DNA of 64,000 nt from Amoebophrya sp. A120 (Eukaryota > Protista > Dinoflagellata): the NCBI GenBank assembly GCA_905178155.1, contig CAJINV010000002.1, forward strand, positions 5,513,709 through 5,577,708, in the 5' to 3' direction. Below, piece after piece: positions 1 to 64,000 of the stretch; the stretch's first letter is position 1; the number at the start of each line of letters is the position of its first letter. The notes beneath the pieces were generated by a model. The model was not told where the DNA came from. It saw only the letters and a program-made list of their open reading frames with translations, and did not search any database. Both the position numbers and the translations under genes were made by a program.

Positions 1-558
1 CAGAGGTAGACCAAATAAGGATGATGTGGATTCACATCACTGTTTAGCACGGAGCAGATGATCTAGTTTTTCTTTTTGTGTTGATCTGCTACATTTTTTT
101 TTGTCCTACTTAACATGAAAATCAAAATGCAATAAAGAATGGGTAGTAGATGACACACAAACATTTATCTTCTGCAGGACCCATCATATCATAGCATGCA
201 TATTCGATCGTTGCCTTTTTTCGAAACGATCAACGTCTGACGTGTGTCCCCCCTTCTGCTCGGCAAAAGTCTATGAGTATGAAAATGAGCCGGTGTTTCG
301 TTAAATATGGCTTGAAAGTTTCTCAAAATTTCCGTGCGCATGTACGTGATAAAGACATAACTTTTCCATAGCGCATTTCCGGTCTCGGTCTGTAGTTACG
401 TTGAAATAGAAGTTCGTGTACATATGATGATATTCGATTTCGAAATAACGCCCGAGCTACTCTTTACTCTGCCGCTTGGAGAAGAACAAAGTGGCCATAT
501 CTCTCGTTGGTTTTGATTTTTATACACTTGAGCTCTTGCTCCTACAGTAACGGCCACC

Positions 559-3500
559 ATGTCCTCCACCACTTCCTTTTATGGGGGCACGGTGAACACC
601 CGGGCCAGCAACACGCCCCGCGAGAAGCAGCCCCGACACTACGCCCGGGTTCCGATTGTGAATATGAGCGGCAGTGCCTACTTCATCGCCGTTCCCACCC
701 CGGTCGTGCAGACGAGCACAACTGCCTCGGCCGGAGTGTTGAACAATAACTACGGCGCATTCCATCTCGCTGCAAACTACAACAACGCTGACCCAGAAGG
801 AGGGAGTTTATTTCACCCGACCGGCGGCGCGGCTTCTAACCTACAGCACACGGCACCGGGTGCGGTGCAAAACATCCACAGCCGTTACGAGGACTTTTTC
901 TTCTCAGACAACACGAACGCCGGGTTCACAGCGGCAGGAGCATCATCTTCGAAAGACTACATATCCATCGCAAAAGTATCGTTATCGTACGAGTTGTAGT
1001 AATTTTTGCATGGCACCACACTTTATCAGCATGACGAAAAATTCAATTTGTAAGGCTGAATGAGGTAGGAAGCAGCCAGATATGTCATGCAAGACTGCAG
1101 CTAGTACGAACGAGCTTGACATTTTTGCAAAGGATGTGACATTACGAGAGCGCGCAATAAAGGCGTACGAAGCAACGCCTCTGCGGGCAGCGGCTCCCAC
1201 AGCCAAGGGCCGCCGTCTTTGGCGGACCAGAATCAGCTGCAAAAATCAAAGTCCTGCGCGACGAGCAGCAGCCGCAAGATGAAGCAGAACTCGCGGACGC
1301 GGGAATCTTCGGTCGTGAGCCGCAAGACGTTACTTTCGGAACGGGGCAGCTGTCTCCGGAATCGCGACGACGATCCGTTCGTGCGGCAGTGGGATTTTTC
1401 TGACAACGAGGACTTTTCTGACGAGGACCACTTACTCCAGAATTTCAACTTGTTGAAGAACCTCCACGATTCGCCGGCGTCCAGCGAGAGTACGGATGAG
1501 GAGGAAGTTCTTTCCGATGTGGAGCTGCACGATAAGCATCTACTTCAACACCGGCACAGCGACGGTATGAGCAGTAGCTCCACCAGCACGGAGGAAAGCG
1601 ATCTGGCGCTCGACAGCTGCGGGCCGATTGGGAAAATGCTGTACTCGAAGCACATGTTCATTCAGCACAAGTCTGCTTATCAACTGTAAAAATGTCTGGG
1701 TCTGGAAGAATGGAACTTGTGATGCTAAATCTGAAGCATACAAAAATCTGTGTTGCATGATTACCAAAAGTCGTCCAGTTTTGGCCAAGTCGGGAGGGAG
1801 TTTCTCATGCAGGATAGGCATGAGAGAGAGTGCGCAGAATCTGTCATTTTAGGTCCTGCATTACAGACCTCATGGGTCATGAAAAAGCTGCATGACAAAT
1901 CGCGCATTCTTCCAGACCCAGACATTTTTACATTTGATACTGCTGCCCTGTTGGCGAGTCAGCAGCACAGCCAGCATGGTACTGACCCGGATCATCTTAG
2001 TAAGGACCCTGAAATAAGTGTTGCTCGGGACGGCGAGGACGGTGTTGTTGAAAATGGTATGATTACGGGAGTAGCTGCTGATCATAAAAATCGAAATTCG
2101 TCCTCCACGAGCAAGGAGAAGTGGAACGGAAAAACGACCATCCACATCCCGAAAATTCTGAATTTGGAGCAGAAATCGCTGGACCGGTCCTGGTCCTGGC
2201 TCAAAATCGGCCGGGACAGCAGCAGTGCGGCCACCTCCAAAGAGAAGCCCTCCGCGTCCGCACTGCTGCAGAAGAAGCCTCGCAGCATCAAAATGAGGAC
2301 GATGGGCACGCAAACGAGGCTGCTAAGCACCGGCGGAGCAGCTGAGCGGGCGGATGGAACAACAAACCTTCCGATCGAGCACGATGTTCCCCTAGTAGAC
2401 CAGCGCACACCCGCTGTGCCAGAAGTGGAAGTCGGCGAGGTGGTGCGGCGGTGGAAGCTTTCCGCACTGTCGTCGTCCACCCGAGCCGGACACCTTCTTC
2501 CACAATCGGAAACCTGCAACAATACAAATATTTCTCCTTCGAACAAGGGGAATCCCTCGACGTCTATCAAATGCAAAAATGTCCGGGTCTGGAAGATTCT
2601 GAGACTTGTCATGCTAATCTGGCACGAGTCTGAACTCTGTATTGCGTGGCCGCAAAGAGCCCTTCCTCCCTGTCATGCAAAAACGCAGTTTCTCATGCGG
2701 AATACGCAACTCAGAACCATGAAAAAAACTTGTCATGCTTGGCGGCGCATTACAGTGAGCTCACTATTCCCTCCCTTGCATCACAAGTCTTCCAGACCCA
2801 GACATTTTTGCAGTTGATAGCGTCCTCGCGCTTGCAACTAAACAAGCGGTCCAACAGTGCGTCCTCCAGCGCGACCACGTCGGGCGGGGACGAGCTGCAC
2901 CAAAATAATCATGCCGGTTTCCGGCGCAACCGCGTCCAGCCGTCGACCACAGCGAGCGAGCACGCCTCCGCCGGTCCGCACGAGGCGGGCCACTTGTCCT
3001 CCGCCAGTTCCGCGTCCAGCCGGTCGGGGGTGTATTCCCGCAGCGTCGGGGGCGGGGCCTCCGCGACGGGCGGCACGAAACACTCCAGTCGCAAGAGCAT
3101 CATCCGCAAGAGTTCGCGTCGGAATACCCTGATCAACACGTCCAAATCCACTCCGCGCGCCGTGTTGGCGCTGGGCGGAGCTGCTGGAGGTTCTGCAGCA
3201 CCTGGTGGTCCGCATCTACCCCGCTCGGCCCGTTCCACTGCGTCCAGCGGCGGGGGTCTGGCTAGTTCAACATCGGGGACGAGACAACTACCACCACAAC
3301 CTGGTGATATTCCCCGCGAAGTAGAGTCGGTGCCCAGGCTGGCGCTGCAAAAAATGGTGCAGGACGGCTTGTTCGGTGGAAGCGCAATGATGAACAGTGC
3401 TGGTAGCCAGCTTCCATCTCTAGTATCCGCCGCAAATAAAGATCAAGACGACACGGCACACAATCCGACTGGTGCGCTTGCGACGTTGAGCTTCGGAGAG

Positions 3501-6500
3501 GACAGCAGTAAAATTATGTTGAACTGCAGCACGCCAAAGCCGAACGCAGACCCCTCAAAGCATCTGGAATCTTCTTGTTCCCTCAAAGATCCGGATGCCA
3601 AGAATTCTTCTGGCCAAGAACATGATGAAGGTCAACATCTTCCTGCGACGAAAATCGGCGAGAGAACCACGACCACGACTGTGCACGACGACGGCGACCA
3701 CCTGGCAAAAACTTCCGACGACCTGCTGCTCGTGAGTAACACGTTGAAGAACCAACTGAAGAGCAGCGCCTCAAACAATTGGATCCTGGAGCAGCATGCG
3801 CCGACGGTGAAGCAGTTGAAACAGGAAATTTCCAAGCATTTTCGCATTCCCGTCACGCTCCTCGTCATCATGGAGGTGCGGATTCCCGTCGAAGACCAGG
3901 ATGAAGCTGCTGCTGCTGCGGCGGCGACCCATGGGACCACGACTGAGGACGTAGGTGCCGATGTTGTGCTCGACCGTGAATTAGATTCCTCGCCTGCTCC
4001 TGGTTGTGCAGTTTGTTCGAGTCCCGCGACAAGAATGAGGCCTCTAAAAACCGACAGTCCGGAAGTAGATGCGGACCACGGTTCTGTAGCGAGCAACGAC
4101 GAAGCACTTCTGGAGCACACCACTTCGCGCCCCACAAGTGAGCAGGAAGAAGAGCCGCACGAGAAGATCTTGGACGATGAAGACGTGTTGGAACTTGTTC
4201 CCACGACCTCGGTGCATCTCCCGGCGAATTCTTCTCGTGTCGTCCAATCACAAGCCTATGCATTGCAAAAGTGTCTGGGTCTGGAAGATTCCGAGACTTG
4301 TCATGCGGTTTTTCCAAGCTCCGCCAAGTCTGGAATGCAGGGCCTGGCATCACAGGTTCGGGAGCCCCTTGGTGATGCCTATTCTGCATGAGACATGCCC
4401 TCTCAGAATGGCCAGAAATGGGGACCTTTTGCAAGTCACGCAACACAGATTTTTGTATGATCCGCAACACGCATCACAAGTTCGCATCCTTCCAGACCCA
4501 GACACTTTTGCGGTTGATAAAGCCGGTGCTGCCACAACGACGTCCACACCCAGAACCGCCCACGCCGTGAGCGTATGCTTTGCAAAAGTGTCTGGGTCTG
4601 GAAGAATCCAACTTGTCATGCTAATTTTGGATTCGAAAAAAATCTGTATTGCATGAGCTGCAAAGAGAGTCCAAGTTTTGCTACACGGACAGAGCATTTG
4701 TCATGCGGTATAGGCATCAGCAAGCCCTCACAAAATCTGTGATGCTAGGGCATGCATCACAGACATCAGGAGTCATGCAAAATGTGCATGACAAGCCTGG
4801 CAATCTTCCAGACCCAGACACTTTTACAATCCATAGAGCGCCAGCGCGAACAACACGCACCTCGTAATCCAAAGCAGCCCCCGCGGCGGGCCGCCGGCTT
4901 CGGACCTCCTGTTGCAGCAGATTGGGAATCCAAGCGAATTCTTTGCGGATAAAAATTCATTTCCAGCGACAACCACCGAGAACAGGAGCAGTGGAAGTAG
5001 CTCTGCCGCCAGTTGTGCAGCTGGGTCGTCTTGCGGCGTGAACAGTCGCGAACAACCGGCGGCAGGAGGTCGTGGTTCTGCTGCGCCCGCAGGAAAAGAG
5101 GATCTCGACACTACTACGACATCAGGTACTTGTGCGAAGAAGCAGCGCCCCCAAAACTACTGTGTGACCAAGCAGCCGGATCACGTTTATTACCGGTATC
5201 TGGTGAAGAGGCAGCCTTTCGACGAAGATTTGGATGAGTCAGCCGATGAAGACAAACTGTGCGAAGACCTGAACCGGCTCGGGCTGGCGGCCTGTCGGGA
5301 ATGGGTCTATCAGGAAGAATTTCTTAACTTGAAAGGTAAACAGGTGGGCATCCAGAGTGAAACCAAAAGTGTCGCTGAGCCAACGCGCGTAGAGGTTACA
5401 TCAACCGCGGACCACTCCACAGCAGTTGTAGTTCCTGCTGGGATAGCAAGCGGTTCACCCACCCCTGCTTCTGTTCCAAGCGGCTTTGACTACCCGACCT
5501 TCTTTCGCAAACGGTGCGAGTTGCAACAAACGAACCTCGCGATCGCCCTGGCCGAATACGGACCATGGGACAAGATTTTGGTGAGCGGGCTCACGAATTA
5601 TACAGGTGTAGAACTACAAGAATCATCCCATCATGACGAGAAATTCGACGCTGACGCGCTTCGTGGTCGAGAAGAAAACGGCAATACGCACGATCCAGGA
5701 GGAGCTGTACAGGGAAACGCACTCTTCTCGTCATTAGAGTTATCCGCCTTTATGTCCGCATGCTGGATGACCACCCCGATTGTTGCGGCTAGCCGGATAT
5801 CACATGCAAATAGGTTTGGGTCTGGAGGAAGAACAAGGCAGATTTTTGTCATGTTGTTTTTGCATGACGTGGAACGGAAGGCCTGTCATGTTTGCAAGTC
5901 CTGGGATCACAGGTTTTGGGAATGATGTTTCGCAATGGATAATCCGCACGGATAAAAATCCCTTCTCTATTCGGTTTAACAAGAAGAATTAGTAGGCAAC
6001 TTTTGCTGCATAAATGGCGGACTTTTGCTGTGCATGGGTGACAGAGTTTTCTTGTGCGACTTGAAACGCGGCGCACCCGACGTTTCTTGCATCTCTCACC
6101 TTTCAGACCCAGACGCGTTTCCACTGCATCCAGGATGGCCGCCAGCAGCGAGGATGAGTCTGACATGGATAGCGTGCCGTATGCATTGCAAAAGTATCGT
6201 ACTAGTATAAATTGCATCACAAGTTTTTTCAAGAAGAGAAATGAAATTTGTAATGCTGATTCACCTAAAGAGGGATGTTTGTCATGCATGATCGCAATTA
6301 CTACGAGTACGAGTACGATACTTTTGCACAGGATATGCCGAGTCGTACTACCACGAAAACCAGCCTTTTCCTTGCGCTATCAAATGTAAAAATGTCTGGG
6401 TCTGGAAGATGCCAGGTTTGTCATGCATATTTTGCATGACCCATGAGGTCTGGTATGTAGGACATAGCATGCCAGATTCTCTGTTAGTTCTATCATGCCT

Positions 6501-9500
6501 ATCCTGCATGAGAAACTGCCTCTCGATTATGTCAAAAGTGGACAGCTTTTGGTAATCATGCAACACAGATTTTTTACATGATTCAGATCTAGCATGACAA
6601 GTTGGTTTCTTCCAGACCCAGACATTTTTACATTTGATACGCGCAGGCACAGAACAACAGTGGTGTCGTTTCTCACCAGCAACAAGACCTACCGTCGGTG
6701 GCAACGAAACAGGACGAGGGTCATCTTCATCTTGTTCACGTGGCTAACAGTTGTAGGAACGCTCCTGCAAGTGCGAACCCAACTACACCTGGACACGAGA
6801 AGTCTACTAGTGCAAATTACAAGGAAGGACCAGCGGAGGTTGTGAGAAGTGCAGACCTCCACCAGGCTGGAACATCAAGACGCGGTGACATCGTTGCTCA
6901 GATACACGACCCCGCTGTGGAGCAGACCGCGTTCTCGTCGCAACTGCGAGAGGAAGTGAAATTAAATTCAGACAGCGAGGATATGGAGGTTTTTGATTGG
7001 CGGAACAACAAGCTACTCGCGAAGTTGCGCCAGGAAAACGTGGATCAGGTGGTTGCTTCGTCTTCCAAGGAAAAAGAACAAAGTAGAGAAAGTCTGGAAA
7101 GAAGAAATAAAAATGCTGGCGAAAGAAATGTCGAAATGCACACGAACTCGAAGCACAGTCCAGTGAGCCAGCATCTTCCTGACCAGGACCCGTCTGGTTC
7201 CGCCTCTGCAGCGTCCCGGCGCCGGAGCAGTAGCAGCAGTTGCTCTGCGTCCAAGAAGAGTGCCATGAAAAAAACTAAAGATAGAGAAACAGAAACCTCC
7301 ACTGTGCTGGCTGCGAATCAGGGACGAGAAGCGACTTCTAGTACACTTCTAAAGGGAACAAGTATTGACAACGACCCCAACAGCAAAACGACAACCTCGT
7401 CTATGAAAAAAATAAGTGCGAAAGGACCGTCGACAAGCAAAAAACCCGCGGACCTGACGCGACTGACAGCGAAGAATTTGCGAAATTTGGCGCAACCAGT
7501 GCCTGTGATCAACCAACGACGAGCCGGGCAGCACGGAATTCTGCTGTCACGGGATCTCGACCCGCCGGACAGCTCAAAGAATGCAGGTATGGCCGCACCG
7601 TCCAGTGCGGATCACGTGGTAGACAGCACGTTAATTGGGAAAACTTTGAAGAATCGAAGGAGCGAAGGAACAAACGACGAAGTAGATGTCGAGCTGCAAA
7701 CCAAAGAACAGATGAATAGCAGTGTTGGTACTCCAGGAGGAGTACAAGGCGCGGCCACTTCTTCTGTTCTGAGAGCTACTGGCAGCGCAGTGGATGAAGA
7801 AGCCCGGCAGATAAAACTAGGAACAAGCGCACCAGTCGCCGCCCGTGCATCAGAACAGCCGTTCCCGCTTCTGGTGCCGGTGGTGAAAACCCGCAAAAGC
7901 CGGGGGTCTATCGCCTCCAGCAGTGACGCCAGCCACAAGAAGCACGTGAGCATGTCACTAAACGCGCATTTTCGCAACTGCGATACGAGCTCGGATTCCT
8001 CCAGTCAGCATGCGGTCGAACAAGAACCGTCGAGCCACGCTTCTAAAACTAGGTTCTCACGAGGGGATAATGACAACGCGGAATCTTCGTCCGACGGTTC
8101 GAGTAACGTAAAGAATTATCAGCCGCAACATCTTCACGTGACAGGAGGGACTACCGGTCAACAAATCTTCCCCGGAAGTGGTGGTGGCGGAGAAGCTACC
8201 GCCGCCACCGCGATGTTCTTGCCTACGATATCAGACCAAAATTTGCCGGTGACCACAATGAAAAAGTCGTACATAATGCCGGCTGGTGCAATGACCAGTA
8301 CTACCAGCAACCCCGCGCCGCCGATTATATCCTCGATGAAGGAGCCCTCCGCCAAGTTCCTGATCTCCGACGGTTCCGCGGATGTGCACAGTTCTTTCGG
8401 CGCCGCGCCTTCGACCAAGGTTGTGACGATGCAACTGAATACGCGTTTTCTGCTCCCGGATGAGGATGAGGCGGATGAGTCGCAGTCCATGTACACAACG
8501 CCCGGAGGGCCGAACAACCGCTTTTTCCACGACGACACGACGCCAGCGCGCTTCGACGGCCGGGACGCGGGTAGTGAAGACTTGTTCTCGCAGGAACCCC
8601 CCGACCACAAGGAGCACGCGGGGAACACCCCCTTCCGTTTGCATAACACGAACAATCTGTACGAGGACGAAAGCTTTCCGTTTTTCCCCGAACAACAAAG
8701 GCAGTTCTTGGCCGGACCTGTTGCAACTTCTACGCGAGCAGGGGGAGAAAAAAATCCGGAAGAAGAAGGGCAAGACGATCATGTAACGCCGGGCACTGGA
8801 GGAGCAATCCTTGGTGACAACATAGCGGACTACAAAGGTCTTGCGCGGTCCTTCGAGGACGGCGGCGAAAGGGCACTCCGGAAGGATAAAAACGACGACG
8901 AGGATTATTCGCCCTCTGCGCAGGCATTTTTCCAGGACGAACTGCAGAAGCCGGGGTCCCTCGGCCAGCGCTTTCCGTTCTTCTCCCCGCCGCTGCGACC
9001 GCGCGGGGGCGGGGGGAGCGGCGTAAAACAGCCCCACTTGCCTATTCCTGTGGCCGCGAGCTGCGCGACGAAAGTAGATCTGTTTACAGCGTCGGCGGCC
9101 TCTTCACACGAAGCTGCGCACGCGAGCGGTGGCTCATCTTCTTCTAGTGCCACAGATTCTACTACAACTGCTTCCAACGCGGGGGTCAGCAAGAACCAGC
9201 AACAGGAGACGCCAAACCACATAGAAGTGGCCGGTCAGCCGGCTGGCCCGCCGCGTGCTCCCGGAAGGTTTGAAGACAAAAGCGGTACCGCGGGTAGTGG
9301 CGATTTGAGTAGTTTCCCGTGGAACACCGCAACGGAAAAAGTTTCGAGTACTAGTACACAGGGAGACGTACGACCTGCGGGGGAAGACAACTCCATACAT
9401 CCACAGCAATCCGATCACGCAGATGATCCTGAACAGGCCGGAAAATCTTCTGCTTCAGCATCTTCGCGAGTTGTAAATGATCACACAACGACGACCCAGA

Positions 9501-12484
9501 ACTACAATATTAGCGCCGCGACGTCCATACTAACCACTCCGCACCAGCGCTCTGCTCGTAAGCGTGTAGCAGGGAAAGAAGATCATGCGGATCAGGAAGT
9601 GCTAGCTTATGATACTCAAAAACACCTGGAGCAGACCGCCAATTTGGCCAACAGAACTACTCACGATACAAGACACGAGGCAAACAACGACCTACGATTA
9701 ATGGCAAGCACCGGTTCGTGTTCCCGCCCGCACAGCCGTGACCTGCCGGCTCGCGCGATCCTGACCCGAACCAACGCCAGCGAAGGGAAAACCAGTTTCC
9801 ATTCTCGCAGTGCCTGGAGTACGCCGCGAGAGGTTGCGAGCGACAGGAATAAAACCAGGACGACCACGCCCCGGAGACTTATCCCTAGTAATTCTGCTGC
9901 AACTGCTTCGTCGAGTACTCAACGTAAAAAAGCCTCGTTATCGCGCCGTTCTTCGTCGAAGAGCCTGTCTGCAAAGCTGCAAGAGCAACATTCCTCCGCC
10001 TACTCCGATTGCAGTTCGTCCACGTTTCTCTTGCGCACCGCCGGCCATTACGAAAAGCACCCCGGGTCCAAGCACGGTGCGCAAACGGAAGCTGTAGACG
10101 TGGTGCTGAACACCGCGGGGACGCTATCGTGAGGAAAAATCCCCCTCCCCGTATCGATAAGGAACGCCTCAGAAAATTTGTCATGCTGATTTGTGACCAC
10201 AAATCGCATCTGTGACGCAAGAAAGCAGCGCCACAGTCTCCGCCCCATTATGCAGGCGGTTTGTAATGCTGCTGGTCCTCCGGCATAGACGTTCCCCATG
10301 CTAAGTGCCTAGGCCAAAACCTCTGCGCATCCATGGGCATGATATGGGCCTTCAGTCGTCTACTGCAAGAGAGATGTGGTTCGTGTACTCAAATACAGCA
10401 ACACAAGTTTCGTTTTCGACATGGGGAGGGGGGATTTTTCCTTTTGATAGACGCAGACAGAATGGACCTTCTCGCCCGCCACAAGAACGAGAAATCACGA
10501 TGATTCCGCAGGTGAAAGCAAGAATAAGGCTGAGGGACAAGGACTTGGGCAAGAAAAGGAAGATCGTTTTGACGCAGAAGGGAATGAAGTTGTGGCAGTA
10601 GCTGCAGATCAAGCTGTGACGACGGATAGAAGCAGTGCCGCTAACCCCCTTGTGGCCGCTGCTTCATCTGGTGACAGAGGAACAGCTCCTGCTTCAGGAA
10701 GAGAAAAAGAAACAACTAGAGCCGAACAAGCTTCCACATGCGACCCCTCCAAAGTACATCAAGCAGAAGACTGCGACGAGCCGATTGACAGTACAAAAAC
10801 CGTGACGAAAGCAAGGAACTCATCCAATGCAGAGATGCAAATAGCCGCTGTCGATAAATTTTCTCTCCCGGCGACTTCTTCACGGCATCATCATGCGACG
10901 GAGGCAGCTGTTGAAAAGGAAGAGAATGGGAAAAAACAGACAGAGCCATCGGGCGTCGTGGAGTCAAAAAATGCTGATGAAAGACAAAAGGATACCACGA
11001 CAGCAGGAGAAATAAAACACGACAAGGACGCAAACCAAAATCAACGCGCGGTCCTGTCCCCCGAAAGCCTGCGGCGTCTGGAAGTCCGCTCGGATCATAA
11101 CCTGGACCAGCACAATACCGACGAAAGGAATTTGATTCTGCAACAGTTGCGCAGGCAAAGCCATAACCACGTAACACAAGCTGGTACGAATCAGATGAAT
11201 CTTGTTCGCGGTGGTCAAAATAATCCTGCTACAACGCAGAACCCAGGGCCCCAGACGAGCAGCGGCGGTGGTGGTCAGCAGCTTGTTGAAGACCCGCACC
11301 CGCCATTGCATGGTTTAATGAACGCGAGCACAGGCGGCACAACTTCCAGAAACGCGATGAACAACACCTCGGCGTGCTCGGAGTACTCGGTGGTGACTAC
11401 AACGACCGCGCGGAACAACCGCGATTTTGACTACAACGAGCTGCTTCACCCGGCACTCTCGGTGTTGCAGCGCTTCTCCGCCAGTTACGGGTTGACAAGC
11501 AGCACAACTAGTAGTACAACCGGCTTGATGTTGGCTCAGAATCCATCGGAAGCGGGGGGTCTTGCTGGTGCGGCGGGAGCGGAAGGCGGGGCGGGACTAC
11601 AACAGGATTGTTTATCCAACAACAAGAACTCATCTGGATCTGCTTCCACGATGATGCTGACCAATGTGCAGTATGGTCCACCTCCTTCGCGAAAAATGCA
11701 ACTCCAGGAACACGAGCCGCAGCTTCGGTTCCGCCAGATGCTGAATGCCAAGACGCAAAACAACGAGACCTGCCTGACGTTTGCGGGGAATGAGGAGGTG
11801 CTGCTGAAGTTGCTCACCACGTACCGGGATTACCTGGATGTGGAAAACACGGTGAACGCCATCACGAAGACGAACCCGCTGCTCCCGCACAGCAACGCCT
11901 TCGCCGCCGGGACGCTCGCCTGGTCCTCCGCCCAGCTGTCGCGGACCATCCCGTGGAACGTGCTCATTCAGGCCTGTTACCGCAAGTACCGCCGGGTGGT
12001 CAACGAACTGCTGTCCTTTCCCACCACGAAGCGGCCCTGGAAGTGGATCGTGGAGAAAGAGATGATCGTCCCGGGACTTTTTAACAGCGAAAAAAACAAC
12101 TCCTCGGCAGCGGAAAAAAATGGTCCTACTTCAGGAAATGCTCCTTCGTGCGGTGGGGTGAACAAGGAGGATAAGAATCTTCCCGATCCTTCTACCGCAA
12201 CTGCAGAGGCGGGGGCAGAAAAGACAACTGCAGCAGCTCCTCTGACGAAAGACGGATGTTGTGCGAACGGTCCTGCTCCTGCCATGTTTCCTGAACAAGA
12301 CACAGCTGAGGAGAAGAAAAATGAACATAGCAATCCAGCACCAGAGAACGAAACGAACAAAAACGACACTACAGATGAGGAAGATGAAAATGAACAATTT
12401 ACGCCCTTTTTCCTTTGTCGCGTGAATGGTTGGGAGCCGGAATTAGCCCGAATGAAAGAGTATCTGGAAAAAATGGACGACTGA
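559..12484 (+). CDS. Large low-complexity hypothetical protein, ~3195 aa, 10 exons
   Basis: ATG at 559. Removing 9 elements plus one 5-bp repeat each (2338 nt) leaves 9588 nt of continuous frame linking ORFs 559, 1219, 1750, 2646, 4138, 4912, 6054, 6698 and 10592. Ser/Thr/Ala-rich, no domain recognised. Confidence 0.8.
962..1136. mobile_element. Introner, short family, degenerate
   Basis: tatccatcgcaaaa...ttttgcaaaggatg; flanks ctaca/tgaca; removing 180 nt keeps the frame. Confidence 0.7.
1678..1939. mobile_element. Introner family A
   Basis: TIR tatcaa.tgtaaaaatgtctgggtctggaaga; perfect direct repeat ctgct; 267 nt, in frame. Confidence 0.95.
2565..2819. mobile_element. Introner family A
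   Basis: Family A TIR; flanks acgtc/gcgtc; removing 260 nt matches the frame change between the ORFs. Confidence 0.93.
4257..4519. mobile_element. Introner family A
   Basis: Family A TIR; perfect aagcc; 268 nt. Confidence 0.95.
4574..4835. mobile_element. Introner family A (reverse-complement near-copy of the 22200 and 42962 elements)
   Basis: Family A TIR; perfect gagcg; 267 nt. Confidence 0.95.
5798..6130. mobile_element. Introner family A, diverged
   Basis: Degenerate TIR; ccgga/cagga; 338 nt matches the frame. Confidence 0.85.
6180..6335. mobile_element. Introner, short family (tgcaaaagtatcgtact TIR)
   Basis: Perfect tgccg; 161 nt. Confidence 0.9.
6378..6639. mobile_element. Introner family A
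   Basis: Perfect ~32-bp TIR; tgcgc/cgcgc; 267 nt. Confidence 0.95.
10125..10449. mobile_element. Introner family B (aggaaaaatccccctcccc TIR)
   Basis: Perfect gacgc; 330 nt, in frame. Confidence 0.93.
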
Positions 12485-13033
12485 AAATGTAGTTTTGCTG
12501 AGCAACTCCCTGACGAAATGAAGGTTGGAAAGAATGTGAATCATGAAAGCGACGCCTGAGAGGACGCGCACTTGCTCTTGCAGTTGTCTTTAGTAAGTAG
12601 CAGTGCAGAATTTCTGTGCGTTCTGTTCCAAATTCGTGGAAGTCAAAGTTGTGTAGCGACCTGTTGACCTGCAGGACGGCGGTGTCGCGTTCCTGGCGGA
12701 GGTGCACACGCTTCTGAATTTTCTTCATCGGACGTTATTGTTACCACCTTTTGATTTGTCAACGACGTGCAGTCGGTCCATGTACATGAGCCGCAAATTA
12801 TCATGATTATGATTCTGCTTTGGACTACACTACCTCCAACTGCTCTGTGCGCTGCAGTTGTTAAATTTTGTGTGCCGTGTAAAAACACACTCGTTCTGTC
12901 TTCCTGTCTAGAGCGAATTGTGCTTCTGCCTACTTCACGTTCGGAGGGTCACGGAGCGTCGCCCAGTTTTCTAGTAGATGTAGGATTTTCTTTTTCATCA
13001 AAGAAAACGAAAAGAAAATCATTTTACAGAACA

Positions 13034-14101
13034 ATGTCAACCTCGATCACGACCCCCCTCCCGCCCGCCTGCACCGAGATCCTCGAGCTCAATCGTTGCT
13101 CCCGGGATCAGAACTGGATCGCGAAGCTGCGCGGCACCCTGCGGTACGACTTTGCGGCCAAAATGTGGTTTTGCTGTACCAGTCTGAAGTTTGGCAAGCC
13201 CGGGACCGGGGGTCAGTGCTTCTGCGTGCCGAAGACCCTGATGCCGAGGTATTTGCGGCTGACGAGTTCGGAATCTTGTTCTACTAGTGGTGGAAGTGGA
13301 ATGTTACACGATGCAGACGGAACGACCGTGTTCAACGAGTTGGAAGATCTTCGACTAGAACCAACGCGATCTTTTTCTGGTGAAAATGCAAAAACACAAA
13401 GCGGAGAGGGAGACCACATCTGCAACACAAGGTCGTGGTCATCTTCCAGTTGTAGTTCAAGTTCTGCAATTTCAACTTCTTGTTCTTCCAGACAAGTCAA
13501 TTCTTCTGCGACAGAAGACGTACAGGAAAAAGAAGTCGTGTCCTCTTTATTCACTTCATTTTCGTCTTCCAAGAACCCGACTCCGTCTCTTGAATCGGTG
13601 TCCACCGAAGCCACGGTGGAGGATTCGAAAACTGACAAGGACGCGGTGCGCAACCGGCAACATTCCTGTCGTCGTGGTCGTTGCGAGGTCTACAAGGTCG
13701 CAGAAGTAGTCGATGTCGAACAAGCTGGTGTACTACAGAGAGAGAATTCATCAGTATGCGACCGGAACTACTACACCGAGGGACTTTTGTCGCCATCAAG
13801 GAAGAGAAGAATTGATCTTGATCGGGAAGTGGATGAAAATATCGAAGCAGCTGCGGCGGCAAGCAGGGCGGAAATGTCAGCATCAATTGGACGACAGGAA
13901 GACAAGAAGCTTGACGCTGTGCTTTCCATCAACTCGGACGATTTTACCTCTTCTACAGCATCTCCTGACGAAACAGCAAGCACTCTGACTTTTTTGACGA
14001 ATCCTGCCAGCTGCAACGCCGACGTTTTCAGAAGAGAGTACCACGCAGTGGGCGTGGTTTTCCGGGTGCCAGTCCTGAAGCCGTGGCATTATCACGTGTG
14101 A
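13034..14101 (+). CDS. Hypothetical protein, ~355 aa, intronless
   Basis: Long ORF. ATG at 13034 (MSTSITTP) follows an AT-rich tract. Cys-rich N-terminal part. Confidence 0.6.
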   Translation: MSTSITTPLPPACTEILELNRCSRDQNWIAKLRGTLRYDFAAKMWFCCTSLKFGKPGTGGQCFCVPKTLMPRYLRLTSSESCSTSGGSGMLHDADGTTVFNELEDLRLEPTRSFSGENAKTQSGEGDHICNTRSWSSSSCSSSSAISTSCSSRQVNSSATEDVQEKEVVSSLFTSFSSSKNPTPSLESVSTEATVEDSKTDKDAVRNRQHSCRRGRCEVYKVAEVVDVEQAGVLQRENSSVCDRNYYTEGLLSPSRKRRIDLDREVDENIEAAAAASRAEMSASIGRQEDKKLDAVLSINSDDFTSSTASPDETASTLTFLTNPASCNADVFRREYHAVGVVFRVPVLKPWHYHV

Positions 14102-15253
14102 CAATATTCATTTGTCCCTCGATATCGATAAGTATCGATTATGTTGTCGCTTCAAACTTGTTGTGATTGTGATAATGATCTCATGCGCCGGGGGGGCACA
14201 TGCGGTGCCCCCAAAACAAGGGTCTTCTAGCTGCGCGTGCGCAGTCGTTCTTTGACAAGCAAAAGCAGTGCAGATCGTTCTTAAGTATACAAATTTTTGC
14301 ATCGTTACCTTCTCGAAAAAATGCAGCAGTAAGAGGAGTCGATGGATTGTCACACGTGATACAGCAAGGGAGAAGTTTATGACCAACTCGCGGAGCCGAA
14401 ACGAGGAGATTTGCAGGGTTACTGCTTTATCAACCGACTTCAATGCCCCCTCCTCTACAGCTTTCAATTGAATCAATGCTCCATTATCCTGACACGTGTT
14501 GTTGTTTTTTTTTCAATTATTTTTTTTCGTCTAGAAGTGATCACGACCCGAATCTCGCTTTTTTTCATGCGATCATGAGAAGCCACACGTATAAACGCAT
14601 ACGCATTGCTCATGGCTGCACCATTTTTCATAGAGACGTGGATACTCAACATATTTATTCATTGATACTACACCGTTGACATACACATAGGAATTTTGCT
14701 TAGAACAACAATGAGCGACTTGGACTTGCCTTCATGCTGCAAGCACAAATTTCCGCGCATCAACATCATGGTATGTGGTTTTAATGATCTCGAGCTGCTG
14801 CGCCGAGAGTTTGCTTGAGAAATAGATTCAAAAAATTTTGGTTTATTTGCACCTGAGGTAAAGATATGGTTCGTCATCTGCATTGTTGCAGATGCAGGCG
14901 GAGATGTATGCCGAATCATTATGAGAGGTTCACGTTCAGTTCCGTCTTAATTTGACCCATCGGTTATTTTGTTCCTCCTCGTCGGCGGTCACGTTAATTT
15001 CTTATATTAGCTTTTACGAGAAAGAACAACACCAAAACCGCAAACCGCAACAAGTTCAGCATGGATCAACCCGATCATCTTTCAGTCTTGAGGAGAATTT
15101 TTTTAGATCAGATTGACAGCACACGCTATTACCAACGAACTGCAGAGAACTGCAACTGGTTGTAGCAGCGTCGAGCAGCCTGGTTGTGGTTCTTGTACCA
15201 CTCTGCAATTTTTGGCCGCGGAACAGCTACCTGTGAAGCAAGTCCCGGCCAAC

Positions 15254-18200
15254 ATGAAGGCAGACTCTTCTTTGACCGATGCGGATGTAGTTGCATCTCC
15301 GACCACACGTGGACTGGGCGCGCCAGAACTGGGACCAGGACGACCTGCTGCACCAGCCGAAGAACTTCCAGAACATGATTTTTCTGCTCACGGATCAGCA
15401 CTACCGAACCATTCTCCGCACCTTCGTGATAACAACTCTGCTCCTGGTAGCCCTGACCGTGAACATCCCGACGTCCTCGCGGCTGGATCAACATTGTCCG
15501 ACCAGGTGAACGAAATAATTGTAGAGCAAAAGACGGAACAAGAAGACCCACTACACGGGGACGCCCTGCCACCCGCAGCGAATCTTGACGCGGACTACCA
15601 GCATCACCAGAGCTTCGGAACCGTCATGGTGGACGTGAAAAATCATGTAGCTGGTGAACAAGACCACAACCCGTGGGCAGCTCCCTCTGTGGCAGGTCCT
15701 ATGCCCCCGCCGGCGAATGCTCTTTACCAAACACAAACTGGTATGGAGCTACAACCGGTATTCTATCCAAACAACTGCAGTTTTTACGATGATCCACAAC
15801 AAGCCGAGGTCTTCAGCAACTACGGCTACAGCCCGCAGCAGCATGAGTTCTTTCAGGAGCCCTACCTTTACTACGATGGGAACAATGCTGGCCAACAGCA
15901 TCCTGCAGTGGTTATGACAAACCACATGCCCGACGGCGCACACGCATCAGCTTCGTCCTGCTCGTGGAGTCACGAGGTCCAAAATTCATGGGGCCAGCGG
16001 GACATGCACATGCAAAATTACAGGACGCACGGAAATTCTACTTCTGTTCCTGTTGGCAATGCAGTGCATTATGAGCAGCCCGCCTACAATCCACAGGAAA
16101 TATGGCTACAGACGCAGCCAAACTACTGTGCAACAACGCTGTCTTTTACCGAAAATGGTACGGCGAGTGAAAGTGGCCACAGTGGAACTGAAAAGACATT
16201 GGACAGAAATATCAGTGGCTCCTGTACTTCTTCTACGCCGTCCGCCAACGTTGAGACACCAACGGCGGCGCAGACAGGTGGACCTGCGCCAGAAGCGGTT
16301 GTTGAAAAAACAACTGCGCCAACAGAAATTGATGGCCCGACTTCCTCCACATCTTGCCCGTCGAGGTCCGCGTCTGTTTCCACGATACAAGGCGGTAGTG
16401 GTCCGCCCGATGAACTTTTAGGTTTGAATTTGAGCAGCCCGAGGAGTTGCAATCACCAGGACATACACACTGCTCAAGCTGCCCCGCGACGTGGCAATGT
16501 CGGCCCCATTTCAGCAAGAAGAGACAAAAGTATCGGCGCCGAAAGAACTACTACATCACCGGCCCAAAAACCTCCGACACTATTGGAAATCCCGACTCCG
16601 CAAAGTAGAGGGAGCGATGCCCCTTGTGTGCGGAGAAAAGATTTGAAATTTTTGGTTGACGATATCATGAAACCCGGTCCGGTGAAGAAGATACTAGAAG
16701 GCGGAATTTCTTCGGACAAGAAATCATGTGCCTCTCAGGAAGGTGGCACAGCCTCGTCTTCGTCCCAGACCGCACTCCAGCTCATGCGAGACTGTGAGCA
16801 CTTGGTGTTGCCATCCGACAAGGACCACCACGACTGTAGGACAATGCTGAGCTCCGCTCCCCAAAAGCAAAATGCGGCTCAAGTGCGGCCCGTGGAAACG
16901 GGCTCCACCACCCACCTCTTCGAGCCAGAGAATGAGCCGCGAGCATTTTCGTCACCGGAGCTGATACGTGGTGGGGAAGAGATGAGACGCGAGGAACGCG
17001 AGGAGCCTGAGAAGATCGGGGAGGACCGGCATCTTTCAGCACCCAAGACGGACACAGTTGCCAACGCTGCCGCACTGCTGATATCGCCTTCTGCTGGAAA
17101 ATTACCTGCAGCGCCGGGGCAAGGTGAGGAAAACAAGAACGGCTCTGCGATTTCCTCGAAGTTGCCGCGCTGCCGGCGCCAGAAAGCCGCTCTAAACCGT
17201 CCGGTCCAGACCCAGCTGTCCCAGTTGCATACGCATTTTGAACATGGTCTGTCTGATCATGAAAGCGCGGGACTCACCAGATCGAGAAGGAACAAGAGCA
17301 ACAAGACGTGCTGCCGTGGCTCCAAATCTGCAAATGACGGATCAGCAGTTGTACCTGTAGAAGCAAAAAGCACCACTTCAAAAAGCAAGCGAACCTTTGC
17401 GCCGTTTGAAGACAAGGTTAGATCTGGATTTCTGTTGCGAAAACGCGTTTCCGAAACCGTTTGTGGGACCACCAGACCGCACCTAGCTGCGAGCGCGAAG
17501 TTTCTGCAGGGACTGGGGATTGTTCAGAAAGGTCAGAAGAGCGGATTGAAACCGCAGCAGAATGGCAATGCCAATCCGACTTGTAGAAGCGAACGGCACC
17601 ATGAAGGTCGTGAACCAAATCAGCCTGTCCGCGGCAACCGTTTCATTTTCTATGCGCTGGACGGGAACACAAGGCAGGTTTTTCCCATCTCCCGCGACGT
17701 GTTTCAAAATTTCCGGAAATCCAATTGTGACCGCTATGAAGGGTTCAGGAAGTACCTTTTTCCACCGGTCGTGAACCCAGAGGAGGAGCCAGTCGACGAA
17801 CATAACCAGCAGAGACGAGTAGAAGCGGCTCCCGCACCATATAATTCTTCACGAGATGAACAAGGATCATTGTGCTTAGTTCCGTATTCAAGAGGACACG
17901 TCAGCCACAATACAGAATCGGACATCAGACGTCCACTCGAGCTACGTCGACAAACTGATGGCACTGATAGAAATTATTCCCAACATCCGAGCAATGGCAG
18001 ACGGCTGCACTTCGACAAAAAAGAAAAGTGGCTGGAGAAGCTCGTGCCGGTGAGGTTTAGCATTGCGACCTGCAAAGTTCCCGAAGAAAGTGGCACGGAA
18101 AGCACCAGTGAGGACGAGGAAATAACCATCAACGGGAGAATATCCATAAAGAAAGAACAACGCTTGACACAATATGTGTTAGCTAGGAGGAAGACGCGTG

Positions 18201-18265
18201 GTGCCCATGCTGTGCTACTGTGTGTTATGCATTATCTTGGTCGTCTTGGACGCCAGCTAGTATGA
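15254..18265 (+). CDS. Hypothetical low-complexity protein, ~1000 aa
   Basis: 3-kb ORF with first in-frame ATG at 15254. The true start is uncertain. Confidence 0.65.
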   Translation: MKADSSLTDADVVASPTTRGLGAPELGPGRPAAPAEELPEHDFSAHGSALPNHSPHLRDNNSAPGSPDREHPDVLAAGSTLSDQVNEIIVEQKTEQEDPLHGDALPPAANLDADYQHHQSFGTVMVDVKNHVAGEQDHNPWAAPSVAGPMPPPANALYQTQTGMELQPVFYPNNCSFYDDPQQAEVFSNYGYSPQQHEFFQEPYLYYDGNNAGQQHPAVVMTNHMPDGAHASASSCSWSHEVQNSWGQRDMHMQNYRTHGNSTSVPVGNAVHYEQPAYNPQEIWLQTQPNYCATTLSFTENGTASESGHSGTEKTLDRNISGSCTSSTPSANVETPTAAQTGGPAPEAVVEKTTAPTEIDGPTSSTSCPSRSASVSTIQGGSGPPDELLGLNLSSPRSCNHQDIHTAQAAPRRGNVGPISARRDKSIGAERTTTSPAQKPPTLLEIPTPQSRGSDAPCVRRKDLKFLVDDIMKPGPVKKILEGGISSDKKSCASQEGGTASSSSQTALQLMRDCEHLVLPSDKDHHDCRTMLSSAPQKQNAAQVRPVETGSTTHLFEPENEPRAFSSPELIRGGEEMRREEREEPEKIGEDRHLSAPKTDTVANAAALLISPSAGKLPAAPGQGEENKNGSAISSKLPRCRRQKAALNRPVQTQLSQLHTHFEHGLSDHESAGLTRSRRNKSNKTCCRGSKSANDGSAVVPVEAKSTTSKSKRTFAPFEDKVRSGFLLRKRVSETVCGTTRPHLAASAKFLQGLGIVQKGQKSGLKPQQNGNANPTCRSERHHEGREPNQPVRGNRFIFYALDGNTRQVFPISRDVFQNFRKSNCDRYEGFRKYLFPPVVNPEEEPVDEHNQQRRVEAAPAPYNSSRDEQGSLCLVPYSRGHVSHNTESDIRRPLELRRQTDGTDRNYSQHPSNGRRLHFDKKEKWLEKLVPVRFSIATCKVPEESGTESTSEDEEITINGRISIKKEQRLTQYVLARRKTRGAHAVLLCVMHYLGRLGRQLV

Positions 18266-19353
18266 AAGCTGCAACAGCAGGTCGGGATAGGTATTTTCGA
18301 GATGGAACAACGCACGGCAGACTTATCAATCCATTTAGTATCCCTGTAAAGAGAGTTGTTCTCCTCAATAGCCCAAATTTGATGCCGGGCGAAACAACGA
18401 CGGAACCATGTCCCAGGTAGGGCTCTTGACTCTAGCGCCGGAATTCGCATTGGCCTTCTTGCGGGACACAGAAACAATCAACATGCCGGGGAGTACTAGA
18501 TGCACACCTCCTGCTTGCACTCGTCCGGCAATAGAAGCGGTGCAAGCGCATGCAATCAAGGCACCGCGAGCGGCTTCTGCCACGGCTGCTCCTTCTCGGT
18601 CCACTGAGCCCAAATACCCCACTGACGATAAATCCGGAAAGACATCATCACTAGAAGATGAGCCTGTCGTCGTCGTGGCTGCGAGAACGTTCCAATGATA
18701 ATGCGCGGCTCGTCTGTCGTAGGAGAACCAGCTGGTCTTGCACAATGAAAGTGTGGTCGATTAGTATCCCTTGACATCTACTTAAGTACTTCTTTGCTAT
18801 TCCCGAAGACAAATTTATCTTGGTGTTGAAGCGCTCAGCACAACCACAAGGAGGCATCTTGAGATGGCGTTCTTGCACTCAGCACGCGTTGCCAACTGCA
18901 GAGCGTTGTAGTTGCAAGCCTGTTGTAGTTGCAGGCCTCGAGGTAGGTAGTGTTTTCCAAGTAGAACGATAAAGCCATTTCTTATCCAACAGGAAAAGGG
19001 CAATCAGGTCTGACGATCCATGGAGCAAAAATCTAGAAAATCCTGGTAGCGAAAAGTAGGAGTTGCAACGTCTTCTGGAGAGTAATGCAGATTCTCATCT
19101 GCGAGAGAAAATCATGTCAGTAGAATCGTTCTGAAAAGCTAAGTGCGCGATGACGGTCTTGAATGCATCAGGATGAGCAGTCGAATTTTGTTGAATTTCA
19201 TTACGTACGCGATAAGCTTAAGCAAACATTTAGATTCCACGAAAATGTAAATTTTTGATGAAATAACTGCGATAATGTCCTTGTGGAAGTTTTATTGATT
19301 CGTAATTTTCGGCTACGTTCATCTGCCTTACTCGCGAATAAGACCACGACTCC

Positions 19354-20586
19354 ATGGGCAATGTCTGTTGTGGTGGGCGACCGGAGCCCAGCACCCCGCG
19401 TGGGCGTCCCGAAGAACGCAATCAACGCCGTCGCACGGACGGGCAACCGGACACCCCGCGGGAGGTCACACCGAACAAGTACGGCCAGTACGTTTTACCA
19501 AATGCAAAAATGTCTGGGGCTGGGAGATGGCGAGATTTGTCATGCATATTTTGAATGACCCACGATGTCCGTGATGCATGCCCTAGCGTCACAGATTTTT
19601 AGACAACTTTGCGATGCCTCTACCGCATGAGAAACAAATGCCCTCTCCGCGTAGCACAAAGACAAACTGAAGTCCTCTTGCTGGTCGTGCAATACAAATT
19701 TTTTTTAGATTCCAGAGACAGCGTGACAAGTTTAGAATCTTCCAGACCCAGACATTTTTGCAATCCATACGTTTACACGGATGACAACTCGCGGTACCTC
19801 GGCCAGGAGTACGAGAAAAACCGGCACTTTGCGCAGCTCGCTGGGGACGCGATGGGGCAGTACGCGCAGAAGTCGCAGGAGCAGTGGCGGAAGGGGGATA
19901 AGAAAGCCGCCAAGGAGTTGTCCCTTCTGAAAGAGGAAAAGCGGAAAGAAATGGAGCACTACAACCGGCAAGCCGTTGCCGTCGTGCTGAGACCGCAGAT
20001 GCTACCAAGTGACGGTACCAAATTTCGGTCGAACAAGCTGGATTTGCATGGCCTGTACGTGTATCAAATGTAAAAATGTCTGGGTCTGGAAGATTAGAAC
20101 TTGTTATGCTAAATCTGAATGATGCAAAAATCTGTGTTGCGTGAGTGCCAAAAGCTGGCCGCTTCTGACCAAGTTGAGAGGGAGTTTCTCATGCAGGAAA
20201 GGCATGATAGAGACCTCAAAGAATCTGTCATGCTGAGTCTCGCACTCCAGACCTCATCGGTCTTGGGAAAGAACCTGCATCACAAATCTTGCATTCTTCC
20301 AGACCCAGACACTTTTGCATTTGATAACGTCAAGGAAGCGGAGGGCGTCGTGGAGCAGTTTCTGCGAGAGTTCAGTAAAGAGCAGAACACACGGTGGCAC
20401 GAGCTGGAAAGAAAAGAAGTGATGATTGTGGTCGGCGAGGGGCAGCATTCCGATTTCAACAAAGCTAAACTGCGGCCGGCAATAAAACGGCTACTGACGC
20501 GCAAAGGTTACAACTTCCACGAAGACGTGATGTTTAGTCCCCGAGGTGCGACGAAAAACTACGGAGCGCTGGTGGTTTCTGTATGA
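19354..20586 (+). CDS. DUF1771 + Smr-domain endonuclease-like protein, ~227 aa, 3 exons
   Basis: After removing 2 elements: KLDLHGLYV|KEAEGVVEQFL...IVVGEGQHS...KLRPAIKRLL...NYGALVV, which are Smr motifs, preceded by a DUF1771-like helix. N-terminus is MGNVCCG. Confidence 0.88.
19496..19769. mobile_element. Introner family A
   Basis: Perfect cgttt; 279 nt. Confidence 0.93.
20062..20326. mobile_element. Introner family A, inside the Smr motif
   Basis: acgtg/acgtc; 270 nt; splits DLHGLYV|KEA. Confidence 0.95.
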
Positions 20587-21630
20587 TTTTGGTATACTTG
20601 TTGAATAATGCGTTTTCTTCAAATTATCGCAAAGACAGCACTCACTTCTCAGATACTTAACTATCAACTGTGGCATGAAGAGCAGTAGACACCCATGAAT
20701 TGGAATTCCTTTATTTCTGGCGACAAAAAAATTTGATTGAAAGGCGTCGAGTTGCGTCTTCATCTATCATCTCTCGTGAGGAACACCGCCGAGACTACTG
20801 GTCGCTTCTGGACCTGTGTTGTAAGGCTCTCTTGTTGCTCCACCTCGATGTGAATGTGTTCCTCTCTGTCCGGAAAGATCTTGCCTAAAGCATAGCAGCT
20901 TCATCTGCACCACCGGCCTCGGTTTTTTATTTGATGTGCGGCCCAGTTCTAGTATCTAAACCAGACCATGATTGAACCTTTCCGTCCTCGAAAGAACGTT
21001 CAAATACAAAGAGTACACATCGTCGCCATTCGTTCTCCACTTATGTACGTAGTCGCCATCGCGATGATTACATAGAAGACATTGCATTCCTGTCGTGCTG
21101 CATCGCAGAGCCTACCAAAAAGCATCGCGCACGAGAAAAATCGTCCACATTGTCATTATCCTAGAAGTAGAAGAATCCATCGCTCCTTCCTTCTCCAGGA
21201 AAAGCAAGAAAAACAGGAAGAACAAGTCGTGCTGCTTTGAATAATATAAGGCACAGGCTCTGCTTGTGATATAGTATTGAAACATTCATCGTGCACAGGT
21301 CGGTGGCTTACGGCAAAAATGGTACACAATGAGGGTACCACGTAGAATCCCACCCTGTATAAGTATTACTCCTCCTAGGAATAGTGTTAGTACCACAATT
21401 TTCAGGTAGCAGTCATGCAACTCCTTCGATATACTAATTGAGCAGAAGTTCTCAATCTATTCAACTTCTACGGGCCGCGCCATTCTTGCTCCCCAATTTC
21501 ATATTCAACTACATATGTGTACAGTCCTTCGCTAGAAGCCACAGAAACGATCCGGACGTTAAGTAATATCAGTAATTACTATACCGTAGTAGAATTACCG
21601 GAGAAATTATCACCCCGCCCAGTTTCAGTT

Positions 21631-22833
21631 ATGCCAATCGTTTCGTCCAACCCCCCACCCTCGAGCAGCTCCGTAGTTGGTGCGATCTCCATCCGTGCCA
21701 CCAACGGAGGAACTACAGCTGCAAATCCGACATCCAGAAGTGTCTCGTCGTCCCTGACGGCGTCGCCTATGGCCGTCAACGCTATTTCAAGAAGCACGGC
21801 ATCTTTGACCACTACAAGCGCAGCTGCAAGACCAACAGCAACTTCTAGCGGTAGTACTTCTATCCCGGCGACGACGAGCTCGAGTGTTCTCTCGATCACT
21901 GGTCGTGGCCGCTCGCTTTCGTCCGCAACGAACGGGTACGCCATTTCCGTCGCGCGCGCGGCGGCGGCAAGGGCCAATTCTGGCGCGGCAAGCACTTCCG
22001 AGTCCCAGAGGAACGCGATGCAGGACCGCCAACTGCTCCAACGGGCACAAAGGATCCAGAACCGCGTGGAGTCGATTTCCGATTTTTACCACAACAACCG
22101 CGCTGTCGTCGCCGACCTGGCCAGCTCCGCGAGCGACTTGCAGGTGGAAATCGAGCGGTCGAACAGTGAGCTGGAAACGCGACGGCAGGAGATCCAAGAT
22201 ATCAAATGTAAAAATGTCTGGGTCTGGAAGATTTCCAGGTTTGTCATGCACATTTTGCATGACTCCTGATGTCTGTGATGCATGCCCTAGCATCACAGAT
22301 TTTGTGAGGGCTTCCTGATGCCTATACCGCATGACAAATGCTCTGTCCGTGTAGCAGAACTTGGACGCTCTTTGCTGCTCATGCAATACAGATTTTTTTA
22401 GAATCCCAAATCAGCATGACAAGTTAGATTCTTCCAGACCCAGACATTTTTACATTTGATCCAGGACTTGCGGGAACGACTCCAGCTGGCGCAGCAGCTC
22501 CGGGACCGCGCCATGGCCGACTACGAGCGGTCACTGGCTACGACGAACGCCCTGCAGAACGCCATTGAAGCCTTGACGGCGAACGCCGCCAACGCGGTGC
22601 ACGAAGCAATCAGGAACGTGGAGCAGGAAATCGCAAATGCGCAGATACGACAAGCGGAAAGTGACTTGCAGCAGCAGAATGTTGTGGTTCATGAGTTGAA
22701 CAATTTGAACATCCAAAATCTACAAAACCAAAACAACGCCCTGCATGCGCTCGTGCCCATGTCCCGCGCTTCGACCTTGACGCCCAGGTCGCTGGCGTCG
22801 GACTTAGGCACGGAATTTCAGGAGGACGACTGA
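21631..22833 (+). CDS. Ser/Thr-rich plus coiled-coil protein, ~311 aa, 2 exons
   Basis: ORFs 21517 and 22456 join in frame across element 22200-22461. C-terminal half is heptad-like and Q/E/L/N-rich. Confidence 0.75.
22200..22461. mobile_element. Introner family A
   Basis: caaga/cagga; 267 nt. Confidence 0.95.
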
Positions 22834-23650
22834 AGTGTGTGATTGCTGTGAGTGATCTACTTACGTCGAGGAAGCACATGCCAAGCTGTTTATTGAAACT
22901 ATAACTCGCATAGTGCCACAAAAGAACTGAAACGGGGCGCGAAGTAACAGTGCAGCCCTTCTTCCCAATGCGAGGTTAGTTGTTCTTGTTTGTGTGAGCG
23001 AACTTGTTCCTGCTCGGTCGTCTTGTCAATGTGAGCCTTGCGCCTGGGCCTGCCCCCGTTCTCGTTCATTAGACAGGGGCAGCATGGCGTCGCGTGGCTG
23101 TGGAGGGCGCATCGCAGTCAATTGTCGTGCGGCTCGGAGGTGTATTGATTTGTGCAGCCCAACAAGGCCAAGCGGTTTGATGGCTAGAAACTATAATCAC
23201 GGGGCAACGAGCTGTGTCTGCAGACACAAGCTGGGGTCACATGATCGTGTGGCGTCTGCCAGTAGTTGTTTTCGCCCCCGCGCAGTTACGTTGTGGAGTT
23301 TCGTAGTTGGTTGTAAAGAACCCAAAAAAAATGGTGCGAATGAGAGTTCCAAGAGTGTGAGGAATACTCGAGATGTCAAGTTCTCATCGTCTTCGTCTCT
23401 GACATCGCAATGTTTCATTCAGTCGATTTTTCGCGTATTGTTTCGCACATATTCGTGTCACCGAGAAAACGCATCCACCGAGCGATGGCATATATTTGCC
23501 TTGATTTCCCTCCATTTGGGAACAATAGAAGAAGGAGGAATGTAGATCTGGAACTACAACTAGAACCTTGAGAATGTAAAAAAATTGCAATGGGAATGAA
23601 ACTGAGTTAATTTTTCCGACCAGACTATTCCGCAGCAAAACCCCACAAGT

Positions 23651-26600
23651 ATGTCCGAAGAGCCAGCACCTCCCGCCGGCGCGGAGGAGCCCGCGGCTGC
23701 CGCTGCGCCGGAAGAAGCCGGTGCGGAGCAACCGAACGCGGCAGGTGCGGACGCGCAACAATCGGGAGCAGGTAGTAAACCGGGCGGACCATCAGCAGCT
23801 ACACCTGCGGCAGGTTCAGGTGGTCAGAGGTCTTCAGCTCCACCTGCGAAAACCACAGCAGCACCCCACGACGACGACGACGACCACAGTGACCACGACC
23901 ACCACGGCTTGCGGTACTGGCTTGAACACAACATCTTCGAACAACCAGTGTTCGAGATCGGGTTGATTTTCCTGATCATCCTCGATGTCGCGGTGGTTGC
24001 TACCATATGCATTGCAAATATGTCTGGGTCTGGAAACATTGAACTTCTAATGGTAGTCCAACATTCCTGCAAAATCTGTATTGCATCATGACTAACAAAA
24101 CGACGCCTCCTTTTGTCATACAAAAGCGCAGTTTGTCATGCTTGGCTGCACTTCTGGGAAGTATTTTAGTCGTGTACATTTCAGCATCACAAGTTTCCAG
24201 ACCGAGACATACTTATTTGCACTTGATACACCATGGCGACACTGGACACCATCGTCGAGTTTCCGTTCGACGCGTATCCTATGTAGAAACGTGCTCACAC
24301 CGTAGTCAAGATTGGAAATCTGCTAGACAAATCAACAAGCTTCGGCTGCTGCGCATGATAAGTTTGGCCGCGTAGTGTAATCCTGTCAAGCCTGGTCAGC
24401 AGCGTCACAGATCTCGCCTGCTATGCTGATTAGAGCACTAGAAACTCCAAAACACGAAAAGAGAATGCTTCTCATGCGGTTCCGCATGCCAAACGTTTTG
24501 AGCATGCAGATTTGCATGACAGCTATCGGCTGGAAGCGTTTTTACATAGGATATTGCGGACCCGAAGTTCGAGCCGGGCCGGGACTTCGCCCTAGTCTAC
24601 AACTGGCGCCACCATTTGCAGTTCTACGAGGGGTATCAAATGTAAAAATGTCTGGGTCTGGAAACTTGTAATGCTAAAAATGAATGATAGACGCACTGCA
24701 ATACGCAGCTATGCATGACAAATTTTTTGGCTGCCATGTCTTACGTATTCCGCATGGCAAACTGCGTTTTCGCATGACAGGTAAGAGGGCTTTTTCGTGC
24801 CTATGCAACACAGATTCCCGAGTCATGCCAGACAAGCATGACAAACTTGCATTCTTCCAGACCCAGACACTTTTACATCTCATAAGGGGTCCCCGGGCGT
24901 GTTTTACGAGAACGGACTCTACCACGAAATCCAGTCGGCGTTGTCGGGCGAAATAGTGAGAGGAAAAATCCCCCCTCCCCATATCGAAAAGGTATCTTTC
25001 CGAAAATTTGTGTTGCTGATTTGAGGTCACAAATCAATTTGTGTTGCAAGAAGACAAGGGCAGAAGCTTCCGCCCCATTATGGAAGCGGCTTGTCATGCT
25101 GTTGGGCCTAAAGGTCAGCCGTCTGCAATGCTGAACAACTAGACCCATACGCCCCTACCTAGCCTGGGGGTCTGGCCGCCATGCCTCTCTGCAATACAAA
25201 TCTGATTTGTGTACGCATATCCAGCATCACAGATTTCCTTTTTGATATGGGGTGGGGGGATTTTTCCTTTTCATACGAAAACGCCACTACTTCCAACACA
25301 TCAAACAGCAGTTCAGCGCTGGTCGGAAGCGGCTTCAGCGGGAGTAGCGGGGGGACAACCGCAACGTCGTTCTTGGCAGAACACGGAAATAATAAAATGG
25401 ACGATAAGAGTGTCCTGAGTTCGACAACGGCAATCGAGGCCAAAAATCAAGACGGAAGGGAAGACGAAATAAACCGTGAAAGAAAAACAGCAACCTCGTC
25501 GTCTTCGACAGAACCCGGGTCGTCGTTGCGAAAAAAACAGCGCCGGTATGAAAATTCGCACAACTTTCTTCTCCCACATTTGATGCGAGAGAACGACGGG
25601 CACGACGAAGGAGGAGCGGCACCGGAGTGGCAGCTGCAGTTGCAGCTGAATCATGAAGACAGCGCGGCCGCGGCATGGACCTCTTCACAACGACCTGAGG
25701 ACACAGTTTCGGTACAAAATGTCTCGCCCTCGTCGTCACAGCAACGCTTCGTGAAAGCCAATGCCAAAGCTACTACATCAACAAATGCGGACAGTTTGCA
25801 TAACATTAAAGCGAGGAACAGCAAAAGCAGATTGAGACGAGAACAACACGCGGAAAGAACTTCATTGTCCCCGCAACAAGATGAACACGAACCACTAAAA
25901 GATGTTGTTGGACCACAAGAAAACACAAATAGTCCCGGTAAAAAAACTGCGGTAGAAATATTCGCGCCCGGGGATGAAGATGAAGCTGAAGAACAACTTG
26001 CCAACACAGATGCAACAGCATCCTTGGTGCAGTTTTTGCAAACACAAAGTTCCGGCGGGGATCCGGTGCAAGAAGAAGAAGAAGACAGCGATGGATATCA
26101 GTACGAGAACTTTGCAACAAATCCTCTTCCTGTGAATCTGGAACGCAACAAGCGCCAGCTCCAGCTGCTCCGGCGCAGCGATTATTCGCCAGAGTTGCAT
26201 CAACATCAACTTCCAGAAACTGCTCATGACCGCGAGCTGATGCCCACCACGACCGAGGAGTCTACAGCTAGCGCAGCTGGTTCTCCTACTCACGCAAAAA
26301 CCAGCACCAGCAGTTTCTCTAGAAGAAGTACTCTAAAACGCTGAATTAGCGGCAAAGCCGGTAATCCCTGTGAAGTCCAAAAGCCCATGACCCTCGTGCA
26401 TCAAGGCCTGCCGGCCGTGCTTCAAAATCTTGGAGCAGAACTACTTTGCAAATTTGGCAAACGTGCCTTGCATGCTTCGTTTTGTCCAAATGCAGCAAAC
26501 CTGTGACGTTGCTCGTCGCCGCGGGCCTGGCTTACCTAACTTGCCTGCCCCAGGTGACAAGTCTGAAACGCAGCCGCCTCAGCGCACAGGCTTCGTAGAG

Positions 26601-28482
26601 CAGGCGGGCGCGCCCGGGCGTCCGCTGGTGCGCCCCTCGGCGCCGACGTTTTGTCACAGAATGAGGCCCCAGACACTCCGTTAACCAGACCTCGGGGTAC
26701 CCAGAGGTTCTGTTTATCGCGAGCTGTTTTTGGATTTTTGGGTCTGCAGCCAAAAATCCAAAAACAGCTCGCGATAAACACGACCTCTGGGTACCCATAG
26801 GTCTGGTTAACGGAGTGGCGCAGGGTCCATTCCTGGACACAACGTCGGCCTGGGTTACGGGGATACTGAATCTACTTAACACGACCTTTGGCCATGCAAA
26901 GGTCATGTTAAGCGGTTTTTTTTCCCGGCAGACTCAGGGAGTCCGGGACTCAGGGAGTACTCATTTGCCCTTGCGCTCCTGTGTCCCTATTCACGGGTCA
27001 GCTCAACTTCGAGCCTGTTTGCAATATTAGCGTCCGCCCTGAATCCCGATTCAGGGTTCTAGGGATCGCTTATCGCTGAGAAATCGCATCAAATGTTGGG
27101 CGAGAGATCGTGGAAAGTTGGATTCTCACAGAGTGGCCGGGTTTGCCGCTTATTCCCGTACTCAGAGTAGTGGTGAACAAATCCCTTCACGCTCGACCCG
27201 CCCCAGCATCGTGACCAAAAGCAGTCAAAGTGTCGTCCAAAAGCCCCCGCGTGGAACTATCGCGCTGAACGAAATACGGAATCACGCGGCAGACCCAGGC
27301 CGAGACGATGAGCAAAAACGCGACCAGTTGCACCAGGGCGTGGACGCGAGCGACGACGACGATGAAAATTCGCTCGACAATTTTGCGGAGATGAAGCTCT
27401 TGAATACTTCAATTGCAGCAGCCAGCAACGCCACCACAGCTGCACCCCAGACTACAGACGTTTCCGGACGGCTGTCGTTTCCGGACGGCGCATTTGGTTT
27501 CCAAGCTTACAACCACAGTTTTTACCATGTGGCACAGGAAATCCCGCCGACCCTGGCGATGCCGCACGCGGACGTGGTGATATCAAACAAAAAAAGTTCG
27601 TCACGATCATTCATGCGCATTTTTGCAATACAAAATTGTTTGCCTTGCGTAAAAATGCATCACAGCCAAACTTCGTTAGGGATTTCCCTAGTGTTTCTGC
27701 AATACAAGGAAAATTTTTGACGCTAAGAAAATTTGTAATGCAAACGCAAACCCTGCAAATTGGTGACTGTGATAAACTTTTTTCTCTCCATAGGTCAAGA
27801 CGAAGATCCACAAGTGGGAAAGCTTCCGGCACGGTCTCCACTTCTGCGGGCAGATCATCGCGCTCATGTTCATGATCGAGCTCACGCTGCACATCTTCTG
27901 CCACGGGGTCATTCACCACTTCACGCACGGGTCCAAGCTACTGATCATCGGCCACTGGCTGGACGCGTTTGTGATTCCCTTCAGCTTCATCACCGAGTGG
28001 TTCCTCGCGGAAGATTATGCAGTGCAAATTAGTTCTTGCATGGATCTGGTTCTGGATTTAATATGATGCGCATTTTCCTGATAATTGAATAACGACCAGA
28101 TCCCCTGATGTTCATGCTCCATCAAGAGGATCAATCAACGTGCTTGTCGTGTAGAGCGCTTATTCATTTTTCCAGACCCGGAGGTAGACCACACTACACT
28201 TTTGCACTGGATAGCGAAATGCAGTCTTCGTCTTTTGTGACCGGCTTGCGGCTGTGGCGCATTCTGAAGATCTGCGTGGGGGAAACGGTCTTGGCGGCCC
28301 AAATCGCCGCGCGCGAGGAGAAGGCGGAAGACCACGAACGGGAAAAAATGATTGAGTTCTTGGAGGAAAAGATCGAAGAGGGAACAGCGGAAGGGGACGA
28401 TCGGAAGTCACAGGTGGTGGGGCAATTGCTAGAGGAATTCAAAGTGTTGCACCCACAACACACTCACGATGACGACCATTGA
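23651..28482 (+). CDS. HVCN1: Voltage-gated proton channel (Hv1-like), ~825 aa, 8 exons
   Basis: S1 EIGLIFLIILDVAVV with the selectivity Asp, S2 LHFCGQIIALMFMIELTLHIF, S3 WLDAFVIPFSFITE, S4 GLRLWRILK, then a coiled-coil tail and no pore domain. Removing 7 elements (2354 nt) gives 2478 nt in frame. Confidence 0.85.
24006..24228. mobile_element. Introner family A-like
   Basis: tacca/cacca; 228 nt. Confidence 0.9.
24275..24553. mobile_element. Introner family C (tatcctatgta(g/a)aaacg TIR)
   Basis: acgcg/ttgcg; 284 nt. Confidence 0.85.
24634..24884. mobile_element. Introner family A
   Basis: Perfect agggg; 256 nt. Confidence 0.93.
24954..25275. mobile_element. Introner family B (reverse-complement near-copy of 50253-50573)
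   Basis: Perfect cgaaa; 327 nt. Confidence 0.93.
26331..27167. mobile_element. Long TA-flanked TIR element acting as an intron
   Basis: Imperfect ~45-bp TIR (ctct...gaat.agcggcaaa.ccgg...ctgtga) with TA on both sides. Removing 839 nt joins ORF 25181 to ORF 27118. Confidence 0.75.
26674..26817. repeat. Near-perfect 144-bp palindrome (hairpin) inside the long element
   Basis: cactccgttaaccagacct...tttttgg / ccaaaaa...aggtctggttaacggagtg; ~68-bp arms, 8-nt loop, few mismatches. Confidence 0.92.
27581..27792. mobile_element. Introner family D-like (A-tract TIR)
   Basis: ggtga/ggtca; 217 nt; can also be read as GT-AG at 27577-27793. Confidence 0.85.
28016..28213. mobile_element. Introner, degenerate
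   Basis: tatgcagtgcaaa...tttgcactggata; 203 nt joins Hv1 S3 to S4. Confidence 0.8.
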
Positions 28483-28779
28483 TGAAAAGTCGAGCTGTAG
28501 CGGTGGAATGAAAAAACCAAAACAGAAAAATTTCTTCTGCTACTAGCTAGAGCCACACTTATACGCAAGTTCCACTACACTTCTATACAATTCGAAGAAT
28601 ATGAAAATTTCAATTTGCTGTATGATACACACACCTACCGGATAGGATACCGATAGCGATAATACTCAACCTGTTTCATCTACACTAATATCTGCACCAC
28701 GAAAACGAATCTATCAAAACTTTGTATTGCTTTGCTTTGAAATACTTTTTGTTTTTGCACTTGTATCAAAACAATCTTG

Positions 28780-30450
28780 AGAATTATTGAATGAATGAAA
28801 ATTCAAAAACGATCCATAATGGCTCGAACCCGTTTTCCGACCAAAGAAAAAACTCGAGGAGTCGATTCTTGATATTTTTTCTCGCCACTCAAGATTCAAT
28901 GTTTCCAGGTTTGTCGACATACATTTCCGATTTTCCAGAGTGATGACAAAACTCTAAAAAATCTCCGAAATTCATTCTATGCATTCGATGAATATTCCAT
29001 AAGTTTCTCGATATTTCCGATTTCCAATGAATGATGATTTGCAATGATTTTCCAGGATGCGAAAACCCCAAAAAATCTCCGAAATTCATTCGATTCCACA
29101 GGTTTATCGATATAGGATTATGAATTCGAACCAATTTAATGACTTTCCAGAATGATGATTTAGTTTACAATGAATTTTTTCCAGGATGATAAAATCCCAA
29201 AAAAATGACATAGATATTATTTCGAATATATTTGCCATGATTTAGATTTTCCAGAGAGAGTCAATGATTTTCCAGACTCCACGATATATTTTTGAGAGAA
29301 CGACAAGATGAGGAGAATGGAGAAAGAAATTCTCGGATCGGGCCTTTGAGACAATTTGAGTCATGCCCAGACATGACAAGAAACAAAGAATCCATGATTT
29401 TCCAGGATGAAGACAAAATCCCAAAAAATTTCCGAAATAAATTCACTCTTTCTTGTCGATGAATTTCTCTGGATTCATTCTCTTTCAGATTTCCTCTTGT
29501 TCTATTGTCTGTTGAAAAAAGAAGAAATTTTGAACGAAACATGAATATTCCTCCTGGAATTATGAATCTGAATTGTGGACAGATAGATGTTCATCATTCG
29601 ATCATCCGAAATCCCAAATAATTCTTGGAGATTCATAAATATAAGATTCTCAAGAGAGAAATTTTTTTTTCCTTCGAAGGAATATATTAGAATCATATGA
29701 GAGAAAATTTTTCTAGAGATCGAAAATATAAATTTCTTTTAGAATATCAATGAAATTCTCGATTTTGATCCCAGAGAGATAACAAATCATATGATCTCAT
29801 TCAGATTATTTCAGATGGATGAAAATTTTTTATAGGAAAACCTCCTTTGATATCGAGATTCCATATCATTTTCTTTCTTTCTTGTCATGTCTGGATATGA
29901 TTCGAATTATCTCATAGATCCGATCCGAGATTGTCTTTCTTCGATCTCTTTTTCTTCACATTCTCTCAAAGATAGATCGATGAAGAAATACTAAAATATT
30001 CAATCTCTCTTATTTCTCAGATTATTCCATCTATCGATCCATCCATCAATCGAAATGAAAAAAATAAGAAAAATTCCCACAGATTATTTCTTTCTTTCTT
30101 ACTTTCTTGTCATTTCTGGGCATGACTCATTCAAATTGTCTCATAAGCCCGGTCCGAGGTTGTCAGTCTGTCTTCGTTCTCATCATCTTGTCGCTCTCTC
30201 AAAGATAGATTGATGGAGAAATTTCTGAGGAAACCGAAAAATTCGAAGAATATATCTATGAATCCAAATCCGAGGTAACATTTTTGCAAGATATTCTGCA
30301 TCTCTTCATCATGATTCATTTTGCATCCAACATTCGGCTTCTATCTCATCTTTATTTCTTCCTATGCAGCTCAATCACATTGATGATTTCGTAAATGGAA
30401 ATCATTGGAATTCGAATATACATGATGAATTGCAGCCTGTTCCAGGTATC
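28780..30450. repeat. AT-rich island with degenerate direct and inverted repeats at the convergent strand switch
   Basis: ttttccaggatga..aaatcccaaaaaat units at ~28930, 29046, 29176 and 29396. Segment 29281-29390 recurs inverted at ~29870-29980 and ~30097-30210. Confidence 0.8.
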
Positions 30451-30674
30451 GATTAAGAAGAAGAAGAACGGGAATTCTTATGTATTGTCCCGTAGTTTGG
30501 CTTTGGAGGTAAGTCATGGAGTTTCATTTTTCATAGAATTCGGTCGGAAATGAGTCGTGTGCCTCAGCAAAAGACAATAAATCATGTCGCTTTTGATGTT
30601 TCTTGTTCGTGGGATCCTAGTATTCTCGCAGCGCATGTTGACATGGATTCAACAACTCTCCATATTCCTTCCAT

Positions 30675-32438
30675 CTAGTCGCTTAACTCAATCATTTCCG
30701 TGGAGGATTGACCGAGTAGATTGTTAGTCCCCCCGATACTCGTCGAACTAGTCCCCCCGCCAGCCTGTGCAGCTGCAGCTCCGCCGGTTGAGGACGCGGA
30801 GGAACTACTGCCGGCACCGCTGGTCGAGGAAAACAACAATCCAGTGGGACCACCTTTCGCGGTTCCTTCTTTATTACCCTCTGGTCGCTTCTTGTTCGTA
30901 CAGCTGCCCATGAATTGGCAATCGTCGTCTTCTTGCAGAGCTGAATACAACAAGGAAGACGACTTCGCCCCAGATGATGTTGATGTCGGGAAAACGCTTC
31001 CCGAGCTACTGCTCGTTTTCCCCGCGGCGGTCCCCAGCATATCCGGTAGAAAGGGTTGTAAGATTTTCGGCACGACGCACAGTTCGTCCAGATCGGGCAT
31101 TTCAAACATCCCGGACTGAAATTGCTCGAACTCCTGTTGCAACACAACCTTCGGATCTCCTTTTGCTGTGGTTTGCTTTTGCCCCTTCAGGAGCGGCGCC
31201 TTGCTGTTTGGTCCTGCTGGTGTTATGAGTTGTCCTGTTGAAGAACTTGCGGCGCTAGTACTGGCTGCACTACTACTAGAAATTCCTGCGCCTCCTGTTG
31301 CAGAGACAACTGCACTACCATTTCCTGTCTGCTCCACCTCTGCGGCTTCCACAATCCTTTGGAACGCTTCTTGGCAGTACTTCGCCGCACAGATCCCGTA
31401 CCACTTGGCGCCCTTGTTTCGCAATTTCAAAAAGTCGTACAACCGGAACAGGTCCTCCCGGGCGAATATTGTTCCCGAAAAGCACAAATCCGCCAGCTTG
31501 CCGTCCAGGATCTCGAAAAAGGAAAAGTTGTTTTTAGTCTGTTTCAGATTTTCATCGTGTGCTACTGTTACTTGTTCTTTCCCGCTTTTTGATGTTGAGC
31601 AAGTGGTTGCTCCCTCGACCAGCCCCGCACTCTTTGCCAGCGCTTCCCGGAGTCCACTCGCTGCTTCTTCCAGCATTTCCACCCAGGAATCGGATTTCGT
31701 GTCGAAGAACTTTGCCTTCTCCCTGACTTCCTTTTCCAACTTTTCCTCCTCCCCCAGGTCGTGCGACTCCTGCTGGATCTGGTTCACGTTTTGAATGTAC
31801 TCCTCGTTCAGCTTTTTCCGGTTCTCCTCATCCCGCTTCGTCTGCTCCTCGGACAGCTTCAGCGCCTGTTTCAATTCCTCGTCTTCCTCCTCATTGTCGG
31901 GCGGGGAGAAGAGTGCAGAACTACCCTGCTCCTCGTCGATTTGTCCGTTGTTCCCGAGAAGATGATCTCGACGTCCTGGGCTAATCTCATTTCCATGGCT
32001 GTCATCTTTTTGCGCAGAAGAAGAAGACAAGGAGGACACTTTATTTATCCCGCCTTTTTTGTTTCTCCGCTCCTCCTCCAGCCGACTCTCTTCCAGTGCT
32101 TTTCTCAAAGCCGCGTCCTCGTCGTAGGCAGCACCATTCATCTGCTCAAAATTATCGTCATCATCAGGAACAATCAAGCGTTGTCTCTTCGCACCAGCAG
32201 GACTTCTACTTGGGCCACTTCTACTACTGTCAACAAACTCGCCTATGTGCAAGCCGAGTCGGTTGTGGTCGTAGGAGCTACCGCCCTGCTGGCGGGCCGC
32301 GGCACGAGCAGCAGCGCCGCTTTGGTCATCGTCGTCGTCGAAAAACAGGTTGTCCAGATCGTCGTCCATATCGTCCGCTCCTTCCGAGCTCTGCCGCCGC
32401 CGGCGCTTCTTCTTTGCGTCGTTCTTCCTCGAGGCCAT
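30675..32438 (-). CDS. Protein with two putative ubiquitin-interacting motifs, ~587 aa
   Basis: Long ORF starting MASRKNDAKKKRRRR (NLS-like). UIM-like motifs EDAALRKALEES and EDEELKQALKLS. Confidence 0.7.
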   Translation of the reverse strand: MASRKNDAKKKRRRRQSSEGADDMDDDLDNLFFDDDDDQSGAAARAAARQQGGSSYDHNRLGLHIGEFVDSSRSGPSRSPAGAKRQRLIVPDDDDNFEQMNGAAYDEDAALRKALEESRLEEERRNKKGGINKVSSLSSSSAQKDDSHGNEISPGRRDHLLGNNGQIDEEQGSSALFSPPDNEEEDEELKQALKLSEEQTKRDEENRKKLNEEYIQNVNQIQQESHDLGEEEKLEKEVREKAKFFDTKSDSWVEMLEEAASGLREALAKSAGLVEGATTCSTSKSGKEQVTVAHDENLKQTKNNFSFFEILDGKLADLCFSGTIFAREDLFRLYDFLKLRNKGAKWYGICAAKYCQEAFQRIVEAAEVEQTGNGSAVVSATGGAGISSSSAASTSAASSSTGQLITPAGPNSKAPLLKGQKQTTAKGDPKVVLQQEFEQFQSGMFEMPDLDELCVVPKILQPFLPDMLGTAAGKTSSSSGSVFPTSTSSGAKSSSLLYSALQEDDDCQFMGSCTNKKRPEGNKEGTAKGGPTGLLFSSTSGAGSSSSASSTGGAAAAQAGGGTSSTSIGGTNNLLGQSSTEMIELSD

Positions 32439-33565
32439 AGTTGTACTTTGGATAGAAGTAGAAGTAGGGAAGAAGTTGTTGTGCTCCTGCTCAGACGATG
32501 CTGCACCTCCTTGAGAGGAACTACGCCGTCGTCGCGCGAGAATAAGGGAGAAACCGTAAGCAAGATCAGGTGGATAAAATCGAGTGGTCGTTGTGTCAGG
32601 AAGAAGTAGCGACGTAAAAAAGATCTCCTTCGCTGCGAAAAGAAAAAACAGCAGCTTGGATATAACGCGTGGAAATCGAACTGAATATTTGTGCGCAAAG
32701 AAAAACATAAGGCGGAGGGTAAGCGAAATATGGAACTACGACTGAAAAATGGGGGAAACTGCTACTCAACGGTGGAATACGCTGTGGATATATTTTCCTC
32801 TGTCCTCAATCTCTAGCCTTTTTTTGGAAGCGGTTGCACGTTTTTATTTGGCTCATCGCAGGAGAAGTATAATGGAAAACACGCTGCCGAAGTGAGAAAA
32901 GATCTATCTTCTGGCTCCGTGCCCTGTTGTATATACGCACTTTGACCTTCTGGCTGAAAATATAGGTAGTTGACAGGAGCGAAAAAAATTCTTTCCTGTG
33001 CAGGAGGACACGCAGCACTTTTGTGCGCCATTCTCGGACCATTTCCAAGAGACTGGTGGCGACTAGGTAGTAAGAACACCTGCTCCTTAGTTGTAGCGAC
33101 CTGATGAAAGACGACTCTTTGGGAACTCGGTCTGCCTTCTGATGATGAAATGAAATCTTTCTACGATTATTTTGATAGGGTGGAAGAACCGCTCGCGTGA
33201 GAATAAAACAGGTTTCGTTATCTTCTTGCAAAAAACAATGACATCAACATGGCTTTCGTCTAAACACAGTGACAGTTATGGTCAAAGTTTGATACAATTG
33301 CATTTCATTGAGGACAATATCTCGCTGAAACAATAAATACAAAAAACCCAGAATCAAAAGTCAAAATGTGAAAAGTTGTCTGCCAACAAATTTTGTAGTG
33401 TAATTGTAAATTAGTGTTTCTTTGATACAAGGAAGTACAAAAATCGGTATAGCGTAACAGAGCAAATCCGGCGCAATGCAGAATAGCCTCGCCTGGTACT
33501 ATCGGTATCGACAGCAACAATGAATTCTACAAATTGTTCATCAACATCAAATTATTTTGCTCATC

Positions 33566-36500
33566 TCACTTCCATTTCGCGGACCTCCTAGGTAGCACCA
33601 TCGGCGCCATGCCCATCATCGAGCCATTCTCCCGCAGGGGTGAGGAAGATGTGACCCGCATGCCCCCTTCCTGCGGATAGAAACTCTTCTTCGCCGAACC
33701 GCGATTTGCTCCCGTTCCTCGCCCCCGCAAAGAAGTGGTGGTTATACCAGCGTTATTTGAAGATGCGCTATCCTTCTTCAGATTCAGCGAGCTGGTGGTT
33801 GTCTGCATGCCGGAGTTCGTATTTCCGTGATTGTTGCCCCTGAAACTGCCGTCCGTGCTGGTGCGCCAGTCTCTGCCAGTGGTCGTGTAATTCGTCTTGT
33901 TGGTCGTCAGATTTGAGGAATTGTTGGTCCCCGACGAGCGGTAGGACTCGTGCTTCTTGTCAAAGTTCACGTTCGCCCACCGGCCCGGGGGCTTGCTCGG
34001 ACTGGAGTGGAAGTTCACGGTCTTTTTCGGCGACCCGCCGGACAAATCAAAACCGTTCGCAAAGGTCTTTGAAAACTGGTGTTTCGGGGAGGGGGACCGC
34101 GATGCGTTCCTGCCGTTCTGCCGTTGTTCCCGGTTGAAAAATCCGGTCTTGGTCGACTGCGCGGACTGCAGGACCAAAGGTTGGTTGGAAGACCCGAAGG
34201 ACGCGTGGGTGCCGCGCATCCCCAACTGGTCGTCCGTTGGCGAATACCCGATCGGCGACGCACTTCGACTCCCTGTCCGCCGTGCCTGCTCCAGAGCCGG
34301 CAAATACCGCTCGCGAATCATCCGGCCCCCGGTCGGGGAAAACGACCGCGCGTGGGAGGACGAAGCGCCGAAATTTTGGTGCCACTGACTACTGCCCCCC
34401 GTCACGTTTTGCAGCGTGGAGCTGGTGCCGACCCGGTCGGACGTCTCTTCGGTCGTCGAAAACCCGCCTGACCCCGACGCGGTCGCGGTGAAATTATTTC
34501 CCTCGCCGCTCCCGCTGCCCGATGCGTTCCCGCCGCTCCGGTTGCTGCTGCGCTTACTTTCCTTGGAGTCCGGGCGGAATTGGTCGTGGTCCGGCTCTGG
34601 CAAATACGGTAGCCCGGTCAGTTGCTTCGGATTGTAGCTTCCGAGCGGCACGTGCCGGTCGGGTTTGAACCGCCCGAGTTTCTCCGGCCGGCCCATCGAC
34701 CGGATCCTCTCCGCCCAGGGGCCGCCGGTTGTCGGGAATTGGTCCTCCTCCTGTTTCTGTTTCCCCGGCGAGAGGACTTGCTGCTGCTGTCCACCGGAAG
34801 CGCTGTGTTGTCCTCGCGAGCCCGGCCTCGTGCGCATTTTGCCCTTGGATTCCTGCGTTTTCAACTTCTTGTCCGAGGATTTCGGTCTTCTAGACGGGTC
34901 TTTCTCGTGGTCTTTCCGCTTGTGTTTCCGCTCGTGGGGCGACGGTGTACGGCTGCGGCTCCCGGGTCGTGGACCAGCACCGTCAAACGCCTCGCTTAGG
35001 CCAAGCAGGTCCCGGTACTCCTGCGTTTTCCCGCCGGAATAAAACTTGTATCAGAGTGCACAAAGACCCCCTGGGACCCGTCATTTGCAAGGGATGACAA
35101 AGTCAAAGAAGCGCCAGAAACAAAGACGCAGGCCCTGCAACGAACACAAAGTCATGCGGTACTGCAGTACTTACTGTCTTTCCTGCTGGAACAATCTGGT
35201 ATGCCAAGCCAACAGTGTTCATGTCCTGGCGTTTTTGCATGACAAATAAGCGAGACCACGGTTGTTCTTGTGCACTTCCATAACTCGCCGTAGCGGTACA
35301 CACGGTCGTCCTCGTTCAGTTCCAATTCTCGATTGAAATCGTAGTTGCTCGCCTCCACCCGGTCCTGGAGCGTGTGCACGCGGGCCGAGTCGGGGGGTTC
35401 GGACGCCGAGTCTTCCTCGTCCTCCTTTTTGTAGTACCCCTCAGTTTTGTCGTCGCCGAACACCTTCCGTCGCACCGGGTCCAGTTCGTTTTTCCGGTTG
35501 AACCGCGTGCCAAACACTCCCTCCCCCTTCGGGTTGAAAATCCCCTGCTCGAGCTCCGCCTGCTCCTTCAGGGACAAAACGCGGGACCGCCGGCCCAGCC
35601 CGCCGTCGTTCCCCTCGAGAACCGCATTCGGCTGCTGGAAGATGGCCCGGACTAAGTGTTTCGGCTTGGTCTGCGGTGTATCAGCTGTAAAAATGTCTGG
35701 GTCTGGAAGAGTTCATCTTTGTCATGCTTGTTTGGCATGACTCTTAAATCTGTCATGCACGTTACCCAAGAGCTCCGTTTTTCTGTGATGCAGAAGCGCA
35801 GTTTGTCATGCAGAATAGGCAACACCTAGCAGCTCAGAAACTTGTCATGCTGAGCTAGCATTTGTAGCCTCATCATGAGACGCCACCCAGCATCACAAGT
35901 TCCCAGACCCAGACATTTTTACTTTTGATACGGTGTGTCCAGGTGCTCGAGGTACGCTTTCCCCGGCACGTCGGAAATAGTTTCCAGTTCGTTGGTCTGG
36001 CTGTGCACGTACTCCTGGTACACGATCTGTTTCTTGCACGCCATGCAGCACTTAGCCGGGTCCATTTGCGTCACCTTCCGGGGCGGCACGCCGGGGAGCG
36101 TCGAGAGCTGCCACTTCAGCTCTTCCAATTCGTTTCCAACGTTCTGCACCGTCACGTCGTTGTCCATGTCGTGCTGCATTTGTTGCAGCTTCATGTTCTT
36201 CTTTTCTATCTCCCGCGCGTGCATCTCCATCATGGCCTCTTGCACCGCGGTGAACTGCTTCTTCATCTTCACCCGCGTCTTCATTACCGCGACGATGTGC
36301 GTCACCATGCCGTCGACCGCCCGGTCGAGGAGTTTTTTGTTCAAGTCATGCTGTGCCTCCATCAGTTCCTCCTTGACCTTCCGCAACTGCCGCACTTCGG
36401 ACGCCGCTTCCGCAAATTTCTGCCGCACTTCAATCAACAAAAATCGTCCGTTATGCGAGAAAAAAACTGTGTAAGTGTAACTCTGTAATGCAGAGCATGC

Positions 36501-38313
36501 AAGAGAGTTCCACCTGTCATGCCAGACAGCCATGAAGTCCTCTTTCCGTGTGTGTTTTCCCTTAGAAGCCACGCATGACAGGTTTTCTCTGTCATGTAAG
36601 GCAAATTTGCGATGCTGTCAGCCAAAGAAAGTTACACTAACACAGTTTTTTTCTTGGATATCCATTCTCCGCTTTCAAGCTCGGCAACAGCCACTTCCAG
36701 TTGTAAAAGCCTCGCCGCAAAATCAGCGCGTTCCGCTGCTTCTGCGACAAGTCCGGGAGCTCCAAAGACCCCTGGTAGCGGAAGAGAATCGACGTCGCTT
36801 TGCTGTAGCACATCTTCCGCAATTTCGTCAGCTGTTTGTTCGCTAATTTCACCCCCTTATTCGCCTTTTCCAACTGTTTGTCCAGCGATTCGATCTCTAA
36901 TTTCATCCTTTCATTTTCCTCCCGCAGCCCGCCCGTCGCGTCCATCAGCTCGTTTATCCTCCGCACCGCAATGTCCTTTTCCAGCTGCCGCGTGAAGTGC
37001 ATAAACACATCCTTCACGTTCGCCGCCGCCGCGCCCTCGCGCCACTTCTCGACGATTTTCTTCTGCGACTGCATTTTGCTGTACTCCATCTTCTGTAGGC
37101 CGTCTTCCAGATAGGCGATTTTGTTTTCTAACTCGTCCACTTGGTCTTCCAACTTCTTCCGAATCTCGACGATATTCTTGTTCGCGCGCTCCGCTTGCTC
37201 AAACTTGAATTTTTCCTCCTGCAGCTGCTGTTCCAGGTCGAAGGTCTGCTTCTTCGACTCGACCAGTTGATCCTGATAGAAATCAAATATGCATTTCAGT
37301 TTTTTTTTGTACTTGTCATGCATAAACACAGGGCACTCAGCGGATTATGGGAGGTCATGCGAAAGAACAAATGGTGAAAAACTAAAACTGCATCAGAAAA
37401 CAGAGAAAATTGAAACACATTCGCATTATACCTCCAATTCTTTTTCTCTCGCCTGCGCTCGTTTCAGTGCGTGCCTCAGCTGATCCACGTCGTCCAATGC
37501 ATCGGGGTCGGCGGAGCTCAAAAAGCCGCCGAACTCTTGCCACCGGTCCTGGTAACAGGCCAAGTGAAAAAACGCGCGGTCAAACAAGTTTGCCACGCCG
37601 GCGAACTGCTTTCCGACGTCCATCAAGCGGAGTTTCAGCTGGTCCGCCGTCTGCACCTCCGCCCACACACCGGGCGAGGTGTAGTCGGTCTTCACCCTGC
37701 GGAAGACCCGGACGAGCTTCTGAAACGTCATCGCGGGGTCGTCCAGCATGGGGTCGCCGATGCTCCCCGCGGACTTTTTGGACTCCGCGGTGCTGGGGCG
37801 CAGCGTGTCCGCCTTCTGCGTGGATTGCGAGCGGGACCGGCTGGTGCTGCCCTGACTCCCGGCCGTACCCAGCCCCCGCCGCCGCATCGCCGCCAGCTCC
37901 AGGTCGCTGCGCTTCGGCCGCCCGGTGCGGTTGGGCTCATCGTCCGGGAACATCTTTCCGCCGTCGATTTGGAAAACGTTAACGGAGGAACCGACGGACT
38001 CGACCTCGTGGAGCGCGTTCGTGATCTCCTTGACACGCATGTTCTGCATCACGTGATCGGACAATTTGTGCGTCGGCGGGTGCTCCACCTGTTCCACGGC
38101 TTTGTCCGGGTGGTGGATTAGCCCGATCCCCATCATGTCCAACGGCGACTGCGGTCGCGGGAAGTTTTCCTCGACCGAAATGGGCGACCTGGACCGGTTT
38201 CGCGCCCCCTGCTCGTTCAGAACCCGGTTGCTTGTGTTCGTTTGCGGCCGGGCCATGTGGTGCTGGCCCCCCCGGGAGCCGCTGGAGGCCTCGCGGATCG
38301 GCGAGAGGACCAT
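33566..38313 (-). CDS. Coiled-coil protein, ~1292 aa, 5 exons
   Basis: ORFs 37426, 36637, 35919, 35152 and 33566 join in frame through one GT-AG intron (37273-37431) and three elements, giving 3879 nt. Confidence 0.8.
35049..35282. mobile_element. Introner (gtgcacaa TIR type)
   Basis: acttg/actcg; 239 nt matches the frame. Confidence 0.85.
35679..35930. mobile_element. Introner family A
   Basis: Perfect cggtg; 257 nt. Confidence 0.93.
36452..36660. mobile_element. Introner family D (agaaaaaaactgtgt.agtgtaac TIR)
   Basis: tccgt/tccat; 214 nt. Confidence 0.9.
37273..37431 (-). other. GT-AG intron with introner-like remnants
   Basis: gag|gtataatg...tatcag|gat; 159 nt, in frame; internal tgtcatgc motif. 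Confidence 0.8.
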
Positions 38314-40351
38314 TTTTCGGATTTAAGTTTTACAGCAAGGTGCAGTTAGAAGATGCATCAAAAAGTACAAAAAGTGCATCAAATTTTTACAGTTATCGAA
38401 AAAAAGCTCCCCATCCCAATAGTGTACAACTTGTCCAAAAAAAAGCCTGTGCGGCGCTGTCCGAATAATATCAACGACTTTTTGTCACGAACCACAACAT
38501 TGACCAAAAACGATTCACGAAGGTGGGGCGAGAAATGTTGATAATGCAGCAAACTTCGTTGCTAATGCTATCCGAAGTCACATGAAGCTATACTACGAAA
38601 CATGCAACGAGAAAAGGTGGCGGGGGGACATTTTTCGAAAGCTATGGCCTTCATTTCCCACGAATCAAAAAAGTCTCCAAGAAAACGACCCAAAAACGAA
38701 TACGAAGAAGTAGTGAATCAGGATTGATTAAGCGCTTCTATCCACGACTTTCCTTGCAAAACGAAATACCAAAGAAATGGAGACTTACCACGATAAAAAA
38801 TGGCCCTGTAACTACCGCAAACAGGACGGAACCTGATGAGGACAGAGGAGCTCAAGGACAAGTAGGAACAGAAGAAAAAATCATGAACGTACACGGGTGC
38901 AGTGACGTAAGTACACAACAAACCGAAGCAGCACAGCTACGGGACACACAAATGTATTTTCCATGCCGAATTATGTTAGTTTTCTGTTCAACAGCCTTGC
39001 GCGAGCGACTTTCTTTTCATCTTCCGGGTTTCTTTTTTCCAAAAAACGAAAATGACCAATTGGTTGTCTTTTAGCACATCGTAGCGATGCGAGCGTTAGG
39101 AGTAGAGCGTCCTCCTGTATTTGTCGGTGTCTTGGACCTAAATTACTGGGTAAAGTGCAATAGGCCAAAAACATTGACACGACCCTCTTACTTGTTTCCG
39201 CACCGCAACCATGTCGCGCCAAGTAGTCGTGGGCCTATTTCGTGCTTTCGGCCGCGTGGTTCCTTGGTGACACTTCAGGACTTTATTCGGGTCAATACTT
39301 TCTTTTATCCATACTTTTATTCTAGTTTGGGTTAGCGATCCGATCGCGGGCGATCGTTCTAAATACATTACAATTTTTCTTGACTTTATACAAAACACAA
39401 CCATCTTAATCGGGTGATACAACTGAAAAACAACAAATAAAAGTGTCCGTAGAACCAAACCGCTTTCCACGGGTACACTCTTTCGGAACATAAACGAACT
39501 CAGAAAAACAACAAATCGCCTTTTCATACTCCACCCTTCTCGGAGTAACCGCCTATGATTTCGAGCACAAATTTCTGACAAACCCTCGCTTCGCGGCTGC
39601 GTCTACAAACTCTTCTGTCCTAGGAACCGCGATGTAGTCTGGCAACACTCCATTTAGCAGGTCGCCTGACTTCTACGATGCACAGGACAACTGGGTTGTG
39701 CTTGTAGACACCAGAATAGTAGCGTACATAGGTAGTTGCAGTTGCATCTGTACTGAAACCTAGAGCTGGTGGCCTTACTATCTCCAAGGAAGAGCAGACA
39801 AAAAAAACTTGGGTTACAGCGTTTGGTTTGATATTCTTGAAATGAAAGTGACTAGATCTTCTGTAGAACGCGATGAGTGATGAAAATGAATCATGATGTT
39901 TGTCCAAAAATTTGTAACAACAGATGGCTCATGTGAAGAAATGTGTATATCTCAATATTCGAGCGCGAGGATAACTTGAAAGCGATACGGTCGCACCAAG
40001 TGGCGTCAGTGGCAGCTACGATCCTTGCAGCCTCCGTCTGCCTCTTTCTCTTTTCCTGAGCGGCGTTCTCATGTAGCGGGGTCGTCGAGCTTGTGATACT
40101 GTGGCAACAAGAAGCTGCATTCCTTGGACCTTCGTCTTTCTTCACTTGGTGAAATCTTTGTTCGCTAGACCATGTAGACCTGCAACAGGAAAATTTGAGT
40201 TCTTGAGAAGGAGAAGGAACCACGCCGCAGGCACGACGAGATTTTACAGCAGTCGATTTACGCCTTCGGGATGACGACGGCCGGCGCACTGTCGATGGAA
40301 GATCTGTTTTCGTTTTCGATTTGATGAATGAAATTCGTTATGCATGGCACA

Positions 40352-40618
40352 CTAACCCATCCCCACATGGTAACTAATGCTCCATCCGCAACACAAATCA
40401 TCGAACCTTTGAAGCAAAAAGAGAGCAAAAATCGAATACACGCTATCCCCGCTCGAGTTCAGCTTGCCCGGCTTCTCGTCCTCCTCGTTGCCGGCCAGGA
40501 ACTCGGGCACCTTGTCCTTCATCTCGGGCGAGAGCTGCTTTTCATTTTCGTATTCGGCCACTTGCTTGTTGATCTCGGATGGCAGCACGTCCAGCTTCTT
40601 CGCGTATCCAGCCGCCAT
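40352..40618 (-). CDS. Possible exon of a small protein (MAAGYAKKLDVLPSE...)
   Basis: GC-rich, coding-like for about 60 codons on the strand of the block. The other exons are unresolved. Confidence 0.4.
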   Translation of the reverse strand: MAAGYAKKLDVLPSEINKQVAEYENEKQLSPEMKDKVPEFLAGNEEDEKPGKLNSSGDSVYSIFALFLLQRFDDLCCGWSISYHVGMG

Positions 40619-42899
40619 TTTCTCAGCACGGTGGTACCCGGAACGCGGAGCTTTACCTGGTTACATTGCACATGCACAATCAAAAAAAAGAGGTCTGATT
40701 CAAGGCTGCCATCCCATACTCACCACGCATTCTACATGACAGACCACGACAGTGATGCAGATCTGCGCATTAGAAATCTACCCGTATCAGCTGAATAAAA
40801 TGGTACCGTCTCGGGGCTTGTTCAAGTTGTGCGTGCGGGTATGGTGGAACGCGTTGTCTCCGTGGAAGAGTATTGGGCGGAAAATTGCTAGTATAGGAAA
40901 AGCACAACCATAACCGACGTATGATCGGTTTATTGTGATGACAGAGCATCGAATTTTTAGCCTCAAAAGCATGAATGTGAAGCCACAACATCATCATCAT
41001 CATGCATCGGCATCGGGATTGGGAATACTAATAACAAATTTTCTGCAGAGAACAAATTGCGATTGTAAGCTTCCTTCTATCCTAGCGCTTTCCCTGAAAT
41101 CGTAGTGTGCGAAGAGAAGTCAATGACGGAGTCATCCTTTTCCGGCTTCTGGGACCGGTACACCTGAAACATGAAGTACATGTCGCGTTTGTTTGTCATG
41201 CGTCGGAGTCACGAGTTCATCATTTTGTCATGCACAATTTGCCAAAGAAAATTTTCCGATAAATAAAGTACCTTCTTCTTCAGGTGGTGCTCCGCGCCCG
41301 CGATCTTCTGCTCCTGAATCTTATCCATCTTGGCGAGTGGGGGTAAAACGACCGGCAGGCGTTTGCAAGTGCTCTATCCAATGCAAAAGCACTTCGCGCC
41401 TCGTCAAGTTGCGCTCCTGCTTTTGCTGCTTCTGCGACGATCGATCGAGTGGAGGGTACTAGCGAGGACTTTCCGTTTCTTACCGTGCGTGGGGGGTTGA
41501 AAATTGTGTTGAGCGACGTCTTTCTTTACACTTTTGTATTTTTTGCTGAAACTACAGAATAGTGTCAGCGACAAATTTTGTCTCGCGTGTTAAGCTTTGT
41601 TCTTCTCGTGACGTAGTCGTGCTACTCTTATTTTTACAGTTCTTTGTCTTTCTACGAAATAGTGATGAAAGTGATTTTTTGGTTGTACTGGGTTACATAC
41701 AAGAATGTGTTCGGAGTCCAGAAAATTTCACAGCTTGTTTGATATTCAAAAGTTCTTTGAGTAAACAACTTTTTTATACTCGCCTTTTCAAATGTTTGTC
41801 TGGTCGGGTTTTCGGAATAAAGATAACTTCATGTATGTGGCAACAAAACCGGGCGCAAATCCGCTATTGTGTACACAACGAAGCAAGTCTGCAAAAAGTA
41901 TCTTTTTTCTTGAACTAGAAAGTTAGACCTTTTCTGACTTGAAGTCAGGTGAGTTTACAACTTCAAGTACTGGAATTCTTCGAACTACAACCCGTTTGCC
42001 TTTGCCGATGCGGACAACACAACAACTCCTTATTGTCTCGGTTCGTGTATTTCTACTTGTACTTTGTTCTACTTTGCTGTGCTTTTTGACAGTCCGGCAC
42101 TCGCTGTCCTAAGTTGTACCTGAGTAGATCTTGTAGTTTGCTCCTTTGCGGCTTTTGAAACAAATGCCAATCCCCTGCAGTAGTCTGACGTTTGAGATGG
42201 AAGCAAAAATGGGAAGGGGGTTTTATCCCGATCAGATTAGAAGTAACTTAGTGAAGAACACTCTGTCCTCCGAGTCGTCAACAAAGCTGGGTGCTTCCTC
42301 GCCTGCAGTTGTGAAAAGTAGAATTCCATGAATTCATCTTCAGGTCGTACGACACATTGCGATAATTGGGAAAGTAGATCAGAGCGCAAATCCAAGCTCC
42401 TAGTCCTAGTGTACGTTTGGTACTCCCTGCTAATTCGTTGCGAATCAGTCTCAACTCACAACTCGGTCTAGCATTTTCGGGTATAATAATGTGCGCGTCC
42501 ACATAAGTGACGGCACCACCACCACGCACTATCATTCCCATTCAGGGTTGATGAAAAAAAAAACACCGTAGTAATTTTTGGCAGAGCCTCTGTAGTTTTC
42601 CTTACGACGTTAGCGCTGCCCAAAAAAAATTAGGTACGAAGAGCAACCCAAAAAAAACCATGCACGAAAAAACTCGCACAGATGAACGAAGACTGCCAGC
42701 ATCGTAAGGGTGCAGAATACCTGCACGTTTACTCTCAGTTTCTGAAGTGAAAAAACTCATGAACGTCTGAATCACTCGAAGGTCTATTTTATTTTCGTTG
42801 TAGCTGTAATAGTAAGCAACAGCAGCAGGCGCAGGAGCATCGGTCGCAACTTTCATCAACCTCAAGCTCAAGCAGGACAACAGATAGCACATACTTGGT

Positions 42900-45800
42900 T
42901 TAGTATCCCCCGAATGACCCATTTCTCGGACTCAGGCTCATTTGCGTCGAATTATCAGAGTTATCAAATGCAAAAATGTCTGGGTCTGGAAGATTGCCGG
43001 GTTTGTCATGCACATTTTGCATGACTCCTGATGCCTGTGATGCATGCCCTAGCATCACAGATTTTGTGAGGGCTTCCTGATGCCTGTACCGCATGACAAA
43101 TGCTCTTTCCGTGTAGCAAAACTTGGACACTCTTTGCTGCTCATGCAATACAGATTTTTTTAGAATCCAAAATCAGCATGACAAGTTGGATTCTTCCAGA
43201 CCCAGACATTTTTGCATTTGATAAGAGTCGCGACTTGGCAAAGTGTACTGAATCACGGTGCCGGGCGGGTTGAAACCTCGTCCCCGCTGCTGGCCGCTCT
43301 GCCGCCGGTCTTCCGGCTGGAAGGTATTTTTCAAGTTGCTCGCGTTGTAATTATTGGTCGGGCTATGTAGAGTGGTCTCACCGTCCTGAATCAGCCTCAC
43401 CTGATCGGCACCTGAAGCCGCGTGGTCCTCTGCCGCAATCTGATCAAACTGCTTTTGTTTCTGCTTCTTTTTCAGTCGGTCTATCCTCCGAAGAGTGTTC
43501 AGATCCCTGGTCTCCACTTCCGTTGTTGACTTAGATGCAGCTGCTTTGGCACCAGCGCTAGAATTCCTAGTTGCGAACTTATTTTCATCCCTAAGTTGAG
43601 CTCCGCCGGCATTCACAGGTTGGCAGCCATGCAGGTGCTTTTTCCCGCGGCACCGCAAGGCTGCGTCGGTCATGGCGACGGTGTCAAAATTGTCTGTGTC
43701 CTCTAACTCTCCGTCGATTTCAGTTCTACTCCCAACCACTTGGCACTTGATTTTGGGCACCGTGTGCCCACAGCGGTGAATCGCGTCAAACAGGGTAATG
43801 TCGAGGTCCAACTGCCAGTTCTCAAGCGGGTGATCGTAAAAGTCGGACCCAAACGGGTGCTCCAGCTCCACTGCCACGCGCCCGATTCCGAAAAACCCGT
43901 AGACGCAGAAACAAAGCAACGGAATTTTCCAGTGGAGCGCCAGACCGGTTTGGTGGATCACCATGGGGTATGGAATGGAAATAAATGTCTGGCGGGTCTG
44001 GAAAACGAAGAGAGCACGGCTTGTCATGCTCGGTTAAGATGACTCTGAAGTCTGTCAAGCACGTTAAGTACCACACCGCAGCATCTTTTTATCATGCAGA
44101 AACGCAGTTTGTCATGGTCAATAGGCAGCACCTACTAGGTATAGTACTTAAGTCCGAAACTGGTCAGACTTGGCCATCAACTAAGGCATGCTTGCGATCA
44201 TTCAAGCAGATGCAGCACCACAAGTTTATTCCAGGCCTCCCACACAAATTTGCACTTCATAAAGGGATCACGAGTTTGACGAGAAAGAGCGCGAAATTCA
44301 GCATCAACACAAACGGCTTGGGGAACGGGGTGGACCGGATCACCATAGCCGCGTAGAACGCGTCAAGTGCCTCGTCTAAACTAGTGTACAGCCTTGCAAT
44401 CACCGGGGGAGACACAAAGTGCTCGTCGTGGAACCTGCCGGTGAGCAGCATTTGCAGCCACAGAAAGACCTGCAACGGCCCGGAACGCGCGCACGTGTCG
44501 GGGTTCTTTGCCCGATCGAGGTAATACTCGAGTTCGGCTTCCTCGCACAACCTGTAGCCGAGACACTGCTTCATTTCCTTGATGTCCCCGAGCTCGCGGC
44601 TGCCCTCCGCGTGGAACAAAGACAGTAACGCGGCGAGCCGGGTCCGTATCAAATGCAAATACATGTCCGGGCCTGTAAACTTGCGTTGCTGACACTCGCA
44701 TGCCAGAGTACTTAGGCGCTTGTACGGCATAGCAGCATCAGAAGTAGAAGTAGGAGGATCTATGCAGATTCATTCAATCGCAAAAGACATGTTGACACAC
44801 TGGCTTCCAGACCGAAAAAAAATTGAAAGATTGGCCAATCGTGTTCATGCATAGTACAGATCTTGCTGTTCTTCTTCTTCAGATCTCCCATCACAAATCC
44901 AGACCCAGACATATTGATTTGCAATGCATAGTGCGGAAAACCGCCTTGCTCTCATCGGAGACCACGGAGTATTGGTCGAAGGCCATCGCAAAGTATGCTG
45001 TGTAAAAGCGTCCCCGAACCGGATTTGTCATGCAAATCTGCAAGCCTAAAGCGTTTCTCATGCGTACTTAGCCTCATGAAGAGCATTCTGCAATGCTGTG
45101 TGTCTCGCAGTTTGTGGCGCCAGAAGCAGGAGGAAGCGATCGATGGATCTGTGACGCAGCTGCATTTTTAGCTACACACATTTGAACTGCGGGCCCAGGC
45201 TTGTCATGCGCAACAGAAAAGTTCCCATTTTGACTCTCCTGTGGTCGTGTTGAAGACGTTTTTACACATGGGATACCATGAAGTGCACGTTTATCAGCTT
45301 CGACGCAAACCGATCGCAGAGTCGCCGGCTGTCCCACCACCGCATGTACGCCAGGTTGATGCGGAACACGAGCGTGAAGGCCAGGATGCCCGTGAACAGC
45401 GTCACAATGGTTTCGTCCAGCATGGCCGGAAAAAGCTCCCCGGGGGACCATTCCTCGGCATAGTGAAACAGGAGGAGCGCCACGACGGAAAGCGAATTGT
45501 GGTACATGAGCGACTGGTACATGCCGACGCCGTATTTCTGCCGCGTGAACCACTCCGACCAGGTCTCGTTTTCCGGATCATCGTCGTAAGACAGTTCCCG
45601 CAGCGGGGACCAGCGAGACGCAGTCAGCGCGAAGAAAGGAACGGCGTACCCGAGCGAGCCGATGGTTTCGCGAGTGTTCAAAAGTTTGCCGGTGTCGTCT
45701 GATGTGGAGGATGAGATTTATTCTTTTCTTTGCCGTCGGAGGCAACTTCATGTCATCGTTTCACTGGTGCACTAATACTTCTGTGGTATCTGAGTACGTA

Positions 45801-46074
45801 GAGGACCTCTGTGGTGCACTACCTTCTTCTTCTAGTCTACGTAGTGCTTTCAGTACTCGAGGAGAACGAGGACTTACATTCAAAAATTTTTACGAATTAG
45901 TACTCACAACGATAGATAAAGAATACCCGTCGCCTGCCTCTCACTGGCTGGGAGTTTGAGTGTGACCTTGCCCAGATCTCTCTCCGTAGTGAATTCCTGC
46001 TCCACACGCGCTGGCGGGTGCAGCTCCGCGTGCGAGGGGTGGTGTTGTTGCTGATGCGCTACTTCCTGCGCCAT
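42900..46074 (-). CDS. Bestrophin-family anion channel, paralog 1 (5' end uncertain)
   Basis: LAFTLVFRINLAYMRWWDSR, IRSTPFPKPF and ELEHPFGSD motifs. Four elements are removed in frame. Stop at 42900. The first exon from ATG 46074 through a possible GT-AG intron is tentative. Confidence 0.85.
42962..43223. mobile_element. Introner family A
   Basis: Perfect agagt; 267 nt; nearly identical to 22200-22461. Confidence 0.95.
43969..44261. mobile_element. Introner family A, diverged
   Basis: tgggg/aaggg; 298 nt matches the frame. Confidence 0.8.
44647..44930. mobile_element. Introner family A, diverged
   Basis: gtccg/gtgcg; 289 nt. Confidence 0.85.
44994..45275. mobile_element. Introner family C, diverged
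   Basis: caaag/ccatg; 287 nt; restores KLINVHFMAMAFDQY. Confidence 0.8.
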
Positions 46075-48373
46075 TTTCTTCTTTTTTACCTTGATGCAGC
46101 TTCAGCTTCAAGTCCCAGTTACATAATCACCGGCATGATCAGAGGACGATCTCGTAGTAGTCGTACCCACTGATCAGTGTGCTGCTACACGCTGAGCCGG
46201 CGTCTGGCAGTGAAGACGGGCTCGAGTCGGTCGTGGAAAAATAAAGGCAGCGATTGAATGAAGTCCTCCGGGGTCTTGGTGTAATTATTTGGCTTTTCGT
46301 GCGGTAGCAGTGCGTCGGCGTCCAGCAATGGGACCTTGTAATAATTCTTGGATCAAAAAAAATCAGCAAGCAAAATTTGTTTTTATCTTGGGATAATGAT
46401 TTGTTTGATAAGTACACATGTTTCTCTTCAAAAGCCTGCATGCATGCTATCGTACACTCCAATAGTGAGTGGGAAAGACAAAGACATAGCGTTTCCACAT
46501 GAAAATCAACATCCAGTAACATAGGTGACTGCGCCAAGGGATACGATACAATGGGGAGAGTGTGGTCCTGACAGAGGATATTTTGATAACATACAGAATT
46601 ATCGACGTCTTCTGCTGCTAGTTGAGAAGAGCATGCTGTCACCGAGGCGGGTTTTTTGTTCGCCCGAAAACTAAGTAGTTACGCACAGTGCTGAAGATCG
46701 TCGCTTCGGCAGCGAATTGCGTAGACAGTGGAAGGAGGACTATCACGAGACGGAGCACGTTTGTCTTACCGATCTCGACCGACTGCCTGCTGCGACTAAT
46801 TTTCCTCTTCCCAAGGACCGCACCGATTTCGTTCACAAGCAATGTTCTTCTTCAGAACCGAGACCGACTTTTATTTCTTCACACTATCAAGTTACACCAT
46901 CGTACTTACTAGACAAATGCACATCGATCCGCACACACGAAATCCACGGAGCTGAACAAACTAGAAAGGTATTCGGTTGGGAGAAGCTGCGAAAAAGGAA
47001 TCTACTCCAAGAGCAGAGCGATCTTTTGTAGCTGCTGGTCTAATTGAGAAAGTGGCGTGAGTCTTTAGTTGTTAGTCCAGGTCGTCCCGCCTTTTCAGTG
47101 ATATTACTATTAGAATGAATTCCTCATTAGTTGTTGCCATCGCAATCGCAAACTGCACGCGTTATGCACTTACGCCAACCGTCTTCGTAACTGAAATCAA
47201 GTCACTAAAAAACGAAAATTGTATAAGAAAAACCATTGTGTCCGAAACTTTGCAAGATGAGAAGCTGTGTTCGCACCTTTTGCAGGTGCGTACTTCTACA
47301 TGCAGCTCTATTATTATGATCGAAGCCACAGGTGACGCCGACCACTGTGCACAAACATCGCACGTACAAGGGGCCCATTGGATCTCAGTGCATCGTAGGA
47401 TCTGTCACGGCAGGATCTCTCGCACCCGGAGTAGGTGCTCTTTCGGTCCCTCTCTCCTATCCCTAGGAGTGCCCTCACGGCTCGGAGGCGCGTCGGACGT
47501 AGTGCCTCGCGAACACCAACACCTCCCCACGACTGCCGTTGATTTTCGTCCGATTTGGAATTGCACTGCGTAGCCACCGCAAGCATTTGCATGTCTGGGG
47601 GCGCTCAACTCGTGGGCGGTTGTGCGCCGCCAGTGTGTTGCTGTGTGGCCGTTTCAGTGGTGCCACAGGGCTCGCCTGTCGTGGCGCGCTCTTCATAGTA
47701 CCGACCAACCGGGTGGCCGCGCACTATCAACGGTCGGCGCTATAATTCTCGGCATGGGCTTGGCCGAGCTCGGATAAGGGGCGGCATCCGGGAGGGTGGG
47801 GTGGCCAGCCATCTGGGTGGCTGCGCTCCCCTAACGGTAGCGCAGCTGCGCTCGTCGGCGGTGCCACTCGGCTTGCTGCCCGGTCGCGTCCCGCGGACGC
47901 GCGAGGTGCAGCCGCGGCACCCGAGTGGCAGGCAACAAACAGCACAGCGGCGGCGTGCCTTTTTGTTGCGAACCTGCGCAGCAGCGCACGCGCATGGGCC
48001 ATGGAGCTGCTTGCTGCTTTCCGCAGAACAACAAGGCCTGCGCGTATATATATGGTCTACTAGGTGACATCATGAGAGGCGGTGGCCCTCATTCACTGGG
48101 GCCACTCTTTCAACCTACCAGATCTACTAACCGCTTGCCCTGATAAGCATGCGGCCTGCTTCTCCCCACGTTACGACCGGGAGATCTCCTCAGGCGACGG
48201 CCTTCACAGGAGGTCTACATGCAGCTCTACTACTTTTCCTTTCCGTAAATGTAGTACACGACAAACACACCCGAATTCAACATCTTGAAAGTCAAATTTA
48301 CCAAAAATTGTCCAATGGCAAGAATGCCGCTGAAGAACTTCTCCGAACAAGACATTCGAGCTACTGCTCATTG

Positions 48374-51300
48374 TTACTTCTGACTAAATCGCATGGTTCG
48401 CTCGGGCGATTTATTTTCCGGACCCGTGCCGCTGCCAGAGCCAGAACCCATCGTAGTACTATTGCCACGATGAAAAGGATTCTGTGCCTGGTCAGAAGTC
48501 ATCGGCACAGCTGCTGCACCAGGATCGGTGAGTCTAGGCGTTGTTATGCCCGCCTGCGGTCGCTCCCCAGCGCTAGGGAAACTGTCGCAGCCCCTGCTCG
48601 CGCCGCCCGCGTGCACAACTTCTACTTGTTCTCCGCGACTCTTTTTGAACGGGCTGAGAAACGGTTGGGGTCCGCCGTGTCCTCCCGAACCTCCCATCGC
48701 AGGGGCGGTCATTTGCAACATGGCCGTGCTATCATGATCCACGACCTGTGCGCCCCCAGTTTTAGCTGAGAACTCGCTCCGGGTCCTACAACTACCGTAG
48801 AAATTTTTGTCCGACGGTCTGGTCACCAGACCGCTCGGCTGCTGCTGATGTTGACCGTCTTGCAAATACGAAGCGTGGTCCGCAAGTGGTCGTAGATTAG
48901 TATGCTGGTTCTGCGTCGTCAACATTTGCATCTGCTGTGAAGATGGAGATACTCTCAAATAACCCGCAGCGCTTTCGCGATTCCGATTTACCGCATCGTC
49001 TTCTGTACCACACGCAGCACGATGCGGTGTCTCCTGCGGGCCGCGGTGTGCACTATTGTCGTCATCGGCTAAACGCAACGGGGGGTAGTTCGAACTAAAA
49101 TTGTGCGAGGCCGGACTACTCGACCTGGTATTACTGTTTATCTGGACCACGTTGTTGTCAGCATCATCTGCATCCAGATGTATTTGGTTGCTCATGTGGC
49201 GCATGTGATGTGAAGAATAGGCTGAAGAATGGTGCTGGGAAAGCTGCAGGTCGCTTGGACCTGGGCCTCCCGCAACTCCAGATCGCGGAAATAATCCGTT
49301 TCTCCCACTACCGTTCGTACCATTTTGGCGTTGCCCAATTGGAGTCATGACCGGGCTGTCCGTGCTGTCTTCTGCGGTCCTGCCCGGCTGCCGTTTTTCT
49401 CTTTGCTGCGCTTGAGGAACAGAAGTGCACCCGTGTTGCGTCCGGGTCTGCGGTGCGGCTCCAGGAAGAAATTCACTCGAAGATGCGGATCGTGGCTCTT
49501 GCGCTGCTTGCCGTTCGTTCTTTTCGCTGGGGAACGAAGAAAAGTCGTGCTGCACTCTGTTATTTATTCCCGTATTCTGAAGCCCACCAGGATTCTTCTC
49601 TATTTGTTCCGACGTCGCGTTGTCTGCTAGTACTCGCTGCTGACCACGCTGCTGCAGCTCACGATGACCGTTTGCGTCTTTATGCAAAACGGACGACGAT
49701 ACACTTGATTGTGGTTTCCTTTCATCTACTACTTGGGAGGTGAACATGGCTGGACTCGCCTTCAGCAACGTGGGCGCTGGGTAGTCGTAGTCGTAATTGA
49801 AATTCGCTTGTTTCTGATTTATTGGTTGTCCTTGTAGTACATCATTGTCTCGTCCTGTAGTTTTCGCATTTGCAGCCATGACCGGCGGTAATGAAGATCG
49901 TTGCTGCTCTCCTGGTACTGCTGGCGGCATCAAGGGATTATTAATAATGTACTGTTCCCTACTAGAAGAAGTTGTATAATGATCCAATGCTGCCCCAAGA
50001 AATAATTCCTCGGCTGCATGGTGACTTGTCGCTCGCCCAATTGTGCTACTCCGGGTGCCGCTCGGGTTGGCTACCAGAGAATTGTGATCCTCGTCCTCCC
50101 CTCCTGCAGTGTCGTCGCCGAAACTGACGGAAGAAGCCCGCCCGCCAGACGAGAAATTTGGCCCGCTGAAAGTAGAAGTTGTTTTCGCGATGACTTCCGG
50201 CACCTGGAAGGAAAAGCCGTTGCGGCAAAACACCAAATCGAGGAGAACTAGGTGCCGAAAGGAAAAATCTCCCCTCCCCATATCAAAACGGAACTTCTGA
50301 TGCTGGATTTGTGTATACGAATCAGCTTTGTATTGCAGAGAGGCATTGCGGCCAGACCCCAGGCTGGGTCGGGGCGTCTTCCTCTAGTTGTTCAGCATGG
50401 CAAACGGCCCCCCTTTAGGCCCAAGAGCATGACAAATCGCTTCCATAATGGGGCGGAAGCTTCTGCCCTTGTCTTCTTGCAAGACAAATGTGATTTGTGA
50501 CCTCAAATCAGCAAGACAAATTTTCGGAACCATACCTTTTCAATATGGGGAGGGGGAGTTTTTCCTTTCAATACTAGGTCGAAGTCGGACTGCCAATGCT
50601 CCAGGGGGTGGTCAAAAAAATCCTCGCCGAAGGTATAACCCGCTCAGATGTTACAATCTCAAACGTTACGATAGAATATGGAAATCTGTGATGCAAGAGT
50701 GCATGATCTAGCCAACTCTCATAGGATTGCGCATGACAACTTCCGGAGCCCCGACCCTCACTACAATCTGGCGAAATTTGTATCGCAAAAGGTGGAACGC
50801 TGCGCGACGAGTCTGTCATGCTCATCATGCAACACATATTCCAGATTCTATTGTAACGTTTGAGATTGTAACGTTTGAGCAAGTCATAGAACGGATCCTC
50901 TAGCTCGCTCGCGACCTGGGCGAGCGCGAAGAAGCCAAAACAGGAGCAGTTGTTCAGAAGGATGATGGAGATTAGGTTCGGGAAAAGCGCCGCGTGGATC
51001 ACGATCGGGATCAGAAACAAGGTCAAGAACAAGCCGATGTTGATGATTTGCGTGAACGGCTTGGGGAAGGGGGTCGTTCGGATCAGCAACGCATCAAAGT
51101 AAGCCTCCACCGCCTCGTCGAGCAGCGAATTCAAACGCGCGATGATGGGAGAAGGAACCTTGATTGAACAAGCAGTGCCGTACTTCTTTTGATTTTCGCT
51201 ATCGTGTTACAACTTCTGCTTCATTGATTGTAAAATGATGGTACTAGGAGCATCTAGTTCTACTGCTTCTTCATAATTTCAATTTCGTAGTTTTGTTTCG

Positions 51301-53398
51301 CAGGAGCAGTACATGAAACAGAGTTTATTTTTCTCACTACCGCATGCTGGCAAAAGCGTTCGGTCAGCAGCATCATGATCCACGTGTATGCCTGCATCAC
51401 CCCGCAGCGGCAATCGTTGTTGCTCTTCAGGGCTTCGAAATCCTTGAGAAAAAACTCCGTCAAGTTTTCGACTTCCACAATACCGCCCCACTCCTTCACG
51501 GCCTCCGCGTGTGCGAACGAGATCAAAGCGCAGATTTGCGCTCGGAAGTCGAACAGCGCGTCTTGTCTTCTGCTGGCGTTTCTCGGCTCGGTCGTCCGCG
51601 CGATCGTAAATTGGTCAAACACCGCCGCCTGCAGTCCGCAGTTTCTCTATGCACCATGGCAAAGATGTCGATGTTCAGAACTGGAAAGTATACACAGCAG
51701 TTACTACATGGAAAATGACGACACGACATTTCGCAAGAGTGTGCAGCCAGACATATAGTTCCGAACGCGCCTGACAGAAGAACACCGCGTTGTTCATGTT
51801 CATCTGTGCATGATCATAAATAACGAGCAGCACGAGACTATAGCGCAGCATGGTGCATCGCAAGGAGGACAAGTTCAGCATCGTAAGTCGTCGATAACCT
51901 AACCTTCCAGATGATCTTGTTGATTTCGACATTTTCTTTTGCATTGGATAGCATCAGTTTCACGGCAAATTTTTCCGCCGAGCAACGACTCTGCCACCAG
52001 CGACCGTAGGCGAGATTGATGCGGAATACCAGCGTGAAGGAAAGCACGCCCGTGAAAATGGAAATCAAGGGGGTGGAATTACCGCTGTTGGCGCTCAGCA
52101 TACTGCTGAAGTTGTCCGTAATCACCGAATATCAAATGTAAAAATGTCTGGGTCTGGAAGATTCTGACACTTGTCACGCACGTTTTGCATGAGCCATGAC
52201 GTCTGTGATGCATACCCTAGCAATACAGATTTTTTGAGGGCTTCTTGAAGCCTATTGCGCATGACAAATGCCTTCTCAGCGTAGCAGAAATTGCATTCCC
52301 TTTGGTACTCATGCAATACAGATTTTTCTGGAATCCAAATGCAGCATCACAAGTTCGGATTCTTCCAGACCCAGACATTTTTACTTACATTTGATACCGA
52401 AAACTCCTCGTCGAGCTTGAAGAAAACGATCGAAATGATCGTGGTTAGCAGCATGTATTTCAAAACCGAACTGTAGATGCCCGCCGACCGGTGAAGGTAG
52501 TTTAAAAGGGACGAGTAGGACGCGAACTCGGGAAGCTCCGGCGAGTGCTTGGTCGGCGACCAGCGGGAGTGCGACAGTGCGAACACCCGTTCCTGCAAAA
52601 ACTCGTACGAGCCGTATCATATGTAAAAACGCCCCCGCCCCAGAGTTGTCATGCGAATCTGCATGCCAAAGAGGTTTCTCATGCGGACCCCCTTGAGAAG
52701 CGTCTTCTAGTTCTCTTTTGGGATTTGTGATGCTAGAATCAGCGCGGCACACTAGATCTGTGACGCTGCTGAACTAGCTAGACAGGATCACACTACGAGG
52801 GCAAACAGGTCATGCGAAACAACCAAAGCTGGCTGATTTGTCTAGCAGATATCCCATCTTGACGCTGGTGTGGGAACGTCGTTTTTACTCAGGATAAGCC
52901 GCGGAGCTTCTTCTTCGCATGCTGCTGCTGGCCGCTCTGGGCGTTTTCGCTTCGGGTGTGACCCGCTGGAATGACGGATGCTGAACTTTGCCCAGATGAA
53001 TTGCAGCTGTGGTGCTGCGAGGGGCAAAACGCACGACCCGTGGTGGAGCTAGTACCAGCCCCAGAAGGCTTTGTGGTCCCGGAAGGAGCTCCTGTCGGGA
53101 GCACACTGGAGGTGGATCTTGATGTAGTTGCCTTCGACACTTTATTTCCACCACTCGGGGACGCGAAAGAAGAAGTACTAGTTGTCCTTGCTCCTGATGT
53201 TGTGCCTTGGCTCGGATGAGCGGCGGAGAAGTTCATGCCAATCTGCAGGTCTGCATTCGTGCTGCTCGCGGTTCTCGCGACCACCTGGTCGTTGACACTG
53301 TTTCCGCGGTGGTCTTGGGAAGACGAGATACTATTATTTGCAGCCCAGGGGAAATCCGCTGCGCTCGCGGAGCTTTTCAGCGAGTGCCGGTACCCCAT
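48374..53398 (-). CDS. Bestrophin-family anion channel, paralog 2, ~1129 aa, 7 exons
   Basis: LSFTLVFRINLAYGRWWQSR, IRTTPFPKPF and ELEDPF|GED motifs. Removing 5 elements and one GT-AG intron (51159-51340) gives 3390 nt in frame. Long low-complexity tail. Confidence 0.87.
50253..50573. mobile_element. Introner family B
   Basis: Perfect ctagg; 326 nt. Confidence 0.93.
50634..50888. mobile_element. Introner family E (TIR with tandem ctcaaacgttacaat)
   Basis: gaagg/gaacg; 260 nt; splits bestrophin EDPF|GED. Confidence 0.92.
51159..51340 (-). other. GT-AG intron
   Basis: gcg|gtagtgag...atcaag|gtt; 182 nt; restores HAVPSPIIARL, collinear with the paralog. Confidence 0.8.
51648..51950. mobile_element. 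Introner, degenerate
   Basis: Removing 308 nt restores KLMHCGLQAAVFDQF, the same length as the paralog segment. Confidence 0.75.
52130..52396. mobile_element. Introner family A
   Basis: Perfect ccgaa; 272 nt; close to 63268-63530. Confidence 0.95.
52615..52896. mobile_element. Introner family C
   Basis: Perfect agccg; 287 nt; close to 58437-58715. Confidence 0.93.
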
Positions 53399-53974
53399 CT
53401 TCTTCTTCCGTAGAAGCAGGTAGTAAATGCGCCTGATATTGATAAGTAAAAGCACCACCTCCTCCAAATATAATGCGGAAAAGAACCAATGGCAACTGAA
53501 AACGCAACGCGCTAATCGCTGTGCTGATGTGAGAGAAAAACGACACTCCTAAACGTCGCACTTCTTGCCCTCTCAGACACCCTCGGTAGTAGTCCCCGTG
53601 TTACGACCACTCCGAGTGGTAATCATAATTATCCCCCGTCAAAAAGAAAACTGAACCTGGTGCTAGCCTCTACTAAAACAAGTAGAGTAGTAATCGCGAC
53701 ACTTGTTCTTCAGATGAGGATGTCAGCTGCACTCAGGATTTTTTCGGCTCGACCACACATCGACTACAGCCGGTAGGCGAGTCGGTCTTTCGTCTTCAAC
53801 TCAGTAGTTACTTATCACCCTCACCCAGGGAACAATGCCTCTAAACACTGACGATTGTAAGGATGTACCAGTCCGTCGAGATAAGTATTCCAATTCCTCA
53901 TCAAAATCATTCAGTAAAAGCAATCCAATGCACTTGCAAGCAGTACTGCTAGTGCTGAATAGACCAAACGCGTT

Positions 53975-56900
53975 TTAACAAGCAACCACAACATCTACCG
54001 AGTAGACCCCGCAAATGTCCACTTCCGGAAAGAGGTGTAGTGCTGTGTTTTTCCATGGATCGTTTGATGCAGAAGTACTTTTGCAAGCATGATGTTGCCC
54101 TCTACTACCAACTCCGCTACTTACTACTCCTGATGCTGTCGTGGCCAAAACGCTTTGCAGTACTTGAAGCAAATCCTGGTGAAACCCGAGGTTCCCGTGA
54201 TTGATGACAGGGCCGGCTGCCGGGTGGTGTAACGGGGACGGAAAATCGGAAGCGCAGCTAGCCGCTATTTTCATTCCGTTACCGTTTGTTTTCGAAGATA
54301 TTACCGACTTCTTTCTGCTCGTGTCTTCATCATCGTCTCGAGCTGCTGCTGGTACAGTTTCTGATGTCCCGGAAAAGACAGAAGACCCAACGTGCATACC
54401 CGAAGCCGCTACCGTGCAGCCGAAACACGCAACCGGGTCGGGGCCGTGGACATCAAGAGCGCCGTTCTTGGGGTGTGTAAATGAAAGTAGAGATGAAGAA
54501 GCAGTTCCTACAACTTTATCAGCTGTTTGATCATCTTCTACGCGTTTAGATGAATTTCTCCTGGCACTTTTCAGACTACTTCTCTTATCACAACCAAGAC
54601 CTCCGCCTCCGTTTATCAAAACTTTTTCCAGGTTCCGCACCGTCCCCAGCCGGAGCTTTTCAAAGTTGAATCCCGCGGCGAAATGCAACAGCGCCTGCAC
54701 GATCTGCCGCTGGCACTTCTTCTGGTTCGCGTGCCTCCCGGAGATTTGGTCGCTTGGCTGATACTGTGCATAATTCGGGAAACCATGGTCTTCTACTTCG
54801 AGTACATCACGGTTACAATCTTCGCACCCGTCCCCCAGAACTGTAGTTATTGTGTTCCGCCCGCCCTCGCTGTTTTTCTTGATCCTGGTCACAACTTCTG
54901 TCGTTCTCGCTATCCTGTCCGCTAAGAAGTCAAAAACGGGCAACCACTTGTCCGCAATCAGCAGGGCGTCTTTCATTTGGGTCAAGAGAATACTAAGAGC
55001 GTGGAAATACACTGCGGTGGAGGAAAGGGTCCAAGAATGTTGGTGCAGGTTCTTGTTGTAGTACTGGGAAGGATTTTTTCGTGCTACTGACGAAGTAGAA
55101 CCCAGTTTTGTAGCGCCCGCCTCTTCTGCCTGTCCTTTAGTATCTGCTGGTTGTCCTTGTTCCACTACTATCATATGGTACTTGCGACTGTAGTTCAGGC
55201 ACTCGATTACCCACTGCTTGTGCTTGTTCGAGAATTGGCACCGGGCGAGACTGTTCATCAGACTAGAGATGTGTATGGTGTCGATACTGAATCAAACTGA
55301 AAATAAGACGTGTCCCGCCCGCGGAGCAAAGAGGGGTTCGTGAAGCGAAGTTCCAAATGTTAGCAACACAAATTTCCAATGCACATTTGCAAAAAATCTG
55401 TGCTGAAGGCTTGCGCTCAGTACTTGTTGGGCGTTGCGTGTCACGCGAAGTCTTTACTGCACGGCAACAATTTGGAAATAGAAAGACATCCGCAGACCTC
55501 TTATGCAAGCCAATGTACGAACTTCGCAAGAGAAATATTTGCCAGGCCTGCTGCAACCGGGGCAAGACAGCTTATTTTCCAATTCGTATAGTGCGCCGAT
55601 TGTTCGCGTTCGACAGATTCGCAAACCCGGCGGACCATTTCGTTTGAAGTAGGGCAGTCCGCTTTCTCAGTGTTGTGAGTTGTGCCCTCGTCGCTTCTGG
55701 TGCCCCCGCAGTACTATCATCTTCATCACCAGGGCAAACAGTCCTTTCTGGGGAAGAAAGATCCCCTTCAGGAGACGGTGAGGCACGGGGTGTAGATGTG
55801 AAAAATTTTGACGTCGTTAATGTTGACGTGCCAGCACTTGTATCAGATGCACTGAGGTCCGGGTTAAAACCCAACTTGCAAATCGCGTTGAACGCGAGCA
55901 CGAAGTTCAGGCCCTGGAACGGCTGCTCATGCGCCGTGGTGATGCACTTCGCCACGAAATCTGCCAGATTGACGGAGGAAAAAGCACCGGCCGCTCTGCT
56001 GCTGGTGGTGGGGGCCGAAGTCGAAAACGATGACATCACACTACCATTTGCCATAGTGGCGGTGTAAGAAGACGTCGCACCTGGTCGTTCAGCTTCTCGG
56101 TCCACAGATTTCACCGCTCTCTTCTCTGCTTCAGCAACAGAAACATTCTCGTTGAAGAGCGGAAACACTATCAAGTGCACAGGTGTCTGGGTCTGCAAGC
56201 TTGCAAGATTTGACATGCATTTGCATGACCTATGATGTCTGTAATGTACGCCCTAGCATCACAGGATTTGTGATGGCTTTTTAATGCCAATACCGCATGA
56301 GACTCGCCCCTTCGCGTAGCAAAGATTGGACTCCTCTTGCTGTTCTTTTGTAGAATCGTCCAAAGGCAGCATCACAAGTTGCATTTTTCGTCTTCCAGAC
56401 CCAGCCATATTTGCAATGCATAAACACCTTGGCATAGGCATTTAGCACCAACGCGAGTTCGGAACTGGAAATCCGCAGGCTTCTGCTGAAAACGTCGTTT
56501 TTGCACTCGTCCTATGCATTGCAAATGATGTATCGTTTGGTGGTCTGGAAGAATGCAAATTTGTGATGCTCCTCGTCATCCTTGTGAAAGGACGACAAAG
56601 ACGTCGGTCTCGCATGAGCACCGAAAGCCGCCTTTCACTTTTTGTCCTCCCATCAACTGCTTCAGCAAAATGCTAGGTGAGTTTGTTCTGGAAATAATCG
56701 CAGGATGCACATTTTTACGGATCATGGCAAAGCAACCTTCGTGTTCCAGACCCGCCAACAGATATACTTCTGCAGTTCATACGTCGAATGTCTTTACGAT
56801 CTCTTGTCTGAGCAATGCAGCATAAGAACTGGGTGATGACGAATTATGACAATCCACAATTCCAGCCGCCTTCTGATTCTGCCCCAAACCCAATCCAGCA

Positions 56901-59900
56901 CCAGTGACCATGAAAAGAGAAGCCGTTTCCGTGTAGAAACAGGCTAGCGCGTTGAGGTAGGCGGAGAGCTCGAAGGGTCGCATGCCAGTCGTGGGCGACG
57001 AAGTACTACCAGCGCGTGGTAGATTACTACTTCCAACCACACGACCTGCAGTAGAGGTGGAAGTAGTTGTAACTGCCCTACCAGCTGAGTCTTGCGGTGT
57101 CCCTCGCGGACCGCCAGAAGGACTGCTTCCGAAGATTATATTTTTTCTACAAGTTCGGTAGCTCGCGAGCATGAGCAGCAACTTTTGAATCGCCGGCTCC
57201 AGCAGACTGTGATCCGCCGCGGCCGTGTTGCAGAACTGCAAGTTCTCTGGACCTCGATCGTGATCCCCCGGACCCGAGCCAGCTCTGCCGCCGGTCAGAT
57301 ACCTTGCAAACGCCGTGGAGAAATTGGACACGTCCTGCGGATTCAGCTTGTGGATAGCGGTAGAAGTACCACTTTTAGCTGTCATGCTACAACTAGATGT
57401 GGAAGCGGTCGCCGCTGCGAATTCCAAAAACCGCTCGGCGGCCTTTGCGAAGAAAAACTGAGTTGTAGTTTGACTGCTGGCAGCCGAAGAGCTGCAAAGA
57501 AACTGGTCGTTCAACATCTTCATCTGGTCCCCACGATTATACACCACCCCCACCGCCGCGAAGGCGCCGACCGCGTTGCAAAGGTTCTGGGGTGTGAACT
57601 CCGGCAGTTTCTGCAACAGGCACGGGACGAAATGGCGGGAAAACAAAGCTTGCAACTCCTCCAAATCACAAAAGTTTCGATTGTTCGCCCGCTTCGGCAA
57701 GCTGAAGTTGTGATTTCTACTTGGCTGGCGGTGCTGGGGGACGCCTGTTGCTTTCACGTTGGCGGAAAGTGGGAAAGAGGTGGCGCTCGCACTCGTCGAA
57801 CTCAACGGGCTGAGATGCATTGCAAACACGTCGGGGTCTCCTTGTTTTGCTGGTAGAGCTACAGTTTTTTTTACAGCGCATGGCAATGTCTGTAAATGCG
57901 CTGCTCGAACGTATTAGGCCTGTGGTCTTTGTTGTCCTGCCAAAACGAAGCTACAACACGCATCCTCACAGAACCCACCCAAACTTTATCGTTGTTGGCT
58001 GCCAACTGCAGTCTGTTTGCCATGCAGAGCTTACTTGGCAGCACAAGCTTTGACGAGGACCCCGCGTGTAGATTTTTTGCTTTCGATAGCTAGTACTACT
58101 ATGCATTTCCTTGCGGCGACGCGGTGGCGGAAGAAGTTCTGACAGTGCTGCGGAGCCGTCGGTCGCAGTGGAAAGCGCGCGCTCATCCTCATCTGCCGTG
58201 GCGGGGCAGGATCCTTCGTCAATCGAAACGGAGCGGGACACTTGGCTGACGCTTGGCTTTCGCAATTCTCCAGGTCGGCCCGCGCTGGGCGATTGGAAGT
58301 AGAAGGTTGCCCCGTTTTGTTCTGGTTCGTGGTGCGGTTCCACTGAGGGTCCGCCCGCGAGGCGGAAACTGTCACCATCAAGTTGAGCAGCTGGTGGTAC
58401 ATGCAGCTCTGCAGTCATTGATGATACGTCCCGGGATATCCTGAGTAAAAACGTACCCACACCAGAGTTGTCATGCAAATCTGCATGCCAAAAAAGTTTG
58501 TCATGCGGAGCGCAATGAGAGGCATTTTCTAGTCGTGTTTTGGAATTTGTGATGCTATAATCCGCATGATGTACTAGATCTGTGACGCTGCTGAACTACC
58601 TAAACAGGATTACACTACGAGGAGAAACTTGTCATGCCAAATGACAAAAGCTGGCTGATTTGTCTAGCAGATTTCCCATCTTGACTCTGGTGTGGGGACG
58701 TTTTTACTCAGGATACGGGACAGCGCGTCCTCGTGGCAGAAGTCCTTGGTATGCATCGCAAAAGTAGCTCGTACTGATTCGAAAAAAAGGCAAAAATCTG
58801 TATATAGCTGTGTGCCATCTGTCCAAGAAGCGTCCGAAACTCTTTTTCTCATTCTGGGAAAATTGTCATGCAATCACAACTACTACGCATCTGGTGTTGT
58901 AGATATAGCGATCTCATAATCATACTTTTGCAATGCATAATGGCAGTTGAGCGACAACAGCGAGCTAACGCCGTTGAAGGCCTTCGCGAACGCGTGGAGC
59001 AATAGCGAAAGCGATTGCGGACTGCACGACTGCAAGTTCGCTTCATTTTGGCACCATGTCATCGCTTCCTTGAAATAGCCCAGATCCACAAACTGCAGCT
59101 TCTATCCTAGGCAAAATTTTCACAACAACTGCCCCGCTTCCCATCTTCACTTTGTCCTCTGTTTGCAAGATGCAAAATGGTGCCCGCATCTTTTATACAA
59201 CAGGTAGAGGTAGTTCGCATGATTCGTACTACAAATGCAGGCTGTACAAATTCAATAAATTTTTACTTTAGTATAGTAGCTGCAAGGGTGAAGATCATTC
59301 GAAATTTTGCGCATTGAATAGCTTGACCTGCGCATTCAACAAAGTCGAGACGGCAATATGGTCCACTTTTAGGAGGCCTGGAGCTCTACTGCTGTGCCAG
59401 CACAGATGTGACGAGCTGCCACCCACTCCGTGCAGTATACCACCCCCTGGAGCGGTCGCAGAGCGCCGCGTCGCGCCGTCCTCTATGCCTGCAGAAGCTG
59501 CCGGCGCTGCAGTTCGACCAGCAACGATTTATCGCACGAAAAACAAAGTATGTCTCCTTCACTGTGAGGATAATTTTGACTTTTAAGGACCTGGATCAAG
59601 CCATCACGACAGGGAAAGAACAAATCCGCCGTGTTTGGTTCCCGCAAAAGCGGGATGAAAACACACTCAGAAATGCAAATAGCCGCCAACAGTACTTGCA
59701 AACATTCCTAGCAAGTAGCCAGAACAAACGCCTGCTCTTTAGTGTTGCAGCATCCACGACGAGAACAGCAGCTGGCGCACGCCAAGATGACAACTACACT
59801 TTTTTCCTGCGATAAATGTCCTCTCGGCGGCGGCGCTGCAAACATCTTCGGCGGGGGAGGAAACTTACACGGCTTATTCGTACAACTCGTAGTTGTGCTG

Positions 59901-62900
59901 TCACTCTGTAGCTTTTTGGAGGCCATATTAGCACCGCCGTGTGAAGATGACGACGATGATGATATTGGCACAAGGGGAGACTGTTCTGAAGCCGTACCAC
60001 CACACAAATGTACCGTCCCCTTTTCCCGAGGAGGAGGTCCCCGCGGCGGTGTGTTCCCGCTCGCGACCATGGTCGAGCTTCCAACGTCCCGAGGAGTGGC
60101 TGTACCACTACTAGCTGTCAGCCAAGTACAAAGGGTTTTGTAGTTTATCGAGTACAAATAACTTGTTCTTCAGATCGGGAAAATGAGTGCAGTTGTAGAA
60201 AATTTGTTTTTATTGCAATATTCCAGCATGCTGTGATGTTCTTGTGCGGCACGACAGCAGCAGGGCAAAATTCCCTACGCTCGCTGCGCATTCGATTCCG
60301 GGCCCCCGTCGACTCAAAGGACAGGCCGCGGCTCGCTGCATGGTAAATGAAAGCGCCCACAGGCACAGCAGGAGCTGCGATGCATGCAATGATACAGATC
60401 TCCTGAACTACGAAAGCATCAAAAATTGCCTGCGTCTTCACCGCTGTTCCGGACCTAGACACAAGAATTGCGAAAATGCGTAATATTGTCTTCTGCCATG
60501 CTTCTACTATTCTCGTTGTACTCTTTCAGCTGTTCCTTCGCTCGCCACACCAGGGCGCGCAGGACCTCCAGGTCGTCCTTCCTGTCCAGGCGGGCGTACG
60601 CATTTATGATCATGGACAGTGCCTGCACGTCAATGGCGTGGTTTACTTCTTTCAAAGAGGCACCATTTGCAGCTGACAAAAATCGTTCACCGTGTTCTAC
60701 TGCTATACTGTTCTCCGGCACGGCCGGCGCGCCAGGAGAGCGTTCTAAGTCTTCAACACCCGGTATATTAACGTTGCTTTCGTGGTTGGACACTGGCAAT
60801 AAAGCCGCACCTGTTGCAGCAGCGGGACCGGAACGAACAACAACGCCACCACCCGACCTGACCTCTGCGGGCGTGGCTGGAGTAGAAGTGGCACAAGTAC
60901 TTCCGGACCGCACCAACTGCAAAATGTAGGGCCGAAACAAGTCAAACAACTGCGTCTCCTTGGCGGCGTCATCCTTCTCTTTGTTCTGCTTCCTGGTTGC
61001 ATCGGCCCTGCCACCGGCGCCATGGTGCAGGTGGGGGATCCCCCGGGACGAAGAAGGATGGACAGAATAACTTCCTGCGCCTTGTTTCCCCGCATCTTTA
61101 GAAGCGATCGTCTTTTCCAGTGGTCCTGCTCCACCTCGCAGATCCCCCCGGGAAGGAAGCTCGCTGTTCGCCTCCTCTGCTCCTTGCTCCGAAACACTAA
61201 CACTGGCAGCTGCACTACTACTTCTCCCAGTTCTGCTCTCTTCCCCGGGAGGTACCATTTGCGCTGCTCGCACGTTGTTCACCTTGGCTACCGCCTGCAG
61301 CAGCCGCGCGATCGCCGGCGCATCGAGGCGGGGGGCGAGCTGTGCGAGACGCGATCCACCACGGCGAGGTTCTTGGGTGCTTGATGCGGCTGGTGGTTCC
61401 GTGCTGCAGGCTCCGGTATTGGCCGCGGAAGGTCGCGGTGGTTGTGTGAAGCTAGTGGTAAAATCTTCAGATGCTGCGCTTGTGGTCGTTATTTCACGTT
61501 GAAAGTAGCGAGCATTCGCGTCGGCGGCATCAGTGTCGAGCAAGAAGTATGGGTTGCAAATATGTAGTCCCCTAGAAGATGATCTTGAAGGATGCAGCTG
61601 ATTTGTGTTGCTGACAGGGTGGAATGGTCCGCCACACAGCATGAACAACAAATGCCGAGCTTTGGAAACGACGACGTTCTTGCGTCTTCATGGGTATTCG
61701 TAGTTCGAATTTCCACCCAGCAACATGAAGGCAGAAATAAACTACCTCGGTAAACTTATACCCCAGGCACATACAGATCAGGGCGCCGTCGCGCAACTTG
61801 TTAGTACAATTAGAACTAGTCGCGGATTTTTACAAAGAATCTAGGACCACACTGCGTGACGTGTCGATTATGCATAGCAAGCTGTTCAAGACAAAGTCCC
61901 GGTCCGCTGTGGCCAGCGCCATCTGCAGGTCCGTGCTGTTGGCGTCTCGTATGGAATGTAGAAAACAGAAACACGTTCGCCCCCCTCCCATTCCAAAATT
62001 GTATTCGCATAGAAATACAGCACCTGGAAGGGCCACTCAAGAACTTCTACGGATGTACTCTTAGTACTATCCGCAAGGCAAGTTCTTGCGTCGCGATCAC
62101 GAAGAACTGAGTGCATGACTTCGACCCACCTGTCGTAGCTGCTCCTGCCTTAGCGTTGCAGTGCCGGTCCACGTGGAGCTGCACTTCCACCACTAGCACT
62201 ACTTCAGTCCGCATGAATTATACAAATTCGAGAACGGCCGGGCAAGAACGCTCTGTTGACTTTTTACATTGTATACCTCGGTGGTCAAGCACGGCCGCTA
62301 TCGTCTGATCCGTCGTACAGGTGGACCTGTTGCGACCAACGGCTGCAGGCTCAACAAGTGCTCCTTCCGCACCGTCTTCGCCTCGGCCCGTCCATGTCGC
62401 GCTGCTAGAAGCTGCAACCTCTGGCCGCCGCGAAGAGAAAACATTCGCACGTAGCGCCAGGGCGAGGCTCTTCGGAGAGACCGTGCGACTTCTGCGTTGT
62501 TCCTCCGGGTTGTAGTTGTATCTCTTACTTTCGGTGGTGTCGCGCGGAGACGTGGCAGGAAGAACGTCATCTCCCTCCGCTCCTGACCGCGCCAGACGGG
62601 GGGGAAAATTAGACTGCTCGTTTGGTTGCTCACAACACCCGGGCCGACCCTGCGTTTTTGTCGCGCCGCTACTTGTAGGACCCGTACCCACCAAAGCGTC
62701 TGAGATGGCCTCGAACAGCTCCTGGACACTGTCGGTGGGAGGCGCAACTGAGGATTCCTCCGTGGCAGCTTTTACGTTATTTTCACCGTCGAGGACAAAA
62801 CTCCGACCAGGACCAGGAGCACGCTCCTCGTCATGCTCAGCTCTGCCGCTTTTACCACCGGTTCCGCTCCTTCCCCCACCAGCCGTGTTGAGGCAGTCCA

Positions 62901-63801
62901 CCCGCGTGAACGCATTCGCTAGCAGGCCCAGATTCCGACTGTCCAGCGATGACACATGGTTTTCCTGGTCCTCTGACGATTTTATTCCCGTCCGGGAAGC
63001 AGGGTTCGCGGCGTCTTTTTTCACCCTCGCAGCGCACTTCCTGGCGAATTCAGACCAGAAACTGCTGGTGCTGCTTCCCCTTGGAGATGGTGCGCGTAGG
63101 GTTGCAGTGCTTGCGTCTCCTGCTCTCGCGGTTGGAGGGGCGCGCGACTGCGGCACCACCATGGCGCAACCAAAAGATGTTGAACTCGGGGGAACATTTT
63201 TCGGAGCGTAGTGAGACAAAGCGTTCGCGATGAAAGCCAGATCGGACACTGGCAAGCTATCGGCACATATCAAATGTAAAAATGTCTGGGTCTGGAAGAT
63301 TCTGAAACTTGTCATGCACGTTTTGCATGGGCCACGATGTCTGTGATGCATACCCTCGCATCACAGACTTTTTGAGGGCTTCGTGATACCTATTCCGCAT
63401 GACAAATGCCCTCTCCGCGTAGCCAAAATTGCATTCCCTTTGCTGGTCATGCAATACAGATTTTTTTAGAATCCAAATGCAGCATCACAAGTTCGGATTC
63501 TTCCAGACCCAGACATTTTTACACTTGATAGCACACTGCAGCACCCGGGTCTGAAGCTGGTCCACTATTGTGAGGAAAAACTATCTCAGAAGTCTCAACT
63601 TGTAATGCGAAACTTGTTCCTCGAGACAGTTTTTTCTCAAGCTCGACATGCGAGACAGTCCTCCTTCGTAAGTGTTTTTGCTTGTGTCGCACTTAGCACA
63701 GGTGAGCAAATTTGAATGGCTGAATCTGCAAAGGTTTGAGACTGAGACAATTTTTTCGTACGATATCCACGGAGAACGTTCGACGCCTAATGGCTGAGGG
63801 G
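53975..63801 (-). CDS. HPR/OPR-like helical-repeat RNA-binding protein with a RAP-like C-terminal remnant; the 5' end probably lies beyond the window
   Basis: Repeats such as FTPQNLCNAVGAFAAV, LNPQDVSNFSTAFARY, CSPQSLSLLLHAFAKA, IDVQALSMIINAYARL, SSELALVLNAYAKV and LDSRNLGLLANAFTRV. C-terminus FPEVDICGVYSVDVVV. Interrupted by 13 elements. Confidence 0.75.
55290..55588. mobile_element. Introner, degenerate
   Basis: tactg/tagtg; 304 nt matches the frame. Confidence 0.75.
56169..56422. mobile_element. Introner family A
   Basis: Perfect aacac; 259 nt. Confidence 0.92.
56513..56781. mobile_element. Introner family A, diverged
   Basis: cgtcc/cgtcg; 274 nt. Confidence 0.87.
57814..58088. mobile_element. 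Introner, degenerate
   Basis: gctga/gctag; 280 nt matches the frame. Confidence 0.78.
58437..58715. mobile_element. Introner family C
   Basis: TIR tatcctgagtaaaaacgt; perfect cggga; 284 nt. Confidence 0.95.
58750..58939. mobile_element. Introner, short family
   Basis: tatgcatcgcaaaagta...tacttttgcaatgcata; weak direct repeat; 195 nt, in frame. Confidence 0.82.
59103..59320. mobile_element. Introner, diverged
   Basis: gcttc/gcttg; 223 nt. Confidence 0.82.
59530..59814. mobile_element. Introner (tatcgca.gaaaaa TIR)
   Basis: Weak direct repeat; 290 nt matches the frame. Confidence 0.75.
60146..60482. mobile_element. Introner, degenerate
   Basis: Weak TIR and weak direct repeat; 342 nt, in frame. 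Confidence 0.6.
61548..61840. mobile_element. Introner, degenerate, right boundary uncertain
   Basis: tatgggttgcaaatatgt...gatttttacaaagaat; the frame fits removal of 298 nt. Confidence 0.55.
61950..62275. mobile_element. Introner, diverged
   Basis: tctcg/cctcg; 331 nt matches the frame. Confidence 0.82.
63268..63530. mobile_element. Introner family A
   Basis: Perfect gcaca; 268 nt. Confidence 0.95.
63566..63765. mobile_element. Introner (tattgtgaggaaaaactatctcag TIR)
   Basis: Perfect tccac; 205 nt. Confidence 0.9.
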
Positions 63802-64000
63802 TATGGAAAGAAAAGCGCTATTTGTTTCTGTCACTTTGTATTTTGCAGATGCCGCAGATGCAGCAGCAGCTTTTCGTTTTGCATAATAAATTTTTCTGGC
63901 AGCAAAATTGTACTGCAGAAATACGAGGGAAGGGTCACGTGTAAAGCTTCAGCTTTTTTGTATGCATTATTACGCATTAAAAACATTGTTTCATTGCAAA

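What the first reader, a model, noticed from the sequence alone, without database searches (positions are those of the whole stretch)
2560..62280. Mismatches between the two 5-bp direct repeats are mostly synonymous
Seen: in 10 of the 15 elements with one mismatch, either copy encodes the same amino acid. These are CGG/AGG (5798), CTT/CTC (6378), GTG/GTC (20062), CAA/CAG (22200), GCT/GCC (24006), GTG/GTC (27581), AAT/AAC (36452), CGC/CGG (44647), CCG/CCC (50634) and GTC/GTG (59103). The exceptions are 2565, 35049, 55290, 56513 and 61950. Roughly a quarter of random substitutions would be synonymous. Inference: the supposedly discarded copy is not drifting freely. Either the junction varies so both copies reach the mRNA, or that copy is constrained by the excision mechanism. 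The mismatches also mark the exact cut position.
Basis: partly seen in the sequence, partly recalled or inferred. Interest (0 to 1): 0.8.

Follow-up and report, generated by a model that had tools for sequence, protein, structure and literature searches.

The report
Transposon footprints show selection, fixed cut
The silent mismatches between the two 5-base repeats around these already described transposon-like introns (likely of the plankton parasite Amoebophrya) are real, but likely reflect ordinary protein-level selection on the one copy that stays in the message; they also place the cut at one offset, 1 base before and 4 bases after the element, in every assembled transcript that locates it.

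Summary
Observation confirmed; main inference not supported. The elements match the published TAT...ATA introner elements of Amoebophrya A120. Ten of 15 single mismatches are synonymous. But 25% is the wrong null: one base of each pair is exonic and under selection, which predicts about 40-47%. All 41 window elements give 16 of 38; 179 elements of a related assembly give 18 of 37. The pooled non-synonymous/synonymous rate ratio is 0.43 (CI 0.27-0.69). This fits one free copy (0.5-0.65), and rejects no selection (1) and both copies coding (0.2 or less). Spliced contigs show one joint per element. All 13 element joints listed remove element + 5 and fit one rule: the mRNA takes repeat positions 1-4 from the upstream copy and position 5 from the downstream copy. 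Elements with 3-4 mismatches are still cut there. Discarded bases show no GT/AG preference; the element's own first T is invariant at the 5' end (0 vs 11 of 263). This scan noted the fixed offset before on other DNA of this genome (unreviewed); the reference paper calls it variable or unknown. Leftovers: a weak residual synonymous excess among singles, and an unexplained phase-0 excess.

The parts
2560..2824 (+). Element 2565-2819 with repeats ACGTC/GCGTC; mismatch at position 1, non-synonymous (ACG/GCG)
   Evidence: no RNA laid here
5793..6135 (+). Element 5798-6130, CCGGA/CAGGA; position 2, synonymous (CGG/AGG)
   Evidence: no RNA laid here
6373..6644 (+). Element 6378-6639, TGCGC/CGCGC; position 1, synonymous (CTT/CTC)
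   Evidence: no RNA laid here
20057..20331 (+). Element 20062-20326, ACGTG/ACGTC; position 5, synonymous; contig keeps the downstream base
   Evidence: X1 piece starts at 20327
22195..22466 (+). Element 22200-22461, CAAGA/CAGGA; position 3, synonymous; contig keeps the upstream base
   Evidence: X4 piece ends at 22197
24001..24233 (+). Element 24006-24228, TACCA/CACCA; position 1, synonymous; upstream base kept
   Evidence: X1 and X4 pieces end at 24001
27576..27797 (+). Element 27581-27792, GGTGA/GGTCA; position 4, synonymous; removal of element + 5 inferred from record lengths, base not shown
35044..35287 (-). Element 35049-35282; mRNA sense CGAGT/CAAGT; position 2, non-synonymous (GAG/AAG); upstream base kept
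   Evidence: X1 and X4 pieces end at 35042
36447..36665 (-). Element 36452-36660; ATGGA/ACGGA; position 2, synonymous; upstream base kept
   Evidence: X1 and X4 pieces end at 36446
44642..44935 (-). Element 44647-44930; CGCAC/CGGAC; position 3, synonymous; upstream base kept
   Evidence: (joint 44641>44931, X4)
50629..50893 (-). Element 50634-50888; CGTTC/CCTTC; position 2, synonymous; upstream base kept
   Evidence: X1 and X3 pieces start at 50889
55285..55593 (-). Element 55290-55588; CACTA/CAGTA; position 3, non-synonymous (ACT/AGT); upstream base kept in 4 of 4 runs
   Evidence: (55283>55588)
56508..56786 (-). Element 56513-56781; CGACG/GGACG; position 1, non-synonymous (TTC/TTG); upstream base kept in 4 of 4 runs
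   Evidence: (56507>56782)
59098..59325 (-). Element 59103-59320; CAAGC/GAAGC; position 1, synonymous; upstream base kept in 4 of 4 runs
   Evidence: (59096>59320)
61945..62280 (-). Element 61950-62275; CGAGG/CGAGA; position 5; frame ambiguous, counted as non-synonymous (GAC/GGC)
   Evidence: joint not among those listed
43964..44266 (-).
   Evidence: joint 43964>44263, both=0, X4 only
59525..59819 (-). Four-mismatch element 59530-59814 (ACATT/AATCG); pins the cut after position 4 in 4 of 4 runs; 3 of 4 mismatches non-synonymous
   Evidence: joint 59525>59816, both=0
60141..60487 (-). Three-mismatch element 60146-60482 (AATAT/AACTA); cut 4 nt after the 3' inverted end in 3 of 4 runs; its other end was set from the joint
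   Evidence: joint 60141>60484, both=0
58745..58944 (-). Three-mismatch element 58750-58939 (GCCAT/CCAAG); cut after position 3 or 4; all 3 mismatches non-synonymous
   Evidence: joint 58745>58941
44989..45280 (-). Two-mismatch element 44994-45275 (CATGG/CTTTG); cut after position 4 or 5; both non-synonymous
   Evidence: joint 44988>45276 (X4)
57809..58093 (-). Two-mismatch element 57814-58088 (CTAGC/TCAGC); positions 1-2 upstream kept
   Evidence: joint 57808>58089
28011..28218 (+). Three-mismatch element 28016-28213 (AAGAT/GCGAA); cut after position 2, 3 or 4; all 3 non-synonymous
   Evidence: pieces start at 28216 (X1, X4)
24270..24558 (+). Two-mismatch element 24275-24553 (ACGCG/TTGCG)
   Evidence: removal of element + 5 inferred from record lengths
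957..1141 (+). Two-mismatch element 962-1136 (CTACA/TGACA)
61543..61848 (-). Element starting at 61548 whose other end is unresolved (near 61840-61843); left out of all counts
1673..63770 (.). 17 elements with perfect 5-bp repeats: 1678, 4257, 4574, 6180, 10125, 19496, 24634, 24954 (+ genes); 35679, 42962, 50253, 52130, 52615, 56169, 58437, 63268, 63566 (- genes)

Best explanation
Each element is likely a small non-autonomous DNA transposon whose insertion duplicated 5 bases of coding sequence, and it is absent from assembled transcripts with a cut 1 base before its first inverted end and 4 bases after its last, so that one base of each repeat pair is exonic and the other intronic; the excess of silent mismatches likely arises because the exonic base can only change silently while the intronic base drifts freely. 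The removed piece reads N-TAT...ATA-NNNN. The machine likely counts from the element itself (U at +2, probably A at -7, ends held together by the inverted repeats) and does not read the repeat bases; a relaxed spliceosome is my preferred, untested, candidate. Shown: geometry, fixed offset in contigs, counts and rates. Inferred: transposon origin, free drift, ruler mechanism, spliceosome.
For: All 13 element joints among the 15 listed (7 more not shown) skip element + 5 nt and allow a cut after position 4; 3 pin it exactly and 2 bracket it as 3-4 and 4-5. Piece ends agree at 6 more mismatched elements. The contigs lack two CT..AC (GT-AG on the minus strand) introns and end in poly(T), so they behave as spliced RNA; DNA-like X5 keeps the elements. 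Rate ratio: window 0.51 (0.26-0.99), related assembly 0.42 (0.21-0.81), pooled 0.43 (0.27-0.69), 34 of 75 synonymous. Four other filter settings on the related loci give 41-52% synonymous. Non-degenerate sites 4.9%, free element-end positions 4.5%, four-fold sites 8.6%. Non-synonymous changes are no more conservative than random (p = 0.29), and synonymous ones are balanced in direction, 13 vs 14. Discarded bases sit at background: G at +1 in 83 of 263, GT..AG in 5 of 263. The first T is unchanged at the 5' end in 263 of 263 but changed at the 3' end in 11 of 263 (p = 0.0009). Mismatch number rises as the inverted repeats decay (rho -0.24, n = 374).
Against: Singles alone are more synonymous than the one-copy model expects: window 10 of 15 (P 0.025-0.084); pooled 24 of 42, ratio 0.28, p = 0.074 against 0.5 and 0.009 against 0.65; pooled with up to 2 mismatches, p = 0.021 against 0.65. 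None of 41 non-synonymous mismatches would make a stop, 2.45 expected; one appears in the relaxed set. The RNA evidence is contigs from 2 samples of 1 study, which drop rare junctions, and RNA status is the tool's guess. Position 4 rests on few elements. Frames in the related loci are predicted, not RNA-checked. The A at -7 is not significant after correction for 15 positions (p = 0.03 raw) and has 3 exceptions. The phase-0 excess is not explained by this model.
Confidence: 0.8

Rival explanations
1. The junction slides within the repeat often enough that both copies reach the mRNA and both are under coding selection.
For: 10 of 15 singles synonymous fits this model (expected 0.69-0.81); 0 of 41 stop-making mismatches vs 2.45 expected; the reference paper describes splice sites as variable relative to the hairpin (PMC7789003).
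Against: With all mismatches counted the model fails: P(share <= 0.42) is 0.006 or less in the window and P(<= 0.49) is 0.025 or less in the related loci; ratio 0.2 rejected at p = 0.001. One joint per element in every run that covers it, among 15 of 22 joints listed, and no other letter at a repeat position. Elements with 3-4 mostly non-synonymous mismatches persist.
Confidence: 0.05
2. The junction is fixed, but the discarded bases are partly constrained (by rare slippage or a weak mechanistic preference), so the true ratio is near 0.3.
For: Pooled singles 0.28 (0.15-0.53); pooled up to 2 mismatches 0.35 (0.21-0.59). If omega is near 0.3 the null is 0.65 and these depart from it.
Against: The singles include the set that prompted the finding; the related loci alone give 0.42 (0.21-0.81). 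Conditioning on one mismatch itself raises the expected share by 2-4 points. No base preference at the discarded positions; their rate equals that of free element-end positions.
Confidence: 0.13
3. Removal is a recombination-like step that needs the two repeats to match, at RNA level or in DNA as for ciliate eliminated sequences.
For: 17 of 41 window elements and 282 of 359 well-scored related elements have perfect repeats; exactly one repeat length is lost.
Against: Elements with 3 or 4 of 5 mismatches are cut at the same offset; a need for identity would not favour synonymous changes; DNA-like X5 retains the elements; mismatches accumulate with element decay.
Confidence: 0.02

Closest known systems
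Introner elements / non-canonical introns of Amoebophrya sp. A120 (Farhat et al. 2021, PMC7789003; abstract, sections 10, 11, 12, 16, passages and supplement text read, figures not seen)
   Same: Inverted repeats starting TAT, then 7 variable bases, then a run of A; 3-5 nt direct repeats at the borders; about 240 nt; non-GT-AG; removed from RNA.
   Different: The paper calls splice sites variable relative to the hairpin and the border unknown; here every informative junction fits one offset. The words synonymous and mismatch occur 0 times in its main text and supplement text. Figures S19-S23 could not be seen and may show offsets.
Introner-like elements of Polarella glacialis and Symbiodinium (Roy et al., bioRxiv 10.1101/2020.10.14.339549, passages read) and introners generally (Gozashti et al. 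2022 PMC9860276 and 2025 PMC12130899, passages read)
   Same: Inverted-repeat transposons with a target duplication that is split between exon and intron at a family-specific offset; mismatches in the intronic copy are read as later mutation.
   Different: Those recruit GT/GC/GA or AG from the target, and their phase bias is explained by that recruitment. Here no base preference is seen in the target, yet 49% of introns are phase 0.
Nonconventional introns of Euglena (PMC12501133, passages read)
   Same: No GT-AG; paired motifs at fixed distances from the ends; direct repeats blur junctions, and non-slidable introns were needed to find the code.
   Different: Signature N3CDG.../CHGN5-6|R differs from N-TAT...ATA-N4; tested genetically there, not here; unrelated lineage.
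Non-canonical introns of Fritillaria borealis (PMC13326754, abstract only)
   Same: Most introns escape GT/AG and are handled by an altered spliceosome, the precedent for the mechanism preferred here.
   Different: U1 is kept and U2AF is duplicated there; U1 was not detected in Amoebophrya A25/A120 (PMC7789003).

Membership tests
Amoebophrya A120 introner elements | Terminal inverted repeats of 8-20 nt: TAT, 7 variable bases, 3 or more A | tested here: met
   End profile from window elements and 263 oriented elements
Amoebophrya A120 introner elements | Direct repeats of 3-5 nt at the exon/intron borders | tested here: met
   5 nt; repeat-blind calling gives 282 of 359 perfect in related loci
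Amoebophrya A120 introner elements | Repeated families, about 240 nt on average | tested here: met
   Copies up to 95% alike in the window; 156-337 nt
Amoebophrya A120 introner elements | Removed from RNA without GT-AG | tested here: met
   13 joints in likely RNA contigs; GT..AG in 5 of 263 under the 4+1 cut
Amoebophrya A120 introner elements | Host is Amoebophrya A120 | tested here: inconclusive
   Inferred from the match to the published motif and from earlier scan notes; no genome was held and no taxonomic marker was tested
Non-autonomous TIR DNA transposon (MITE) | Terminal inverted repeats, fixed-length target duplication, no coding capacity | tested here: met
   168 of 179 elements have a stop in their observed frame
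Non-autonomous TIR DNA transposon (MITE) | A cognate transposase that moves it; empty site in a relative | not testable with these tools
   No genome held; related records not held for extension
Canonical U2 spliceosomal intron | GT at +1/+2 and AG at -2/-1 | tested here: not met
   G at +1 in 83 of 263, AG at the end in 28 of 263; only T at +2 is invariant
Canonical U2 spliceosomal intron | Lariat through a branch-point A | not testable with these tools
   No raw reads of this organism were available; A at -7 differs in 3 of 263
Ciliate-type internally eliminated sequence | Excised from DNA | tested here: not met
   DNA-like run X5 runs through or into the elements with 0 other letters; contigs lacking them also lack GT-AG introns and carry poly(T) ends

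The most novel reading that the evidence does not exclude
A ruler-type splicing machine counts from the hairpin and slips inside the repeat in a minority of transcripts, so the discarded copy is weakly held to the protein code (ratio near 0.3, no stop-making mismatches), and the 49% phase-0 excess arises with no target-sequence signal at all, which would make these introns a natural test of why introns prefer to sit between codons.
Probability: 0.12. Interest if true: 0.68.

Novelty: already known. Interest (0 to 1): 0.35.

Why it matters
The synonymous bias itself is what ordinary selection predicts, so it needs no new biology. Its use is as a tool. The mismatches resolve junctions that the reference paper left unknown and give a one-line code (N-TAT...ATA-NNNN; signal in the element, none in the repeat) for introns that make up over 60% of this parasite's introns and are removed although U1 snRNA was not found (PMC7789003). 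That tells an experimenter which bases to mutate and where to look for a branch point, and lets gene models be fixed. Each repeat pair is also a paired clock: one selected and one free copy of the same bases with one birth date. The unexplained phase-0 excess could test the accepted account that phase bias comes from recruiting splice-site bases out of coding sequence.

Tried and rejected
Records behind the related loci were not held for extension. The element-end pattern found nothing in viral contigs or prokaryote genomes. The first lay was swamped by repeat matches of the DNA-like run, so its joints table was unusable and only piece ends were read, by the leftmost convention seen. Sites 2565, 5798 and 6378 were outside both lays. 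Rejected: the 25% null; recruitment of GT or AG from the repeats; a need for repeat identity; DNA-level excision. For the phase-0 excess, rejected or unsupported: single-base target preference (predicts 0.34-0.35), dinucleotide preference (best of 256 tests p = 0.002), neighbour concordance (53 of 127 vs 47.4), and earlier stop codons by phase. Pfam gave only sub-threshold hits for 3 of 11 exon-level queries, so frames rest on open length and codon model, not on homology. One element folds only moderately better than shuffles (z = -2.5). Dropped rows: element 61548 (end unresolved); in related loci 463 calls became 431 unique, 350 with score 40 or more and at most 2 mismatches, and 179 with a confident frame.
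Full report
What is there. The window holds 42 inserts of 156-337 nt with inverted ends of the form TAT-N7-AAA and 5-bp flanking repeats. Removing each insert plus 5 nt, and three other introns read or inferred from RNA contigs, joins long frames of 231-3204 codons. The end motif, repeat length and size match the introner elements described for Amoebophrya sp. A120 (PMC7789003, sections 10-12 and 16). The host name is inferred from this match and from earlier scan notes; no genome was held.

The observation. The 15 single-mismatch elements and the 10 synonymous calls are correct. With 61548 dropped because its end is unresolved, the window gives 16 of 38.

Where the cut falls. Ten runs were listed. 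X1-X4 lack two ordinary minus-strand GT-AG introns and end in poly(T), so they behave as spliced RNA; they are 2 samples of 1 study. Of 22 joints in 43200-62800, 15 were listed and 13 are at elements. All 13 skip element + 5 nt. Three allow only one cut, after repeat position 4 (43969 in X4; 59530 in 4 runs; 60146 in 3 runs). Two bracket it (3-4 at 58750; 4-5 at 44994) and the other 8 allow it. Piece ends agree at 20062, 22200, 24006, 28016, 35049 and 36452. So the mRNA takes positions 1-4 from the upstream copy and position 5 from the downstream copy, and the removed piece is N-TAT...ATA-NNNN. At the 10 of 15 reader sites where contigs show the base, 9 keep the upstream base (positions 1-3) and 1 the downstream base (position 5). 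No listed joint and no listed other letter shows the second copy. Contigs drop rare variants, so low-level slippage is not excluded. DNA-like run X5 keeps the elements.

The right null. With a fixed cut, one base of each pair is exonic and one intronic. Synonymous mismatches arise in either copy, non-synonymous ones mostly in the intronic copy. The ratio of non-synonymous to synonymous rates is then (1 + omega)/2, or 0.5-0.65, against 1 for no selection and omega for two coding copies (my derivation). Simulation on the actual sites gives 40-47% synonymous among singles; 10 of 15 then has P = 0.025-0.084, and 16 of 38 is central.

Independent data. A pattern scan gave 139 loci (558 kb) of another assembly with the same element family. 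I called elements without looking at the repeats; this caller found 36 of 41 window elements exactly. Frames were called with the repeats masked. Unfiltered, 33 of 42 window frames agreed with the long ORFs; under the filter used, 27 of 28 did, the other being 61950 (read). Of 431 unique calls, 179 passed: 147 perfect, 27 with one and 5 with two mismatches; 18 of 37 mismatches are synonymous. The ratio is 0.42 (0.21-0.81) there, 0.51 (0.26-0.99) in the window and 0.43 (0.27-0.69) pooled; 1 is rejected (p = 0.0006), 0.2 is rejected (p = 0.001), 0.5 fits (p = 0.55) and 0.65 fits weakly (p = 0.09). As an internal clock, non-degenerate repeat sites mismatch at 4.9%, the least constrained element-end positions (+4 and -5) at 4.5%, and four-fold sites at 8.6%. 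This clock is rough: the end caller penalises changes at TAT, those two positions were chosen after seeing the data, and some changes may predate insertion.

Results against this reading. Pooled singles give 24 of 42, ratio 0.28 (0.15-0.53), p = 0.074 against 0.5 and 0.009 against 0.65. Singles and multiples differ in the window (p = 0.02). No stop-making mismatch occurs among 41, with 2.45 expected. These leave room for a partial constraint, which I put at about 13%.

Where the signal lies. In 263 oriented elements the discarded bases are at background: G at +1 in 83, AG at the end in 28, GT..AG in 5. Both ends of an element carry the same motif, so a difference between them in mRNA orientation points to splicing. 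The first T is unchanged at the 5' end in all 263 but changed at the 3' end in 11 (p = 0.0009; 0.013 after 15 tests). The third base is changed in 12 at the 5' end and 3 at the 3' end (A at -7; p = 0.03, not significant after correction). U at +2 is a spliceosomal hallmark (recalled), so I prefer a relaxed spliceosome that counts from the paired ends. That step is inferred and untested; the reference paper reports most spliceosome parts present and U1 not detected.

Against what is known. The elements are published. Farhat et al. describe splice sites as variable relative to the hairpin and the border as unknown, and report inverted repeats 1-5 nt from the annotated sites; identical repeats would blur any annotation in this way (inference). 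I could not see its figures S19-S23. Six literature searches and passage searches in five papers showed no test of repeat mismatches by codon effect and no fixed offset for Amoebophrya; the library lacks most subscription journals. This scan's earlier notes report the same 1-and-4 offset on other pieces of this genome (unreviewed). I had derived it before reading them (notes); the A at -7 I tested after reading one.

A leftover. Under the 4+1 cut the phases are 108:48:64 for phase 0:1:2 (p = 2e-6), alike in window and related loci. In Polarella, phase bias follows from bases recruited out of the target. Here none is recruited, target composition predicts 0.34-0.35 phase 0, and three other explanations failed. 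It is unexplained.

Verdict. The claim that the discarded copy is constrained is not supported. The claim that mismatches mark the cut is right. The system is known; the fixed offset is a useful refinement that I did not find in print. Interest 0.35.

Noticed in passing
window elements and loci L001-L139: Intron phase under the 4+1 cut is 108:48:64 (phase 0:1:2) although no target base is recruited; target composition, neighbour concordance and stop-codon position do not explain it.
   Followed up: partly
window 26327-27167: An 839-nt stretch missing from RNA contigs (inferred from record lengths) is not GT-AG at that length, is flanked by a short AGTA repeat, can be read with T at +2 and A at -7, and holds a 100-nt hairpin at 26642-26849. 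It may be an old element with a nested insert, or two introns.
   Followed up: partly
window 20062-20146: Raw RNA run X8, which covers no exon of 17000-36990, has 216 reads on this one element end, with other flanks on both sides: the element family seems present at another site or in another strain or species.
   Followed up: no
window 61548-61843: Degenerate element at which the reading frame must switch; its right end and repeats could not be fixed.
   Followed up: partly
window 58716-58745 and 24229-24274: Exons of about 30-41 nt between neighbouring elements are kept in RNA contigs, so adjacent elements with similar ends are not usually cut out as one piece.
   Followed up: no
window 47578, 47587, 47753: RNA contigs differ from the window at three places in a GC-rich gene (C>A, T>C, C>T): alleles, paralogues or editing.
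   Followed up: no
window 28600-30600: AT-rich stretch (GC 27-39%) between convergent gene blocks, with a 109-nt inverted repeat at 29282-29390 / 29871-29979.
   Followed up: no
window 42903-46101 and 48377-51646 (minus), 19342-20583 (plus): Two neighbouring genes give sub-threshold Bestrophin_2 hits and one gives a sub-threshold Smr hit.
   Followed up: no
repeat position 1, pooled: Position 1 has more mismatches (24 of 220) than positions 2-5 (11-15 each); it is often a third codon position because of the phase-0 excess.
   Followed up: no
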